Shown: positions 1 to 64,000 of the stretch, one piece after another
Position numbering within the stretch: the first letter of the stretch is position 1
How the letters are laid out: each line of letters begins with the position of its first letter
Assembly (NCBI GenBank): GCA_964473205.1
Contig: CAYYOK010000003.1
Coordinates: 22,417-86,416, forward strand
Source: an uncultured bacterium
Lineage (GTDB): Bacteria > Deinococcota > Deinococci > Deinococcales > Trueperaceae
DNA: 64,000 nucleotides
Reading direction: 5' to 3'
Notes under the pieces: generated by a model
The model's input: only the letters and a program-made list of their open reading frames with translations
Database searches by the model: none
What the model was told of the DNA's origin: nothing
Made by a program: the position numbers and the translations under genes

Positions 1-1074
1 GATGCCGAACGCGCTTCCGACCCCTTCGTAGGTGAGCAGGCCGGCGTGCGTGTTGAGGCCTAGCAGCAGCGCGGGATCGGCGAGGAGCGCGCGCGTCGGG
101 TCGGCGGCGAGCTTCAGCGCGTACGGCAGGGTCTGGTTCGACAGCGCCTTGGTGCTGGTGTTCGGCACCGCGCCAGGCATGTTCGCCACGCCGTAGTGCA
201 CGACGCCGTCGACGACGTAGGTCGGCTCGGCGTGGGTGGTGGCCTTGATCGTCTCGATGCAGCCGCCCTGGTCGACGGCGACGTCGACGATGACCGAGCC
301 CTTCTTCATGATGCCGAGCATGTCGCGCGTGACGAGCCGCGGGGCGCGGGCGCCGGGGATCAGCACCGCGCCGATGAGCAGGTCGGCGGTCGCGAGCAGC
401 TCGACGATGTTGCCGACGTTGCTGGCGCGCGTCTCGATCTGGCCGCCGAAGATGTCGTCGAGGTACTGCAGTCTGGCGTGGCTGACGTCGAGGATCGTGA
501 CCTTGGCGCCGAGCCCGAGCGCGATCTTGGCGGCGTTGGTGCCGACGGTGCCGCCGCCGAGGATGGCGACCTCGCCCTTGGACACGCCGGGGACGCCGCC
601 GAGCAGCAGGCCGCGGCCGCCTTGCGAGCGCTCGAGGAAGTGCGCGCCGACCTGGGTGGCCATGCGCCCGGCGACCTCGCTCATCGGCGTCAGCAGCGGC
701 AGGCTGCCGTTGGCTGTCTGCACGGTCTCGTAGGCGATGGCGGTGGTGCGAGATGCCAGCAGCGCCTCGGTGAGAGGCCGGTCGGCGGCGAGGTGGAGGT
801 AGGTGAACAGCAGCAGGTCGCTTCTGAGGTACTGGTACTCGGACGCGACGGGCTCCTTGACCTTCATCACCAGCCGCTGGCCCCAGGCGTCGGCGGTGGA
901 GACGATCTCGGCGCCGGCCGCGGCGTAGTCGGCATCGGAGAAGCCGGAGCCGTCGCCGGCGCTGGTCTCGACGAAGACGTTATGGCCTGCGTGCGCCAGC
1001 GCGTGAACCGCCGCCGGCGTGGCCGCCACGCGGTGCTCTAAGGTCTTGATCTCCTTGGGGATGCCGATGTTCAT
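1..1074 (-). CDS. ald: L-alanine dehydrogenase, C-terminus cut by window edge
   Basis: Hand translation of the reverse strand from ATG 1074..1072 gives [38 protein letters not shown], a canonical Ald N-terminus. The frame stays open to position 1. It is absent from the ORF track, probably because it is open-ended. Confidence 0.85.
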
Positions 1075-1200
1075 GACGTTCGCTCCTAAGCGCCGGGCTC
1101 TCGCGGCCCGGTGCCCGTTGTAGTGGCGGGCTTGCCGGTCGTCATCACTCTACTCTCGCCCGAGCCCGGGCGCCGCGGCGTTCTGCGCACTGGGGCGCCA

Positions 1201-2112
1201 TCAGACGCCGCTGGGGAACACGCGCAGGAGGTCGACTCTGCCGGCGTCTCGCGCGTCCGGCTCGGCCAGCGCCACCAAGGTCCCGGCCGGGTCGACCAGC
1301 GCGCTGCGGCTTCTGAGGCGCGCCAGCTCACTGCGGCCCTGCCTGATCGCGGCGGCCTCCGCGGCGTTCAGCTCGACGATCGGGAGCCCCAGGGCGCTCA
1401 GCGCGGGCACGTCGGGCGCGGAAGCGATCTCGTCCAGCGGAGTCGCGGCCTCCAGCGAGACGTCGCCGCTGGCGGTCCTGACCAGGCCGCTCAGGTGCGC
1501 CGGCAGCCCGAGCGCGGCGCCGAGGTCGCGGGCGAAGGACCTCACGTAGGTGCCGGCCGAGACGGTCAGCTCGACGAGTGCGGTGGGATGCTCGCCGAGG
1601 GTGGGTGGCAGCTCGTTGTCCAGGATCCGCGGCAGGTCGTCCCGGCGTGGCGCGAAGGCCCTGAGCGTCAGCGACCGGTAGCTCACCGGCCTGGGCGGCG
1701 GTTCGACGGCCTCGCCGCGGCGGGCGGCCGCGTAGCTGCGCTCGCCTCCCCGCTTGATCGCGGAGTAAGCCGGCGGCGCCTGCTCGCGCAGCTCGAGGAA
1801 GGCCCCGAGCGCAGCCGCTAGCCGTTCCTCGTCGAGCCCCGAGGCGTCGGCGCTCTCCAGCACCGGACCTTCGGCGTCGAGGGTCGGCGTGCTCGCCCCG
1901 AACGAGACCCACGCCGTGTAGCTCTTGTCGTGCCCCGTCAGGTAGGGCGAGAGCTTGGTCGCCTCGCCGACGAGCAGGAGCAGCACGCCTGTCGCCAGCG
2001 GGTCCAGCGTGCCGGCGTGCCCGATCCGGCGCGTACCCAACAGGCGCCGGGCGCGCGCGACGACGTCGTGGGAGGTGAGGCCCAGCGGCTTGTCTACGCA
2101 TTTGATGCCCAC
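1201..2112 (-). CDS. truB: tRNA pseudouridine(55) synthase
   Basis: The 303-aa ORF has the VDKPLGLTSHDVV and GHAGTLDPLATGVLLL motifs typical of TruB. GTG start. Confidence 0.9.
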   Translation of the reverse strand: MGIKCVDKPLGLTSHDVVARARRLLGTRRIGHAGTLDPLATGVLLLLVGEATKLSPYLTGHDKSYTAWVSFGASTPTLDAEGPVLESADASGLDEERLAAALGAFLELREQAPPAYSAIKRGGERSYAAARRGEAVEPPPRPVSYRSLTLRAFAPRRDDLPRILDNELPPTLGEHPTALVELTVSAGTYVRSFARDLGAALGLPAHLSGLVRTASGDVSLEAATPLDEIASAPDVPALSALGLPIVELNAAEAAAIRQGRSELARLRSRSALVDPAGTLVALAEPDARDAGRVDLLRVFPSGV

Positions 2113-2138
2113 GGCGCTCAGGCTAGGCTAGACGTGGA

Positions 2139-3788
2139 TCAGAAGAACAGCGCCCGCGCCCAGGGGCTGATCAGCACCGCTGCCAGCAGCCCGAAGTGGA
2201 GCGTGAGCTGCGCCAGCAGCGCCTCCAGCCCGCTGCGGCGGCGCCTGAACGCGTCGCCGAGCAGCAGCCCGAACACGAGCAGCAGCGCCACCGGGGTGCC
2301 GAGGATCAGCGCGTAGAGGCTGGCCGAGATCACCGTCGCGATGGTCCCGTCGTAACGCTTCGCCAGCGGCGGTATCAGGAACGCCCGGAAGTAGAGCTCG
2401 ATCAGCGGCAGCAAGATCAGCGCAGCGACGACGAAGGGCGTGAGCTGCAGCAGGTCGAGGTAGAACCTGCCGAGGATCCCGTCGAAGGGCCGGTAGTGCA
2501 GGTAGGCCAGCGTCGCGCTGAGCATCAGCAGGCCCCAGCCGACGCCGATGAGGGGCTTCTTGGAGTCGCCGAGCAGCTTCTCGAGCGGCTCGAAGCCGTT
2601 GCCCTGTACCCTGCGCGAGACGAGCAGGGCCAGCAGCACCGCCAGCGTGAGCAGGAACAGCGCGCGCGCCTCTGACCCCTGCGCCGGCGTCAGCAGCACG
2701 AGCGGATTGTCGTAGCGGATGACGCCGAAGAAGATCGCGGCTAGGAGAGCGACGAGCGCAGCGGCGATGAGGATGCCGTAGACCTGCCCGACGCTCCACA
2801 GCCGCGGGCCCTCGATGACCTCCAGCGAGTTAGAGCTCGCGATGCGGCTCTCGCCCACCAGATGCGCCCCGACGACGACGAGCAGAAGCAGCAGCCACAC
2901 GATGGCGTTGCCGGCGACGAACGAGAGCAGGTTCTCGCGCCTGAACGACTCGCGCATCGCGAGGTTGCCAGCCTGCAGGTCGCCCTCGGAGTAGTAGATG
3001 AGGCCGAGCGAACGCAGGTCGCGGCTCTGCGCCTCGACGTCGCGGGAGCCGCGCAGCTGGTGGGCCGTGGCGAGGTTGCCGGCGGCGGCCTCGGTGTTGC
3101 CCTGCGCCCACTGGGCCATGCCGAGCAGCGAGCGCACCGCGGGGTCGCGATCGTCGCCGGTAAGCGTGATGTAGTCGACTAGCTGGCGCTCTGCGGCGAC
3201 GGCGTCGCCGAGACGCAGCCTGAGCCGAGCGTCGGCGAGGCGGTAGTTGACGTCGATCGAGTCGGCCGCGATCGCGGCGCCGTAGTGGTCGAAGGCCTCG
3301 GCGTACTCGCCGCGCTTCTCCGCGATCCGGCCGGCGGTGAGGTTGACGCGGCCCTCCAGCTCGCGGTTGGCGCGATCGATGAGCCGGCTGCGAGCCTGCC
3401 TCAGGTAGCCCTCGGCGTCGAGGACCCGGTCGGAGGCCAAGGCGGCCTCGGCGAGGAGGACCATGGGCCACGCGTCTCCGATGACGTTCTGGACGCGCCG
3501 GAGGCGCGTCTCGGCGCTCGCTACCTCGCCCAGCGCCAGCTCGACGCGCGCCAAGGTCAGGTCGGCATCGGCGAAGCCCGGCCTCACCTGTAACGCGTTG
3601 AGGCAGGCGAGCTTGGCGTTCTCCAGGTCGCCTCTCGCTTCGAACAGGAGGCACTGCTGGTAGTAGCGGTTCTCGTCGAACGCCTGGGCCGACGCGAAGC
3701 TGCCGGCCAGCGCCGCGACCAGAGCCGCGAGCGCCAACACGGCGCGCAGCCGTCCAACGGATCCGAGCAGACCCGAACCTTCTCTCAT
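2139..3788 (-). CDS. TPR-repeat protein fused to a CPBP (CAAX/Abi) intramembrane protease domain
   Basis: 549 aa. Signal/TM N-terminus, then about 280 aa of TPR-like helical repeats (ARGDLENAKLACLNALQVRP, AEKRGEYAEAFDHYGAAI), then a polytopic C-terminal half with the CPBP-like motif ELYFRAFL and a late His-containing helix. Confidence 0.65.
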   Translation of the reverse strand: MREGSGLLGSVGRLRAVLALAALVAALAGSFASAQAFDENRYYQQCLLFEARGDLENAKLACLNALQVRPGFADADLTLARVELALGEVASAETRLRRVQNVIGDAWPMVLLAEAALASDRVLDAEGYLRQARSRLIDRANRELEGRVNLTAGRIAEKRGEYAEAFDHYGAAIAADSIDVNYRLADARLRLRLGDAVAAERQLVDYITLTGDDRDPAVRSLLGMAQWAQGNTEAAAGNLATAHQLRGSRDVEAQSRDLRSLGLIYYSEGDLQAGNLAMRESFRRENLLSFVAGNAIVWLLLLLVVVGAHLVGESRIASSNSLEVIEGPRLWSVGQVYGILIAAALVALLAAIFFGVIRYDNPLVLLTPAQGSEARALFLLTLAVLLALLVSRRVQGNGFEPLEKLLGDSKKPLIGVGWGLLMLSATLAYLHYRPFDGILGRFYLDLLQLTPFVVAALILLPLIELYFRAFLIPPLAKRYDGTIATVISASLYALILGTPVALLLVFGLLLGDAFRRRRSGLEALLAQLTLHFGLLAAVLISPWARALFF

Positions 3789-4106
3789 AACTCCCCTTCA
3801 CAAGCTCAGCGGCCGCCAGCGTACCGAAGGCATCCTGGCTCTCCCTAACGCTCGCTAAGCCACGTCCCGACCACTATTGACCGCCGGGCGCCACGCAGGT
3901 GGTTAGGTCATTCACTTATCTCATACTCGACTTGTCGGGTCTGGGACGGGGCTTATGAAGGTTAACTTAAGCGGCTGTCCGCCGCCCCTAATGGCCGGCG
4001 GTTACGATGCTGTCGTGACCTGTGCATGCGTCCGCAGCGTAAGAGCCGGCTTCGCCCTGGTTGGCGAGCCGTCAGCGGCCGGCCGCAGCCAGGTCGGGGT
4101 CCTGAC

Positions 4107-4475
4107 ATGAGCCTGGTCCAACTGTTCTTCATCATCCAACTCGCCCTGCAACTGCCGGCGATGGCCGACGGCACCGAGGTGCGCCTCGTGTCCCGCGACC
4201 TGCTGACGGTCTACGCCAGCGCCACCGTCGTCGGCGGCAACCTCACGTTCGAAGAGTTCCCGGCGCCAGGCACCGAGGTTCGCGTGCTGATCTTCCCGCC
4301 CGACGCCGGCCCTGCCGAGCAGGCCGAGGCGCTGAGCGGCGCCGCGGCGCTGGCCGGCAGCGTCAGCCTCGCGGGCGACGACGTGATGCTCGTCGATCCG
4401 GACTTGGAGCGTCCGGTCTCCCTCAGAGAGCTCTTGCTGCACGAGCGCAACGTGCGCCTGGTGCTGCCCAGATGA
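4107..4475 (+). CDS. small hypothetical protein with signal-peptide-like N-terminus
   Basis: Internal ATG of track ORF 4026..4475. The N-terminus MSLVQLFFIIQLALQLPAMADG resembles a Sec signal. No recognisable domain. Lies directly upstream of the two-component pair. Confidence 0.35.
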   Translation: MSLVQLFFIIQLALQLPAMADGTEVRLVSRDLLTVYASATVVGGNLTFEEFPAPGTEVRVLIFPPDAGPAEQAEALSGAAALAGSVSLAGDDVMLVDPDLERPVSLRELLLHERNVRLVLPR

Positions 4476-4512
4476 CGCCTAGACAGATGGCACCGTGATG
4501 ACAGGAGGAGAG

Positions 4513-5181
4513 ATGTCACGCAAACGCATCCTCATCGTCGAAGACGACGTCGACATCCTCAGGCTGCTGACCCGCGAGCTCAAGGATGCCGGTTTCGACG
4601 TCCTCGCCTACGAGAGCGGCATTCGTGGCCTCTCGGCCGTGCGCGAGAACCAACCCGACCTGGTGATCTTGGACCTGGGCCTGCCAGACCTGAGCGGACA
4701 GGAGATCGCGCGGCGCGTGCGGCGCACCGGCGACACCCCGATCCTGATCCTGACCGCCGCCGACGAGGTCGGCACCAAGGTCGAGATGCTCAACGCCGGC
4801 GCCGACGACTACCTCGCCAAACCGTTCCACGTGCAGGAGCTGCTCGCCCGCGTGAACGTGCAGCTCCGCAAGCGCACGCTCGGCAGCGCGCTGAAGGTCG
4901 GCGAGATGAGCATCGACCCGGTCAGGCGCCAGGTGAAATGGGCCGAGGAAGAGGTGCGCCTGAGCCCTCGCGAGTACGAGCTGCTCGTCTACCTCGCCGG
5001 TCAGCCCGGCCGCGTCTACAGCCGCAAGGAGATCGAGAACAACGTCTGGGGCGAGGACCTGCCGCCGAGCAGCAACGTCGTGGACGTGCACATCGCCAAC
5101 ATCCGCGGCAAGCTGCGCGACGCCGGCGGTTTCGGGGTCATCCGCACCGTCAGGGGCGTAGGCTACGCGCTCAAGTCCTGA
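4513..5181 (+). CDS. OmpR/PhoB-family response regulator
   Basis: Receiver domain (ILIVEDD, LVILDLGLPDLSG, KPF) plus a winged-helix output (LSPREYELLVYLA, RTVRGVGYAL). ATG 4513 is preceded by AGGAGGAG at 4503..4510. Confidence 0.9.
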   Translation: MSRKRILIVEDDVDILRLLTRELKDAGFDVLAYESGIRGLSAVRENQPDLVILDLGLPDLSGQEIARRVRRTGDTPILILTAADEVGTKVEMLNAGADDYLAKPFHVQELLARVNVQLRKRTLGSALKVGEMSIDPVRRQVKWAEEEVRLSPREYELLVYLAGQPGRVYSRKEIENNVWGEDLPPSSNVVDVHIANIRGKLRDAGGFGVIRTVRGVGYALKS

Positions 5182-5212
5182 CTTCGCACCGCGCTCCTAG
5201 GAGGCGCCCAGC

Positions 5213-6565
5213 GTGCCGGAGCTGAACGCCCCGCGCCTGTCGTTGACCTGGAGGGTGGCGCTGCTGGCCGGCGCCGCCACCACGGTCTTGGCGGGGCTGA
5301 CGCTGGTCGTGTCCTACCTGACGGTGCAGAACGGCCTCTACGGCGACCTCAGGCGCGCCCTGCGCGAGGACGCCGACATCCTCGCCGAGCTCTACGACAC
5401 CGGTGGCAGCGCCGCCGAGCTGATCACGGGCCCGACGGGCGGCAGCATCCTGCAGGTCTACGGCGCCAGCGGCGAGCTGCTGGCTGCGTCGCGGCCCGAG
5501 TTCGAGCGCGCCATCGCTGCCATCCCGCCGTCGGACGTGGCCGGGGCGCGGCGCGTGCCGACGCGCTGGAGCGGGAGGCTATCGGGGCGTCAGATGGAGG
5601 TCGCGCTGGCGCCGTTCAGCCTCGGCGTCGTCGCGGTGCTCGCCGACCCGAGCTACATCGCCGACAGCCTGGCCGAGCTCTCCCGCTCGCTCCTGGTGGC
5701 GGGCGGGCTGCTGGTCGTGCTGAGCCTCCTGGTCGGCTACGGCGTGGCAGCCTCGTCATTGCGGCCGGTCGCGAGGCTGGCGAACCGCGCCGCGCAGCTC
5801 GGGCCGGAGCGGCTCGAGCCGATCAGCTACCGCGGCCCCAACGACGAGGTCGGGCGCCTCGCGCACAGCCTCAACGACCTGCTGGCGCGCGTGCGCGACT
5901 CGCGCGACGCTCAGCGGGTGTTCCTCGCCGAGACCAGCCACGAGCTCAGGACCCCGCTCACCAGCCTCACCGGTTTCCTCGACCGCGCAGCGCGGACCTC
6001 CGGTCCCGAGGCCGCCGAGGACCTGCGCGATGCTCAGCGCGTCGCGACGACGATGGCGCGCCTCGTCGAGGACCTGCTGCAGCTCTCGCGCGGCGAGCTG
6101 GTCAAGGAGGCCGGCGTCCACCTCGTCGATCTCGGCGCGGACGTCCTGCGGCCGGTGGCGGCGGAGTTCGACGGCGTCGCGCTCGAGGCCGCCCGCGGCG
6201 TGCTGGTGCTGGGCGACCCGCAGCGGCTCAGACAGCTCGTGCGCAACCTCGTCGCCAACGGCGTTCGCGCCGCCCGCGGCCCGGCCGGCGTCACGCTGCG
6301 ACTGGGCCAGCAGGGCGACGAGGCCGTGGTGAAGGTCGAGGACGACGGTTCCGGCATCGCGCCCGAGCTGCTCGAGAAGATCTTCGAGAAGTTCTACAAG
6401 GGCGCGGGCGGGGGCTCCGGCCTGGGCCTGGCGATCGCCAGGCAGGTGGCGGTGCATCACGGCGGCACGCTAACCGCGGCCAGCCGGCCGGGCGAGACCG
6501 TCTTCGAGCTGAGGCTGCCGCTCGTCACCGAGGAGGACGACGAGGGGTGGACGGGCGAGACATGA
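5213..6565 (+). CDS. sensor histidine kinase (HisKA/HATPase_c)
   Basis: Two TM segments, H-box SHELRTPLTSL, N-box VRNLVANGVRAA, G-boxes DDGSGIAPE and GSGLGLAIAR. GTG start 8 nt after GGAGG. Confidence 0.9.
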   Translation: MPELNAPRLSLTWRVALLAGAATTVLAGLTLVVSYLTVQNGLYGDLRRALREDADILAELYDTGGSAAELITGPTGGSILQVYGASGELLAASRPEFERAIAAIPPSDVAGARRVPTRWSGRLSGRQMEVALAPFSLGVVAVLADPSYIADSLAELSRSLLVAGGLLVVLSLLVGYGVAASSLRPVARLANRAAQLGPERLEPISYRGPNDEVGRLAHSLNDLLARVRDSRDAQRVFLAETSHELRTPLTSLTGFLDRAARTSGPEAAEDLRDAQRVATTMARLVEDLLQLSRGELVKEAGVHLVDLGADVLRPVAAEFDGVALEAARGVLVLGDPQRLRQLVRNLVANGVRAARGPAGVTLRLGQQGDEAVVKVEDDGSGIAPELLEKIFEKFYKGAGGGSGLGLAIARQVAVHHGGTLTAASRPGETVFELRLPLVTEEDDEGWTGET

Positions 6566-6611
6566 GGGAGCCTGCCGGCGTCGCTCCGCGTCGGCGGGCG
6601 CGACCGATCGC

Positions 6612-8318
6612 TCAGAGCTTCGGGAGCGTCACCCCGCGCTGGCCCTGGTACTTGCCCTTGCGGTCGCCATAGGTGATCTCTGGTCTCTCGCCCTGGAAGA
6701 ACAAGAGCTGGACTATGCCCTCGTTGGCGTAGACCTTCGCTGGTAGTGGGGTGGTGTTCGATAGCTCGAGAGTGACATGGCCTTCCCAGCCGGGTTCCAA
6801 AGGCGTTACGTTCGCGACGATGCCACAATTAGCCACGAAGACGCCGGCCTCGAGGGCGAAGTTGCCGGCCTCGGGGACCGTCAGGCAGTACACGTCGTGA
6901 TCGCCCTTCAGTTCGCGCACACTGCTTACCTTGTGGTTTTTCTTCAGGTCGCCGCGTTTGGGTCCACTCCGAGCGAGGCCCCGATGGGCTGCTATCACGT
7001 CAGGGAAGCGGCGGAACACGCTTCTGTCGCAACTCAGAAGGCGCGCCGCGCCGCGGATCGAGCCGGTTTCGTCGAGCGCGGCCCTGACTCTGTCGGCATC
7101 GATGTGCCGTAAGAGCCTGATTCGCCTTGCGCGCTCGGCTTGCGCCACTCGGCGGGTATCGCTCGCCTGAGACCACGCCTGTCGCGACCGGTCACCCTGA
7201 GCCAGTCTTGCCGAATCGTTCCCCTCCCAGAACACCGCCTGCCTATGGCGCTGGGCTTCGCGCTCACTCTCGGTCCAACGCTGCCGATGGATCTCGAGGA
7301 GCTTGGAACGGGTTGCCGCGTAAGCCTCATCGTGCCAGAAGTTCCTTGCGCGCCGGGCCTGCTCGGCTCTGAACTGGGCTATCCAAGCGGGATCCGCCGC
7401 CAGGCGTCGGAAAGCCTCCTTGATAGCCTCAGAGTGTTCGGCTGGGTCGAAGTCCTCACCGAAGGTCAGCGAGTTGTGATGTTTGATGTGCTCGGCCGCG
7501 GACATGCGCACCAGGTTCCATGGGTTGTTGTTGCGCCTGTCGTGGTCTACGTGGTGGCGATGCGTGCCCGGCTCCGCCTCGTACACACTGTTCCTAAGGT
7601 TCCACTCGTCCGCCAGGCGATGCGTCGGGTAGTAGTTGCCTGTCAGCGGCTGGTAGGTCATCTCGTAACCGCGGTAAGGCGCGCGGTAGAGAGGCATCAG
7701 CGCGTCGTTCGGACGCAGGTCGGCGGCCTGAGTCCAGCTTCCGTCGCGGCGCATGAAGTCGTGGTCAGGGGTAGCTCTGATGCTCTGGCCGTCGTCCAAG
7801 GTGATCTCTAGGAGCGAGTCGCGACCGATCAGCCTTGGCGAGTCCAGAAGCGTCACCATCAGTTGACCGTTCTGGCCGAGAGAGTAGCCCCACGCCAACT
7901 CGCCGTCGCGATGCCGATCCGCGAGCTCCTCGAGGGTAGGAGCCGTTCCGTCTACCAACGCCACACGTGTGTCGGCGCTGAAGCACCTCGCGTAGGAGGA
8001 CTTCCCCAACGCGATCACCATCGTGTCTTCAGGGATCTTCAAGTACTCCACGGAACGCGTCAGCACGAAACTGTTCGGCGGGATGATGCAGGTGTCGTCA
8101 CTAGACTCGACGAGGCTGCGCGTGTCGAAGTTCTTCGGATCGACGACCGTGTTGAACGCGTTGACGAAGATGCGCCACTCGGGGGCGGCGCGCAGGTCGT
8201 AACCGAAGCTGGATAGCCCGTAGCTGATGACGCCGTCGCGCACCAACCGGTCCTCGAAGGGCGTGATCATGCCCTCTTGCGCCCGCTCCCTGATCCAACG
8301 GTCGGACTTGATGCTCAT
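6612..8318 (-). CDS. dcd: dCTP deaminase precursor interrupted by an intein
   Basis: N-extein [22 protein letters not shown]...[11 protein letters not shown] (111 aa) and C-extein [44 protein letters not shown]...(71 aa) together make a normal 182-aa Dcd. Start taken at ATG 8318 rather than the upstream track start 8423. Confidence 0.85.
6828..7985 (-). mobile_element. intein (386 codons) with HNH homing-endonuclease domain inside dcd
   Basis: Cys1 codon at 7985..7983 ([13 protein letters not shown], block A), TxxH block B (ATPDHDF), HNH motif [31 protein letters not shown] at 7473..7562. Blocks F/G are [23 protein letters not shown], ending in Asn (6830..6828) and followed by Cys+1 (6827..6825). 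Confidence 0.8.
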
Positions 8319-8548
8319 AGCGAGCAGTCTAGTCTGTCGCGCGGTCATGGGACTGGAGTACTTAGGTCTGCGCCGAGCAGCTTTAGGCTCGAACCTAGTT
8401 GACCGCCGGGCTCGTGTCGGCACGCGTCTAGGTCGACCGCAGGAGATCCGGCTGCAAGATCGACGACGCCGGCGGCGATCTACGCCGCGGCATCGGTGAG
8501 CGCTTCCTGATTACAATGTGATATCATGATGATTGCAAGGAGGATCTC

Positions 8549-9430
8549 ATGATCCGTGTGCAGGAGAAAGCGGCTTTCAAGGTCAACGGCTTCCCGTTTC
8601 TCGTCTTGGTAGTGGCGATCTTGGTCGCGGCCGGCTGGGTGTTCATCAGCGGAGTTGCGGCTCCGGTGGGCGGAGGGTCCAGGGTTCTGCTGGGCATCGC
8701 GCTCCTGGTCATCGCCCTGGTGATGTTCGGCGGGTTCTTCACGGTCCAGCCCAACGAGTCGCGCGTCCTCACCTTCTTCGGCACCTACACGGGCAGCGTG
8801 CGGGACTCCGGGTTCTGGTTCACCAACCCGTTCACGATCAAGAAGCACGTCAGCCTCAGGGTCCGCAACTTCAACAGCGAGAGGCTGAAGGTCAACGACG
8901 CCGACGGCAACCCGGTGGAGATCGCCACCGTGGTCGTGTGGCGCGTCATCGAGTCGGCCAAGGCCGTGTTCGACGTCGACGACTACGAGCAGTTCGTCGA
9001 CATCCAGGCCGAGACCGCCCTGCGCAACCTCGCCACCCGCTACCCCTACGACGCCACCGGGATAGAGCGCCCCAGCCTGCGCGAGAACCCCGAGGAGCTG
9101 GCGCAGGCGCTCAAGTCCGAGCTCGACGCGCGGCTGGAGATCGCGGGGGTCGACGTGATGGAGGCGCGGCTGACGCACCTCGCCTACGCGCCCGAGATCG
9201 CGCACACGATGCTCAGGCGCCAGCAGGCTCAGGCCGTGGTGGCCGCGCGCAAGCTGATCGTCGAGGCTGCTGTCGGCATGGTCGAGGACGCGCTCGGCGG
9301 CCTGGCATCCAGCGGGGTCGAGTTGGACACCGACAAGCGCGCCGCCATGGCCAACAACCTGATGGTGGCCCTCACCAGCGACTCCGGCGTCTCGCCCGTG
9401 ATCAACACCGGGACGCTCTACGGTGGTTGA
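8549..9430 (+). CDS. SPFH/band-7 domain membrane protein
   Basis: 293 aa. Two N-terminal TM helices, then an SPFH-like core (FFTVQPNESRVLTFFG...RNFNSERLKVNDADGNPVEIATVVVWRV). AAGGAGG RBS upstream. Confidence 0.8.
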   Translation: MIRVQEKAAFKVNGFPFLVLVVAILVAAGWVFISGVAAPVGGGSRVLLGIALLVIALVMFGGFFTVQPNESRVLTFFGTYTGSVRDSGFWFTNPFTIKKHVSLRVRNFNSERLKVNDADGNPVEIATVVVWRVIESAKAVFDVDDYEQFVDIQAETALRNLATRYPYDATGIERPSLRENPEELAQALKSELDARLEIAGVDVMEARLTHLAYAPEIAHTMLRRQQAQAVVAARKLIVEAAVGMVEDALGGLASSGVELDTDKRAAMANNLMVALTSDSGVSPVINTGTLYGG

Positions 9431-9431
9431 G

Positions 9432-11237
9432 ATGCGCGCCCGCGTGCTCGACCTGGCACTGGCCCTCACCTCGGTTCTGGCTCTTGCCGGCGCCGGCGCT
9501 CAACAGCCAGGGGGCGCACAGGGCGGCGGATACGTCTACGACCTCTACCAAGGCGCCACCGTGATCGGCCAGGTCGGCGCCGCCTTCGGCGCGGGCGAAA
9601 CCGGCCATGTCAGCGAGGGGTGGACCGTCATCGGCACGGTCATCGACATCAGTGACCGGCTCGCCACCAATCCGGACGGCTCGGCCGTCGCCTACCTGGT
9701 CGAGGGCACCTTCCAGGGCGTGCAGTTCAGCATCGAGGCCGAGTTCGACGCGACCGGCGTGGGCCTGCGCTTGGAGCAGTTCGGCGTGCAGCAGGACCTG
9801 CGCTTAGGTAGCGCAGAGGCCCTCTACGTGATCGACAACAACCTGATCGACGGCATCCAGGTGGCCGTGTGGCACGCGCTCGGGTCCGGCGCCGACGAGG
9901 TCGTGCTGGCCGCGATCGTGCCGCAGACCGCCTCGCTCGGTGAGTTCCGGCTGCAGCGTCACGAGCGACTCGAGGCCATCGCCTGGCAGGGTGCGACGCT
10001 TCAGGCCACCAGGCTCGATGCCGCCCTGAGCGTGGCTGGCCAGGTCGTGGGGATGACGATCTGGGCGGACGAGCGGGGCGACATCCTGGTGCTCGAGCAG
10101 CCGCTGGGCGCCATCCGCTTCGTCAGGCGCGCTCAGGAGGGCGCGGCGGGAGCGGCCGTTGCCGACCCGGCGGCGTCGTCGTCAGGCACGGAAGCCCGGG
10201 TCGCACCCGACCCGCTGACCAGCGCGGCAGCGCTCCTCGCCCAGACGGCCACCTGCGCCTACGAGCGCGAGGTCACCGTCGGTTCCACCGGCGAGACGCT
10301 GGCCGGCGTGCTGACCCTCCCGGCGGCGCCTCGCGGTGCCGACCTGGAGCGCGGCGTGCCTGCTCTCCTGCTGCTGCCTGGCAGCGGCGGCGTCGACATC
10401 GACGGCAACGCGCAGCCGGTCATCGCCAACGCCGGCTACCGGCAGCTCGCCTACTCGCTCGGCTGCCACGGCTACGCGGTGCTGAGGGTCGCGAAGCTCG
10501 GGATCCCGCCGTCCACCGGTGACGGCAACGCCGTCACCGTGAGCACCTACGCCCAGAACACCGCAGACTGGCTGGCGCGGCTGGCCGCCGAGCCCGGCAT
10601 CGACGGCGACAGGCTGGGCCTGATGGGCCATTCCGAGGGCGGTCTGGTGGCGCTCTTCGCGATCGCCAACCGCCTGGCCGATCCGCAGGCGCTGGTGCTC
10701 TTGGCGGCTCCCGGCAGAGGCATGGCTGCGATCTTGGAGGAGCAGCTCGCGGCCTCGTTGCAGCGCGCCGGAGGCTCGGCGGCCGAGATCCAGGCGATCC
10801 GTGAGGAGACCAGGGTCGCGGTGGCGGCGTTGCAGCGGGTCGATGGCCACGTTCTGGAGCTCTCCGCTGAGCTGGCGGACAACCGCGTCGCCGCGCTGTT
10901 CGCGCACGCCGCCGGCCTGATGCGCAGCGAGCTCGAGCTGCAGCCGGATGGTCTCATGCGTGTCGTTCGCGCTCTGGGCCGACCCGATCCCCGGCGCGTG
11001 CTCATCGTGCAAGGCGCGAAGGACGTGCAGATCATTCTCGAGGACGCCGAGCTGTTGGCCGCTGCGGCTCCCGAGGCCACGCTCCTGGTGCTCCCTGACA
11101 TGACCCATAACCTCTACGACTTCGCCGGCCCTGCCGACATTGGGCTGATGCCCGGTCCCGACACCGCCATCTCGGACACCCTGGTGCGCTCCCTGGTCAC
11201 CTTCCTGGACGGACACCTGCGCGTGCCCGACCGCTGA
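9432..11237 (+). CDS. secreted protein with C-terminal alpha/beta-hydrolase domain
   Basis: Signal peptide [25 protein letters not shown]. An N-terminal domain of about 270 aa that I do not recognise. Hydrolase core with LLLLPGSGG and the nucleophile elbow [12 protein letters not shown] 9432 lies 1 nt after the SPFH stop. Confidence 0.7.
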
Positions 11238-11262
11238 GTCAGGTGGCGTAAGGGAGGCCGCG

Positions 11263-11475
11263 ATGGCTGAGCGCAAGAAGTTCCTGCTGCGGATCCACCC
11301 GGGGCTCTACGCGGCCCTCGAGAAGTGGGCGGCGGACGAGCTCAGGAGCGTCAACTCGCAGATCGAGTACCTGCTCGCCGAGTCTCTGCGGCGCGCCGGC
11401 CGGTCGCCGGCAGCGGTCGTCGACGTGGCGGCCGACTCGGAAGCCGACCCTGAAGGCGACCGAGACGAGGGTTAG
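11263..11475 (+). CDS. Arc/MetJ-type ribbon-helix-helix protein
   Basis: 70 aa. [40 protein letters not shown] matches the beta-strand plus two-helix RHH pattern seen in Arc/HicB-like small proteins. Confidence 0.55.
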
Positions 11476-11544
11476 GCCTGAACGAGCCTCGAGACGGAGC
11501 GAGGTCGGTGCGCCGTCACGAGCGCAGCGTTCCGGTCCCGGAGG

Positions 11545-12762
11545 TCAGTTCCCGCGCAGGAAACGGTCGACGTCGCGCTCGTGAGCCGGGAGGTTGGTGT
11601 TGGGCCGGAAGACCGGCGCGCCGGCGTCGACGCCGTGAAGGAAGTAGAGGTAGGCGAAGCCGTCCTCGGTGTAGCGCACCGGGTCGAGGACCGCACGCAG
11701 CGCCGTCCGGCCCGGGTTGCCTATCGGTCCGAAGGGCAGGCCAGGGCGCGTGTAGGTGTTCCACGGCGTGTCGACGCGCAGGTCGCCCGCCACGGCGCTC
11801 AGCTCCGGCATCGGCTTGCCGAGCCCGTACGCCACCGTAGGGTCTGCCTGCAGCGGCATCCCGAAGTCGAGTCGGTTGACGAACACGCCGGCGATGATGC
11901 CCATCTCCTCGTCGGAGGCCGCCTCGGCCTGGACGATGCTGGCGAGCGTCACCCAGCCGTGCACGTCGATGCCTATCGCGCCGAGCAGCGCGTCGAGCCC
12001 GGCCTCCGCGCCGGGCACCCCGGCCAGCAGCTCGGGCGAGTAGAGCGTCTCCTCGAGGGTGTCGACCATCCACGCCAGGGCCTCTTCGGCGCTGGCGGTG
12101 ACCGGCATGTCGTAGGCAGCGGGGAAGAGGTAACCCTCCAACCCAGCCCCGGCGGGTAGGTCCTCGGGAGCGACGTCCGCCCCGGGAGCGTCGACGATCG
12201 CCTGCAGCTCCTCCAGGGTGCCGATGCCGTTCTCGGCGAGCCGCGCTACCACCTCGACCGCGCGCCAGCCCTCCGGGATCACGATGCGCACGGTGCGCGG
12301 CCTGCCGCCCGCCACGAGCCGGTCGGCGAGCTCGGCCACCGACATCGTCGGCGACAGGTCGTAGAGCCCGGCGCCTATCGAGTGGTCGAGGTCCCTGAGC
12401 CGCAGGTAGGTCGTGAACGCCCTCGCCGAGCGCACCAGGCCGTGCTCTTGCAGCTCGGCTGCCACGCGCGAGCCGCCCCAGCCGGGCTCGATCTCGAACT
12501 CGACGGCCGCGGGCGTGGCGCTTGGCGCCGAGAGCAGGTAGCGCACACCCACCCAGGCGCCGGCGGCCAGCACACCGAGCAGCAACAGGGCGATGAGCGC
12601 CCCCCTGCCTCGGCGTCTGCCCCGGCGGCCCCTGCCGCCGGCGTCGCGCTGGTCGCCCGCCCCCTCAGGGTCGCCGGCAGGGCGCCCGCCTGCCTGCCGG
12701 CCGCCCGCGCGCTGCCTTCCCGGCTCGAGCCGCGCAGAGACGGTCTTGCCGTCGGACGGCAT
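11545..12762 (-). CDS. mltG: endolytic murein transglycosylase MltG (YceG family)
   Basis: Arg/Gly-rich cytoplasmic tail, one TM helix, and a YceG core (LASIVQAEAASDEEMGIIAGVFVNRL, LQADPTVAYG, PWNTYTRPGLPFGPIGNPG). Confidence 0.85.
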   Translation of the reverse strand: MPSDGKTVSARLEPGRQRAGGRQAGGRPAGDPEGAGDQRDAGGRGRRGRRRGRGALIALLLLGVLAAGAWVGVRYLLSAPSATPAAVEFEIEPGWGGSRVAAELQEHGLVRSARAFTTYLRLRDLDHSIGAGLYDLSPTMSVAELADRLVAGGRPRTVRIVIPEGWRAVEVVARLAENGIGTLEELQAIVDAPGADVAPEDLPAGAGLEGYLFPAAYDMPVTASAEEALAWMVDTLEETLYSPELLAGVPGAEAGLDALLGAIGIDVHGWVTLASIVQAEAASDEEMGIIAGVFVNRLDFGMPLQADPTVAYGLGKPMPELSAVAGDLRVDTPWNTYTRPGLPFGPIGNPGRTALRAVLDPVRYTEDGFAYLYFLHGVDAGAPVFRPNTNLPAHERDVDRFLRGN

Positions 12763-13241
12763 CAGGCGTCACCGCTCTCGTCGCTCTCGCCCGCAGCGGT
12801 CCGCGACAACACCCGCTGCAGGTACGACTCGAGGATCAGGACCGCTGAAGCCTCGTCGACGAGCCCCTTGCTCTGACGCTTGCCGCGAGGCAGCGCGCCG
12901 TCGGCGATGCGCTGGCCCGCCAGCTTCGTCGTCAGCCGCTCGTCCTCGTACTCCAGCGCGATGCCGGAGCCCTGCAGACGCTCCTCCAGCACCGCTCCGA
13001 ACGCTCTCACCTTGTCCGTCTGATCCGAGGCGCTGCCGTCCAGCCGCAAGGGCAGGCCGACCAGTACCAGGGTGGCGCGCTCGCCGAGAGCGGCCTGCGC
13101 GACGGCCTCCGCATCGGCGTTGTTGCCGCGCCTGGTGATCGCTCCGCGCCCGAAGGCCAGGCTGCCGCCCGGCTCGCCCACCGCCAACCCGATGCGGGCA
13201 GAGCCTACGTCGAGGGCCAGCACCCGGCCGTGAGCGCGCAT
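12762..13241 (-). CDS. ruvX: Holliday-junction resolvase-like nuclease RuvX/YqgF
   Basis: Last 159 aa of track ORF 12762..14720: MRAHGRVLALDVGSARIGLAVGE...LVLVGLPLRLDGS...DERLTT. ATG at 13241. The stop overlaps the mltG ATG (TGATG). Confidence 0.85.
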   Translation of the reverse strand: MRAHGRVLALDVGSARIGLAVGEPGGSLAFGRGAITRRGNNADAEAVAQAALGERATLVLVGLPLRLDGSASDQTDKVRAFGAVLEERLQGSGIALEYEDERLTTKLAGQRIADGALPRGKRQSKGLVDEASAVLILESYLQRVLSRTAAGESDESGDA

Positions 13242-13243
13242 CG

Positions 13244-15940
13244 TCAACCGCCCAAAGCCTCCGGCACGGCGGCCAGCGCTGCGCTCAACGACGACGAGTC
13301 CTTGATGCCAGCCTGCGCGAGGTCCGGCTTCCCTCCGCCGCCACCGCCGACCTTGGCAGCGATGGCCCTGACTATCGATCCGGCGCTGGCGCCGCGCTGC
13401 CTGGCTGACTCCGAGGTCTTCGCGACGAGCAGCGTTCCGCTGCCGACGACCACGACGTCGGCCCCGAGCTTGGCGAGCTGCGCGTCGGCGGCGTTGCGCA
13501 GCGCCGTCGCGTCGAGGCCGTCGAAGGACAGCGCGACGTACTTGAAGCCGGCCGCCTCCTTGACCTCGGCAGCGGCACTGGCGCTCTGGGCGCTGGCTAG
13601 CTTGTCGCGCAGGGAGCCGGCCTCGCGCTGAGCGGCCTTCAGGTCGGCCTGAAGACGCGCCAAGCGCTCCTCGACCTGAGCCGGGCCGCCGCCGACCGCG
13701 TGCGCCAGGCGCCTGATCGTGCCGCGCAGCTCGCCGAGGTAGGCCAGAGCGGCCTCGCCGACCAGCGCCTCGACGCGCCTCACGCCCGCCGAGACCGCCT
13801 CGTCGGAGGTGATGACGAACAGGCCGATGGCGCCGGTGCTGCGCGTGTGCGTCCCGCCGCACAGCTCGACCGAGACCGGCTGGACGCCGTTCCCGCCGCT
13901 GGCGGAGTCGCGGGCTCCACCGACGCTCACCATGCGAACGTCGGAGCCGTACTTCTCGCCGAACAGCATCATCGCCCCGGCCGCCCTGGCCTCGGCGATC
14001 GGCACCACGCGCCAGCTCACGCTCAGGTCCGCCTGGATCCAGCGGTTCACCAGGTCCTCGACGGCCGCGATCTGCTCGTCGTCGAGCGCGCGCGGGTGGC
14101 TGAAGTCGAACCTGAGGCGGTCGGCGGTGACGAGAGAACCCGCCTGCGCGACGTGGGTGCCGAGCACCTGGCGCAGCGCGGCGTGGAGCAGGTGGGTGGC
14201 GGTGTGATGCTTCTCGGTCTCGCGCCTGGCGGGGTCGACCGTGGCGGTCAGCTCCTGGCCGGCGCCGAGCGTCCCCCTGACGACCTTGACGCGGTGCAGC
14301 CAGAGGCCGTGCGACGACCTGCTCGTGCCTAGCACGATCGCTCCGCCGCCGGTCCACGACAGCTTGCCGGCGTCCCCGACCTGGCCGCCGCCCTCGGCGT
14401 AGAAGGGGGTGCGGTCCAAGATCGCGGTGCCAGTCTGGCCCTCCGTGAGAGCCGAGACCTCGCCATCGTCGTCGGTCAGGGCCAGCGCAGTGGCGCTCGT
14501 CTCGCCGGTCGTGTACCCGACGAACTCGTTGCCGACGCGCCTCGCGATGTCGCCGTAGACGTCCTTGCCGGCGGTGAACAGCACCTTGCTGCCCTGCTCG
14601 GTGCGCGACGCGTCGCGGGCGCGCTCCCTGGCGGCTTCGTAGCCTGCGAGGTCGACGGTCACGCCGCTCTCGGCCGCCAGCTCCTGCGTCAGATCGAGCG
14701 GGAAGCCGTAGGTCTGCCACAGGTCGAAAGCCTGCTCGCCCGGCAAGACCTTGCCGCCTGACCTGGCTGTGAGATCGGCGAGGAGGTTGCCGACGCGCTC
14801 GATGCCGGCATCGAGCGTCCTGAGGAACTGCTCCTCCTCGGTCTTGAGCACGCCGATGACGCGCTCGCGCCCGTCGATCAGCTCGGGGTAGGGCGTGCCC
14901 ATCGACTCGATGACAGGGTCGACGAGGTGCTCGAGGACGCTGTCCTTGAGGCCGAGCAGCCAGGCGTGACGCAGCGCGCGGCGCGTGAGCATCTTGACGA
15001 CGTAGCCGGCGCCGTCGTTGGCAGGCAGCACGCCGTCGGTGATCGCGAATAGGGCGGCCCTGACGTGATCGGCGATGACGCGGTGCGACAGGCTCGTACG
15101 GCCCTGATACGGCTGGCGGGAGAGCGCCGCGACCTTGCGGATCGTCGGCTGGAACAGCTCGGTGCCGTACGCGTCCTCCGCGCCGCTCATCAGCGTCACG
15201 AGGCGCTCGAAGCCGAGGCCGGTGTCGATGTTCTGCTGCGGCAGCGGCACGAGCTTGCCGCGGTCCTGCCTGTCGAACTGCGTGAAGACCAGGTTCCAGT
15301 ACTCGATGTAGCGGTCGCCGCTGCCGGTGTTGGGGCCGGACTCGTCGGCGCTGCCGAAGCTGGGTCCGCGGTCGTAGAAGATCTCCGAGCAGGGGCCGCA
15401 GGGGCCGTTGGGGCCCTCGCTGACGGCGTTGGCAGGCCAGAAGTTCTCGTCCTCGTCCCAGCGCGACAGCTTACGCACCGGGATGCCGACCTCGTCGACC
15501 CAGATCTTGGCCGCCTCGTCGTCGTCCTTGTAGACGGTGACGAACAGGCGCTCGGGATCGAGTCCGAGGAACTCCTTGGAGGTCGAGAACTCCCACGCCC
15601 AGGCCGCGGCCTCGCGCTTGAAGTAGTCGCCGAAGGAGAAGTTGCCGAGCATCTCGAAGAACGAGTGGTGGCGCAGCGTGCGCCCGACGTTCTCGATGTC
15701 GTTGATGCGCAGGCACTTCTGGGCGGTCGTGACGCGCTTCCAGATGCCGTCGAAGCCGTCGAACTTCGGGGTCGCCCCGAGGAAGTACGGCTTGAACTGG
15801 ACCATGCCGGCGCTGGTGAACATCAGCGTGGGGTCGTGGGAGCGCACCGAGTCAGACGGGTACACCAGGTGCCCGCGGTCCTCGAAGAAGCGCAGGTAGC
15901 GCGTTCTGAGCTCGTTGATCTCGTCGATTCCGTAGTCCAC
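13244..15940 (-). CDS. alaS: alanine--tRNA ligase
   Basis: 898 aa. Class II motifs (FTSAGMVQFKPYF, SFFEMLGNFSFGDYFK), editing-domain HxxxH (HHTATHLLHAALR) and CGGTH, and a C-terminal DHHA1-like GGGGGKPDLAQAG. Confidence 0.95.
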   Translation of the reverse strand: MDYGIDEINELRTRYLRFFEDRGHLVYPSDSVRSHDPTLMFTSAGMVQFKPYFLGATPKFDGFDGIWKRVTTAQKCLRINDIENVGRTLRHHSFFEMLGNFSFGDYFKREAAAWAWEFSTSKEFLGLDPERLFVTVYKDDDEAAKIWVDEVGIPVRKLSRWDEDENFWPANAVSEGPNGPCGPCSEIFYDRGPSFGSADESGPNTGSGDRYIEYWNLVFTQFDRQDRGKLVPLPQQNIDTGLGFERLVTLMSGAEDAYGTELFQPTIRKVAALSRQPYQGRTSLSHRVIADHVRAALFAITDGVLPANDGAGYVVKMLTRRALRHAWLLGLKDSVLEHLVDPVIESMGTPYPELIDGRERVIGVLKTEEEQFLRTLDAGIERVGNLLADLTARSGGKVLPGEQAFDLWQTYGFPLDLTQELAAESGVTVDLAGYEAARERARDASRTEQGSKVLFTAGKDVYGDIARRVGNEFVGYTTGETSATALALTDDDGEVSALTEGQTGTAILDRTPFYAEGGGQVGDAGKLSWTGGGAIVLGTSRSSHGLWLHRVKVVRGTLGAGQELTATVDPARRETEKHHTATHLLHAALRQVLGTHVAQAGSLVTADRLRFDFSHPRALDDEQIAAVEDLVNRWIQADLSVSWRVVPIAEARAAGAMMLFGEKYGSDVRMVSVGGARDSASGGNGVQPVSVELCGGTHTRSTGAIGLFVITSDEAVSAGVRRVEALVGEAALAYLGELRGTIRRLAHAVGGGPAQVEERLARLQADLKAAQREAGSLRDKLASAQSASAAAEVKEAAGFKYVALSFDGLDATALRNAADAQLAKLGADVVVVGSGTLLVAKTSESARQRGASAGSIVRAIAAKVGGGGGGKPDLAQAGIKDSSSLSAALAAVPEALGG

Positions 15941-16130
15941 TTATCGGCGCTCCAGTCGCACGGCAACCCGCGCCTGCCGCCGAGTTCCTCGCGGCCGTCA
16001 GTGCGGGCGGCTGCACAGTATACCGACGGTAAAGCTCGCGGGAGACGCCTGCCAGGGGACCTCGGCCGTGCCGGCCCCTTGCAGTGACGCTGTCGGCCCG
16101 TACCGTCGAGCTACCCCCTCAGGCTGAGGT

Positions 16131-17288
16131 ATGTTTCGCGGGATGTCGACCAGCAGCGTCCTGTTCTCGCGCGAGACGCGGAGGGCGCTGTTCCTGGGGT
16201 TCGCGACGTTCGTGCTCGTCGGCGTCAGTAACACTCTCTACGGTCCCGCGTTCGACCGGTTCTCGGCCCGCTACGGCGTCGGCGTCGAGGTGGTCGGCCT
16301 GCTGGTAAGCGCTCAGTTCGGCGGCGCCCTGGTGGCGATGGTGCTGTCGAGCTGGTCGCTGAAGCGTTTCGGTTACCGGCGCCAGCTGGTGGCCGGCGGC
16401 CTGCTCACCGTCGCGGGCGCGCTGCTGGTGACCCAAGCTCCGAGCTGGCCCCTGGCGCTGTCGGCGGCGGCCATCGGCGGCTTCGGCACGGGCATCCTCG
16501 TGGTGAGCGTGAACCTGATGGTCGCGAGGGTCTTCGAGGCGGTGGCCTCGCCAGCCCTCAACCTGATGAACGCGGTCTTCGGGTTGGGGGCGATCGCCGG
16601 ACCGCTGCTGGTCGCCGTCAGCGCGCCGCGGCTCGAGCCGCCCTTCCTGGTGCTGGCGGTGCTGGGTATGGGCGTCGTCGCGATGGCGGCGGGCGTCAGG
16701 GCCCCGGCGGTGCGGAGCCCGGCGCGCGGCGCTGGACGCGTGCCGATCGCCCCCATCGTCGGCTTCGCGCTGGTGATGTTCTTCTACGTCGCGACCGAGG
16801 TCGGCATCACGTCGTGGGAGACGGAGCATCTGTCCGGTCACTTCGGCGCAGCGCGCGCCGCTGCGTTCACCTCGCTGTTCTGGATCGCGATCACCGTCGG
16901 GCGGCTGCTGGCCGTACCGCTGTCGTCGCGGCTGCATCCGGGCCGGATGGTGACGTTCTCGCTGGCTTTCAGCGTGGTCGGGCTGGTCCTCGCCCAGGTT
17001 CCGGCACTGGCGCCTGCCGGCTACGCGCTGGCCGGGCTCTTCCTGGCTCCGGTGTTCGCGACGAACACCGCCTGGTTCACACGGACGTTGGGCGAGAGGG
17101 CGGAACGCTACGCGCCCCTCGCCTTCGCTACCGGCAACCTCGGGCCCGTCTCGACCGCGCCGCTCATCGGCATGGCCGTTGGAGCTTACGGCACGGGCGC
17201 GGTACCGACGCTGCTAGCGGTGTTCGCCGTGTGCGCCGCTTGCGTTTCGGCGGTCCTGCTGGCGTCTGACAGGCGCGGTCGGCGCTAG
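16131..17288 (+). CDS. MFS transporter
   Basis: 385 aa with about 12 predicted hydrophobic helices and a GYRRQL loop-2/3-like motif. Confidence 0.7.
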   Translation: MFRGMSTSSVLFSRETRRALFLGFATFVLVGVSNTLYGPAFDRFSARYGVGVEVVGLLVSAQFGGALVAMVLSSWSLKRFGYRRQLVAGGLLTVAGALLVTQAPSWPLALSAAAIGGFGTGILVVSVNLMVARVFEAVASPALNLMNAVFGLGAIAGPLLVAVSAPRLEPPFLVLAVLGMGVVAMAAGVRAPAVRSPARGAGRVPIAPIVGFALVMFFYVATEVGITSWETEHLSGHFGAARAAAFTSLFWIAITVGRLLAVPLSSRLHPGRMVTFSLAFSVVGLVLAQVPALAPAGYALAGLFLAPVFATNTAWFTRTLGERAERYAPLAFATGNLGPVSTAPLIGMAVGAYGTGAVPTLLAVFAVCAACVSAVLLASDRRGRR

Positions 17289-17295
17289 GCCGGGC

Positions 17296-18267
17296 TCACT
17301 GCTTCCGCAACGCTGCCAGCAGCGCTGGCCCCAGCTCCTCGATGTCGCCTACGACCGCGTAGTCGCAGATCCTGAAGATGGGCGCGTCTGGATCCCTGTT
17401 GATGGCGGCGACGACCTTGGAGCGGTTCATGCCGGAGAGGTGTTGTACGGCTCCGGAGATGCCGAGCGCGAGGTAGAGCTTGGGGCTGATGTTCTTGCCG
17501 GTCTGACCGACCTGTTCTGCGTAGGGACGCCAGCCGGCGTCCACCACGGCGCGAGTGGAGGCAACTCCGGCCCGCAGCTCCGTGGCCAGAGGTTCGACGA
17601 TGGCGGCGAAGCGCTGGGCGCTGCCGAGCCCGCGGCCTCCTGCCACCACGATGTCGGCCTCCTCCAGCGCGACCTGCGCACCGTTGTTGATGACGCGCTC
17701 GCATACGCTCACGCGCTCCGATACCAGCGCTTCGTCGAACGCGGCGGCTCGCACCTCGCTCACGCTTCCGTTGGGCTCTGCAGGACCAAGGGCGTTCGGT
17801 TTCACCGTTATGACGACCGGCAAAGCGCGCGCGCGCACCGTCTCGGTGACGCGCGCCAGGTACGCGTACCTGCGAGCTTGAACCTTGCCTTCGCTGCGCT
17901 CGACGGCTATCACGTCCTCCAGCAGCGCAGCCCCCAGTTCTACGGCCAAGCGCGGCGCCACGCTCAAGCCGGTGCGTGTCGCGCCGAGTAGGACGACTTC
18001 GGCGTCCATCTCACGAGCGAACTTCGCCACCAGGTTCACCAAAGTCTCGCTGTTGGGCGCGGCCAGCTCGGCAGAAGCAACGCTCGTCACGCCCTGCACG
18101 TAGTGAGACAGCTCTTCGGCCGCGGCCGCCGTGTCCGCACCCAGTACCAACGCTTCGACCGCTTCGCCCTCCGGAGCGACGGAGCGTGCGGCGCGCACCA
18201 GTTCCAGCACCTGCCGCGGCAAGCGCCCATCGTGTATCAGCGCGACTATCAACGTCTTGGTCGCCAT
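17296..18267 (-). CDS. etfA: electron transfer flavoprotein alpha subunit
   Basis: 323 aa. The C-terminal FAD-binding half [10 protein letters not shown]...AVVDAGW...[29 protein letters not shown] is a diagnostic EtfA signature. Confidence 0.9.
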
Positions 18268-19023
18268 CTATAGAACCTTCGCTTCTTCGCGCAGCAAACG
18301 CACCAGTTCTTCTGCCATCTCGTCAGCATCGCCCGACAAGCGGACTCCTCGCCTTGCGGCCACCTGCACCTCGAGCCCGACGACCTCGGTCCCTACCTGC
18401 ACCGACGGGAAGTCGTCGAGGGAGAGGCGCGACAGCTCCTTGCGCTTCGCTTTCATGGTGTTCGGCAGCGTGGGGTACCGCGGCTCGTTCAGTCCTTGCT
18501 GGGTAGTCACCACTGCGGGCAGGATCAGGTTCAACACCTCGGTGCCTTGATCGGTATCGTGTCGGGCCGTCATCTTGCCGTTTGCGAGCCGCAGCTCCGA
18601 TACCCAGTCGGCGTGCGGCCAATCGAGCACCGCCGCCAAAGCCGGTCCCAACGCGGCGCTATCCCAGTCTGCCTGTTTGCCCCCGAGCAGCACTAGACCC
18701 GCTCCCTCTCGTGACACCAGCTCGGCGAACACCTGAGCTTGTGCCAACGCGTCCAGCCTTTCGGTGGTGATCACATGCATGCCGCGATCCGCCCCCATCG
18801 CCAATGCCGTGCGGAGGGCTTCCTCACAAGAAGCAGGCCCCAAGGCGGCCACGATCACCTCGTCGACCTGACCAGCCTCACGTTGTCGGATCGACTCCTC
18901 CACGCCATACTCATCCATGCCGTCGATCACCATCGCGCCACCGACGACTTCAACCACTCCATCAAGCACCTGAACGTTAGACTCTGCATCGGGCACTTGC
19001 TTGATGATCGTAAGAACCTTCAA
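18268..19023 (-). CDS. etfB: electron transfer flavoprotein beta subunit
   Basis: KVLTIIKQVPD..., LVLLGGKQADWDSAALGPALA and PRYPTLPNTMKAKRKEL are EtfB signatures. TTG 19023 lies 7 nt after GGAGG and is preferred over the track start 19044. The stop abuts the etfA ATG. Confidence 0.9.
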   Translation of the reverse strand: MKVLTIIKQVPDAESNVQVLDGVVEVVGGAMVIDGMDEYGVEESIRQREAGQVDEVIVAALGPASCEEALRTALAMGADRGMHVITTERLDALAQAQVFAELVSREGAGLVLLGGKQADWDSAALGPALAAVLDWPHADWVSELRLANGKMTARHDTDQGTEVLNLILPAVVTTQQGLNEPRYPTLPNTMKAKRKELSRLSLDDFPSVQVGTEVVGLEVQVAARRGVRLSGDADEMAEELVRLLREEAKVL

Positions 19024-19051
19024 CGCCACACCTCCGAGCAGCAACGAGATA

Positions 19052-19077
19052 AGATACAGCAGTATACGGCCGTGTAC
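19052..19077. promoter_or_regulatory. phased GTATAC-type operator-like repeat, site A (etfBA promoter)
   Basis: AGATAC agca GTATAC ggcc GTGTAC: three hexamers with a 10-bp period, 29-54 bp upstream of etfB TTG 19023. Confidence 0.55.
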
Positions 19078-19251
19078 CGTACGTTGCGTACTGGATGGTC
19101 CTCGGGCCGCCAGGCTGAGCTACCGCTGCCGTTGAGCTTCATGCCGCGAGCGTGTTCGAGAGTCCGGTTCGTCGGTCGCCCCCCGCCCCCCACGTCAAGC
19201 GGGTTTCGCGCGACCACTCGGTCGAGCGAACCCCGGTATCGACAGGACAGT

Positions 19252-20310
19252 CTAGAAGCCTGAGACGACGATCTGCTTCTCCAGCTCGGGAACCTCGCGG
19301 GTCTCCCAGCTCGCGTCATCCGTCTCGTACACGTTGCAAACACGGGCGCCCGTGTTGACGATCGGCAGCAGCGAAGTCCGAACGATGATCCCGTTGGCCG
19401 GCGCGATCAGCTCTTCTACGACGTCGTCGTAGAAGTCACGGATCTCGGCCAGCAGCTGACCCTTGCGAACGTAGTCGCCAGTCTTCACCTTCAGGTGCGA
19501 CATGCCGCCCTTGGTCGCCGTGACCTCGTAGCGCTTGGTGATGTCGACCTGCATGGCGGGCAGCTCGGGCTCGCCGGGGAGCACGCCGATGGCCTTCAGG
19601 TAGTTGTAGGTTGCGCGGAGCATCATCTCCGGGAACGGGTAGAGGTTGCGCCAGCCCTCACCGGCTTCGATGGCGATCGCTGGGATCCCGCGAGAGCAAA
19701 AGATTCCGGTAGGACCGCCTCTGCGGCCCTTGCGCGTCCAGCGGTGGATGATCTCGTAGCCGCACGCCTTGCCGAGCTCGACGCGACGACGCTCCAGGTC
19801 CTCCGACAGGTCACCGGGCGAGGTGAGCATCGCCCTGGGGTAGTTGATGCTGTCGAGGTGAGTGGCATGGATATCTAGCGCGTGGTCGATGTCCTTGGCG
19901 ATGCAGTCCACTACGGCCCACAGGATGCGCGTGGAGAGGACGCCGTCCTTCTCCGGCTGCGCACCGCCGATGTCGACGACCGTCGGCGCGTCGAGCGGGT
20001 AGAGGCGGTGGCGGTGCACGTAGGCCGGCACATTGATGAGTGGAAGGGCGATGACCGTGCCCGTCATCTGCTCGGGGTCGAGCTCCCGGGCGAGACGCTT
20101 CACGGTGTCCATGCCCGCAGGCTCCTCGCCGTGGACTCCGGATCCCACGAACGCCACGGGGCCGTCACTGCGGCCCTTGATCACGGTGACTGCGAGCTCG
20201 ACCGGCGCGCCGCTCGAGAACTCGCCGACCTTGATGGCGTAACGCTGTTTCGAGCCTCTTGCGACGCTGCCTAGGTCGAAGTCCTCGGGGTTGATTCGGA
20301 GTACCTGCAC
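19252..20310 (-). CDS. succinylglutamate desuccinylase/aspartoacylase (AstE/AspA, M14-like) family deacylase
   Basis: 352 aa. Zn-site region VAFVGSGVHGEEPAG and a C-terminal lipoyl-like hybrid barrel (KVKTGDYVRKGQLLAEI) typical of this family. Confidence 0.75.
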   Translation of the reverse strand: MQVLRINPEDFDLGSVARGSKQRYAIKVGEFSSGAPVELAVTVIKGRSDGPVAFVGSGVHGEEPAGMDTVKRLARELDPEQMTGTVIALPLINVPAYVHRHRLYPLDAPTVVDIGGAQPEKDGVLSTRILWAVVDCIAKDIDHALDIHATHLDSINYPRAMLTSPGDLSEDLERRRVELGKACGYEIIHRWTRKGRRGGPTGIFCSRGIPAIAIEAGEGWRNLYPFPEMMLRATYNYLKAIGVLPGEPELPAMQVDITKRYEVTATKGGMSHLKVKTGDYVRKGQLLAEIRDFYDDVVEELIAPANGIIVRTSLLPIVNTGARVCNVYETDDASWETREVPELEKQIVVSGF

Positions 20311-20344
20311 GCTCGTGCTCCCTTCAGATTGCGATCTGGAGTTC

Positions 20345-20360
20345 GTATACCGCTGTATAC
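20345..20360. promoter_or_regulatory. operator-like repeat, site B (AstE-family gene promoter)
   Basis: GTATAC cgct GTATAC, 35-50 bp upstream of start 20310 (minus strand). Confidence 0.6.
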
Positions 20361-20430
20361 GGCTTTGGCTACTTTAACCAATGCCTCCATCGTCGTCAAC
20401 TGGCTCACTCGAGCCTAGTACGGCAGGTAA

Positions 20431-20456
20431 GTGTACATCCGTGTACAGTCGTGTGC
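20431..20456. promoter_or_regulatory. operator-like repeat, site C (SBP-1 promoter)
   Basis: GTGTAC atcc GTGTAC agtc GTGTGC: three hexamers with a 10-bp period, 58-83 bp upstream of GTG 20514. Confidence 0.55.
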
Positions 20457-20513
20457 TATCTTCAGCCGGTAAACCATTGCGAGTCGAATGAGTCGTTTTC
20501 GAGGAGGCTAGAC

Positions 20514-22085
20514 GTGTCTAGGTATCGGACCCATCCCCCTAAGCTCCGCTCGCTACTGCTTCTCGTGCTAGCCCTCGGACTCCTCCAAGGCGCCATGGCG
20601 CAAAGCGCAGGATCGCCGCTCGAGAACCGCCCGGAGATCCGCGCCCGGCTTCAGTTCGCGCGCGTAGGCGGAGTGTTCGATCCGGCCTACTGGCTGTACA
20701 CCTCGGATTGGTTCGTGTATCCCAACCTGTTCAACTGGTTGGTGCGGTGGGTACCCGGGTCAGGCGGCTACCAAGTAGAGCCCGATCTGGCCGAAAGCTG
20801 GACAGTGAGCGAAGACGGGCGCACCTACACGTTCTACCTGCGAAGGGGTGTGCAGTTCCATCGAGGCTACGGTGAGCTGACCGCGGAGGATGTCGTGTTC
20901 AGCTATACGAGGCAGATGGAAGACGATACGGCTTCCTTCAATTCCAACCTATCCGAGGTTGCGTCGATAGTCGCAATCGATGACTACACTGTCGAGCTCA
21001 CCCTTGAGGAGCCCAATGCAGCGTTCATGGCAGCGGTAGTCGCCTGGAGGCCCGGGCTCATAGTCTCGAAGAGGGCTGTGGAGGAGTTAGGCGCCGAGTT
21101 TCGCGCCCGGCCGATCGGCACGGGCCCGTTCTACCTAGAGGAGATCACCGCGACCGAAGAGGTCGTTCTCCTCTCGCACGACGACTACTTCCGCGGCGCG
21201 CCACAGATCAGCAAACTGACCTTCGTTCACGTGGGAGAAGAGAGCATCGCCCTTGCCGCTCTGCGAAGCGGCGAGCTCGACATCATCTGGTCGCGAGGCA
21301 ACCCGGAGATCGCGGCGGCGCTCCTCCAGGATCCGAACATCACTGCCGAGCGGATCGTCAGGTTCGACTCGATTCAACAGGTCATGTTCAGCCCCAACTT
21401 CGAGATCACTCAGGATGTCCTGGTGCGCCGCGCTCTGGCTCACGCCATCGACACCGAAGCCATCGGCGCGGCGTTCGCGGGCTTGGACGAACCTACACGA
21501 GTGTTGCTAGGCCAGGATCCGGTCGGTGAAGTACCCATGTACGAATACGACCCCCAGTTGGCGCGCGCGCTTTTGGCCGAAGCGGGTTACCCCAACGGCT
21601 TTCCCGTCTCGATGATGTTCCAAACGCGCGAGCCAGAAGCCACGCTCGCGGCGATCGTGGCCGCGAACTGGCAGGAGATCGGTCTGGACGTTCGGATGGA
21701 AGGCATGGATGCGACCTCGACTTTCGATCGCCGGAACAGCTTCGATTTCGAGGTCACCATCAGCTCTGTCGGTCGCCCCGCCGATCTCGATCTGCTTCTC
21801 TCCGATCTGTTCCTCTCTACGTCATTACCTCCCGGAGGCCAGAACTACTTCCGCTACGCCGTCGACGAGGTAGACGACCTACTCTTGGCAGCGCGCCGCA
21901 CGACCGACCCCGACGCGAGAAACGAGCTCTACCACCAAGTCCACGTCAGGGTCATGACGGATCTGCCGATCATACCCCTCTCGTATCAGGTGTTCATGGC
22001 CGCTTGGCGAGACCCGGTCGTAACCATGGAAACCGGGCGCAACAACAACTTCTGGGGCGAGACGATCGAGATCGTTGACCGATGA
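20514..22085 (+). CDS. ABC transporter substrate-binding protein, family 5 (SBP-1)
   Basis: GTG 20514 lies 6 nt after GAGGAGG. Sec signal ...LLQGAMAQ. The family-5 core shared with the eight paralogues includes LVRWVPGSGG..EPDLAESW, TYTFYLRRGVQFHRGYGELTAEDVVFS and PIGTGPF. Confidence 0.85.
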   Translation: MSRYRTHPPKLRSLLLLVLALGLLQGAMAQSAGSPLENRPEIRARLQFARVGGVFDPAYWLYTSDWFVYPNLFNWLVRWVPGSGGYQVEPDLAESWTVSEDGRTYTFYLRRGVQFHRGYGELTAEDVVFSYTRQMEDDTASFNSNLSEVASIVAIDDYTVELTLEEPNAAFMAAVVAWRPGLIVSKRAVEELGAEFRARPIGTGPFYLEEITATEEVVLLSHDDYFRGAPQISKLTFVHVGEESIALAALRSGELDIIWSRGNPEIAAALLQDPNITAERIVRFDSIQQVMFSPNFEITQDVLVRRALAHAIDTEAIGAAFAGLDEPTRVLLGQDPVGEVPMYEYDPQLARALLAEAGYPNGFPVSMMFQTREPEATLAAIVAANWQEIGLDVRMEGMDATSTFDRRNSFDFEVTISSVGRPADLDLLLSDLFLSTSLPPGGQNYFRYAVDEVDDLLLAARRTTDPDARNELYHQVHVRVMTDLPIIPLSYQVFMAAWRDPVVTMETGRNNNFWGETIEIVDR

Positions 22086-22146
22086 CCGAGCACTGTTCGC
22101 TTGGCGTTCAGCGAGTTAGTCAGGCGCTCGGTTGAGGAGAGAGACG

Positions 22147-22827
22147 ATGTTTGGTTGGGAGACGTTCCTGACGGAACGCGACAAGCTGCTGCATGAGGCC
22201 AAGCCGCGCATGGGTACGACCGTGTTCGGGAGCCGTCCGGCTCTAGTCCTGGTCGACTTCTACTACGCTTCGGTAGGACTAGAGAGGTTGCCTCTCTTTG
22301 AGGCGATCAAGCGATGGCCGGCGAGTTGCGGCCTGGAAGGTTGGGCAGCGATCGATCGAACGGCCGAGCTCTTGGCCGTCGCGCGGCGTCATCGGATTCC
22401 CGTGATACACGTGTGCCGATTGACAGGGTTTCCGTCGTGGAACTCGCGTCGCAGCAGGGTGATCGGGTCGGATCCTGTGCCTCGCGAAGACTCGAACCTT
22501 GAGGAGATCGTCGCGGAGGTCGGCCCAGAGCCGGGGGAGCTCGTGGTTCGCAAGGCCGCACCGAGCGCCTTCCAGGGCACGCCCTTGGCCTTCGAGCTCG
22601 TAAGCCGAGGGGTCGATACGATCATCGTCTGTGGCGAGTCGACGAGCGGATGCATCCGAGCAACGGTCGTAGATGGATGCACCAGTGGGTTCCGCGTCGG
22701 TGTCGTCGCCGAGTGCTGTTATGACAGAACAGAAGCCTCTCACTACATGAACTTGTTCGATATGAACGAGAAATACGCCAATGTTATACATCTAGAGGAG
22801 GCAATCACATACTTTGAAGGACAGTAG
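22147..22827 (+). CDS. isochorismatase-family (cysteine) hydrolase, copy 1
   Basis: D-K-C triad context: PALVLVDFYYA, VRKAAPSAF, IIVCGESTSGCIRATVVD. ATG preceded by GAGGAGAGAG. Confidence 0.8.
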   Translation: MFGWETFLTERDKLLHEAKPRMGTTVFGSRPALVLVDFYYASVGLERLPLFEAIKRWPASCGLEGWAAIDRTAELLAVARRHRIPVIHVCRLTGFPSWNSRRSRVIGSDPVPREDSNLEEIVAEVGPEPGELVVRKAAPSAFQGTPLAFELVSRGVDTIIVCGESTSGCIRATVVDGCTSGFRVGVVAECCYDRTEASHYMNLFDMNEKYANVIHLEEAITYFEGQ

Positions 22828-22903
22828 TCATACCAAGTTCGACTACGTGACGACCAATCCGTACGCCCTCGACCGAACCATGCGCCGAAGGAAGTGAGCA
22901 GAC

Positions 22904-24019
22904 ATGGCCCTCCTGCTTGACAGCAACGACATCGAACCGCTACTCACGGCGAAGCTGTGTATCGACGCATTAGACGACGCTTTCCGCGACTATGGCATGG
23001 GCAAAGCGACCACGGCGATTGGGCGAGAGGTCATCCTTACCCGATTGCCGGACAAGGAGGTTCCGGCCGCGGGAGCCCGTAAAGGGCACGCCTACCATGG
23101 GCTCGAGGTTCAGAGCGGATCCGTACCGAGGTATCAGGTCGCCTGTCTGAGGGTTAAGTCTGACATCCTCTATTGGCCAGAGGTTGATGGCGATTACCGC
23201 CGAAAGAAGTATCCCGGAGCCCCAGGCGGGCTCTTCTGCGGCTTCGTGATCTTGTTCGACAACGATACTGGGGCTCCGGTTGCACTCATGCCCGACGGAC
23301 TCATTCAGCGCTTGCGAGTTGGAGCCACCTCCGCGCTGGGAGCCCGCTACATGGCCCCGGAGGACGCCGAAGTGGCCGCAGTTATCGGGTCGGGGAATCA
23401 GGGTGAGTCGCAAGCCATTGCCCTGGCAGAAGTCAGGCCAAACTTGAAGGAAATTCGCATATTCAGCCCTACCAAGAAGAACCGCGAGGACTTAGCAGCG
23501 CGGTTGGACGAGCAGTTGCCGATGAAGGTAGTTCCAGCCGAGTCGGCCCAAGAGGCGGTCAGCGGCGCGCAAATCGTTCACGCCGGGACCAACTCGAGGG
23601 CGCCAGTTGTCAAGGCAGATTGGCTCGACCAGGGCACGCACGTGAGCGTGATCAGCGTCCAGGAGATAGGTGAGGAGATCCTAGGGCGGTCGAACCGCGT
23701 CGGCACCTCCAGACGGTACTCGCCCAAGCAGTCCCACACCGCTATCGCAGACGGTTTTGCGGAAGACGTGCACGAAGACGAGTTCGGCTCTGGCTGGTGG
23801 CACAATCAGGCGCATTGGGACCGGATGGTCACATTGGGCGACATGATGAACGGAAACGCGGTCGGACGGGCCTCAAAGGACGAGAACACGACCTTCATCA
23901 CGAAAGGGGCCGCCATGCAGTTCGCGGCGGTGGGGGCCAAGCTGGCAGAGGAAGCGCGCCGAACAGGGGTCGGAAGAGAGATACCGACCGAGTGGTTCCT
24001 GCAGCCGTACCAGCCCTGA
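22904..24019 (+). CDS. ornithine cyclodeaminase/mu-crystallin family protein, copy 1
   Basis: 371 aa. RVGATSALGARYMA and the Rossmann motif AVIGSGNQGESQ. Paralogue of 26097..27203; both end in WFLQPYQP. Confidence 0.8.
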   Translation: MALLLDSNDIEPLLTAKLCIDALDDAFRDYGMGKATTAIGREVILTRLPDKEVPAAGARKGHAYHGLEVQSGSVPRYQVACLRVKSDILYWPEVDGDYRRKKYPGAPGGLFCGFVILFDNDTGAPVALMPDGLIQRLRVGATSALGARYMAPEDAEVAAVIGSGNQGESQAIALAEVRPNLKEIRIFSPTKKNREDLAARLDEQLPMKVVPAESAQEAVSGAQIVHAGTNSRAPVVKADWLDQGTHVSVISVQEIGEEILGRSNRVGTSRRYSPKQSHTAIADGFAEDVHEDEFGSGWWHNQAHWDRMVTLGDMMNGNAVGRASKDENTTFITKGAAMQFAAVGAKLAEEARRTGVGREIPTEWFLQPYQP

Positions 24020-24102
24020 TAGCGCGAGCGAGCAGCCGGTCGTAGTACGGACGGCCCGAGGGTCTGTGCTACACCCCTTGCGCGCGACGAACAGGCAGAC
24101 GA

Positions 24103-24138
24103 ACACGTGCCGGCGGAACCATCTCCGCCGGCACGTGT
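24103..24138. terminator. perfect 15-bp stem / 6-nt loop hairpin between convergent genes
   Basis: ACACGTGCCGGCGGA accatc TCCGCCGGCACGTGT. Lies between the OCD-1 stop (24019) and the SBP-2 stop (24212). No flanking U-tract on either strand. Confidence 0.6.
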
Positions 24139-24211
24139 CGGTCTGGTCATGTCGCGGGCGCAGTCGAGACTAGGACTGCTCGCGGTTCCGAGGTCTACGC
24201 CTGCTCGGCTC

Positions 24212-25783
24212 TCACTCCTCAAGCTCTAGGCTGAAGCCGTGAAAATCGTTCGTGGCTCCGTTCGTGACCCCGGCGATCGGGGACCGCCACGCGACGACGA
24301 TCTGTGAGTAAGTAAGAGGAAGGACGGAAAGATCCTCCATGATCCTCTGCTGGATGTCGTGCACGACGCTCCTGCGCTCCTCGGTATCGAGCGTGCTGCG
24401 AGCGAGTGCGATCAGGTCGTCTACCGCCGAGTAGTAACCGATGTTCGAGCCTGGCGGGTAGTTCGACGAGTGGAAAGCGTCTTGGAAGACGATGATGGGC
24501 TCGAGCGGCCTTCCCAAGCCTACTAGCGTCACCTGGTAGTCGCCGGTGTTGCGCTGGCTCGTGTACGCGGTGTGCTCTCTGGCATCCCGTACGACGTCGA
24601 TTCCTACGCTTCTCCACTGTTCGACGATTATGTCCGCGAGCAGTGGGAATGGGCTGTCCAGCGAGTAAAGGAACTCGATCCTCAGGCCAGGGAATCCGGC
24701 TTCGGCGAGTAGGGCTCTGGCTCCCTCCGGGTCGTAGGTCACGGTTGGAACGTCAGGGTTCACCCAGTTGCCGTACTGAGGGTTGAGTGGGCCCGTGGCG
24801 GCGGCTTCCATGCCACCTGTCGCCGCCTCGATGAGGTCCCGGTCGATGGCCATGGCCAGCGCACGCCTGACACGGAGGTCGGCCAGCGGCGGATAGTTGG
24901 GGTTGAAGCCGATGAAACGCGTGGTAGAGGTCAGTACCTCTTCCGTAACGAGATCTGGATTCGCCCTGAGCGAGCTCGCGACCTCGGCGTTGCCCCTCGT
25001 CCAGATGAGATCTATCTCGCCGACCTCGAGCGCGTTGGCAGCCACCGTCTCCTCGGTTATGGGGATGAACGTTATGCTGGCCGCGCTAGGCCGCCCTTTG
25101 AAGTAGTCGTCGAAAGCTTCGACGATAACCTCGTCTGAAGCGGTCCTCCGCACGAACTGGAACGGCCCGGTCCCGATCGGGTTCTGAGCGAACGCTTGGC
25201 TACCTAGCTCTTCGAAAGCAGCGGCCGAGATGATGAACCCGTACCTATGCGCCAGCTCTGAGGAGAGGAACGTGGCGTTCACTTCCGACATTACGATCTC
25301 GATCGTGTAGCGATCGACTGCCACGATGTCCTCGACGGCGGCCCACCCAGCGGCCGCTCCCGAGCCCGTCGCCGGATCCCTCAGCCTGTCGTAGCTGAAC
25401 TTGACGTCCTCGGCTGTCAGCTCCCCGTAGCCGCCATGGAACATGACCCCTTGCCTCAGGTGAAACGTGTACCTCAGGCCGTCGTCGCTGACCGACCAAG
25501 CCTCCGCTAAGTCGTTCTCGAGCTCTTCCGTGCCGGGTCGGAACCCTATCAGCCGATTGTAGATGTTGGAGGCTACGAACTCGTCTGGGGCCCTCGCGAG
25601 AAAGGCAGGATCCCAGTGCCCCGGCCCAGAGAACTGCATCCTGACCCTGATGTCCGGTCGTGCCGGATCCTGGGCGGCGACGAATGAAGGTACGAGAAGC
25701 AGCAGGATGAACACGAGACACTTGCGAGCTGGTCTTGGGATGAGGGTATGACGCGCGGTGGCATGGCGGTCTAGCAGAGCCAT
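24212..25783 (-). CDS. ABC transporter substrate-binding protein, family 5 (SBP-2)
   Basis: 523 aa. GGGAGG RBS, signal ...PSFVAAQ. Closest by eye to SBP-3 (RPDIRVRMQFSGPGHWDPAF... versus RPDLRIRLQFSGPGQWDPAF...). Confidence 0.85.
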   Translation of the reverse strand: MALLDRHATARHTLIPRPARKCLVFILLLLVPSFVAAQDPARPDIRVRMQFSGPGHWDPAFLARAPDEFVASNIYNRLIGFRPGTEELENDLAEAWSVSDDGLRYTFHLRQGVMFHGGYGELTAEDVKFSYDRLRDPATGSGAAAGWAAVEDIVAVDRYTIEIVMSEVNATFLSSELAHRYGFIISAAAFEELGSQAFAQNPIGTGPFQFVRRTASDEVIVEAFDDYFKGRPSAASITFIPITEETVAANALEVGEIDLIWTRGNAEVASSLRANPDLVTEEVLTSTTRFIGFNPNYPPLADLRVRRALAMAIDRDLIEAATGGMEAAATGPLNPQYGNWVNPDVPTVTYDPEGARALLAEAGFPGLRIEFLYSLDSPFPLLADIIVEQWRSVGIDVVRDAREHTAYTSQRNTGDYQVTLVGLGRPLEPIIVFQDAFHSSNYPPGSNIGYYSAVDDLIALARSTLDTEERRSVVHDIQQRIMEDLSVLPLTYSQIVVAWRSPIAGVTNGATNDFHGFSLELEE

Positions 25784-25858
25784 TCTGACCTCCCTCGAGC
25801 GGCCGCTTGACGTGTGTCAGCGCCGTCAAACCGGCACCGATCGCTCGCAATCCGGCTC

Positions 25859-25874
25859 GTATACAACCGTATAC
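25859..25874. promoter_or_regulatory. operator-like repeat, site D (SBP-2 promoter)
   Basis: GTATAC aacc GTATAC, 76-91 bp upstream of ATG 25783 (minus strand). Confidence 0.6.
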
Positions 25875-25989
25875 GTTGGTTCAACGCAGAGAGTACAGGA
25901 GTCGACAAAGTCTGTCAAGAATAGGCAGGGGCGGCGATCGGGCGGCCCTTGCAATGCCGTCGCGGTCGAACGCGCGCTGCCACGGCGGG

Positions 25990-26018
25990 TTGACAACTCA
26001 ACGGTCGGTCATTAGATT
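25990..26018 (+). promoter_or_regulatory. sigma70-like promoter TTGACA-N17-TAGATT for the OCD-2 operon
   Basis: TTGACA at 25990..25995, a 17-nt spacer, then TAGATT at 26013..26018, about 80 bp upstream of ATG 26097. The operator-like repeat at 26036..26051 falls just downstream of the implied start site. Confidence 0.5.
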
Positions 26019-26035
26019 GAGACCCACACACGAAG

Positions 26036-26051
26036 ATATACGGTCGTATAC
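26036..26051. promoter_or_regulatory. operator-like repeat, site E (OCD-2 operon leader)
   Basis: ATATAC ggtc GTATAC, 46-61 bp upstream of ATG 26097 and just downstream of the TTGACA-N17-TAGATT promoter. Confidence 0.6.
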
Positions 26052-26096
26052 AGTCATTGAGGCCGACTCGGACACTTGATGAGAGGCAGGAATCGA

Positions 26097-27203
26097 ATGG
26101 CACTGTTGCTGGACAGCGATGAGATCGAGCAGATACTGACTCCACAACTTTGCATCGAAGCTCTTGAGCCTGTGTTCGGCGATATGGGGAAGGGTCAAGC
26201 CGTCAACATGCTTGGGCGTGAGGTCGTGCTCGCCCGAATACGCGAAAAGGATGTACCCGGGGCGCGTCCAGGGCACGCTTACCACGGGCTGGAAGTGCAA
26301 AGTGCCGCAGCTCCGCGCATCAAAACGGCGAGCCTCAGGGTCAAGTCAGACGTGCTGTTCTGGCCCGAAGTGAACGGCAGCTACAGGAGGAAGAAGTATC
26401 CGGCCGCCACAGGCGGGCTCTATTGTGGGTTCGTAATACTATTCGACACCGATACGGGCGAGCCCACTGCGCTCATGCCCGACGGCTTGATACAGCGGAT
26501 GCGCGTAGGCGCGACCTCTGCACTCGGGACCAAGTACATGGCTCGGCCGGACGCAAGCGTCGTAGCCATCATCGGCGCAGGCTGGCAGGCCGAGGCCCAG
26601 GTTCTGACGCTGGCCGAGGTGCGTAAGCTCAGCGAGGTACGCATTTTCAGCCCGACCCCTGCGTCACGAGAAGACCTGGCATCCCGTTTGAACGGAATGC
26701 TCGAGGCTGAGGTTCGGCCCGTGGCGACGGCCGAGGAAGCAGCTCGCGGCGCCGACATCGTGCACGCTGCGACCAACTCGCGATCACCGGTACTGAGCGC
26801 CGAATGGCTGTCGCCGGGCTCACATGTCAGCGTGATCAGCGTTCAGGAGATCGGCGAAGAGCTTCTCGGCAAGGCGACGACGGTGGGAACGTCCAGAAAC
26901 CACGGTCCCAAGCAATCGAACACCGCGATCGCCGACGGCTACGCCGAGGACGTGCACGAGGACGAGTTCACATCGGGCTGGTGGCACAACCGAGCCCATT
27001 GGGATCAGATGGTCTCGTTGGGAGACCTGATAAACGAGCGCTCTGTGGCTCGAAGATCCCCCGACGAGATCACCGCCTTCATCACCATGGGAGCCGCTGT
27101 TCAGTTCTCAGCCGTCGGCGCGGCGTTGATGAAAGCAGCCCGAGACGCTGGCATAGGTCGGGAGTTCCCAACTGACTGGTTCCTTCAGCCGTATCAACCG
27201 TAA
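26097..27203 (+). CDS. ornithine cyclodeaminase/mu-crystallin family protein, copy 2
   Basis: Start set at MALLLDSDEIEQIL by homology to copy 1 (MALLLDSNDIEPLL). Rossmann motif AIIGAGWQAEAQ. Confidence 0.8.
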   Translation: MALLLDSDEIEQILTPQLCIEALEPVFGDMGKGQAVNMLGREVVLARIREKDVPGARPGHAYHGLEVQSAAAPRIKTASLRVKSDVLFWPEVNGSYRRKKYPAATGGLYCGFVILFDTDTGEPTALMPDGLIQRMRVGATSALGTKYMARPDASVVAIIGAGWQAEAQVLTLAEVRKLSEVRIFSPTPASREDLASRLNGMLEAEVRPVATAEEAARGADIVHAATNSRSPVLSAEWLSPGSHVSVISVQEIGEELLGKATTVGTSRNHGPKQSNTAIADGYAEDVHEDEFTSGWWHNRAHWDQMVSLGDLINERSVARRSPDEITAFITMGAAVQFSAVGAALMKAARDAGIGREFPTDWFLQPYQP

Positions 27204-27210
27204 CGCGAGT

Positions 27211-28590
27211 ATGGACCGGCTGGAGATGCCTACAAAGACGTTAGCGACCTTCACATCGAGCCTGAGGCTGGAAGACGTTCCCGAGCGAAGTGTGGATCGA
27301 ATCAAGTGCATGCTGCTGGATCAGCAAGGCATCGCGCAGTTCGTGGCGCGCAACACGCCTTGGGGCAAAGCGGTCATCCGCTTTGCAGAGGCCCAAGCCG
27401 AGGGCAGCGCGAGCTCGCAGATTCTAGGGACCACCGTGAAGAGCTCTGCACCGATGGCGGCCCTCGCCAACGGCACTTTGGCGATGGGTTTCGAGTACGA
27501 AGACATGCATCAGCGCGGCGATGGTCACCCGTTCGCGATAGTAGGTCCAGCGGCGCTTGCTGCTGCCGAGTCGTGTGGCGCTTCAGGAGCGGACCTTCTT
27601 GCTGCTTTGATCGCCGGCTATGAGATAGGAGTGCGGGTCAGCTATGGCCTCGATCGCCGGCAAGCGCCGTGGCCCGAGAGAGGCCTGTACCCGATAACGA
27701 TCTTTGGAGTCCTTGGAGGAGCGGCGGCGGCGGCGCGTGCCCTCTCGTTGGATGCGACCGAGACCGCTCACGCACTCGGCATAGCGGGCTCACATGCCTT
27801 CGGAACGATGCAAGCGCACAAGGAAGGCACCATGACACGTCGTCTCCACGCTGGCAGGGCCGCTGAGATCGGAGTGACCGCAGCTCTACTCGCCCGCGAG
27901 GGATTCACCGGTCCGAACGAGATCCTAGAAGGGGAGTTCGGCATTTACGCCAGCTACGCAGAGGGCGAGAGTGACATGAACGCCATCACAGAATGGTTGG
28001 GGACTGACTGGGCTGCCGACGGCGTGTGGCTCAAGAACTACGCATGTAACGGCTTGTTCCAAGCTCCGCTCGATGCCTTCCTTGGCCTTCAAGACAAGCA
28101 CGGCTTCTCCCACGCCGATGTAAAGCGACTAGATACGAAGATCGCCAAAGCCACCCGCTTGCACGGCCGACCTTCGGCAGTTAGCTCCGTAAACGCTCAG
28201 TTCAGCCTTCATTACTGCATGGCACTGGCCCTGGTGAAGGGTCGTCCCCGGCCACATATGTTCTTAGAGGACGACTTACACGATGCAGAAGTAATTGCGG
28301 CCATGGACAAAGTAGACGTCAGCTTGTTGACCGAGCTGCGCGCCAAAGTGCCCGATTCCTCCAGACCTGGGCAGGTGGAAGTAATGCTTGCCGATGGTCG
28401 TGTATTGACCGAAGAGGTCGTCTACCCCAAGGGGCACCCAAAGAATCCCATGGGTTGGGAGGACGTCCGAGATAAGCATTCTGAGCTCGTGGAGGAGGGT
28501 GGTGATTCAGGCGTCGCGCGAACGAGCCGGATCGAACAACTGATCAGAGAGCTGGATGCCTGTGAAACCGTGCCGGTGTTGACCGCCTAA
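27211..28590 (+). CDS. MmgE/PrpD (2-methylcitrate dehydratase) family protein
   Basis: 459 aa. Family-typical N-terminus (LATFTSSLRLEDVPERSVDRIKCMLLDQQG) and a GHP.. segment (GDGHPFAIVGPAAL). Start ambiguous (27211 or 27226). Confidence 0.75.
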   Translation: MDRLEMPTKTLATFTSSLRLEDVPERSVDRIKCMLLDQQGIAQFVARNTPWGKAVIRFAEAQAEGSASSQILGTTVKSSAPMAALANGTLAMGFEYEDMHQRGDGHPFAIVGPAALAAAESCGASGADLLAALIAGYEIGVRVSYGLDRRQAPWPERGLYPITIFGVLGGAAAAARALSLDATETAHALGIAGSHAFGTMQAHKEGTMTRRLHAGRAAEIGVTAALLAREGFTGPNEILEGEFGIYASYAEGESDMNAITEWLGTDWAADGVWLKNYACNGLFQAPLDAFLGLQDKHGFSHADVKRLDTKIAKATRLHGRPSAVSSVNAQFSLHYCMALALVKGRPRPHMFLEDDLHDAEVIAAMDKVDVSLLTELRAKVPDSSRPGQVEVMLADGRVLTEEVVYPKGHPKNPMGWEDVRDKHSELVEEGGDSGVARTSRIEQLIRELDACETVPVLTA

Positions 28591-28621
28591 GAGTGGCTGC
28601 CGGTCACGTTCGGAGGCCCAG

Positions 28622-30211
28622 ATGTCGACAGGAATGTTGCAGACGGGGACGAGAGCGAGGCGAACGCACATGAAACAGCGCTTGGTCAAGTTTTTTCTCA
28701 TAATTGGAGCCGTGGTGCTCGCCATGTCGTCGATGGCGCACGCGCAGACCGACGGTAGACCGGACCTGAGGATTAGGCTGCAGTTCTCCGGCCCTGGACA
28801 GTGGGACCCCGCCTTCTTGCAGATCGCACCTGATGAGTTCGTCGCGACCAACATCTTCAATCGACTCATTCGGTTCCGGCCTGGCACGGCCGATCTCGAG
28901 GCCGACTTGGCTGCAGATTGGAGCGTGTCGGAGGACGGCTTGACGTACATGTTCCGCTTACACGAAGGCGTGCAGTTTCATGGTGGCTATGGAGAGTTGA
29001 CGGCAGAAGACGTCAAGTTCAGTTACGACCGGCTGCGTGACCCCGCTACCGGTTCGGGAGCCGCGTCCGGCTGGGCGGCCGTGGAGGACATCGTCGTAGT
29101 CGACAGGTACACGATCGAGATCAGGATGTCCGAACCCAATGCGACGTTCCCGTCGTCGGAGCTCGCCCATCGCTACGGCTTCGTGATCTCTAGGGCAGCG
29201 TTCGAGGAGCGAGGCGCGGACTTCGCGCAGAACCCGGTCGGCACCGGGCCGTTCGAGTTCGTGCGCAGAACCCCGGCGGACGAGGTGATCGTGAGGGCCT
29301 TCGACGAGTACTTCGAGGGGCCTCCATCGGTTGCCAGTATCACCTTCATTCCGATCATCGAGGAGACGGTAGCTGCAACGGCGCTCGAGGTCGGCGAGAT
29401 CCACCTGATCTGGACACGCGGCAACTCGGAGGTGGCCGACGAGCTCAAGGCCAACCCGGCGATAACGACAGCCGATGTGCTGAGCTCCACCACCAGGTTC
29501 CTCGGCTTCAACCCGAGCTACCCGCCGTTGGCGGATGCTCGGGTCAGGCGCGCTCTAGCCATGGCGATCGACCGCGACCTGATCGAAGCCGCTACGGTAG
29601 GCATGGAGCAGGCGGCCAGCGGCCCGCTGAGCGTCCAGTATGGGAGCTGGGTGAACCCCGACCTTCCGGAGATCTCCTACGATCCCGAGGGCGCCAGGGC
29701 TCTGCTCGCCGAGGCCGGTTACCCCAACCCGAACGACCTTCGCATCGTGTTCCTGCACTCGCTCCGAAGCCCGGACCAGATCTTCGCCGACGTCATGGTG
29801 GAGCAGTGGCGAGCCATCGGGGTTGACGTGGTGAGGGACGGACGCGATCACGCCGGCTACACCGCACAACGTAACGCCGGCGGCTACGACGTGACCATCA
29901 CGGGCCTGGGCCGGCCGTTGGAGGCGTTGATCGTCTTCCAGGACGCCTTCCACTCCTCGAGCTACCCACCCGGCTCCAACATCGGTTTCTACGACGGGGT
30001 CGACGACCTCATCGCGCAGGCTCGACTCACGTTCGACGAGGAGGAACGCCGGCAGATCGTCTTCGAGATCCAAAGGCGGATCATGGAGGACTTACCGGTC
30101 TTGCCGCTGACCTATTCGATGAACGTGGTGGCGTGGCGCTCTCCCATCGTAGACCTCACCCACGGGGCTACCAACGACTTCCACGGCTACACGTTGATCA
30201 TCGAGGACTGA
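28622..30211 (+). CDS. ABC transporter substrate-binding protein, family 5 (SBP-3)
   Basis: 529 aa. GGAGG lies 5 nt before the ATG. Signal ...SSMAHAQ. Family-5 core as in the paralogues. Confidence 0.85.
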   Translation: MSTGMLQTGTRARRTHMKQRLVKFFLIIGAVVLAMSSMAHAQTDGRPDLRIRLQFSGPGQWDPAFLQIAPDEFVATNIFNRLIRFRPGTADLEADLAADWSVSEDGLTYMFRLHEGVQFHGGYGELTAEDVKFSYDRLRDPATGSGAASGWAAVEDIVVVDRYTIEIRMSEPNATFPSSELAHRYGFVISRAAFEERGADFAQNPVGTGPFEFVRRTPADEVIVRAFDEYFEGPPSVASITFIPIIEETVAATALEVGEIHLIWTRGNSEVADELKANPAITTADVLSSTTRFLGFNPSYPPLADARVRRALAMAIDRDLIEAATVGMEQAASGPLSVQYGSWVNPDLPEISYDPEGARALLAEAGYPNPNDLRIVFLHSLRSPDQIFADVMVEQWRAIGVDVVRDGRDHAGYTAQRNAGGYDVTITGLGRPLEALIVFQDAFHSSSYPPGSNIGFYDGVDDLIAQARLTFDEEERRQIVFEIQRRIMEDLPVLPLTYSMNVVAWRSPIVDLTHGATNDFHGYTLIIED

Positions 30212-30364
30212 GGGCCGAGGTCAGCTTCCTAACGCGGACCGAGATGATCATGGTCACTAGACGGCGTTCTACCTGCGCGAACTGCGCAGAGGGGCTACAC
30301 GCGCCCGAGCGCCGTCTAGAGCCATGAGAAGCCCCGAAGCGCAGGTTGCTGACGTGCGCTACTC

Positions 30365-31306
30365 ATGACACTTTACATAGCACGCAGGCTCGCGATCACC
30401 GTGCCAACCGTGTTCGCCATACTCATCATGACCTTCGTCTTGATCAGGCTTGCGCCAGGGGATCCGGCACAGGCTTACATCGAGGGTGGTGGTGGCGCGG
30501 CCGAGCTGGAACGGGCACGGGAGAGACTAGGGCTGAACGAGCCCATACTCGTCCAGTTCGTGCGTTACACGTCACTGTTGGTTCAGGGGGACCTAGGGCG
30601 TTCACTGATCAACCAGCGTTCGGTCATGCAGCTCATAGTTGACAGATTTCCCTATACCTTGCAGCTAGCAGTCGTCTCCCTGGCGATCGCGCTCATCGTT
30701 GCCATACCCGCTGGCGTGTTTGCGGCGCTCCGGCAGAACTCGGTAACGGATCGAGTGGTGACCGTTATTGCGGTCATGGCTTACTCCATGCCCAAGTTCT
30801 GGCTGGCCATGCTCTTGGTGCTTCTCTTCAGCGTGACGCTGAGATGGTTCCCGGTCATCGGTGCCGGGCAGGAGGGAAACCTCATAAGCGTCCTGAGGCA
30901 TCTCGCCTTACCGGCCATCGCGATGGGGCTCTCGGAGGCCGCCTTCCTGACACGCATGACTCGCAGCGCCGTCATCGAGGAGCTGCGGAAGGACTACGTT
31001 CGTACCGCTCACTCGAAGGGTCAGAACCCTCGTGCGGTCGTACTGCGACATGTCTTGAGAAATGCCGCCATTCCCGTGGTCACGGTCGTGGGATTCAGTC
31101 TCGCCAGCATGCTCAGCGGCTCGATCGTCATCGAGGCGATCTTCGTGCGTCCCGGCGTCGGCCAGCTCCTGTTGGAGGGAATCAACCAACGGGACTACAC
31201 CGTGGTGCAGGGAGGAATCATCACGTTCGCGATGAGCATAATCCTCGTCAACCTCCTGGTCGACATCTCCTATGGTGCCGTTGACCCGCGGATCAGATAT
31301 GAGTAA
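30365..31306 (+). CDS. ABC transporter permease, DppB/OppB type
   Basis: 313 aa. N-terminus YIARRLAITVPTVFAILIMTFVLIRLAPGDP and an EAA-like loop (LTRMTRSAVIEELRKDYVRTAHSKG). Confidence 0.9.
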   Translation: MTLYIARRLAITVPTVFAILIMTFVLIRLAPGDPAQAYIEGGGGAAELERARERLGLNEPILVQFVRYTSLLVQGDLGRSLINQRSVMQLIVDRFPYTLQLAVVSLAIALIVAIPAGVFAALRQNSVTDRVVTVIAVMAYSMPKFWLAMLLVLLFSVTLRWFPVIGAGQEGNLISVLRHLALPAIAMGLSEAAFLTRMTRSAVIEELRKDYVRTAHSKGQNPRAVVLRHVLRNAAIPVVTVVGFSLASMLSGSIVIEAIFVRPGVGQLLLEGINQRDYTVVQGGIITFAMSIILVNLLVDISYGAVDPRIRYE

Positions 31307-31342
31307 CAGGAGGCCAACGGCGACGGAAGATCGGGCGGCGAA

Positions 31343-32164
31343 GTGACCGTCGCGGCACGCCTTCGTCGCGACCCGGCTTTGTGGATAGGTTGCTGTATCT
31401 TCCTGGCGCTGGTGCTGGTGGGCGTGCTCGCACCACAGCTGAGTCCAGCAGATCCGAACGCGCTGGCCATCACTAGGCGTTTGAGTCCGCCATCGCCGGA
31501 ATCACCCTTTGGAACGGACCACCTGGGCCGTGACCTCTTGAGCCGACTGTTCTTCGGCGCTAGGTACTCGTTGGGTGTTGCCTTCGCCGCGGTTACTTTC
31601 GCTACTTTTGCAGGGGTCGCGCTTGGGAGCATCGCGGCTCTGGCAAAGGGGTTCGCCGATGGCTTGATCATGCGCGTGGTCGATGCGCTAATGACGTTCC
31701 CGACGGTGCTGATCGCCCTGTTCGTCGTCGCGACGCTAGGGGCTGGAACAGATAGGGTGATACTCGCGCTGGCGATAGCAACCGTGCCTCAGATCGCTCG
31801 GGTCACTAGGGCCGAGGTTCTCAGGCTCAAACAGCTCACCTATGTCGAAGCGGCGATCGCGCTTGGCATCAATCAGGTGGACATCCTGAGACGGCACATA
31901 ATCGTCAACGCCTTGGGGCCGATCATAGTCGCAACCACGTTCAGCTTCGGTAGAGCTCTCTTGGCAGAGGCCACTCTTGGTTTCTTGGGACTGGGTGCTG
32001 ACGTTCCGACGTGGGGGCAGATCGTGGGTGACGGCCGTGCATATCTGCGGCAGGCGCCTTGGGCCACCGTCTTCTCGGGCTCCGCGATCATGCTCGCAGT
32101 GCTGTCCACCAATCTGTTGGGAGACGCCCTTCGCGACGCGACTGACCCCCAGATGCGGTCCTAG
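31343..32164 (+). CDS. ABC transporter permease, DppC/OppC type
   Basis: 273 aa. PFGTDHLGRDLLSRLFFGARYSL and a VTRAEVLRLKQLTYVEAAIALG loop. GTG is the only in-frame start after the upstream stop. Confidence 0.9.
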   Translation: MTVAARLRRDPALWIGCCIFLALVLVGVLAPQLSPADPNALAITRRLSPPSPESPFGTDHLGRDLLSRLFFGARYSLGVAFAAVTFATFAGVALGSIAALAKGFADGLIMRVVDALMTFPTVLIALFVVATLGAGTDRVILALAIATVPQIARVTRAEVLRLKQLTYVEAAIALGINQVDILRRHIIVNALGPIIVATTFSFGRALLAEATLGFLGLGADVPTWGQIVGDGRAYLRQAPWATVFSGSAIMLAVLSTNLLGDALRDATDPQMRS

Positions 32165-32270
32165 TCGATGCTCTCATGCGACAAGCGACAAGCGTGGAGG
32201 CGCGCTTTGCGTCATCGAGGAGCGGATCCTCTGGCTACGGCGGCTTTACGTGATAGGCTCGCACCCTTTA

Positions 32271-32286
32271 GTATACCGTTGGATAC
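32271..32286. promoter_or_regulatory. operator-like repeat, site F (SBP-4 upstream)
   Basis: GTATAC cgtt GGATAC, 43-58 bp upstream of ATG 32329. Confidence 0.5.
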
Positions 32287-32328
32287 CATCATCAGCACGA
32301 AGGTTTCACGCTCTAGGGAGGTCGTGAC

Positions 32329-33918
32329 ATGATCGGACGCCTGAGTTCTCATAGGGTCCGGGCAGCGCGAGTAGCATCCGCGCTGTTCGGCGGGGTTCTA
32401 CTGACTTTGGCGTACCTGGCGCCGTCCGTTCGTGCGCAAGAGGTCGATACCCGTCCCGATCTCAGGATCCGGCTTCAGTTCGCGCGGCCTGGGGGGATCT
32501 ACGACCCCGCCCAATGGCGCTATACGTCCGATGGCTGGGTATACCCTGCGCTGTTCAATCAGCTGGTTCGCAAGGTTCCCGGGACCGGTGGCGACCTGGA
32601 GCCTGATCTCGCCCAGTCCTGGGAGATCTCGCCAGACGGCACCGTGTACACGTTCCACCTTCGTCGAGGCGTGGAGTTCCATCGCGGCTACGGACAGCTG
32701 ACCGCCGACGATGTGGTCTTCTCCCTGATGCGTCAGATCGAGGACCCTGATGCAACGTTCCATGCGACCTATCGGAACGTCCGGGAGGTTCTAGCCATCG
32801 ACCCTTATACGGTTAGCATCGTCCTCTCGGAGCCTCAGCCGTCCTTCTTGTTGGCCGCACTGACCAATCCCAACGGAGCGGGTTTCATCGTTTCTCGCAG
32901 GGCGGTAGAGGAGTTGGGTGCCGACTTCGCCTCGCGCCCTGTCGGCACCGGGCCGTACGTCCTGGAGGGCCTGACGGCCACCGACGAGGTCATCTTGGTA
33001 AGCCATGACGAGTACTTCTCTGGCCGACCGAGCGCGAAGTCCATCACCTTCGTGCACGTGGCGGAGGAGGCGGTTGCAGCCGCGGCGTTACTGAGCGGGG
33101 AGCTCCAGGCCATCTACACACGAGGCAACCCGGAGGTCGCGCAGCAGTTACTGGACTCGCCAGCGGTGCAGGCGCGCACCGTCGTCGAGTACTACAACAT
33201 CATGCATATCGCCATCAGTCCAAGCTTCGAGGCGGCGAACGACGCAAGGGTGCGCCACGCGCTTGCCTACGCCTTGGACAAGAGCGTTATCTCGCTACTG
33301 CTTCCCGGCCTGGACGAGCCGGCGCACGTACTACGCCCTGAGCAGCTGACGGGCGGTACCAGTGAGACCACGCAATACGGCTACGAGCCCGACAGGGCGC
33401 GGGAGTTGTTGCGACAGGCTGGGCAAGAGGGATTGAGACTGAACCTCATGTTCCAAACGCGGGAGCCCGAGGCGACTATCGCCCAGTGGCTCGCAGAGAG
33501 CTGGGGCGCCATCGGGATCACCGTGACCTTGGAAGGTGCAGAGGCGACCACCGCACACGACAGGCGCACTACAGGCGACTTCGAAGTGACTTTCATGGCC
33601 ACTTCGCGCGACGGAGATCCGGACTACTTCTTCACCGATGTGCTCCACTCCGCCTCGATCGGACCGGGCGGCTCGAACTACTCGGGCTACTCCGCCGTCG
33701 ACGACTTGATAGAAGAGGCCCGCTATGAGCTTGACGCCGATCGGCGGCAAGAGTTGTATAGCGAGATTCAGAGGCGAGTCATGGACGACCTGCCCGTCAT
33801 ACCGCTGCTGTTCCGCGCCTACGTCGCTGCTTGGAGAGAGCCGATAGAAGGTCTCGTGCCGGACAGCACGATCCAGTTCTGGCCGCACACGATATCCGTC
33901 GTCACAGAGTCGCGATGA
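32329..33918 (+). CDS. ABC transporter substrate-binding protein, family 5 (SBP-4)
   Basis: 529 aa. GGGAGG RBS, signal ...APSVRAQ, family-5 core. Confidence 0.85.
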   Translation: MIGRLSSHRVRAARVASALFGGVLLTLAYLAPSVRAQEVDTRPDLRIRLQFARPGGIYDPAQWRYTSDGWVYPALFNQLVRKVPGTGGDLEPDLAQSWEISPDGTVYTFHLRRGVEFHRGYGQLTADDVVFSLMRQIEDPDATFHATYRNVREVLAIDPYTVSIVLSEPQPSFLLAALTNPNGAGFIVSRRAVEELGADFASRPVGTGPYVLEGLTATDEVILVSHDEYFSGRPSAKSITFVHVAEEAVAAAALLSGELQAIYTRGNPEVAQQLLDSPAVQARTVVEYYNIMHIAISPSFEAANDARVRHALAYALDKSVISLLLPGLDEPAHVLRPEQLTGGTSETTQYGYEPDRARELLRQAGQEGLRLNLMFQTREPEATIAQWLAESWGAIGITVTLEGAEATTAHDRRTTGDFEVTFMATSRDGDPDYFFTDVLHSASIGPGGSNYSGYSAVDDLIEEARYELDADRRQELYSEIQRRVMDDLPVIPLLFRAYVAAWREPIEGLVPDSTIQFWPHTISVVTESR

Positions 33919-35390
33919 GCGGCGGCGCTGATGGCACTGGGCGAGCGTCGCCAGCGCATCCTGCTGACCGAGAGAGGCCTTCGACCGCGGTCGAAGGCGA
34001 CGAACGGCTCGACTATTCGTCGTTGACTGCCGTTGGCAAGGCCATACGCGAAGGTACCATCACGCCCAGCGCGTTGGTGGAGAGACAGTTACTGCGAGCG
34101 GAGCGGGTGGGATCCGCTCTCAACTGCTTCGTTACTGTCACTCCGGAAGCTGCTTTAGAACGCGCCGCGGAGCTCGACCGAAAGGCAAGCGAAGGAGACT
34201 ATCTCGGCCCGCTTCACGGCGTGCCGGTGACGATCAAGGACAACGTCGGGTGTGCTGGGGTGCGTACTACGGCCGCTTCCAGGGTACTAGCCGATTGGGT
34301 GCCCTCCGCCGACTCGCCTGCGGTTCAGCGTCTAAAGAGCGCTGGCGCGGTGATACTGGGCAAGACCAATCTCTCCGAGTTCGCTTTCGGCTCGACCCAC
34401 CCCGACTTCGGAGACGTGCTGAACCCTTGGGATCGGTCGCTCTCCACAGGTGGATCTTCGAGTGGATCTGCCGCTGCTCTGGCTGCTGGCATAGGTTACG
34501 CCTCCATAGGAACAGACACAGGCGGGTCGATACGAATCCCTTCATCTTTGTGCGGCTTGGTCGGCCTTAAGCCCACGTTCGGTTTGGTGGAGTCCGCAGG
34601 CATCGTGCCTATCAGTCTAGAGCTCGATCACGTCGGGCCCATGGCTCGTACGGTCGAGGACGTGGCGATGGTGCTTGACGTGATCGCCCGCTCCGACTGG
34701 TCAGGCCGCGCCGGTCTGGCGAAGATGGATGAGTCGGGCCTCAGAGGCCTACGTCTCGGCGTTCTACCCGATCATGAGCTCGAAGGCGTTCATCCGGACG
34801 CTCTGGTCGGCATGAAGCAAGCGCGGGAAGCGCTGGTCGCTCTCGGTTGCGAGCCCAGGCCCGTCACGATCCCCGACCGCGCAGCAGCCCGGTCGGCCAT
34901 GTGGACGCTGGCGGCGGTCGAGCTACTCGTCGATCAGGAGCAGAACATGACTCGGCTGGACGACTTCGGCGAGGGCATGCGCGCGGCGTTGGACCGGGCG
35001 TCCAAGACCGACGCCAGCACGTATCTGAAAGCTCGTCGAACGCGGGAAGACCTTAGGGCTGCTCTCGACCTGACGTTCGAGGAGGTGGATCTCCTACTGA
35101 CCCCGGCGGTTCCAGTAGTGGCCCACCCCTTCGAGCAACGACCTGCCCTCCGCGACGCCAGGCAGGCCTACACGACCCTGTTCAATCTGACCGGCAACCC
35201 GGCGTTGGTACTGCCAGTGGTCATCAGCCGAGAGAACCTGCCGCTCGGGGTTCAGCTAATAGGTCGGCGGTTCTCGGACGACCTAGTGCTGAGAGCCGGG
35301 CTGGCTATCGAGAGATCGCTAGGGTCCATCTGGAACCGTCAAGACGTGCTTGCCAGGTTGAAGGCATCGATCTCCGCGATCCTCGCTTGA
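33915..35390 (+). CDS. amidase-signature (GatA-like) family amidase
   Basis: The ATG overlaps the SBP-4 stop (ATGA at 33915..33918). AS signature GGSSSGSAAALAAG and upstream KDN (VTIKDNV). Confidence 0.85.
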   Translation: MSGGADGTGRASPAHPADRERPSTAVEGDERLDYSSLTAVGKAIREGTITPSALVERQLLRAERVGSALNCFVTVTPEAALERAAELDRKASEGDYLGPLHGVPVTIKDNVGCAGVRTTAASRVLADWVPSADSPAVQRLKSAGAVILGKTNLSEFAFGSTHPDFGDVLNPWDRSLSTGGSSSGSAAALAAGIGYASIGTDTGGSIRIPSSLCGLVGLKPTFGLVESAGIVPISLELDHVGPMARTVEDVAMVLDVIARSDWSGRAGLAKMDESGLRGLRLGVLPDHELEGVHPDALVGMKQAREALVALGCEPRPVTIPDRAAARSAMWTLAAVELLVDQEQNMTRLDDFGEGMRAALDRASKTDASTYLKARRTREDLRAALDLTFEEVDLLLTPAVPVVAHPFEQRPALRDARQAYTTLFNLTGNPALVLPVVISRENLPLGVQLIGRRFSDDLVLRAGLAIERSLGSIWNRQDVLARLKASISAILA

Positions 35391-35514
35391 CCTCGCCACA
35401 CGTACGGACTCGTCTGATTCGCCCGGCTCTCTAGCCCCGATCAAGGAGGTGAGACCGAACGAGCGTTGCCGCCTGACCGCGTCCGTGAGACGCGGTTCCG
35501 AACGTTAGGTTCGC

Positions 35515-37107
35515 ATGTCAGTACTCGACACTGGAGATACCAATATGAGCCAGCTACGCAGAGATCCGCACCTCATCGCAGTTCGCCGGAGCCTTACAGC
35601 CGCTTCGCTTTTGGTCGTTCTGACGCTGCCCTTCGCCTCAGCTCAGGCCGACCTCGCCTCTCGTCCCGACATCCGTGCTCGCCTCCACTTCGCCGTCGCG
35701 GGCGGAGTCTACGATCCGGCCTTATGGCGCTACACCTCGGATCAGTTCGTCCTACCTAACCTTTATAGCTGGTTGGTGCGCTGGGTTCCAGGATCGGGCG
35801 GGTACGAGCTCGAGCCGGACCTTGCCGAGAGGTGGGTGATCTCCGAAGACGGTCTCACCTACACGTTCCATCTCCGCGAGGGAGTCCAGTTCCATCATGG
35901 ATACGGAGAGCTTACGGCCGAGGATGTGGTTTTCACCTTCACTCGTCAGATGGAAGACGAGTCCATGAGCTACTACTCGGCTCTCGAGGAGATATCAGGC
36001 ATTCGAGCCATCGATGACCAAACGGTCGAGATAACCCTGGATGTGCCGAACATGGCTTTTCTCTCGACCATCATCGGGCACATTCCCGGGTACATAGTCT
36101 CCAAGCGCGCGGTTGAGGAGCTAGGCGAAGCTTTCGCGATGAGGCCAGTGGGCACGGGCCCGTTCCAGTTCATCGAGCTGACCAGCGGCGGAGAAGTCGT
36201 GCTCGAGTCGTTCGACGACTACTGGCGCGGCCCGAGACCGATCAGAAGGCTTACGTTCGCGCATGTGGGCGAAGAGCAGATCGCTGTCGCCGCCCTCCGC
36301 AGTAACGAGCTACAGATCATCTGGACTCGCGGTAATCCAGAAGCCGTAGCTGCGCTAGAAGCGGATCCGGACATACAAACCGAGACCATTAGTAGGCCGA
36401 CATCGGTCCGCCACGTGGCGTTCAACCCCAACTTCGAACCGGCTCAGAACGTTCTCGTGAGGCGCGCCCTCTCCCACGCGATAGATCGGGACCTGATCAG
36501 GCTGGCCCTTCCAGGCCTAGAGGTGCCCGCAGACGTCTTCTTCGCGCTGGATACTCAAGAGGTGACGAGTCATGCCTTCGATCCTGATCTAGCGCGGGCT
36601 CTGCTTGCCGAAGCCGGTTATCCCAACGGCTTCTCGGTCACGATCATGTTCCAGTCCCGCTCTCCCGAAGACATCCTGGCGGAGATAGTGCGCAGCGCCT
36701 GGGAGGATATCGGGCTAGACGCGCAGTTGGAGGCAATGGAGGCAACAGCGGCCCACGACCGGCGCAACTCCTTCGACTTCGATGTCACCATCCTCTCTGT
36801 TGGTCGTCCGGCAGATCCCGACCTGCTCTTCAGGGACTTCTTCCTGTCCACCTCACGCCCCCCGGGTGCCTCGAACTATTTCGGCTATGACGCGATCGAC
36901 GATCTGATCCTCGAAGGTCGGCGGATCAGCGATCCCGTGCGGCGCAGCCAGATCTATCACGAGGCTCACGAACAGGTCATGCGGGACCTGCCCATCATTC
37001 CGCTCTCGTTTCAGGCGTTCACCGTCGCCTGGCGCGCACCGGTCACCGGCATGGCCCACGGCCAGAACAACAACTTCTGGGGCGAGACGATCGAGATCTC
37101 GCGCTAG
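35515..37107 (+). CDS. ABC transporter substrate-binding protein, family 5 (SBP-5)
   Basis: 530 aa. Signal ...LPFASAQA, family-5 core. Start could alternatively be ATG 35545. Confidence 0.85.
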   Translation: MSVLDTGDTNMSQLRRDPHLIAVRRSLTAASLLVVLTLPFASAQADLASRPDIRARLHFAVAGGVYDPALWRYTSDQFVLPNLYSWLVRWVPGSGGYELEPDLAERWVISEDGLTYTFHLREGVQFHHGYGELTAEDVVFTFTRQMEDESMSYYSALEEISGIRAIDDQTVEITLDVPNMAFLSTIIGHIPGYIVSKRAVEELGEAFAMRPVGTGPFQFIELTSGGEVVLESFDDYWRGPRPIRRLTFAHVGEEQIAVAALRSNELQIIWTRGNPEAVAALEADPDIQTETISRPTSVRHVAFNPNFEPAQNVLVRRALSHAIDRDLIRLALPGLEVPADVFFALDTQEVTSHAFDPDLARALLAEAGYPNGFSVTIMFQSRSPEDILAEIVRSAWEDIGLDAQLEAMEATAAHDRRNSFDFDVTILSVGRPADPDLLFRDFFLSTSRPPGASNYFGYDAIDDLILEGRRISDPVRRSQIYHEAHEQVMRDLPIIPLSFQAFTVAWRAPVTGMAHGQNNNFWGETIEISR

Positions 37108-37237
37108 TGGTAGGGAGGATGGTCAGGAAGGGTCAGTACGGTTCAAAGGGATGATGGCGTTCCCCTCATTCGAGACGGTAGACATCGCGCTCTTACCCGG
37201 CACCAAACAGGTGAACCGGAGTAGAAAGGAAGCTTAG

Positions 37238-37642
37238 GTGGACGCCCAGAACAGACCAAAGTCAGACGCGCTGCGAGATGAGATCTATAGCTACTTCGAA
37301 GATGCGATGGGCGGAGCTCCCAAGAGCATTCCTTTCCTCGAGAAGTACAATCCGGCCGCCATGGAGGGCTTCTACCTCCTTCGCAAAGCTACGCTCCGAG
37401 AGCCCCCCGAAGGCACGCTCAGCAAGAAGACGCAGGAGTTGATCATCATCGCCGTCGAGGCGGCGTTGAAGATGGATCCAGTCGGACACGCGAGAATCGC
37501 TGTGGACGCGGGCGCCACACCTCAGGAGATCCACGATGCAGTCGGAATCGTACTCTGGCTTGCCGGCATGCCCGCGTACCACCACGGTATGCGCGCCGTC
37601 GAGGCGGCTGAAGAGCACCTGAAGCAGAAGTCGGCTTCCTGA
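37238..37642 (+). CDS. carboxymuconolactone decarboxylase (AhpD-like) family protein, copy 1
   Basis: 134 aa, GTG after AAAGGAAG. Shares an identical 39-aa stretch GHARIAVDAGATPQEIHDAVGIVLWLAGMPAYHHGMRAV with copy 2. No CxxC motif. Confidence 0.7.
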   Translation: MDAQNRPKSDALRDEIYSYFEDAMGGAPKSIPFLEKYNPAAMEGFYLLRKATLREPPEGTLSKKTQELIIIAVEAALKMDPVGHARIAVDAGATPQEIHDAVGIVLWLAGMPAYHHGMRAVEAAEEHLKQKSAS

Positions 37643-37669
37643 GCACATAGCGGATTTGCCCCGCGGCCT

Positions 37670-37716
37670 TACAGGGAGGGCGGTGACTCTGACCGAGAGT
37701 CACCGCTCTCCCTGTA
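37670..37716. terminator. 21-bp stem / 5-nt loop hairpin between convergent genes
   Basis: TACAGGGAGGGCGGTGACTCT gaccg AGAGTCACCGCTCTCCCTGTA, with one G-U position in the plus-strand RNA. Lies between the CMD-1 stop (37642) and the ALDH stop (37757). Confidence 0.6.
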
Positions 37717-37756
37717 GAACGTGCTCAGCCTCGACTCTTCAACGGCGTTCTCGTGC

Positions 37757-39226
37757 TCAAAGCATGACGTTGACCGACTTCACCTGCGTGAAGCTCATCA
37801 TCTCATCGAGGTCGTTCTGCCTTCCGAGGCCGCTGTTCTTGTAGCCACCGAAGGGCATTCCCTTCCAACGGCTGACGCCGTTCACGGTCACGGTGCCGGC
37901 TTCGATGCCGTGCGCCGTCCGGAGCGCCAGCGAGAGGTCCCGAGTCCAGATACTTGCGGTAAGGCCGTACTGGCTGTCGTTCGCGATCCTCAGCATCTCC
38001 TCCGGCTCGGTCCAGGTCAGGACCGACATCACCGGACCGAAGATCTCCTCGGACGCGATCGTCATCTCCGGAGTTACCTCGTCGAACAGGGTGGGCTCGA
38101 CGAAGGCGCCGGCCTTCAGAGCCTCTTCGTTCGGCGGTTCTCCACCGTGCTGCAACCTCGCCCCCTGCTCGACACCCGAGCGGATGAAACCGAGTACCCG
38201 CGCCTGATGCTCGCGCGTCACCAGCGGTCCCATGTCGGTGTCCTCTTCGGTCGGCACGCCAAGACGGATGCGCGCCAGCTCGCGCTTCAACCCTTCGACC
38301 AGCGCCGGCTGAACGTCTCGGTGAGCGAGCACACGAGAGGTCGATCCGCATGACTGCCCCTGACATTTCGTCAGGTTCATACCGTCGATGACTCCGCGAG
38401 CTGCCTTCTCGACATCGGCGTCCGGGAACACGATCAACGGGTTCTTGCCGCCCAACTCGAGCGTCACGTGCTTGACAACGTCGCCGGCGGCGGCGTCTCT
38501 GAGGATCGCCCTGCCAGTGCCAAGGCTTCCGGTGAACTGGATGCGGCGGACCAGTGGGTGCCGAACCAGGGCCGACCCCGCCTCGGCGCCGCCAGTGACG
38601 ATGTTCACGACGCCGTCAGGCAGGATCTCCGAGACGATCTCGCCTAGCACCAGCGCCGAGAGCGGTGTCTGTGGTGCCGGCTTCAGAACCAGCGCATTGC
38701 CGGTGCCGAGTATGGCGCCCAGGCTGCCGGCAGCGAACAGGAACGGATGGTTGAAGGCCAGTATCCTGGCTACGACCCCGTAAGGCTCGCGCCTCGTGTA
38801 GTGCAGGTTGGCGCTGGTCGCCGGCACGGTGGTGCCTCGGACCTCGAGCACGAGGCCCGCGTAATACTCGAGAGAGCTGGCTGACCTCAGTACGTCCTCG
38901 CGCATCGCCTTGAGCGGGTTGCCGCAATCGAGCGAGTCCAGGTACGCGAGTTCCTCGGCCCTGCTCCTGATGCGGCCGGCTATCTCGGTGAGCAAAGCGG
39001 CTCGTTCGCGCGCGTCGACGCGCGCCCACGTCTTCGAGCTGGCATGAGCGGCTCGAACCGCGCGGTCCACGTCCGAAGGCGATGCGGACGGCACCTTGGC
39101 GAGCACCTCACCAGTGGTCGGATCGATCGACTCCAACTCTGCGCCGGTGCTCGACCCCGACCACTCGCCGCCGATCAACATCAGCGGGGAGTCTGGAAAG
39201 GTGAAAGGTCTATCTGAAGTGCGCAT
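37757..39226 (-). CDS. NAD(P)-dependent aldehyde dehydrogenase (ALDH-1)
   Basis: 489 aa. ALDH signatures LELGGKNP and the catalytic-Cys region NLTKCQGQSCGSTSR, plus EEIFGPV. Confidence 0.9.
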   Translation of the reverse strand: MRTSDRPFTFPDSPLMLIGGEWSGSSTGAELESIDPTTGEVLAKVPSASPSDVDRAVRAAHASSKTWARVDARERAALLTEIAGRIRSRAEELAYLDSLDCGNPLKAMREDVLRSASSLEYYAGLVLEVRGTTVPATSANLHYTRREPYGVVARILAFNHPFLFAAGSLGAILGTGNALVLKPAPQTPLSALVLGEIVSEILPDGVVNIVTGGAEAGSALVRHPLVRRIQFTGSLGTGRAILRDAAAGDVVKHVTLELGGKNPLIVFPDADVEKAARGVIDGMNLTKCQGQSCGSTSRVLAHRDVQPALVEGLKRELARIRLGVPTEEDTDMGPLVTREHQARVLGFIRSGVEQGARLQHGGEPPNEEALKAGAFVEPTLFDEVTPEMTIASEEIFGPVMSVLTWTEPEEMLRIANDSQYGLTASIWTRDLSLALRTAHGIEAGTVTVNGVSRWKGMPFGGYKNSGLGRQNDLDEMMSFTQVKSVNVML

Positions 39227-39244
39227 TGACTGATCGACCCGCTC

Positions 39245-41077
39245 TCATCGCGGTTGCGTCACGACATCGATCAAGGCGGGCAGCCGCTTGGTCTTCACGT
39301 AGTCGCGAGCTTCGCGCAAAGCCGGCAGCAAAGCCTCGGGCTTCTCTACCGGACCGAACCCCCGTACTCCCATCGATTCGGCCATCTTCGCGTAGTCGAT
39401 GGTTGGATTCTCTATTCGAATCCCGACGGTCTTGTTGCTGACTGGCCGGTTGCGTGTCTTTGCGACCAGCTCTTGATGGATCTCATCCGTGTAGTAGGAG
39501 CGGTTGTTGAACATGACCGTCAGCAGCGGGATCTCGTGGTGAGCGGCGGTCCACAACGCATTGGGCGTGTACATGAAGTCCCCATCGCCTTGCAGGTTTA
39601 TGCAGATCTTCCCTGTCGCCTGGTGATGGAGGGCCGCTCCAAGGCTTGCGCCCACGCCGTAACCGAGCCCTCCGCCACCACTCGGACCGAGGTACTGCCT
39701 GGGATGCTCGATCTTCCAGAGGCGTTTCACCCAGTCGGCCAGCGTGCCGTTGGTGAGCACCCACTCCTCGTCTTCCATCACCGACCAGAGGTCCGCAGCC
39801 AGGCGAGACACGGCGATGGGATGTTGATCGCGCTGCGCCCGCGCCTGCTCGCGCCACGCTGTCCGACGTCGCTCGTGTAGACCGCTGACCTTGACTCTAC
39901 GGCTCTCGATCGCCTCGGTGCCCTCCGCCCCGAGCTCGCGTACCGCAGCTCGAAGCCTATCGAGGAGCTCAGGGAGGAACTCCCCAGTGTCAGCGGAGAT
40001 GTTGACGGCAACGGGGTACAGCTTCTGATAGTCGGCCACGAAGCCGCTGGCGAGGAAGTGGTCGAGTCCCACTGTCACGATCTTGGTGCCCGGCTGCAAC
40101 ACCGTACGAGACTCCCTCGTGCTCCGGTCCGTCACCGAGAGCGCGCCGAACAGGTCCTTGACATCGAGTGCCAGCACCAGATCGCTCTCGGGCAAGACGA
40201 CCTGCTCCTCGCCCATCACGTTCATCGGGTGGGTCGTAGGCAGGTTGAACCGGTTGCCGATGTCGATCACCGGGAGCGCCAGGAGGTCAGCCAGCTCTAT
40301 CAGCCAGCCGACCGCGTTCTCGTTGCGACCGGTGTGATCAGCCAGCACCACCGGGTTCTTCGCGGCGAGCAGGTCGCTTACCAGCTCGTCGAGGAGGCGG
40401 GCGGGTGCCTGGACGGGAGAAGGCGCGGTGTATGCAGCGGCGGCTGGGACTGGCAGATCCTCATCGATCACCGCCTCCTGCAGGTCAGTGTCGATGCAGA
40501 CATAGACGGGCCCCTGCGGGAGGGTACTGGCGATGAGGCTGCCGCGAATCATCGCCTCGGCCGCAGCCGGAAGGCTGGCTGGTTGATCGTCCCACTTCAC
40601 GAAGTCTCGGATCAAGTTTCCCTGGACCAAGGCGGTGTGGTTCCAGTCGATCCTGGGGCGCCTGTGCTCAGCGTCCATCGGCCCGCCGCCGCCGATCAGA
40701 AGCATGGGAACCCGGTCCACCCAGGCATTGAAGATAGCCATGGATGCGTGCTGCAAGCCGACGATGTTGTGGATCATGCTGGCCATGACCTTGCCGGAGG
40801 CCTTAGCGTAGCCTTGGGCCATGGCTACGGCGATCTCTTCGTGCGCGCACAAGATCAGCTTGGGAGCGCCGCGACCCCCGTGGTTCACGAGCGAGTCGTG
40901 CAAGCCGCGCAACGACGCTCCAGGGTTGAGCGTCACGAACTCGATCCCGAGGTCGTTCAGTACGTCTACTATGTAGTCCGAGCCGAAGCGGAGGCTCTCA
41001 GCCTTATCCCCCGCACCGAGCGGCTCGGTTGGTCCAGCCTCGGACCCTTCTCCTTCTCCAATTGCCTTCACATCCAC
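39245..41077 (-). CDS. thiamine-diphosphate-dependent enzyme (acetolactate-synthase-large-subunit-like)
   Basis: 610 aa. N-terminal Pyr domain (LILCAHEEIAVAMAQGYAKASG) and a C-terminal PP domain with GDGDFMYTPNALWTAAHHEIPLLTVMFNN. Confidence 0.8.
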   Translation of the reverse strand: MDVKAIGEGEGSEAGPTEPLGAGDKAESLRFGSDYIVDVLNDLGIEFVTLNPGASLRGLHDSLVNHGGRGAPKLILCAHEEIAVAMAQGYAKASGKVMASMIHNIVGLQHASMAIFNAWVDRVPMLLIGGGGPMDAEHRRPRIDWNHTALVQGNLIRDFVKWDDQPASLPAAAEAMIRGSLIASTLPQGPVYVCIDTDLQEAVIDEDLPVPAAAAYTAPSPVQAPARLLDELVSDLLAAKNPVVLADHTGRNENAVGWLIELADLLALPVIDIGNRFNLPTTHPMNVMGEEQVVLPESDLVLALDVKDLFGALSVTDRSTRESRTVLQPGTKIVTVGLDHFLASGFVADYQKLYPVAVNISADTGEFLPELLDRLRAAVRELGAEGTEAIESRRVKVSGLHERRRTAWREQARAQRDQHPIAVSRLAADLWSVMEDEEWVLTNGTLADWVKRLWKIEHPRQYLGPSGGGGLGYGVGASLGAALHHQATGKICINLQGDGDFMYTPNALWTAAHHEIPLLTVMFNNRSYYTDEIHQELVAKTRNRPVSNKTVGIRIENPTIDYAKMAESMGVRGFGPVEKPEALLPALREARDYVKTKRLPALIDVVTQPR

Positions 41078-41109
41078 GGGTACGTGGCTCCTCTCTCGAC
41101 GAACGGCTG

Positions 41110-41144
41110 GTGGAGGACGCTCCGAAGTAGGGAGCGTCCTCCAC
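41110..41144. terminator. perfect 14-bp stem / 7-nt loop hairpin downstream of SBP-6
   Basis: GTGGAGGACGCTCC gaagtag GGAGCGTCCTCCAC. Lies between the SBP-6 stop (41178) and the TPP-enzyme start (41077) on the minus strand. No U-tract. Confidence 0.5.
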
Positions 41145-41177
41145 GGGCATAGAGGTGGATCTTGGAGCTCCTTGGCG

Positions 41178-42713
41178 CTAGGGAGCCTCGATCTGGATCG
41201 TCTCGCCCCAGAAGTTGTTGTTCTGGCCGTGTGCCATGCCTGTCACAGGCCCGCGCCAAGCAACCGCGAAGGCTTGGTAGGACAACGGGATGATCGGTAG
41301 GTCTTCCATCACCTGAGCGTGCGCTCGGTTGTAGAGGTCGGCTCGTACGATCAGGTCGTTGGTGCGGCGCGCCTCCAGGATGAGGTCGTCGATTACATCG
41401 TATGCCATGTAGTTGGATCCGCCTGGCGGTAGTGACGTGGACAGGAAGAGCGAGGTGAACAGCAGGTCTGGATCCGGCCGGCCGACGGAAGTCGTGTGCG
41501 CCTCGAACTCGAGGGCGTTCCGTCGGTCGAACGCAGACACGGCGTCTATCCCCTCTAGGGTCACCGTCAGTCCTATGTCTTGCCAGTTCGCGCCGACTAG
41601 CTCCGCGAGGATCGACTCGGGCGGTCGGGTCTGAAACATGATCGTGACGGGAAAACCATTCGGATAGCCGGCTTGGGCGAGCAGCTCTCGCGCCAGAGCC
41701 GGATCGTAGGCGTAGGTTGGAACCTCTCCACTATCCTCGAAGTACACGACATGGGCCGGGATCTCGAGGTTCGGGAGGGCTTGAGCGATCAGGTCCTTGT
41801 CGATCGCGTAGGCCAGCGCCTGCCTTACCAGCGGGTCGCGTGTCGGTTCGAAGTTGGGGCTGAACGCCACGTGACGCACCGACGATGGGACACTGATCAC
41901 CTCGACGGTCAGGTCGCTATCCGCCTGCAACGCTGCGATGGCCTCCGGATTGCCGCGCGTCCAGATGATCTGGAACTCGTTGCTCTGGAGAGCGGCGACC
42001 GCAACCTGCTCCTCGCCGATATGAGCGAAGGTCAGCTTGGCCACCTGCGGCGGGCCGCGGAAGTAGTCGTCGTTCGAGACGAGCACGATCTCATCCGCTG
42101 CCGTACGCTCCTGGAAGATGAACGCGCCGGTCCCGATGGGCGTCTCGTTGAACCTGTCGCCAAGGTCCTCGACCGCGGCTTTCGAGACGATGATCCCCGG
42201 TCTGTACGCGACCACCGTCGCCATGAACGAGGCGCTGGGTTCCCTGAGCGTCAGCCGGAAGGTGTAGCGATCGAGCGCCTCGACGCTGACGACATCGGAC
42301 AGTTGCGAGTAGAAGGAGGTCGTCTCATCCGTCATCTGGCGTTCGAAGCTGAACACGACATCTTCCGACGTGACCTCACCATAGCCACCGTGGAACTGGA
42401 CGCCCTGTCGCAGCACGAACGTGTACTCGAGGCCGTCATCGGAGATCTGCCAACTCTCGGCCAGATCCGCCTCGAGCTCCGCGCCGCCCGTCCCTGGGAC
42501 CCATCGGACGAGCCAATTGTAGATGTTCGGATAGATGAACCAGTCTGTCGTGTACTGCCAGTATGCCGGGTCGAAGATCCCGCCAGGTCGTCCGAAGTGA
42601 AGCCTGACCGTCAGTTCGGGACGCGAGGAATCTTGCGCTGCCGCGACTGCCAGCGGCCCTCCTAGAAGGGCGAAGCAGATCAGCCACAGCCAAAATCTCT
42701 GATGCAGTCTCAT
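41178..42713 (-). CDS. ABC transporter substrate-binding protein, family 5 (SBP-6)
   Basis: 511 aa. AAGGAG RBS, signal ...PLAVAAAQ, family-5 core. Confidence 0.85.
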   Translation of the reverse strand: MRLHQRFWLWLICFALLGGPLAVAAAQDSSRPELTVRLHFGRPGGIFDPAYWQYTTDWFIYPNIYNWLVRWVPGTGGAELEADLAESWQISDDGLEYTFVLRQGVQFHGGYGEVTSEDVVFSFERQMTDETTSFYSQLSDVVSVEALDRYTFRLTLREPSASFMATVVAYRPGIIVSKAAVEDLGDRFNETPIGTGAFIFQERTAADEIVLVSNDDYFRGPPQVAKLTFAHIGEEQVAVAALQSNEFQIIWTRGNPEAIAALQADSDLTVEVISVPSSVRHVAFSPNFEPTRDPLVRQALAYAIDKDLIAQALPNLEIPAHVVYFEDSGEVPTYAYDPALARELLAQAGYPNGFPVTIMFQTRPPESILAELVGANWQDIGLTVTLEGIDAVSAFDRRNALEFEAHTTSVGRPDPDLLFTSLFLSTSLPPGGSNYMAYDVIDDLILEARRTNDLIVRADLYNRAHAQVMEDLPIIPLSYQAFAVAWRGPVTGMAHGQNNNFWGETIQIEAP

Positions 42714-42774
42714 GTGTTCTCCTTACGCTTGGAAGCGTGTGGGATCGATTCCGTGCTGGCTTACCGGCGTGCTG

Positions 42775-44355
42775 CTACCTGACCCTGATCGTCCCGCCCC
42801 AGAAGTTGTTCACGACTCCCGGGACTATGTCCACGATCGGATCGCGCCACGCAGCCGCGAAAGCTCGATAGACGAGGGGGATTATCGGCAAGTCGGTCAT
42901 GATCTGCGTCTGTGCCTGACGGTAGAGGGCCGCGCGCAGATCAGGGTCGAGCTCGACCCGCGCCGCATCGATAAGCTCGTCGACAGCCGAATACCCTATG
43001 TAATTCGATCCGCCCGGCGGTCTGCCGCTGTTCGAGTGGAACACGTTCGAGAACAGCAGGTCGGGATCGCCCGGCCGGGCCGTGGCGGAGAAGGTGATGT
43101 CGAAATCGCCGGTGTTGCGTCGGTCGAAGGCCGCGGTGAGCTCGGTGGGCTCCTCCACGACATCGAGTCCGATCGCTCTCCAGTTCTCGGCCATGATGGC
43201 TGCGAGCGTCGCCTCGGTGGCTGATGTCGCGTGCATGAGTCTGACCGTGAAGCCATTGGGATAGCCGGCTTCCTCTAGCAACCGAATCGCAGTTGCCGGA
43301 TCGTACGGATAGGTCGGCACCTCATCCGGCGAAACGCCCCCGTACATCGTGTCAGGACGCGCGACGTAGGCCGCTTCGTCAAGGCCGGGAAGGGCTTGCA
43401 TGAACAGGTCGCGGTTGAGGGCATGCGCCATCGCCCTTCTGACGAGCACGTTCTGAACCGGCTCGAAGAATGGGCTGAACTGCACCTGCAGGAGGTTGTC
43501 ATACTGGATACGGCGTTCGACGCGAATCTCGGGGTTCTCCTGGAGTTGCTGCACCACCTCGGGATTGCCTCGCGTCTGGATGAAGTGAAGCTCGCCGCTC
43601 GCTAGTGCGGCCGCGACCACGGCCTCTTCGCCAACATGCACGAACCGGATCGAACCGGCCGCGGGAACACCCTCGAAGTAATCCATATGCGCTTCCACCA
43701 CGACCTCGTCAGCCTGGTTGATGCCGCGCAAGACGTACGGGCCAGTGCCAACAGGAAGGTTCGTGAACTCGCTTCCGCGCTCCTCGACGGCTGCCTTCGA
43801 GACGATGAATCCAGGCCGATAGGCGACTACCATCGGTAGGAACGACGGCTGAGGCTCACGCAAGGTGATCCTGACCGTCAGGTCATCGAGGGCCGTCACG
43901 CTCTCCACGTTGCTGAGGTCCGTACCGAACGAAGCGTCCGGGTCATCGATCTGGCGCTGGTAGCTGAACACTACGTCTTCCGCCGTCAGCTCGCCATAGC
44001 CGTCGTGAAATTGGACCCCGCTTCTCAGATGGAAGGTGTACTCAAGACCATCGGCGGACAGCTCATAGCTCTCCGCCAGATCGGGTTCGAGCTCGCTGCC
44101 GCCGCTCCCTGGCACCCACCTGATCAGCCAGTTGAAGATCGAGGGGTAGATGAACCAATCGGAGGTGTACTGCCAGTATGCCGGGTCGTAGATGCCACCG
44201 GCCCTGCCGTAGTGGAGGCGGACCGCTAGATCCGGTCCGCTGCTCCCTCCGGAGCTTTGAGCGTGTGCCGACCGGAGGCCGGAAGGCGCTACTTGCAAGA
44301 ACAGCATTGCAAGCATCGTAAGGAGGCCGACTCTCAACCAGTGGCGTGCGTTCAA
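42775..44355 (-). CDS. ABC transporter substrate-binding protein, family 5 (SBP-7)
   Basis: 526 aa. TTG start after GAGGTG. Signal ...LRSAHAQ, family-5 core. Confidence 0.85.
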   Translation of the reverse strand: MNARHWLRVGLLTMLAMLFLQVAPSGLRSAHAQSSGGSSGPDLAVRLHYGRAGGIYDPAYWQYTSDWFIYPSIFNWLIRWVPGSGGSELEPDLAESYELSADGLEYTFHLRSGVQFHDGYGELTAEDVVFSYQRQIDDPDASFGTDLSNVESVTALDDLTVRITLREPQPSFLPMVVAYRPGFIVSKAAVEERGSEFTNLPVGTGPYVLRGINQADEVVVEAHMDYFEGVPAAGSIRFVHVGEEAVVAAALASGELHFIQTRGNPEVVQQLQENPEIRVERRIQYDNLLQVQFSPFFEPVQNVLVRRAMAHALNRDLFMQALPGLDEAAYVARPDTMYGGVSPDEVPTYPYDPATAIRLLEEAGYPNGFTVRLMHATSATEATLAAIMAENWRAIGLDVVEEPTELTAAFDRRNTGDFDITFSATARPGDPDLLFSNVFHSNSGRPPGGSNYIGYSAVDELIDAARVELDPDLRAALYRQAQTQIMTDLPIIPLVYRAFAAAWRDPIVDIVPGVVNNFWGGTIRVR

Positions 44356-44469
44356 TCCGCACCTCGCTTCATATAAAGCTAGTGAGCACGTACAAGTGTC
44401 GGTGGTTCGACCAGCGTCAGCGAGCCTCCTCTCTTGGCACCGTTTCCCGTATGAGGGTCAAGAACTAGT

Positions 44470-44485
44470 GTATACCGTCGCATCC
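44470..44485. promoter_or_regulatory. operator-like repeat, site G (SBP-7 upstream; second hexamer degenerate)
   Basis: GTATAC cgtc GCATCC in the 243-bp gap between permease stop 44599 and SBP-7 start 44355. Confidence 0.35.
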
Positions 44486-44598
44486 GGTGAGATGCGATTG
44501 TGAACGATAGGTAATTCTGCCAGCGCGGAAGCCGCTTGCGTGCAGATAAGCGCCGCTACAGGCCTGCCACACCTCGGAGGCCTACGACCGACCAGCCC

Positions 44599-45492
44599 TT
44601 ACTTGTTCTTAGTGGCCCGCATGGTCCTCGGGTCGATCGCGTCCCGCAGCCCATCACCGAAGAGATTGAGGCCGAGCACCATCAGGCCGATCGCCAAACC
44701 ACCCGATGTGATAACCCATGGGGCTGCCTGCATGTAGTTGCGTCCGTCGCTCACGATCCGACCCCAAGTAGGAGTTGGTGGTGGAACGCCGAGTCCCAGG
44801 AAGCCCAGGCTCGCTTCTACCAGCAGAGCGGTTCCAACGTAGAAGCTCAAGGCGACAGTGGTAGGGCCCAACGTGTTGCGAAAGATGTGCTTGAAGATTA
44901 TGTGGTAGGTCCTGCCACCCAGCGCCTTGCCTGCTTCCACGTACTCCAGTTGCGCGACCTTGAGGACCTCGCCTCTGACCACGCGCGCCACCCTGGGCCA
45001 CACCGCCAACGCGATCGCGAAGATGAGGTTGGTCAGGCCCGGGCCCAGAGTCGCGATCATCACCAGAGCGAAGAGTTCCATCGGGAACGCCAGGAACGTG
45101 TCGATGGTGAACACGACCGCGCGGTCGACTCGGCCTTGGAGGTAGCCGGCCAGGACGCCCGCGAGATAGCCCACGACGCCGCCGACCACGATGGCACCCA
45201 CCGCGATGGCGATCGAGTAACGCGCTCCATAGAGGATGCGCGTGAAGATGTCCCGCCCGAGGTGGTCGGTTCCGAGGTAATGCTCGGCGCTGGGTGGCCG
45301 TAGGCGAGCCGCCGGCGCGATCTGATTCGGCTCATACGGCGTAAGCAGCGGACCTATCGTGGTGATCACCACGAAGAAGGCAAGAATCACGACGCCGGCC
45401 ACTAGGTTCCGGTGCCTCGCCGCGCGCAGAAGCCGGGTCGTCAGCGACAGGTTGGCGTCGCGAGATGGATCGGAAGTGGGAGCTGAGTCCAC
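44599..45492 (-). CDS. ABC transporter permease, DppC/OppC type (second set)
   Basis: 297 aa. YLGTDHLGRDIFTRILYGARYS and a VVRGEVLKVAQLEYVEAGKALG loop. Confidence 0.9.
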   Translation of the reverse strand: MDSAPTSDPSRDANLSLTTRLLRAARHRNLVAGVVILAFFVVITTIGPLLTPYEPNQIAPAARLRPPSAEHYLGTDHLGRDIFTRILYGARYSIAIAVGAIVVGGVVGYLAGVLAGYLQGRVDRAVVFTIDTFLAFPMELFALVMIATLGPGLTNLIFAIALAVWPRVARVVRGEVLKVAQLEYVEAGKALGGRTYHIIFKHIFRNTLGPTTVALSFYVGTALLVEASLGFLGLGVPPPTPTWGRIVSDGRNYMQAAPWVITSGGLAIGLMVLGLNLFGDGLRDAIDPRTMRATKNK

Positions 45493-45502
45493 GATATACC
45501 CC

Positions 45503-46456
45503 TCAGGAGTACCTGATGCGCGGGTTCAGGATTCCGTAAGTGATGTCGACGAGCAGGTTGACGATGAAGACACCGGCGGCGAACACGAGCACTCCCGCTT
45601 GAGTCATCACGTAGTCCCGTTGGGTGATCGACTCCACCAGCAGGCTTCCCATCCCGATTCGACCGAAGAGGATCTCGACGACGGCGGAACCTCCCAGCGC
45701 TCGTCCGAGAGTCAAGCCAATGACGGTCACGACAGGGATGAGGGCATTGCGGATCGCGTGTTTGTAAGCCACCGAGAACTCGGTGACGCCCTTGCTCCTG
45801 GCCGTGCGAATGTAGTCCTCTCCCAGGACCTCGACCATCGCGCTGCGAGTCATCCTCACGATATAGGCGGCTTGAGATAGCCCGAGCGTTATCGCGGGTA
45901 GAACCAGATGTTGAAGTCGGCTGCCCAGGGTAGGTGAGCCGACCCCGAGCACCGGGAACCACCGGAGCTCCACCGCGAAGACGCTGATCAGGATCAGGCC
46001 GAACCAGAAGTTAGGCATCGAGTACACGAACACTGAGGCACTGGAGCTCACGTAGTCGATTGCGCTGCCTCGCCTCGTCGCAGCCATGATCCCTATGGGT
46101 ATGCCGAAGATCACTGCGACGAGTATCGAAGCGAAAGCGAGCTGGATCGTGAAGGGAACCTGTTGCAGCACGATCGTAAGGGCGGGTCTGTTCTTGCTGA
46201 ACGAGACGCCAAGATCCCCTGTCAACACCCGCTGCACGTAGCGAACGAATTGAACCGGAGCCGGTTGGTCTAGACCCAGCTCCCGCCTGAGATTCTGGAC
46301 GAACTGCTCCGAAACCGCAGACTCGCCACCGAGTCGCGCCAGGTAGGCGCTGACCGGATCTCCTGGCGTGGCCCGGATGAGGATGAACGCGAGGACGAGG
46401 ACGACGAACAGGAAAGGGATCGCGGAGAGTAGACGGCTGAGGATGTAGGAGGTCAT
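45503..46456 (-). CDS. ABC transporter permease, DppB/OppB type (second set)
   Basis: 317 aa. YILSRLLSAIPFLFVVLVLAFILIRATPGDP and an IVRMTRSAMVEVLGEDYIRTARSKG loop. Confidence 0.9.
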   Translation of the reverse strand: MTSYILSRLLSAIPFLFVVLVLAFILIRATPGDPVSAYLARLGGESAVSEQFVQNLRRELGLDQPAPVQFVRYVQRVLTGDLGVSFSKNRPALTIVLQQVPFTIQLAFASILVAVIFGIPIGIMAATRRGSAIDYVSSSASVFVYSMPNFWFGLILISVFAVELRWFPVLGVGSPTLGSRLQHLVLPAITLGLSQAAYIVRMTRSAMVEVLGEDYIRTARSKGVTEFSVAYKHAIRNALIPVVTVIGLTLGRALGGSAVVEILFGRIGMGSLLVESITQRDYVMTQAGVLVFAAGVFIVNLLVDITYGILNPRIRYS

Positions 46457-46524
46457 GTCAATCCATCCCTACATTGCGTCTGGCTGGAGGCAGGCTGCGG
46501 CGCATCAGATCTGGTAACCCGGAA

Positions 46525-46932
46525 TCAAGTCCCGGTCTTCTCCTTCAGATACTCTTCCGCCGCCTGCACCGCCCGCATACCGTGATGATACGCAGGCATC
46601 CCGGCGAGCCACAGAACGATGCCGACGGCGTCATGAATCTCTTGCGGCGTCGCCCCGGCATCTACCGCGATGCGAGCGTGCCCGATCGCGTCCTTCTTCA
46701 GTGCCGACTCCACGGCGATGATGATGAGCTCTTGCACCTTCTTGCTGAGCGTTCCTTCGGGGGGCTCCTTCAACGTCGCCTTGCGAAGCAGAAAGAAGGC
46801 CTCGAGAGCATCCGGGTTGTACTGCTCGAGCGACGGGACGCTGATCGGCTCTTTGCCCATCGCGTCAACGAAGTAGCGTCGGATCTCCTCGCGACGTTCC
46901 TCCCAGGTCGAGTTCTTGTTGTCGTCAGCCAC
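46525..46932 (-). CDS. carboxymuconolactone decarboxylase (AhpD-like) family protein, copy 2
   Basis: Start set at GTG 46932 by alignment with copy 1. It overlaps the upstream isochorismatase stop by 8 nt. Confidence 0.7.
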   Translation of the reverse strand: MADDNKNSTWEERREEIRRYFVDAMGKEPISVPSLEQYNPDALEAFFLLRKATLKEPPEGTLSKKVQELIIIAVESALKKDAIGHARIAVDAGATPQEIHDAVGIVLWLAGMPAYHHGMRAVQAAEEYLKEKTGT

Positions 46933-47650
46933 TGTAAGTCCTTTCAGAGCCGTCCTTCTCGGAGTCGAGACTTGTGAGATAGGCGAAGACCTCGGAGAGC
47001 GGTACCACGTCGGCATACTTGGCGTTCAAGTCGAAAAGACTGAGGAGGCGGGACGCCTGACCGCGGTCGAAGGTTCCGTCCTCCACCACCGCGACATTGA
47101 AGTTCGCGGCCGCGGCGTCGACGGCGGTGGCACGGACGCAGCCGCTCAGCGTGCCTCCGGTAAGGACTACCGTATCTATCGAGAGCCCGTTGAGCACAGA
47201 AAGCAACGGTGTCTCCGCGAACGCTGACGCATGCGGCTTCTCGATCACGAGATCTCCCACCTGAGGCGCGATCTCGGCAACGATCTGCCTGCCTTGCTCT
47301 ACCAGTTCTGGCGCCAGCTCCTCGCGTCGCTTGGGCAGCCGGCGGCGACTGCGAGCCGCACGTCCCACCGGGCCGCTCATGTTCGTGGTGTAGATGACGG
47401 GAACACGCTTATGTCGGGCCAGCTCCAGCAGGCTGGTGAGTCGATCGACCACTTCCCAGGCCTCCTCGCCGGTCGACTGGGGCCAAGAGGCTATCGATTC
47501 CAGAATCGGAGCGCGCAAGCCCACGAATGCGTAGTTCACGTCGATGACCAGCAAGGCAGGCCGAATGCCAAAACCGATCTTCTGTCCGTAGCCGGCTTCA
47601 CCGAAGACGGCTCGGTCTCGTTCGGTCAATAGCTGATCCCAAGCTGGCAT
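46925..47650 (-). CDS. isochorismatase-family hydrolase, copy 2
   Basis: Start set at MPAWDQLLTERDRAVF (GGGAGG at 47655..47660), parallel to copy 1 (MFGWETFLTERDKLL). Motifs PALLVIDVNYA and VVLTGGTLSGCVRATAVD. Confidence 0.8.
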   Translation of the reverse strand: MPAWDQLLTERDRAVFGEAGYGQKIGFGIRPALLVIDVNYAFVGLRAPILESIASWPQSTGEEAWEVVDRLTSLLELARHKRVPVIYTTNMSGPVGRAARSRRRLPKRREELAPELVEQGRQIVAEIAPQVGDLVIEKPHASAFAETPLLSVLNGLSIDTVVLTGGTLSGCVRATAVDAAAANFNVAVVEDGTFDRGQASRLLSLFDLNAKYADVVPLSEVFAYLTSLDSEKDGSERTYSG

Positions 47651-47776
47651 CTGGCCTCCCGGAGGACCGTCTGCGGTATGTCCGCTCGTGGTAGCTGCCG
47701 GACGTCCGCTCCCTGTGGTTCGGACGTCCGGTCTCATCGCGATCTGAAGTATCGGAGCTCCTAGGCCTCTCTGCCC

Positions 47777-49345
47777 TCAGTCACCCACTCCCTCTATGTC
47801 TATCGTCTCGCCCCAGAAGTTGTTGTTCAGTCCATGGGCCATGCCGAGTACCGGGGCGCGCCAGGCGGCCGTGAATGCCTGGTACGAGAGCGGGATGATC
47901 GGCAGGTCGTCCATCACGCGAGCGTGTGCTCGATCGTAGATCTGAGCTCTCGTTGCAAGGTCGCTCTCGCGCTGTCCCGCCAGGATCAGGTCATCTATCG
48001 CAGAGTACTGGAAGTAGTTCGAGCCGCCCGGAGGGACGGATGCCGAGCTGAACAAGTCGCTGAAGAGCAGGTCGGGATCGGCCGGCCGGCCGACTGACAA
48101 GATCGTAACGTCGAAGTCGAACGCGTTGCGGCGATCGAAAGCCGCTGTGGCCTCCATGCCTTGTAAGCTCACCGAGAGGCCGATCTCCTCCCAGGAGGTC
48201 CTCACGATCTCAGCGAGGATGTCCTCTGGCGACCGTGTCTGGAACATGATCGTGACGGCGAAGCCGTTCGGGTAGCCTGCCTCCGCCAACAGCTCCCTCG
48301 CACGCTCGGGGTCATAAGGGTAGGTCGCAACCTCCCCCTCACCCGCCGCGTAGACCTTGTCAGCCGGAACTTCGAGACCCGGCAGAGCCTGACTGATGAA
48401 CTCGCGGTTGATCGCGTGCGACAGCGCCTGACGTACCCTCACATCCTGAGTGGGTACGAAGGTGGGGCTCATCGCAACGTGTCTGACCGAGTCCGGCCTG
48501 AGGATCGTCTCGGTTTGGATCGCAGGATCGGCCTCCAGAGCGGCTGCAGCTTCCGGATTGCCGCGCGTCCATATGATCTGGAACTCGTTGCTTTGGATAG
48601 CTGCTACCGCCACCTGCTCTTCGCCGATGTGAGCGAAGGTCAGCGTGGCCACCTCGGGCGGTCCTCTGTAGTAGTCGTCGAAGGCGCGCAGCACTACCTC
48701 GTTGGCCGGAGTCAACGCGACGAACTCGTAAGGTCCCGTCCCGATCGGGGCCAACGAGAAGCCCTCTCCAAGCTCTTCGACAGCGGCCCTCGATACGATG
48801 ATCCCTGGGCGATAGGCGACCGTGGTCGCGAGGAAGGCCGCGTCGGGACCGGCCAGCTCAAGCCGCACCGTGTAGCGGTCCAACGCTTCGATGCTCACCA
48901 CAGATTCCAAATTCGAGTGGAACGATGCGGTCTCGTCGTCGATCTGACGTTGATAGCTGAACACCACGTCGTCGGCGCTCAGCTCGCCGTAGCCGCCGTG
49001 GAACTGGACTCCCTCGCGGAGGTGGAACGTGTACACCGTTCCGTCGTCCGATACGTCCCAGCTTTCGGCCAGGTCGGGCTCGAGGCGGTACCCGCCGGAA
49101 CCCGGCACCCATCGAACGAGCCAGTTGTAGATGTTCGGATAGACGAACCAGTCGGACGTATAGCGCCAGTAGGCTGGATCGTAGATCCCCCCGGGCGTCG
49201 CAAACTGCAGACGCGCCCGGATGTCCGGCCTCGTGTCGACACCTTCTTGCGACGTTCCAAGAGGGGTCAGCAGGACCAATATGAGCGCAATCAGTAACGG
49301 CCCTCGCATTGGCCACACGCGTCTAGGTTGCTGGCACTTGGACAT
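47777..49345 (-). CDS. ABC transporter substrate-binding protein, family 5 (SBP-8)
   Basis: 522 aa. GGAGAGGAG RBS, signal ...LTPLGTSQ, family-5 core. Confidence 0.85.
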   Translation of the reverse strand: MSKCQQPRRVWPMRGPLLIALILVLLTPLGTSQEGVDTRPDIRARLQFATPGGIYDPAYWRYTSDWFVYPNIYNWLVRWVPGSGGYRLEPDLAESWDVSDDGTVYTFHLREGVQFHGGYGELSADDVVFSYQRQIDDETASFHSNLESVVSIEALDRYTVRLELAGPDAAFLATTVAYRPGIIVSRAAVEELGEGFSLAPIGTGPYEFVALTPANEVVLRAFDDYYRGPPEVATLTFAHIGEEQVAVAAIQSNEFQIIWTRGNPEAAAALEADPAIQTETILRPDSVRHVAMSPTFVPTQDVRVRQALSHAINREFISQALPGLEVPADKVYAAGEGEVATYPYDPERARELLAEAGYPNGFAVTIMFQTRSPEDILAEIVRTSWEEIGLSVSLQGMEATAAFDRRNAFDFDVTILSVGRPADPDLLFSDLFSSASVPPGGSNYFQYSAIDDLILAGQRESDLATRAQIYDRAHARVMDDLPIIPLSYQAFTAAWRAPVLGMAHGLNNNFWGETIDIEGVGD

Positions 49346-49428
49346 GAGCTGCTCCTCTCCTTCCTAATCGACCGCTAAGCGCCCGTCTGCCCGCTGAACC
49401 GCTTCGCGGGCGGTGCGATCGGTACGCT

Positions 49429-50427
49429 TCACAAATTCGGCACGACCTCTTCTGCGAACCTCCTGATGCCTGCCGGGCTGGCCCTCGTGATGCTGATGGA
49501 GCGCGCCCCGAGATCGACGAAACGCCGCACGTGCTCAATGCACTGCTCGACGGTATCGATGCCGTTACCCATGCCGGCCAGAAGCCGTTCCCGCTCCGGC
49601 TGCGACATCTTGCGCTCGTTGGCAGCCGCCTCCATCCGAGCGCGAACCTCCTCGCGCTCACGTCCCCAGAACATCAGGTTGACGCCAGCCGAGAGCATGA
49701 TCTCGCTGGGATCTCGCCCAATGTCGCGGCAATGCGAAGCGAGCACGTTCTTCTTGTGCTCGAAATAGCTGAACTCATCCATGCCGGCACCGCTTCCGAT
49801 CCCCGGTGCCGCGAAGTTCGCGCCGGTGGCGAACCGCGCTGCAATCCGCAGCGTCCGCTTCTCACCGCCGCCACCGATCCAGATCGGGGGGTGAGGCCGC
49901 TGCGCCGGTTTCGGCGCGCACATCGCTGAGCTCAGCGAGTAGTAGGTGCCCTCGAAGTCGGCCACGTCCTCGAGCCACAGCGCGCGGATGACTTGCAAGG
50001 CCTCTTCCAGCCTATCCATGCGCTCTTTGGTCCCGGCCCAAGGAAGCCCGTACGCCTCGGCCTCCTCCTTCTTCCAACCTGCGCCGATGCCCAACTCGAA
50101 ACGTCCGCCCGAGGCAGCGTCTAGCGTCGCCGCCATCTTGGCCAGCAGAGCGGGTGGACGGTACATGTTGCAGAGGACCGAGTTCTGGAAGCGCACGCGA
50201 GTGGTAACGGCCGCGAGCATCGAGAGCGTGGTCCAGGACTCGTAGAAGATGTTCCCCCGACCACGCATGAGGTGGTCGTCTAGCGACACGAAGTCGTACC
50301 CCAGGTCCTCGCTCAGCAGCGTCGTGCCGCGGATGACCTCGTAGCTGACCTCCTCGTGAACGTTGTAGTCCCAAAGGGGAAGCTGGACGCCGAAGCGAAC
50401 ACCAGCGAATCTAGCAGGCTTTTCCAT
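49429..50427 (-). CDS. LLM-class (luciferase-like) flavin/F420-dependent oxidoreductase, copy 1
   Basis: 332 aa. TIM-barrel LLM pattern (FDFVSLDDHL, RFELGIGAGW, PPIWIGGGGEKRTLRIAARFA). Confidence 0.8.
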   Translation of the reverse strand: MEKPARFAGVRFGVQLPLWDYNVHEEVSYEVIRGTTLLSEDLGYDFVSLDDHLMRGRGNIFYESWTTLSMLAAVTTRVRFQNSVLCNMYRPPALLAKMAATLDAASGGRFELGIGAGWKKEEAEAYGLPWAGTKERMDRLEEALQVIRALWLEDVADFEGTYYSLSSAMCAPKPAQRPHPPIWIGGGGEKRTLRIAARFATGANFAAPGIGSGAGMDEFSYFEHKKNVLASHCRDIGRDPSEIMLSAGVNLMFWGREREEVRARMEAAANERKMSQPERERLLAGMGNGIDTVEQCIEHVRRFVDLGARSISITRASPAGIRRFAEEVVPNL

Positions 50428-50509
50428 CTAGAAGGACCCTTCTCGCTGCGTCTGGATTCGTGGGAACAGCCTTCGTCGCCCTCGGGCAACGCCAAGCTCG
50501 GAAGGCACT

Positions 50510-50525
50510 GTATACAGCCGGATAC
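50510..50525. promoter_or_regulatory. operator-like repeat, site H (LLM-1/SBP-8 operon promoter)
   Basis: GTATAC agcc GGATAC, 83-98 bp upstream of ATG 50427 (minus strand). Confidence 0.5.
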
Positions 50526-50658
50526 GAAACAGTTGGGAGAGTCTAGCAAGGCTTACCTGCGGTGTCAATTTGATGTCGAATGCGGGTTCGCTACGCGCCC
50601 GCGGCCTCGATCGCCTGCCCGCTCGGCCGCCGAAAGCCTCGTGCCGGCCCAACTGGGC

Positions 50659-51006
50659 TCACTTGCGCGCGGCCGTCGCCACGATCTCGATCAGTACTCC
50701 CGGGCCTAGGTCCTTCACACCCATGGTGGAGCGGGCGGGTAGCTCGTCGGGTGCGAAGAAGTCCGTCCAGGCCTTGCTCATCTCATCCTTGTGAGCCATG
50801 TCCGTAAGGTAGACCGCCACCGTGAGAACACGGGACTTGTCGCTGCCGAAGTCGTTCAGCAGTTTGTCGAGCTTCGCCAACACCTGTTCCGTCTGCCCTC
50901 GTACGCCGGCCGTCTTGTCGCCAGGCGTGAGGCCGACGAGGTAGAGGACGCCGTTGAACTCGACCGCCCGGTGCAGGTAGTCGCCTTGTCCATGCCGTCT
51001 GATCAT
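50659..51006 (-). CDS. RidA/YjgF family enamine-imine deaminase
   Basis: 115 aa. GQTEQVLAKLDKLL, VAVYLTDM and PARSTMGV..LPGVLIEIVA follow the RidA pattern. Confidence 0.8.
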   Translation of the reverse strand: MIRRHGQGDYLHRAVEFNGVLYLVGLTPGDKTAGVRGQTEQVLAKLDKLLNDFGSDKSRVLTVAVYLTDMAHKDEMSKAWTDFFAPDELPARSTMGVKDLGPGVLIEIVATAARK

Positions 51007-51030
51007 GAGTTCAGCTCCTTAATGTATTCG

Positions 51031-51046
51031 GTGTACCACCGTATAC
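51031..51046. promoter_or_regulatory. operator-like repeat, site I (RidA promoter)
   Basis: GTGTAC cacc GTATAC, 25-40 bp upstream of ATG 51006 (minus strand). Confidence 0.6.
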
Positions 51047-51148
51047 TAAAACCGAAGGCGGTGTGCGCGAGGCGGGCTCCACGCCAAGAAACGTCCGCTT
51101 CTGCTTGACCCGAGAGCGCCCAAACTGTTAGCCTTGCGAAAGTTTTTA

Positions 51149-51164
51149 GTGTACGACCGTATAC
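51149..51164. promoter_or_regulatory. operator-like repeat, site J (SBP-9 promoter)
   Basis: GTGTAC gacc GTATAC, 39-54 bp upstream of ATG 51203. Confidence 0.6.
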
Positions 51165-51202
51165 GGGCCACTCCGTAGAGCCACGCCTTGAGAGGATGGT
51201 TT

Positions 51203-52774
51203 ATGCGCAGATACCGATGGACCTCTTTTTCCAAGCGGCTGAAGGTGGCGCTGCTAGCGTTCACGGTGCTCGGGAGCTTTGCGTTCCTAAGCCTGGCTAG
51301 CGCCCAAGACGCGAGCAGGGAAGACATCCGAGTTCGCCTGCAGTTCGCCAGGCCGGGTGGCGTTTACGACCCTGCCTACTGGCGTTACACCTCGGATTCG
51401 TTCGTCAACAGGACCGTGTTCAACACCCTGGTGCGCATGGTTCCCGGCACGGGCGGCGGAGAGCTCGCCCCCGACCTGGCCGAGAGCTGGGAGATCTCCG
51501 AGGACGGCACTGTCTACACGTTCCATCTGAGGCGCGGCGTGCAGTTCCACGAGGACTACGGTGAGATGACGGCCGACGACGTCGTGTTCACGTTTCAACG
51601 GCAGCTGAACGATTCTCAGTCGTCATGGTACGCCCTCCTGGCCGGTGTCGAGAGCGTGGTCAGCCTGGACGACTACACCGTTCAGATGACCCTGGCGCAA
51701 CCGCAGCCGTCGTTCCTCAGGAACGTGATCGCCTACCGCCCCGGTTTCGTCGTGTCTCAGGCGGCGGTGGAGGAGCGGGGTGGCGAGTTCCAGATGCGAC
51801 CCATCGGAACCGGCCCGTACTCGTTCGTGGAGCAGAACCAGAACGACGAGGTGGTGCTCGCAGCGCACGACGGCTACTACCTCGGCGCCCCTCCGTTCGC
51901 TTCGCTGACGTTCGTGCACGTAGGCGAAGAGGCCGTCGTTGCCGCCGCCCTCGAAAGCGGAGAGCTGGACGTCGCTTACACGAGAGGCAACCCGGAAGTG
52001 GCTCAGTCGTTGCTGAACCACAGCGTGATACGAGCGGTGACCGTCGTCGAGCACTACAACCTGATGCAGGTCCAGTTCAGCCCGTATTTCGAGCCGGCGG
52101 CGGATGTTCGCGTTCGTCAAGCCCTTGCACATGCGATCGACAAGAACCTGATCACCGCGTTCCTCCCAGGGCTCGATCAGCCTGCCGACGTGATGCGACC
52201 GTCCCAGGTCGCCGGCGGTTCCGACGACGTGACGACGTATCCCTACGATCCGAACCGGGCGCGCGAGCTGCTCGCCGAAGCCGGTTACCCCAACGGCTTC
52301 GCCATGACCCTGATGTTCCAGATGAGAGAGCCGGAGACGACGATAGCGCAGATCCTGGGCGAGTCGTGGAGCGCTATCGGCGTGAACGTGCGTATCGAGG
52401 GCCTCGACGCGACGACCGCCTTCGACAACCGGGAGAGCGGTGATTTCGACGTGACGTTCTCCGCGACCTCGCGGTTCGGTGACCCCGACCTCTTCTTCAC
52501 CGACGTCTTCCACACGGCCTCCACGCCGCCGAACGGTTCGAACTTCTTCCACTATCAAGGCGTGGACGACCTCATCGAAGCCGCGCGGGGTGAGCTGGAC
52601 CCGGAACGCCGCGACCAGCTCTACGTGGAGCTCCAAGAGATACTGATGAACGACCTTCCGATCATCCCGATCCTCTACCGCGCCTACGTCGCAGCCTGGC
52701 GCGATCCCGTGACCGACATGACTCCCGACACGACCCTCGAGTTCTGGGGGGAGTCCATCAAGGGCAACGACTGA
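51203..52774 (+). CDS. ABC transporter substrate-binding protein, family 5 (SBP-9)
   Basis: ATG 51203 lies 6 nt after AGAGGA. Signal ...LSLASAQ, family-5 core. Confidence 0.85.
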   Translation: MRRYRWTSFSKRLKVALLAFTVLGSFAFLSLASAQDASREDIRVRLQFARPGGVYDPAYWRYTSDSFVNRTVFNTLVRMVPGTGGGELAPDLAESWEISEDGTVYTFHLRRGVQFHEDYGEMTADDVVFTFQRQLNDSQSSWYALLAGVESVVSLDDYTVQMTLAQPQPSFLRNVIAYRPGFVVSQAAVEERGGEFQMRPIGTGPYSFVEQNQNDEVVLAAHDGYYLGAPPFASLTFVHVGEEAVVAAALESGELDVAYTRGNPEVAQSLLNHSVIRAVTVVEHYNLMQVQFSPYFEPAADVRVRQALAHAIDKNLITAFLPGLDQPADVMRPSQVAGGSDDVTTYPYDPNRARELLAEAGYPNGFAMTLMFQMREPETTIAQILGESWSAIGVNVRIEGLDATTAFDNRESGDFDVTFSATSRFGDPDLFFTDVFHTASTPPNGSNFFHYQGVDDLIEAARGELDPERRDQLYVELQEILMNDLPIIPILYRAYVAAWRDPVTDMTPDTTLEFWGESIKGND

Positions 52775-52855
52775 GGACCGAGGTCGGGTCGGTGCCGTCT
52801 GGGCGCCGACCCGACCCGTTATCCGCCTTACGACGACGTGATTCTGGAGGACGAC

Positions 52856-53857
52856 TTGCGATTCGGTGTACGACTTCCCCACTCAGGGCCCTTCGCGTCG
52901 AAGCAGGCTATCGACACCATGGCGACGGCGGCGGAGGCCTTGGGCTACGACGCCGTCATGGTTCATGACCACGTGCAATGGGGCGACTTCGACAGGTACC
53001 ACTTCTACGCCGGCTCCGTCGAGGCCGTCGACAGCCTCGAACGCGCTACCGACTTCTACGAAGCGCACTCCGTGCTCGCGTACCTGGCGGCCAAGGTGCC
53101 GCGTGTGAGGCTGATCCCTGCATCGATCGTGCTCGGCTGGCGAGACCCCACCATGGAGGCGCGCCTCGGCTCCACGCTGCACCACCTGTCGGAGGGGCGG
53201 TACGTGCTCTCGGTATGCGCGGGCAACGTCAAGAAGGACTTCGAAGTGTCCGGCATCCCGTGGGATGAGCGCGGCAAACGCACCGAGGAGTCGCTGAAGA
53301 TCCTGAGTCTGTTGCTGAGGAACGAGGGCCCGGTCAGCTTCAAAGGGAAGTTCTGGGACCTATCTGACGTGGAGCTCTATCCGAAGGCGGAGGGCTTGTC
53401 GATCTGGTACGGAGGTCAGAGCGATGCCGCGCTGCGTCGTACCGCGCGCTTCGCGGACGGTTGGCTGGTAGGCGGATCCGCCGACTTCTACCGCGAGAAG
53501 GTGCCTACGATTCATAAGATCGCCCGAGAGAAGTACGGACGTGACCTCGTTCTGGAAGTGGGTTGCCTCTCGCCGACATCGATCGCCAAGACGGACGCGC
53601 AGGCCGAGGGCGTGGCTGAAGCCACCGTACGCAAGCGGCGTGAAGAGGCCGACTGGCTGAAGCGCACCCACAACCCGCGTGACATCGGCGGCGCCAACCT
53701 GGTCGGTTCTCCCGAGACGATCATCGCGAAGGTGCGTGACTTCGCAGCGGCGGGTGTCGACTTCATAGGCATGGGTTTCATAGGACACACGGTCGAGCAG
53801 GTCGTCGACGAGATGACCTTGCTGGCGGAGACGGTGATCCCGGCTATCAACGGGTAA
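52856..53857 (+). CDS. LLM-class flavin/F420-dependent oxidoreductase, copy 2
   Basis: TTG 52856 lies 5 nt after GGAGG and gives the typical MRFGVRLP N-terminus. Also has YDAVMVHDH and a WYGGQSDAALRRTARFADGW segment. Confidence 0.75.
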   Translation: MRFGVRLPHSGPFASKQAIDTMATAAEALGYDAVMVHDHVQWGDFDRYHFYAGSVEAVDSLERATDFYEAHSVLAYLAAKVPRVRLIPASIVLGWRDPTMEARLGSTLHHLSEGRYVLSVCAGNVKKDFEVSGIPWDERGKRTEESLKILSLLLRNEGPVSFKGKFWDLSDVELYPKAEGLSIWYGGQSDAALRRTARFADGWLVGGSADFYREKVPTIHKIAREKYGRDLVLEVGCLSPTSIAKTDAQAEGVAEATVRKRREEADWLKRTHNPRDIGGANLVGSPETIIAKVRDFAAAGVDFIGMGFIGHTVEQVVDEMTLLAETVIPAING

Positions 53858-53896
53858 CCGTCGGGCACCGACACGAACTTGGCAACTGGAGGCAAG

Positions 53897-54946
53897 ATGC
53901 CACTCACACAGGCTGCGTCCGATAGCGCGTCCCAGCTCACCTCGCCGATTCGCGAAGCGATCTCGAAGGTTCCTCGCGTCAGGTTCAATGACCTACCGAC
54001 CCCCGTACAGAGAGCTGACAGGCTGTCGAGCGAGCTGGGCATCGACCTGTGGATCAAGCGCGATGACTTGGCCGAGACCTTCGGCGGCAACAAGAGCCGT
54101 ACCCTCGAGTTCCGCTTGGCGGAAGCCCTTCAGCAGAACCCCGACCCGTTGATCCTGACCGTCGAGGGTCTCTCCAACACAGCCCCCGCTACCGCGAAGA
54201 TATGCAACAAGCTCGGCGTTCCGCTCGTGTTCGTGCTGCGCGACCAACCCGAGACCACCCTTCAGGGCAATCTCTTCTTGAGTCACCTGTTCGGCATCGA
54301 GATCCGCAGGTTCCACGGCGGTGGCCTGGCAGCATCCAACCCCTTCGTGGATGCGATGATCGAGGAGTACAGGGCGCAGGGCCGCAATCCCGTCGTGTTG
54401 AATCGTGTGCCCAGCTTCTTCGGCTACGGACCTACGTTGGCGTACCTGGAAGCGACCCTCGAGATCTACGAGGCCGAGCCGGATCTCCGCCCCGATCACA
54501 TCTACATAACCTCGACCGGCAAGAGCCAGGCCGGTGTCCTCGCGGCCGACAAGATCTTGGGCTACGGCGCGCGGGTGGTAGGTGTCACGCCACACGGCAA
54601 GCCTAACGCCGAGAAGATCGTCGCCTCGGTCGTAGACGCTGGAGAGAGGATCGGTCGCCAGCTCGCCGTCACGGCAGCCGATGTCCATACTGATCAGAGT
54701 CAGTTGGAAGGCGGTTACGGTGTGATGACGAAGGCCGCAGCGGACGCGCTCCGGCTCGTCGCGCGCACGGAGGGGCTCCTGCTCGATCCTGATCGCACGG
54801 CGAAGACGATGGCTTCGCTTCTGGCAGACGTGGAGAACGGCGTCGTGAAGCCTGGCGACACTGTCGCCTTCTTCCACACGGGCGGCGTCGCTTCTCTGTT
54901 CGCGCACGCCGAGGAGCTGCTCGAGCACGTGGGCGCGACTTGGTGA
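53897..54946 (+). CDS. PLP-dependent ACC deaminase / D-cysteine desulfhydrase family enzyme
   Basis: LPTPVQRADRLS..DLWIKRDDL..FGGNKSRTLEF contains the family GGNKxR PLP-lysine motif. ATG lies 4 nt after GGAGG. Confidence 0.8.
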   Translation: MPLTQAASDSASQLTSPIREAISKVPRVRFNDLPTPVQRADRLSSELGIDLWIKRDDLAETFGGNKSRTLEFRLAEALQQNPDPLILTVEGLSNTAPATAKICNKLGVPLVFVLRDQPETTLQGNLFLSHLFGIEIRRFHGGGLAASNPFVDAMIEEYRAQGRNPVVLNRVPSFFGYGPTLAYLEATLEIYEAEPDLRPDHIYITSTGKSQAGVLAADKILGYGARVVGVTPHGKPNAEKIVASVVDAGERIGRQLAVTAADVHTDQSQLEGGYGVMTKAAADALRLVARTEGLLLDPDRTAKTMASLLADVENGVVKPGDTVAFFHTGGVASLFAHAEELLEHVGATW

Positions 54947-55046
54947 CGTCGGTGCAGCGCCTTCGTCTAAGAGCGCGCCAGCGCTCTACCAGAGCAAGTA
55001 CGGAACCGCGACCGTGCCGGATGGGCGCTGACTGAGGAGGCAACGC

Positions 55047-56483
55047 GTGAGGTCGTATGGCTCCACGATCGGGCGAGACGAGATCAAGACAGGCGAGTCG
55101 ACGCCGGTACTGGACAAGTACTCTCTCGAGCCCATAGCTGCTCTTCACGCCGCGGACGAGGCCACGGCCTCCGCCGCGGTGGAGTCGGCTTTGCGGTCTT
55201 TTCAGAACGTGGAGCTCACGCCCTCCGAACGCTACGACGTGCTCCATCGCGCTGGTCGGCTGATCGAGGAGCGCAAGGACGAGCTGGTCGCCATCATGCT
55301 TCAGGAGACCGGCTTCACAGCGGGAGAGTGCGCCTCGGATGTCGACCGGAGCGTGCAGACGCTCCTCATCAGCGCCGAGGAAGCGAAGCGGCTTCAGGGG
55401 GAGCTGATCCCCATGGCCGGTGCCCGCGGGCAAGAGCACCGGGTGGCCTTCACCGTGCGAGAGCCTCTCGGCGTCGTATGCGCTATCACCCCCTTCAACT
55501 CTCCGCTCAACACGGTGGCTCACAAGGTAGCCCCGGCCATCGCGGCAGGCAACACGGTGGTGGTGAAGCCGTCGCAGCTGGCGCCGCTCTCCACCATCAA
55601 GCTCGCAGAGATCCTGTACGACGCCGGCTTGCCGGAAGGTCATGTGAACGTGGTCCAAGGCAGCGGTGAGGGCGTGGGCTCGTACCTGCTCGCGGACCAG
55701 CGGATCGCGTTCTACGCGTTCACCGGAAGCACTCAGGTCGGCTCGCTGATCAGCCAAGGAGCGGGTCTGCGGCGCACGCAGTTGGAGCTCGGCTCGATCG
55801 CCGCGACCGTCGTGATGGCAGATGCTTCGGTCGACGATGCCGTGCGCAAGGTCGTCGCGGCTGCCTTTCGCAAGGCCGGGCAGGTATGCACGTCCGTTCA
55901 GAGGCTCTACGTCCAGAGCGGTGTCTTCGATGAGGTCTCCCAGATGGTGGCCGAGGCTGCCGCGAGCTTGAGAGTGGGAGACCCTCGAGATCCCGCGACC
56001 CAGATGGGGCCGATGATCAGCGAACGGGAAGCGCAGCGAGTGGAGGCATGGGTTCAGAAGGCCGTCGACGGGGGCGCGACGCTGCACACGGAGCTGAAGC
56101 GCAGGCGGTCGCTGATGTGGCCGGCCGTGCTGAGCGATGTCGGCCCCGACATGGCGGTTCACTGCCGAGAGATCTTCGGACCGGTCGTGGTCTTGTACCG
56201 GTTCGATTCGTTGGACGAGGCGATCGACGGCGTGAACGACTCCGAGTACGGCCTGTCCGCCGGTATCTTCACCAGCGATATCGACTCGGCCTTCAGGGCC
56301 GCACGCCGGATCAAGACGGGCGTGGTCCAGATAAACGAGAGCTCGAGCAGCAGGGTGGATCTAATGCCGTTCGGAGGCACGAAGGCCAGCGGGCTTGGCA
56401 AGGAAGGCCCCCGGTACGCGATGCGAGAGATGAGCGAGGAGCGTCTGATAGTCCTCAATCTTCGGTCTGGAGAGTCTGGGTGA
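55047..56483 (+). CDS. NAD(P)-dependent aldehyde dehydrogenase (ALDH-2)
   Basis: 478 aa. GTG after GAGGAGG. Motifs LELGSIA, GQVCTSVQR and EIFGPV. Confidence 0.9.
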   Translation: MRSYGSTIGRDEIKTGESTPVLDKYSLEPIAALHAADEATASAAVESALRSFQNVELTPSERYDVLHRAGRLIEERKDELVAIMLQETGFTAGECASDVDRSVQTLLISAEEAKRLQGELIPMAGARGQEHRVAFTVREPLGVVCAITPFNSPLNTVAHKVAPAIAAGNTVVVKPSQLAPLSTIKLAEILYDAGLPEGHVNVVQGSGEGVGSYLLADQRIAFYAFTGSTQVGSLISQGAGLRRTQLELGSIAATVVMADASVDDAVRKVVAAAFRKAGQVCTSVQRLYVQSGVFDEVSQMVAEAAASLRVGDPRDPATQMGPMISEREAQRVEAWVQKAVDGGATLHTELKRRRSLMWPAVLSDVGPDMAVHCREIFGPVVVLYRFDSLDEAIDGVNDSEYGLSAGIFTSDIDSAFRAARRIKTGVVQINESSSSRVDLMPFGGTKASGLGKEGPRYAMREMSEERLIVLNLRSGESG

Positions 56484-56494
56484 AGGGTGCATTG

Positions 56495-57988
56495 ATGAGC
56501 CAATCTGCGTGGGACGTGGTGGTCGTAGGAGGTGGGAACGCCGCGCTGTGCGCCGCTCTTTCGGCACGAGAACATGGGTCAGAGCGAGTCCTGGTCCTAG
56601 AGCGTGCGCCCGAGAAGGAGCGTGGAGGCAACAGCCGGTTCACGGCTGGCGCCGTCAGGTTCGCGTTCGATGGGGTCGACCAGATCAGGAAGCTGGTGCC
56701 GGACCTGTCCACCGAGGAGCTGGAAGGTTACGACTTCGGCAGCTACGGCGAGGACCAGTTCTTCGAGGACATGCTGCGCGTCACGCACTACAGGACCGAT
56801 CCGGACCTGGCTAACAAGCTCGTCTCGCAGAGCTACGACGTGATGTGTTGGCTGAAGTCGCACGGCGTGCGGTTCATGCCCAACGGCAGGCAGGCCTTCA
56901 AGGTGGACGGCGTGATGCGCTTCTGGGGAGGCATCGTTCTCGACACGTCGGGCGGCGGGCCGGGCCTCGTGCAATCGCTTTACGACGCGGCGAGGAGCGC
57001 AGGCATCGAGGTGCGGTACGGCGCCAGAGCCCTCGACCTGTTGCGGGAAGGACCGCGAGTAACCGGTGTCCGCGTTCGGAGCGGAGGCGAGGATTCGGAT
57101 GTGACGGCCAAGGCGGTCGTGCTGGCTTCGGGCGGATTCCAGGCCAACAGCGAGATGCGGACACGCTACATGGGCCCGGGCTGGGATCTGGTCAAGGTTC
57201 GCGGTACTCGGTTCAACACCGGCGACGGTGTGCGCATGGCGCTCGCCGCCGACGCGATGCCCTGGGGCGAGTGGTCGGGCGGACACGCCGTCTTCTGGGA
57301 TCAGAACGCCCCCGCGTTCGGCGATCTGGCGGTCGGCGACGGCTTCTCGAAGCTCAGCTATCCTCTGGGGATCCTCGTCAACGTGGCGGGCAAGCGTTTC
57401 GTGGACGAGGGCGCCGATTTCCGCAACTACACCTACGCGAAGTACGGCAGGGAAGTGCTCAAGCAACCGGGAGCTACGGCCTGGCAGGTCTTCGACTCCA
57501 AGGTAGAGAGCCTGCTCAGGGACGAGTACCGGATCAGGCAGGCGACACGAGTCAAGGCCGACACCCTCGAGGAGCTCGCGAACAAGATGGAAGGCGTCGA
57601 GCGCAAGGAGTTCCTCAGGACGGTGGACGAGTACAACCGAGCGGTCCAGGTCGACGTGCCGTTCGACCCGACCGTGAAGGACGGTCGCGGCACGGAGGGT
57701 ATCTACCCGCCCAAGTCCAACTGGGCCAACACCCTCGACGCGCCGCCTTACGAGGCTTTCGCCATCACCTGCGGGATCACGTTCACTTTCGGCGGGCTTC
57801 GCATCACCGCCGACGAGGCTCGCGTGCTCGATATCGAGGAGCGGCCGATCGAGCACCTGTTCGCGGCGGGTGAGCTCGTCGGCGGGCTCTTCTACAACAA
57901 CTACCCGGGCGGCACGGGGTTGACCGCGGGAGCGGTGTTCGGGCGTATCGCCGGCCGCTCAGCGAGCGAGGCGGCGAAGCGCAGCTGA
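56495..57988 (+). CDS. FAD-dependent dehydrogenase, tricarballylate dehydrogenase (TcuA)-like
   Basis: Start at MSQSAWDVVVVGGGNAALCAALSAREHG...ERGGNSRFTAG, which is TcuA-like. The upstream 149 codons of the track ORF overlap ALDH-2 and are discarded. Confidence 0.75.
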   Translation: MSQSAWDVVVVGGGNAALCAALSAREHGSERVLVLERAPEKERGGNSRFTAGAVRFAFDGVDQIRKLVPDLSTEELEGYDFGSYGEDQFFEDMLRVTHYRTDPDLANKLVSQSYDVMCWLKSHGVRFMPNGRQAFKVDGVMRFWGGIVLDTSGGGPGLVQSLYDAARSAGIEVRYGARALDLLREGPRVTGVRVRSGGEDSDVTAKAVVLASGGFQANSEMRTRYMGPGWDLVKVRGTRFNTGDGVRMALAADAMPWGEWSGGHAVFWDQNAPAFGDLAVGDGFSKLSYPLGILVNVAGKRFVDEGADFRNYTYAKYGREVLKQPGATAWQVFDSKVESLLRDEYRIRQATRVKADTLEELANKMEGVERKEFLRTVDEYNRAVQVDVPFDPTVKDGRGTEGIYPPKSNWANTLDAPPYEAFAITCGITFTFGGLRITADEARVLDIEERPIEHLFAAGELVGGLFYNNYPGGTGLTAGAVFGRIAGRSASEAAKRS

Positions 57989-58146
57989 GGCGCAGCGACC
58001 GTTCCACAGCGGCGGCTTGCGGCATGAGAGGAGGCGTAGCGGCCGCCAGGGAGGGGCGACCCCGCCACGCGATGCACACCGACGACCGTTGGTCGACCAC
58101 GACCACCGAGAAGCGATCCTAGTCACACCGAACTGGAGCGACTCAT

Positions 58147-59322
58147 GTGAACCGTGCCGGCAGCCGACGAGCCTTGTGGGTTCTCTGCGCCAGCACGGCT
58201 TTCATCTTCGCGACCAAGGCGATGCTGACGCCGCTCGTGCCGTTGTTCAGCCTCCAGCTCGGGATGCCCGTCTCGGTGGTGGGTCTTCTCGTGGCGCTCT
58301 CGTACGTTCTTCCGCTCTTCCTCGCCCTGCCTGTCGGCAGCCTCGTGGACCGCCGCGGCTCGGCCGGCGTCATCACCGTAGGCGCCGCGCTCATGGCGCT
58401 CGGTCCCATGACTGTGGCGTTAGTGCCCAGCATCATCGCGCTGGCGGCCGGTCAGGTGATCGTCGGTCTGGCGCACCTTCTGGTCGGTCTCGCCACGCAG
58501 AGCCTGGTCGCCTCGCTCTCTACCGGCGTGCACCGCGAGCGCGATTTCGGATGGTACACGACCTTCGCCTCGGCCGGCCAGCTCGTAGGCCCTCTGCTCG
58601 CTGGCATCTTGGCGGACGGTTTCGGGTTCACAGCGGCCTTCGCCGTGGCAGGAGCTCTGTCGGTAGTGGGAGTGTCGCTCGCGCTGCTGCTGCCGAGGAA
58701 CCGCAGGGCGGAGGACACGACCGCGGGCCTGGGGGCCAACCTCTTGAAGGTCCGCTCGCTGCTCGGTAAGCCCGGGATTCATCTCGGGATCGTGGCGAGC
58801 GCTAGCGGGATGTTCGCCATGACGGCGTTCCAGGCGTTCCAACCTGCGTATCTCGAAGGCTTGCAGTACACCGCCACGACCATCGGGCTCTTGCTGTCGA
58901 TCAAGAGCCTCTCTTCGATGCTGATCAGGCCTTTCACGCCGGCGGTCGTCCGGTCGTTCGGCGGGAAGCTGAACACGCTATCGGCGATGATGCTGATCAT
59001 CGCCGTCACCATCGGGGTTACCGGCTACTTCTCGTCTTTCGTGCCGCTGGCGCTGCTCTCCATCGGCTTCGGCATAGGGTTCGGCATCTCGCAGCCTGTC
59101 AGCATGGTGACGGTGATCGAAGAGAGCGATCCGGGCAACCGGGGCTTCCTCCTGGGGCTGCGCCTTACCGGCAACCGCATCGCTCAGCTGGTCGGCCCGC
59201 TGATCGTCGGTTTCGTCGCCGATGCTGGCGGGTTCGGACCGGCGTTCCTCTCGGGTGCGCTGGTGGTCGTCGCCGGAAGCCTCATCGTGCGAGCGCTCAG
59301 GCCGCGGAACCCGGTGACCTGA
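58147..59322 (+). CDS. MFS transporter
   Basis: 391 aa with about 12 hydrophobic helices and a GSLVDRRGSAG loop-2/3 motif. Confidence 0.75.
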   Translation: MNRAGSRRALWVLCASTAFIFATKAMLTPLVPLFSLQLGMPVSVVGLLVALSYVLPLFLALPVGSLVDRRGSAGVITVGAALMALGPMTVALVPSIIALAAGQVIVGLAHLLVGLATQSLVASLSTGVHRERDFGWYTTFASAGQLVGPLLAGILADGFGFTAAFAVAGALSVVGVSLALLLPRNRRAEDTTAGLGANLLKVRSLLGKPGIHLGIVASASGMFAMTAFQAFQPAYLEGLQYTATTIGLLLSIKSLSSMLIRPFTPAVVRSFGGKLNTLSAMMLIIAVTIGVTGYFSSFVPLALLSIGFGIGFGISQPVSMVTVIEESDPGNRGFLLGLRLTGNRIAQLVGPLIVGFVADAGGFGPAFLSGALVVVAGSLIVRALRPRNPVT

Positions 59323-59323
59323 G

Positions 59324-60328
59324 CTATGCCTTCGCGGAAGAGGGGCGCAGCTTAGGGATGACATCGCGGGCGAACGCCTCGATGAACTCGATCTGGTTCC
59401 GCCCGACGTTGTGCAGGTGGATCTCGGTGAACCCGAGGTCGACGAACTGCTGGATGTGCTCGCGGTGCTCGTCGAGGTCGGGGGAGATCAGCATACGGTC
59501 CTTGAAGTTCTCGATGCGCACCAGGCGGGCGATGGCCTCGAAGTCCTCCGGCGACCTGATGTCCTGCTTCGGGAACGCCATGCCGCCGTTGGGCCATTGG
59601 TCCAGCGCGTTCGCCTCGGCTCGCTCGCGCGTGGCGTCCCACGACAGGTGAAGCTGGAGCAGCTTGGGCATCGTGTCCGGATCCTTACCGGCTTCCCTCG
59701 CTCCGTCCGCGAACTTCTGCAGCAGCATCCTGAGCTTGGCCGGCGCGGCTCCCGGCAGGATGATGCCGTCACAGTTGGCGCCCGTCCAGCGCGCGGTGAC
59801 AGGACCCGCCGTAGCCACCAGGATCGGGATCGGCTGCTCGGGAACCGTCCAGAGCTTGACCCTTCCGACCTTGAAGTAGCCGTCTTCGCGATGCTTGATG
59901 ACCTTGCCGGTGAGAAGCACGCGGATGATCTCGGTCGCCTCTTGCATCATCTTCAGTCGCACGTGGGGCTCGGGCCATGGGCCGCCCACGAAATGCTCGT
60001 TGAGCGCCTCTCCGCTCCCGAGGCCGAGCCAGAAGCGACCTGGGTACATCGCCCCCAGCGTCGCTGCCGCCTGTGCGACCACGGCTGGATGGTAACGAAA
60101 CGAGGGGCAGGTGACCCCGGGCCCGAAGCTCAGGCTGGAGGTCGCTTCGCCCAGGGACGCCATCCACGACCAGACGAACGCGCTCTCGCCCTGCGCGGGC
60201 ACCCAAGGCTGGAAGTGGTCAGCGGCCATCACGCCGGTGAAGCCCACGCTCTCCGCCTTGGCGCAGTACCTCAGCAGCTCAGTCGGCCCGAACTGCTCAA
60301 GCGCGGCTGCGTATCCGATCGTCGTCAC
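59324..60328 (-). CDS. LLM-class F420-dependent oxidoreductase, glucose-6-phosphate-dehydrogenase (Fgd)-like family
   Basis: 334 aa. MTTIGYAAALEQFGPTELL..., ADHFQPW and RFWLGLGSGEALNEH are characteristic of the Fgd-type LLM subfamily. GTG after GGAGGAGG. Confidence 0.75.
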   Translation of the reverse strand: MTTIGYAAALEQFGPTELLRYCAKAESVGFTGVMAADHFQPWVPAQGESAFVWSWMASLGEATSSLSFGPGVTCPSFRYHPAVVAQAAATLGAMYPGRFWLGLGSGEALNEHFVGGPWPEPHVRLKMMQEATEIIRVLLTGKVIKHREDGYFKVGRVKLWTVPEQPIPILVATAGPVTARWTGANCDGIILPGAAPAKLRMLLQKFADGAREAGKDPDTMPKLLQLHLSWDATRERAEANALDQWPNGGMAFPKQDIRSPEDFEAIARLVRIENFKDRMLISPDLDEHREHIQQFVDLGFTEIHLHNVGRNQIEFIEAFARDVIPKLRPSSAKA

Positions 60329-60415
60329 GGTTCCTCCTCCGTAGCCATTGTCTCCGAGTCAGCTTCTCCGAGGCCCTCGCCCTGCGCCGCGCCCACATGA
60401 GGCGCTACAGCTAGC

Positions 60416-60431
60416 GCGTACATTCGTATAC
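60416..60431. promoter_or_regulatory. operator-like repeat, site K (divergent fgd-like / cofE region)
   Basis: GCGTAC attc GTATAC, about 90-105 bp from both divergent starts (60328 minus, 60524 plus). Confidence 0.5.
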
Positions 60432-60523
60432 TACTGCATGCGAAAACAGTACCATCACCCTTCTAGGTTGGACAGGGCGTCGGCACGACCGGAGCGGAAA
60501 CCGGCTGGCAACACACACATACA

Positions 60524-61294
60524 ATGACGACGGCCTTGACCGACCGCCTAGAACTTCTTCCGATCACGTCCTTGCCGATCCTCACGGAGCCAGCCGATCT
60601 CGCCGAGTTGATCGCCCGGGGTCTCCGATCGGAGGGTCACGAGCCAGCGGACGGCGACGTGCTCGTCGTCGCGCAGAAGTTCGTCTCCAAGGCGGAGGGC
60701 GCGTTCGTCGACCTGAACTCCGTGGTTCCCAGCGAGGAGGCCAGGGAGGTCGCTCGGACCACCGGCAAGGACCCCAGGCTCGTTCACGTCATACTCCAGG
60801 AGTCCAAGACGGTGGTGCGGATATCCAATCAGCACCTGATCACCGAGCACCGGCTCGGTTACGTCTGTGCCAACGCCGGCGTAGACATGTCGAACTCAGG
60901 CGCGAAGGACCGGGCCGTACTGCTGCCGACCGACCCCGACGCCAGCGCCGCTCGGGTTCGGCGAGGGCTGGCCGATCGCTTCGGCGTGAACGTGAGCGTC
61001 ATCGTCAGCGACACGCACGGCAGGCCGTTTCGGAACGGCGCGATCGGCATCGCGATCGGCGTGTCGGGTCTGGAGCCACTGCTCTCCTACAAAGGCGAGG
61101 CGGACCTGGACGGTCGGATCTTGCAGACTTCTCAGGAGGCGATCGCAGACGAGCTGGCCTCGGCGGCATCCCTGCTCATGGGGCAGGGTGCTGAAGCCGT
61201 GCCAGTCGTCCTAGTTCGCGGCTACCGTCGCAGCCCGGGCGAGGGCACGCATCGCGACCTGGTACGCGATCCCGGCAGCGACTTGTTCCGTTGA
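60524..61294 (+). CDS. cofE: coenzyme F420-0:L-glutamate ligase
   Basis: 256 aa. VLVVAQKFVSKAEG, ANAGVDMSN, VIVSDTHGRPFRNG and AIADELASAASLLMGQGAEAVPVVLVRG are CofE/FbiB-N signatures. Confidence 0.85.
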   Translation: MTTALTDRLELLPITSLPILTEPADLAELIARGLRSEGHEPADGDVLVVAQKFVSKAEGAFVDLNSVVPSEEAREVARTTGKDPRLVHVILQESKTVVRISNQHLITEHRLGYVCANAGVDMSNSGAKDRAVLLPTDPDASAARVRRGLADRFGVNVSVIVSDTHGRPFRNGAIGIAIGVSGLEPLLSYKGEADLDGRILQTSQEAIADELASAASLLMGQGAEAVPVVLVRGYRRSPGEGTHRDLVRDPGSDLFR

Positions 61295-61379
61295 GACGGC
61301 CCCACCGCGAAGCGACTCGGCCGATGCGCGTCAGCTACGCCGCTGAGGGTTCGTTCTCACCCCAGACCGTCACTCGATC

Positions 61380-62150
61380 TCAGCCGAGCTCTTCCTTCAT
61401 GTTGAGCAGCAGACGGACGTGGAAAGCGTTGTCGATGTGCTGACGAGCGATGCGCTCGGCTCCGGCTTCGTCTCTACGCCGGATGGCGTCGATCAGCTCT
61501 CGGTGCTCTCTGAGGGCTTCGACCGCGCGACCTGGGTATGCGAGCGTGGTCTGGGTAGCGCGTCGCAGCGACGCATGGATCTGGGCCATGAAGCTGATGA
61601 GTGTGGAGTTGTGAGTCGATCTCAGGATCACCTCGTGGAAGCTGAAGTTCAGGCTCGCCAGCTCCTCTGGCCCGGCCTCCCTGGTCGCGGTCTCGAGCCG
61701 CGCCTGGGTGTGCTCTAGCCTGGTGAACTCCGTGCTGGACATCGTCGATGCAGCCATCCGTGCGGCCAGTCCCTCGAGCGCCGACCGGACCGCGTACACC
61801 TCTTCGATCTCCTCCCCGGTCAGCTCCGCGACTATCGCGCCGCCGCGCTGATCGCGGCGCACGAGCCCTTCGCTCTCCAGTCGAAAGATCGCTTCCCGAA
61901 CGGGCGTCCGGCTGACACCGAGGTGCCGGGCCGTGGTCTCCTCGACGAGTCGCACTCCTGGAGCGAGGTCTCCCTCCACGATGGTCTTGCGCAGTCGCTG
62001 GTAGACGTTCTCTGCCATGACGGCGCCCGCAACGGGTTCGAAGTTCGAAGAGTCGATCCGAGCCAACTTCGAGGGAACCGATGGTTTCGTGGCAGTCAGT
62101 TCGCTGCCGTCATCTTCTAGCATGCTGGAACTCTTTGAAGATCGAGCCAT
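61380..62150 (-). CDS. GntR-family transcriptional regulator (FadR subfamily, FCD domain)
   Basis: wHTH VYQRLRKTIVEGDLAPGVRLVEETTARHLGVSRTPVREAIFRLESEGLV, followed by an all-helical FCD-like domain. The true start may be ATG 62018, since the first 44 codons are unlike other GntR N-termini. Confidence 0.85.
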   Translation of the reverse strand: MARSSKSSSMLEDDGSELTATKPSVPSKLARIDSSNFEPVAGAVMAENVYQRLRKTIVEGDLAPGVRLVEETTARHLGVSRTPVREAIFRLESEGLVRRDQRGGAIVAELTGEEIEEVYAVRSALEGLAARMAASTMSSTEFTRLEHTQARLETATREAGPEELASLNFSFHEVILRSTHNSTLISFMAQIHASLRRATQTTLAYPGRAVEALREHRELIDAIRRRDEAGAERIARQHIDNAFHVRLLLNMKEELG

Positions 62151-62346
62151 ACAGTCACAAACCTAATCCTTCAGTAAGCATGCCCGACCTCGGTCTGCCG
62201 CGGGCCCGCCAAGCCGACGCCATGTGCTGGCGCTAGCGAACTTGTAGATTGGCCGCTAGCCGGCTTTGCCGAACGATACTACACGCCAGAGTGCTCGGGG
62301 GCTGCATAAGACGGCAGGCCTCGCCGGTCACCTCAGGTAGTCACCG

Positions 62347-63795
62347 CTAAAGCCGGATGCGCACGCTCTTGAGCTGCAGGTAGTTGTCGACGGCCTGCTG
62401 CCCCTCTTCACGCCCGATGCCGCTGAGCTTGTAGCCTCCGGCCGGGCAGGAGATGTCGCCGCAGAACCACTCGTTCACGTAGACCTGGCCCGACTCGAGC
62501 CGCGCGGCCACACGGTGCGCGGTGCTCAGATCGCGGGTCCACAGCCCGTTCGCGAGACCGTACTCGGTGTCGTTGGCCAGCGCCACGGCTTCGTCCTCGG
62601 TGCCGAAGCCCGTGATCGTGACGATCGGTCCGAAGACCTCCTCGCGCGAGATTCGCATGTCGGGTGTGACTCGATCGAAGACCGTTGGCGCTATGAAGTA
62701 CCCGGCAGCCAATCCGGCGTCTGTGACCCTGTGGCCGCCGGTGAGCAGTCGCGCACCTTCCCGTCGTCCGACCTCGATCATCGCCAGCACGCTGTTCAAG
62801 TGCCGCTCGGACACGACCGGGGTCAGGTCGTGATTCTCCATGCCAGGTCCTATGCTGAGCCGCTGCACGCGCGCCAGGAACCTATCGGTGAACTCCTCTC
62901 GCACGCTCTCGTGGACCAGCAGCCGTGGACCGGCGACGCAGATCTGACCCGCGTTGGAGAAGGCCGCCGCGATGCTGCCGTCGACCGCTGCGCCCAGGTC
63001 TGCGTCCGGGAACACGATGTTGGCGGCGTTGCCGCCCAGCTCTAGAACGACTCTCTTGAGCGTGGCCGACGAGCGCTCCAAGATCCGCTGTCCTACCGCC
63101 ACAGAGCCGGTGAAGGTGATACCGCCGATCTCCGGATGCGTCACCAGCGCTTCGCCGACGGTCGCTCCGGGGCCGGGCACGACGTTGATCAGGCCGTCCG
63201 GCAGACCGGCGAGCTTGGCGATCTCGCCGAGCCGGATCGCGCCGAGCAGGGCTTCCTGCGCGGGCTTGAGGATCGCCGCGTTGCCTGCTGCCAGGGCGGG
63301 CGCCAGGCTACGCGAAGCCTCCCACAACGGACCGTTCCACGGCACGATGTGGCCGGTCACGCCCAGGGGCTCGCGGACGGTGTAGACGTGATAGCCCTGC
63401 CGCACCGGCAGCTGCTCGCCCTCGAGCTTGTCGGCCATGCCGGCGAAGTACTCGAAGCGCCTCGCGGCGATGTCGCGCACGGTGATCTCCGAGTAGGCAA
63501 GCGTTCCGCCAGCATCCAGCGTCTCGAGGACCGAGAGGTCGGCGATCTCGTCGATGAGCGCGTCCGCCATGCGCCTCAAGCCGGCGGCGCGGTCTCTGGG
63601 AGCCATGGCCTGCCACTCGCGAGCCGCGGCGGCAGCCGACCGCACGGCCAGGTCGACATCTGCCGGTGTGCCGAGAGCGACCCTGGCGACGGCCTCGGCT
63701 GTGGCCGGGTCGATCGCATCGAACCAGGCGCCGCCCGTGGCCTCGCGCCACTCGCCGCCGATGTACAGTCCGAACTCGCGCATGTCCTGCATCAC
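62347..63795 (-). CDS. NAD(P)-dependent aldehyde dehydrogenase (ALDH-3)
   Basis: 482 aa. Motifs LELGGNAA, GQICVAGPR and EVFGPI. The start is ambiguous among GTG 63795, ATG 63792 and ATG 63783. Confidence 0.9.
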   Translation of the reverse strand: MMQDMREFGLYIGGEWREATGGAWFDAIDPATAEAVARVALGTPADVDLAVRSAAAAAREWQAMAPRDRAAGLRRMADALIDEIADLSVLETLDAGGTLAYSEITVRDIAARRFEYFAGMADKLEGEQLPVRQGYHVYTVREPLGVTGHIVPWNGPLWEASRSLAPALAAGNAAILKPAQEALLGAIRLGEIAKLAGLPDGLINVVPGPGATVGEALVTHPEIGGITFTGSVAVGQRILERSSATLKRVVLELGGNAANIVFPDADLGAAVDGSIAAAFSNAGQICVAGPRLLVHESVREEFTDRFLARVQRLSIGPGMENHDLTPVVSERHLNSVLAMIEVGRREGARLLTGGHRVTDAGLAAGYFIAPTVFDRVTPDMRISREEVFGPIVTITGFGTEDEAVALANDTEYGLANGLWTRDLSTAHRVAARLESGQVYVNEWFCGDISCPAGGYKLSGIGREEGQQAVDNYLQLKSVRIRL

Positions 63796-64000
63796 TCCTT
63801 CAGCCGGCTCGCCGAGTCGTCGCGCTCTCGGCGGAGGTCTGCGAGCTTCCGCAGCGGCCCCTTCACCTGTTGGTAGAGGTCGACGAAGATCGGGTACAGC
63901 TGGTCGTAGACCGCGGACTCTCGCTGGTCCGGCACTAATGTCGTCTCGAACCTGACCATCGCAGCGGCCGAGACCGCGAGAGGCTCTCCCGAAGAGGCGC
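63792..64000 (-). CDS. C-terminal fragment of an upstream gene, possibly an FGGY-family carbohydrate kinase
   Basis: Hand translation gives ...ASSGEPLAVSAAAMVRFETTLVPDQRESAVYDQLYPIFVDLYQQVKGPLRKLADLRRERDDSASRLKE*. The Y..Y...LY tail resembles FGGY kinase C-termini. The stop overlaps the ALDH-3 start (TGATG). Open to the window end. Confidence 0.35.
   Translation of the reverse strand, partial: ASSGEPLAVSAAAMVRFETTLVPDQRESAVYDQLYPIFVDLYQQVKGPLRKLADLRRERDDSASRLKE

Follow-up and report, generated by a model that had tools for sequence, protein, structure and literature searches.

The question raised by this locus is whether a short phased repeat, found upstream of genes scattered over 41 kb, marks the operators of a single regulator and, if so, of which one. 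The analysis covered a stretch of 64,000 nt (the window) and short related contigs. The best named relatives belong to the Trueperaceae (Deinococcota), which makes the host an uncultured bacterium related to that family and not an actinobacterium. From the sequence, the phased elements can be read, with a probability of about 0.72, as operators to which a single transcription factor binds; the most likely candidate is the GntR protein of the FadR/FCD type encoded beside these genes on the right.

A phased palindromic motif confined to intergenic DNA

The hexamer GTATAC, which the first-pass annotation had expected to be rare by chance, occurs 14 times in the window, as compared to 2.85 ± 1.56 times in shuffled sequences. 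Its phased form, GYRTAC-N4-GYRTAC, gives nine matches (seven loci, two palindromic) where 0.05 is expected in the window. In a scan of spacers of k = 0-30, seven matches were obtained with k = 4 and none or one with any other length, i.e., N4 is the only enriched spacer, and the exact 10-bp period (hexamer plus 4 nt) originally described stands. The 11 sites listed in that annotation were all found again, spread over eight intergenic regions; those at 19052, 20431, and 60416 contain three hexamers. The consensus across the sites is GTRTAC-nRYC-GTATAC. The phasing of the hexamers is as first described, but the consensus reads as a pair of near-palindromes of 10 bp that abut each other, and not as a simple direct repeat.

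With up to 3 mismatches allowed over the 12 hexamer positions of GTATAC-N4-GTATAC, 16 of the 17 matches in the 64,000-nt window are intergenic, and intergenic DNA makes up 5,319 of these 64,000 nt (8%). The sole coding match, at 42979, itself has three mismatches. In the window, the motif keeps to promoter regions of the island. A PWM, trained on these same 11 sites so that the separation in scores is partly circular, assigned at least 19.3 bits on the best strand to all of them (17.1 bits to the third-hexamer register at 20441) and 12-14 bits to shifted registers within real sites, whilst the top match in the rest of the window, at 14035, reached 11.3 bits.

The predicted regulated island

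Every promoter-bearing intergenic region from 19 to 60.5 kb holds a site (Table 1). The motif scan revealed no site in the left 19-kb housekeeping flank and none in the ~8.7 kb that follow the GntR gene on its right; ~7 kb of the latter stretch is past the window end. The G+C content of the island is ~62%, vs. ~70% in the left flank.

Table 1. Predicted operators and associated features. Strands of operators are those of the putative target genes.
Feature	Position	Strand	Sequence	Score (bits)	Location or evidence	Putative targets or remarks
Operator	19052..19077	minus	AGATAC-AGCA-GTATAC-GGCC-GTGTAC	23.3	28 bp upstream of likely etfB start (TTG 19023)	etfBA
Operator	20345..20360	minus	GTATAC-CGCT-GTATAC	25.3	34 bp upstream of gene	AstE-like deacylase (19252-20310)
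Operator	20431..20456	plus	GTGTAC-ATCC-GTGTAC-AGTC-GTGTGC		57 bp upstream of likely SBP1 start (GTG 20514)	SBP1-isochorismatase-OCD1
Operator	25859..25874	minus	GTATAC-AACC-GTATAC	27.2 (best)	75 bp upstream of SBP2	SBP2 (24212-25783)
Operator	26036..26051	plus	ATATAC-GGTC-GTATAC		24 bp upstream of OCD2 (TTG 26076)	OCD2-MmgE/PrpD-SBP3-permease-permease
Operator	32271..32286	plus	GTATAC-CGTT-GGATAC		42 bp upstream of SBP4	SBP4-amidase-SBP5-CMD
Operator	44470..44485	minus	GTATAC-CGTC-GCATCC	19.3 (weakest)	114 bp upstream of SBP7	SBP7-SBP6-TPP enzyme-Aldh
Operator	50510..50525	minus	GTATAC-AGCC-GGATAC		82 bp upstream of LLM1	LLM1-SBP8-isochorismatase-CMD-permease-permease
Operator	51031..51046	minus	GTGTAC-CACC-GTATAC		24 bp upstream of RidA	RidA (50659-51006)
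Operator	51149..51164	plus	GTGTAC-GACC-GTATAC		23 bp upstream of SBP9	SBP9-LLM2-PALP-Aldh-TcuA-like FAD enzyme, possibly MFS
Operator	60416..60441		GCGTAC-ATTC-GTATAC-TACT-GCATGC		between divergent genes	flanked by LLM3 and cofE
LLM3 (Fgd family)	59324-60328	minus
cofE	60524-61294	plus			just outside the island	likewise predicted to be regulated
Predicted regulated island	17296..60328				Pfam, NCBIfam, composition	~33 genes, ~10 transcription units
Candidate regulator, GntR family, FadR/FCD subfamily	61380..62150	minus			Pfam GntR and FCD domains, PDB homologues, orthologue alignment, synteny
OmpR/PhoB-type response regulator	4495-5181
Histidine kinase	5213-6565

All sites lie upstream of likely start codons, as initially claimed, but the distances, formerly given as 25-130 bp, amount to 23-114 bp with revised starts. 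The longest-ORF starts of etfB and SBP1 appear to collide with two of the sites. The better start is likely the TTG codon listed in Table 1 for etfB, with a GGAGG SD (MKVLTIIKQVPD), and the listed GTG codon for SBP1, where a GAGGAGG SD is followed by a signal peptide.

The island encodes nine SBP_bac_5 binding proteins, two permease pairs, and an MFS protein. Also encoded are the AstE-like deacylase, two OCD/mu-crystallin proteins, two isochorismatase-like proteins, two CMD proteins, MmgE/PrpD, an amidase, a TPP enzyme, two Aldh, RidA, a PALP protein (D-Cys desulfhydrase/ACC deaminase family), and a TcuA-like FAD dehydrogenase. The remaining genes are etfBA and three LLM genes of F420 families.

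Conservation in related loci

Comparative conservation, which had been proposed as a check, was assessed in related metagenomic or MAG loci. The motif is present upstream of orthologous genes in all nine of these loci vs. five of 84 control loci, and the density of sites is 15 in 93 kb as compared to 5 in 920 kb. Sites precede the orthologues of etfB (L004:3142), of the AstE-like gene (L004:8269 and L097:6077), and of the LLM1 operon (L097:133), and the site upstream of the RidA orthologue (L004:1314) is identical to that in the window. The site between cofE and LLM3 is also found in L001, L004, L010, L011, L012, and L098; an alignment of this operator, which is kept in seven genomes, shows invariant hexamers and diverged spacers. 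Among homologues of at most 54% identity, the motif is mostly absent (L005), and L099 contains a weak version only.

The proposed regulator

The idea of a single regulon under one transcription factor is supported by all computational tests applied, among them the confinement of the motif to intergenic DNA, its presence in all nine orthologue loci, synteny, and the precedents of DipR and Atu1419 discussed below; that the island constitutes a local regulon of a fairly ordinary kind is well supported. The GntR/FCD protein had been put forward as the prime candidate, and the comparison strengthens its case: it is the sole regulator that is syntenic with the island across the related loci, sites are located directly upstream of its orthologue's gene in three lineages (L001, L013, and L014), and in an alignment its residues S80-R81-T82-P-V-R85, R67, and E70 and its Gly-rich wing coincide with the DNA-contacting residues of Atu1419, i.e., the S-R-T-P-V-R recognition helix, the equivalents of R31 and E34, and the wing. 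The S-R-T-P-V-R residues are widespread among GntR proteins, and their presence alone does not imply recognition of GTATAC. The true start of the protein is probably an ATG codon at ~62018 (MAENVYQ...), because the 45 codons upstream lack the GC3 signature of coding DNA.

In the window itself, the ~330 bp upstream of the GntR gene contain no site, and, therefore, autoregulation is not universal. This is one reason to consider that the regulon is a single one but its binder, a GntR/FCD paralogue or a member of another palindrome-reading family, is encoded elsewhere, the adjacent GntR protein regulating something else. Moreover, the scanned share of the genome is 64 kb, regulator and island always co-occur in the sample so that an unlinked, co-evolving factor is not separable, and in L011 a LysR-type gene adjoins cofE. 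Such a distant binder is nevertheless unlikely: GntR is the only regulator kept beside the island in every locus, its orthologue is itself preceded by a site in the three lineages mentioned, the GTATAC core is a documented operator of FCD-type proteins, and a Pfam search revealed no other regulator gene inside the 41-kb island.

Considerably less probable is a reading without a protein operator, in which the motif would be a promoter element common to these genes, what is left of a mobile element or of a duplicated promoter cassette, or the result of restriction-site bias. Many of the hexamers do overlap TAnnnT strings resembling a -10 element, and the island is rich in paralogous genes derived from duplication. 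However, when the core was masked, no similarity was detected between the flanks of the sites; they are, therefore, not copies of a larger repeat and are maintained independently. In addition, all long repeats are within coding regions, and the 10-bp spacing of the hexamers does not fit -35/-10 geometry. Strict N4 phasing, with hexamers conserved across genomes and spacers not, is a pattern typical of a protein-binding site, and restriction-site avoidance would not yield phased intergenic pairs. The least credible explanation is activation of the island by the OmpR/PhoB-type response regulator, which the first-pass annotation had ranked as the less likely candidate, with its histidine kinase, through binding to tandem direct repeats. 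Although only 14 kb separate the genes of this pair and the first site, and a period of 10-11 bp is typical of winged-helix regulators of that type, no response regulator is present in the motif-carrying orthologue loci, the pair lies in the housekeeping flank of 70% G+C without a nearby site, the consensus hexamer is a perfect palindrome, unlike OmpR/PhoB half-sites and needless in a head-to-tail arrangement, and the sites coincide with the predicted -10/TSS or follow it, where a class I or II activator would be expected upstream of -35.

Comparison with known FCD-type and related operators

The founding member of the family, GntR of Bacillus subtilis, represses a catabolic operon and is released by its substrate, as is envisaged here; its operator, reportedly with a TTGTATACAA-like core fitting the family signature (N)yGT(N)xAC(N)y, is a single extended palindrome, unlike the sites here, and it is known to control its own operon only.

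The protein DipR of Alcaligenes faecalis JQ135, a member of the GntR/FadR family, binds GTATAC and represses six promoters of the dip (dipicolinate) cluster (PMC11472048). Like the candidate discussed here, it is an FCD-type GntR protein encoded with its own catabolic cluster, its operator core is exactly 5'-GTATAC-3' (GWATAC), and one protein serves all six promoters, including divergent pairs with two sites (PMC11472048). Its sites overlap the region from -35 to +1, the repressor is released by the pathway substrate, and dip clusters of many genomes share the motif (PMC11472048). In contrast to the arrays of two or three hexamers at exactly 10 bp in the window, the DipR sites are described as single hexamers in ~23-bp footprints, and DipR regulates its own gene (PMC11472048), whereas the GntR gene of the window lacks a site. 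Furthermore, the dip genes differ from the SBP, OCD, LLM, and F420 genes of the island, and the regulon proposed here is larger (11 sites, ~34 genes).

The Agrobacterium fabrum protein Atu1419 (PDB 6Z74/6ZA3), which belongs to the FCD/VanR group, binds as one dimer to a compact 10-bp palindrome, ATGTATACAT, and in the crystal structure of the complex Arg45 contacts G3 and Thr46 contacts A5 (PMC7797058). It also represses catabolic genes, from sites that overlap -10 (PMC7797058). However, as a tetramer it bridges palindromes that are 109-190 bp apart by looping (PMC7797058), whereas those in the window abut at 10 bp. It is only distantly related to the window protein (65 bits), and its hexamer is flanked as AT-GTATAC-AT rather than yc-GTATAC-gr.

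The phased arrangement itself is matched by NanR, the FCD-type sialic acid repressor of Escherichia coli, of which three dimers bind phased hexamers cooperatively (PMC8012715). Its operator consists of two or three such hexamers, (GGTATA)3, each occupied by one dimer; at least two repeats at fixed spacing are needed, and the substrate releases the repressor (PMC8012715). The NanR hexamer, however, lacks palindromic symmetry, and it recurs every 8-9 bp instead of every 10 (PMC8012715). A NanR-like N-terminal extension, a possible mediator of cooperativity, is doubtful in the window protein, since this segment is unconserved in the orthologue alignment and lacks the coding GC3 signature.

A model of repression

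For the GntR/FCD protein, we infer binding to the sites, stoichiometry, repression, and effector as follows. The 10-bp palindrome unit comprises GTATAC plus 2 bp on each side and would accommodate one FCD dimer, as in the Atu1419-DNA crystal structure. Two or three of these units abut, each offset from the next by exactly one helical turn. Accordingly, two or three GntR dimers, or alternatively a dimer of dimers, would line up side by side along the same face of the DNA, with binding probably cooperative. A small-molecule carboxylate that binds the FCD domain would act as the effector and release the repressor. The ~10 transcription units presumably repressed by GntR would serve to take up N-containing (poly)carboxylates, through nine family-5 solute-binding proteins, and to break them down. 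They also include the genes for the electron-transfer flavoprotein, the Fgd-family LLM, and CofE, which would supply the F420-dependent enzymes.

Since the sites overlap or closely follow the -10/TSS region, GntR would act as a repressor. Judged from promoter predictions that are matches to the sigma-70 consensus only, the operator of the AstE-like gene spans ~+4 to +19 from a TTGACG-17-TAAAGT promoter, and that of OCD2 is located at ~+11 from a TTGACA-17-TAGATT promoter (25990-26018). Similarly, near-consensus promoters (TTGACT-17-TACACT in L012 and TTGACT-17-TAGACT in L001) are found directly upstream of the operator in related loci.

Distribution and architecture of the GTATAC sites

There are 14 copies of the hexamer GTATAC in the window, where 2.85 ± 1.56 are expected from dinucleotide-preserving shuffles, and the pair GYRTAC-N4-GYRTAC occurs nine times, as compared with 0.05 expected. 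In a scan with GYRTAC hexamers over spacers of 0 to 30, N4 gave seven matches, whereas every other spacer gave none or one. When up to three mismatches to GTATAC-N4-GTATAC are allowed, 17 positions are found, and 16 of them are intergenic, with genes called by their third-position G+C signal and annotated with Pfam; intergenic DNA occupies 5,319 of the 64,000 nt. The sole coding match, at 42979, carries three mismatches. The 17 matches reduce to the 11 sites in eight intergenic regions that had been listed in the first-pass annotation, and its statements that GTATAC should be rare by chance and that every site is intergenic hold within the window. All 11 sites score at least 19.3 bits with a position weight matrix, as compared with at most 11.3 bits in the rest of the window, a gap that is partly circular because the matrix was derived from the same 11 sites.

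The consensus is G-T-R-T-A-C-n-R-Y-C-G-T-A-T-A-C, with GTRTAC and GTATAC as the hexamers, in which G1, T4, A5, and C6 are invariant or nearly so (at least 10 of 11 sites). The palindromic core fits the (N)yGT(N)xAC(N)y operator signature, specifically as GTATAC, and the consensus is most readily taken as a pair of 10-bp near-palindromes, (yc)GTATAC(gr), that abut each other. Each site contains two or three hexamers, always separated by N4, and the third in-phase hexamer is present at 19052, 20431, and 60416. With the core masked, the 80-bp flanks show no mutual similarity between sites, except where the windows physically overlap, and the long repeats of the island all lie within paralogous coding regions. 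Thus, each site is maintained on its own, and none is a copy of some larger element.

Two further features were considered and discarded. The apparently constant plus-strand orientation of the YC preceding the second hexamer (six vs. zero, with five sites uninformative) is not meaningful, because the orientation tracks the orthologous promoter in the inverted island of L004, a locus of an 86% relative, and because the sample is small. A terminator-like hairpin called at 19056-19073 is probably not a terminator but a product of the palindromic operator hexamers.

Position of the sites relative to genes and promoters

All 11 sites are located 23-114 bp upstream of start codons when revised starts are used for SBP1, the first family-5 solute-binding protein (SBP), and etfB. 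The proposed upstream location therefore stands, with this range in place of the 25-130 bp given for it. An apparent clash of two sites with start codons is resolved by these later starts: SBP1 most likely starts at GTG 20514, preceded by GAGGAGG and followed by a signal peptide, and etfB most likely starts at TTG 19023, with GGAGG, MKVLTIIKQVPD. Within the island (Table), a site is present in every intergenic region where a promoter is expected, and none is present in the convergent gaps and the short intra-operon gaps.

Matches to consensus promoters place the operator of the AstE-like gene at approximately +4 and that of OCD2 at approximately +11. In two related loci, near-consensus predicted promoters lie directly upstream of the operator, i.e., TTGACT-17-TACACT in L012 and TTGACT-17-TAGACT in L001, the latter from a 76% relative. 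In L099 (positions 100-200), TTGACG-17-TATTCT is followed by GTATAC-TAAA-GAATTC, before a gene for a 43%-identical GntR/FCD protein that heads a related operon (Aldh-AstE-SBP-permeases-LLM-LLM-SBP, where LLM is a luciferase-like oxidoreductase). The design of 10-bp phased hexamers, with the second hexamer altered, may thus reach more distant relatives. From the predicted promoter geometry in these cases, we infer that the binding protein would act as a repressor.

Features of the island and its surroundings
Feature	Coordinates	Strand	Remarks
OmpR-type response regulator	4495-5181		
dCTP deaminase-like gene	6612-8423	minus	split by intein; 603-aa product; DCD in two stretches and Intein_splicing (Pfam)
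etfBA	17296-19023	minus	first genes of island
GTATAC sites	19052, 20345, 20431, 25859, 26036, 32271, 44470, 50510, 51031, 51149, 60416		named by start coordinate
Nine family-5 SBPs (SBP_bac_5 paralogues)	20451-52774		
Two permease pairs	30365-32164; 44599-46456		
OCD/mu-crystallin, isochorismatase-like hydrolase, CMD			two each (Pfam)
AstE/AspA-like deacylase, MmgE/PrpD, amidase, TPP enzyme			one each
Aldehyde dehydrogenases			two in island
Three LLMs of F420-type families; RidA			
PLP enzyme			D-cysteine desulfhydrase/ACC deaminase family
MFS transporter			
TcuA-like FAD dehydrogenase	56048-57988 (longest ORF)		580.8 bits vs. cutoff of 369
LLM3 with standalone cofE	59324-61294		
cofE	60524-61294		last gene of island; above equivalog cutoff
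GntR/FCD regulator	61380-62150	minus	right island edge
Third aldehyde dehydrogenase	62347-63795		just outside island

Conservation in related loci

Metagenomic and MAG contigs encode orthologues of the GntR/FCD protein with 55-98% identity, and the gene order GntR-cofE-LLM3-MFS-FAD-Aldh-PALP-LLM2-SBP is kept in all orthologue loci. All of these loci also contain the cofE-LLM3 operator, with the GntR gene adjacent. When these operators are aligned (A2), the hexamers GCATGM, GTATAC, and GTAYGC are invariant or nearly so, whilst spacers and flanks have diverged. L004 contains sites upstream of RidA, etfB, and AstE. Orthologues of the AstE-like protein provided a second, independent entry to the comparison, and in L097, both the AstE orthologue and an LLM1-SBP-isochorismatase-CMD-permease operon are preceded by strong sites. 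In L098, a triple hexamer lies upstream of LLM3.

The matrix derived from the window sites penalizes spacer differences and misses the real site in L098; instead, a site was counted when it had at most two mismatches in the 12 hexamer positions, with the spacer ignored. By this measure, sites are present in all nine orthologue loci (15 sites in 93 kb), as compared with 5 of 84 control loci (5 sites in 920 kb), which surround genes for distant GntR homologues; the density thus differs roughly 30-fold. A search of metagenome contigs with the orthologue alignment yielded only two short orthologue contigs, and the other 78 loci became negative controls. A search of genome contigs with the GntR protein found only relatives of at most 35% identity, which were used as controls; peptide patterns were overly window-specific. 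The comparison upstream of orthologues that had been proposed as a check thus speaks for conservation of the sites.

The island is rearranged in L004, where AstE, SBP, permeases, ETF, and RidA lie directly beside the GntR gene, and the operators moved along with their genes. Transposase and integrase fragments (DDE_Tnp_1, rve) adjoin the GntR gene in this locus (1-331 and 8716-9764).

The candidate regulator and its proposed operators

The candidate regulator belongs to the FadR/FCD subfamily of the GntR superfamily: it contains an N-terminal winged-helix GntR domain (PF00392; 62.9 bits vs. a cutoff of 27, residues 46-107) and a C-terminal, all-helical FCD effector domain (PF07729; 104.2 bits vs. 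24.3, residues 117-240), and its best PDB homologues, 7xp0, 7u5q, 6z74, and 3c7j, are all FCD proteins. S80-R81-T82-P83-V84-R85, R67, E70, and G103-G104 are invariant or nearly so among 11 orthologues. The first of these stretches aligns with the identical S44-R45-T46-P-V-R49 of Atu1419, and equivalents of its R31 and E34 and of its Gly-rich wing are found as well. As such recognition residues are common across the GntR family, they agree with binding by this protein without specifying its operator. Carboxylates are the usual ligands of FCD domains, in many cases bound via a metal, and three histidines that are invariant among the orthologues, H172, H192, and H216, would fit an FCD metal site.

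The longest ORF (256 aa) has 45 residues ahead of the winged helix-turn-helix that are not conserved among orthologues, and their codons lack a coding signature (GC1/2/3 of 0.52/0.55/0.61 vs. 0.70/0.46/0.80 in the core). The 86% orthologue is called without this extension, and the 256-aa form has no exact match among the indexed contig proteins, where the record of the window protein (P0121) has 247 aa and a later start. The protein probably starts at MAENVYQ.

Direct precedents for such operators exist in the literature. DipR, a repressor of the GntR/FadR family, recognizes 5'-GTATAC-3' in six dip-cluster promoters, with dipicolinate as the ligand that releases it (PMC11472048). In the crystal structure of Atu1419 with DNA, one FCD dimer occupies the 10-bp palindrome ATGTATACAT, with Arg45 reading G and Thr46 reading A (PMC7797058). 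In NanR, three dimers bind cooperatively to three phased GGTATA hexamers (PMC8012715). The sites described here share with DipR- and Atu1419-type operators a regulator gene linked to the cluster and a motif co-occurring with it across genomes, and with NanR-type operators the presence of at least two hexamers at a fixed short spacing. Unlike in the DipR system, there is no site upstream of the window GntR gene itself (62000-62346). The orthologues in L001, L013, and L014 are each directly preceded by one. Thus, a site before the regulator gene is lineage-dependent and not strictly defining. Between this site and the annotated GntR start, L001 (9846-10000) and L013 (1014-1180) contain a conserved stretch led by GAGG...ATGCCTG(C/T)CGA, which might represent a short leader ORF or else an N-terminal extension missing from the annotation.

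In the simplest model, one GntR dimer would bind each hexamer, since the consensus hexamer itself is a perfect palindrome and some sites contain three hexamers. Two or three dimers would then occupy abutting 10-bp units, one helical turn apart and on the same face of the DNA. Binding of one monomer per hexamer leaves both the internal symmetry of the hexamers and the three-hexamer sites unexplained. By analogy with NanR, cooperative binding of the dimers is plausible; since the N-terminal extension is doubtful, any dimer-dimer contacts would be made otherwise than in NanR.

Could another factor bind these sites? According to Pfam, there are no regulator genes inside the island. A factor unlinked to it is unlikely: regulator and island always co-occur in the sampled loci, which leaves some room for such a factor, but GntR/FCD is the only regulator syntenic with the island across all of them. 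It is very improbable that the motif is a promoter element or the remnant of a repeat, considering the 10-bp spacing, the unrelated flanks, and the footprint-like pattern of fixed hexamers amid diverged spacers. Binding by the OmpR-type response regulator is not supported and hardly credible, as no orthologue locus contains a response regulator and the half-sites are palindromic, unlike the tandem non-palindromic direct repeats of OmpR/PhoB boxes. The ranking in the first-pass annotation, with GntR/FCD as the prime candidate and the OmpR-type regulator as the less likely one, is thereby upheld; synteny, the sites before GntR in three loci, and the FCD precedents all favor GntR/FCD. Likewise, location, conservation, and synteny support its proposal of a single regulon governed by one factor, as far as computation allows.

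The evidence supports an FCD-type GntR protein as a predicted local repressor with a GTATAC operator, notable for the strictly phased array and for the unusual size of the local regulon, in which genes for cofactor supply are included. The system is so far a textbook-style case of local repression and introduces no new principle. A more far-reaching reading is rather unlikely. The operator architecture would then be new for the FCD family, with two or three complete GTATAC palindromes abutting at exactly one helical turn and nucleating a short stack of dimers on one face of the DNA, with no NanR-like N-terminal extension involved. One local repressor would control 11 operators and ~34 genes, coupling nine paralogous SBPs and a new catabolic route for aminopolycarboxylate- or opine-like compounds to a dedicated supply of cofactors through ETF, an Fgd-family F420 reductase, and CofE, the last for polyglutamylation of F420. 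The host would belong to a lineage of the Deinococcota whose F420 metabolism has hardly been studied.

If confirmed, GntR/FCD control would supply an uncharacterized 41-kb uptake and catabolism island with a ready definition of its regulon (operator, regulator, and ~10 transcription units). It would also unite the nine SBP paralogues, the F420-family oxidoreductases, CofE, and ETF in one functional unit and thereby focus the search for the substrate or substrates. Furthermore, it would constitute a third experimentally tractable case of GTATAC recognition by FCD regulators, and the 10-bp hexamer arrays would offer a simple test system for the cooperation of FCD dimers on DNA.

Island content and flanking regions

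The enzyme set of the island (TcuA-like, MmgE/PrpD, OCD, amidase, deacylase, PLP deaminase family, and RidA) points to N-containing polycarboxylates. No specific substrate is named, because most enzymes have no equivalog assignment in NCBIfam. Patches of the SBP paralogues share 60-78% DNA identity. For nine SBPs, the island encodes only two permease pairs, and Pfam detected no ABC ATPase gene anywhere in it; hence, these ATPases must either be shared or have their genes in another part of the genome. More than 400 nt of the longest TcuA-like ORF are shared with the aldehyde dehydrogenase gene that precedes it. As the FAD domain of the TcuA-like enzyme begins at residue 156 and the orthologues have 497 aa, the real start is located near 56495-56513.

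Neither the left flank, which consists of housekeeping genes of ~70% G+C (ald, truB, an intein-containing dcd, mltG, and alaS), nor the RpiR-linked sugar cluster beyond the right end of the window contains any sites. Thus, the regulon is compact, with the GntR gene as its right boundary. The G+C content is ~61-63% between ~18000 and 56000, as compared with ~70% in the housekeeping flank, whereas the orthologous cluster of L001 has 71%. This contrast suggests either acquisition of the island or its evolution under another base composition in this lineage.

The nearest named relatives of the TruB protein are from Trueperaceae, with ~60% identity in Truepera radiovictrix. Judged by this one marker protein, the host is an uncultured member of the Deinococcota rather than the actinobacterium to which the F420 genes might point. 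F420 metabolism is little documented in Deinococcota. LLM3, the Fgd-family protein encoded divergently from cofE, passes the cutoff of TIGR03557 (F420 G6P-dehydrogenase family) and fails that of the Fgd equivalog. Two further F420-family LLMs are carried by the same Trueperaceae-related bacterium, and a gene of the 2-phosphosulfolactate-phosphatase family is located just outside the window (L094, 1906-2613).
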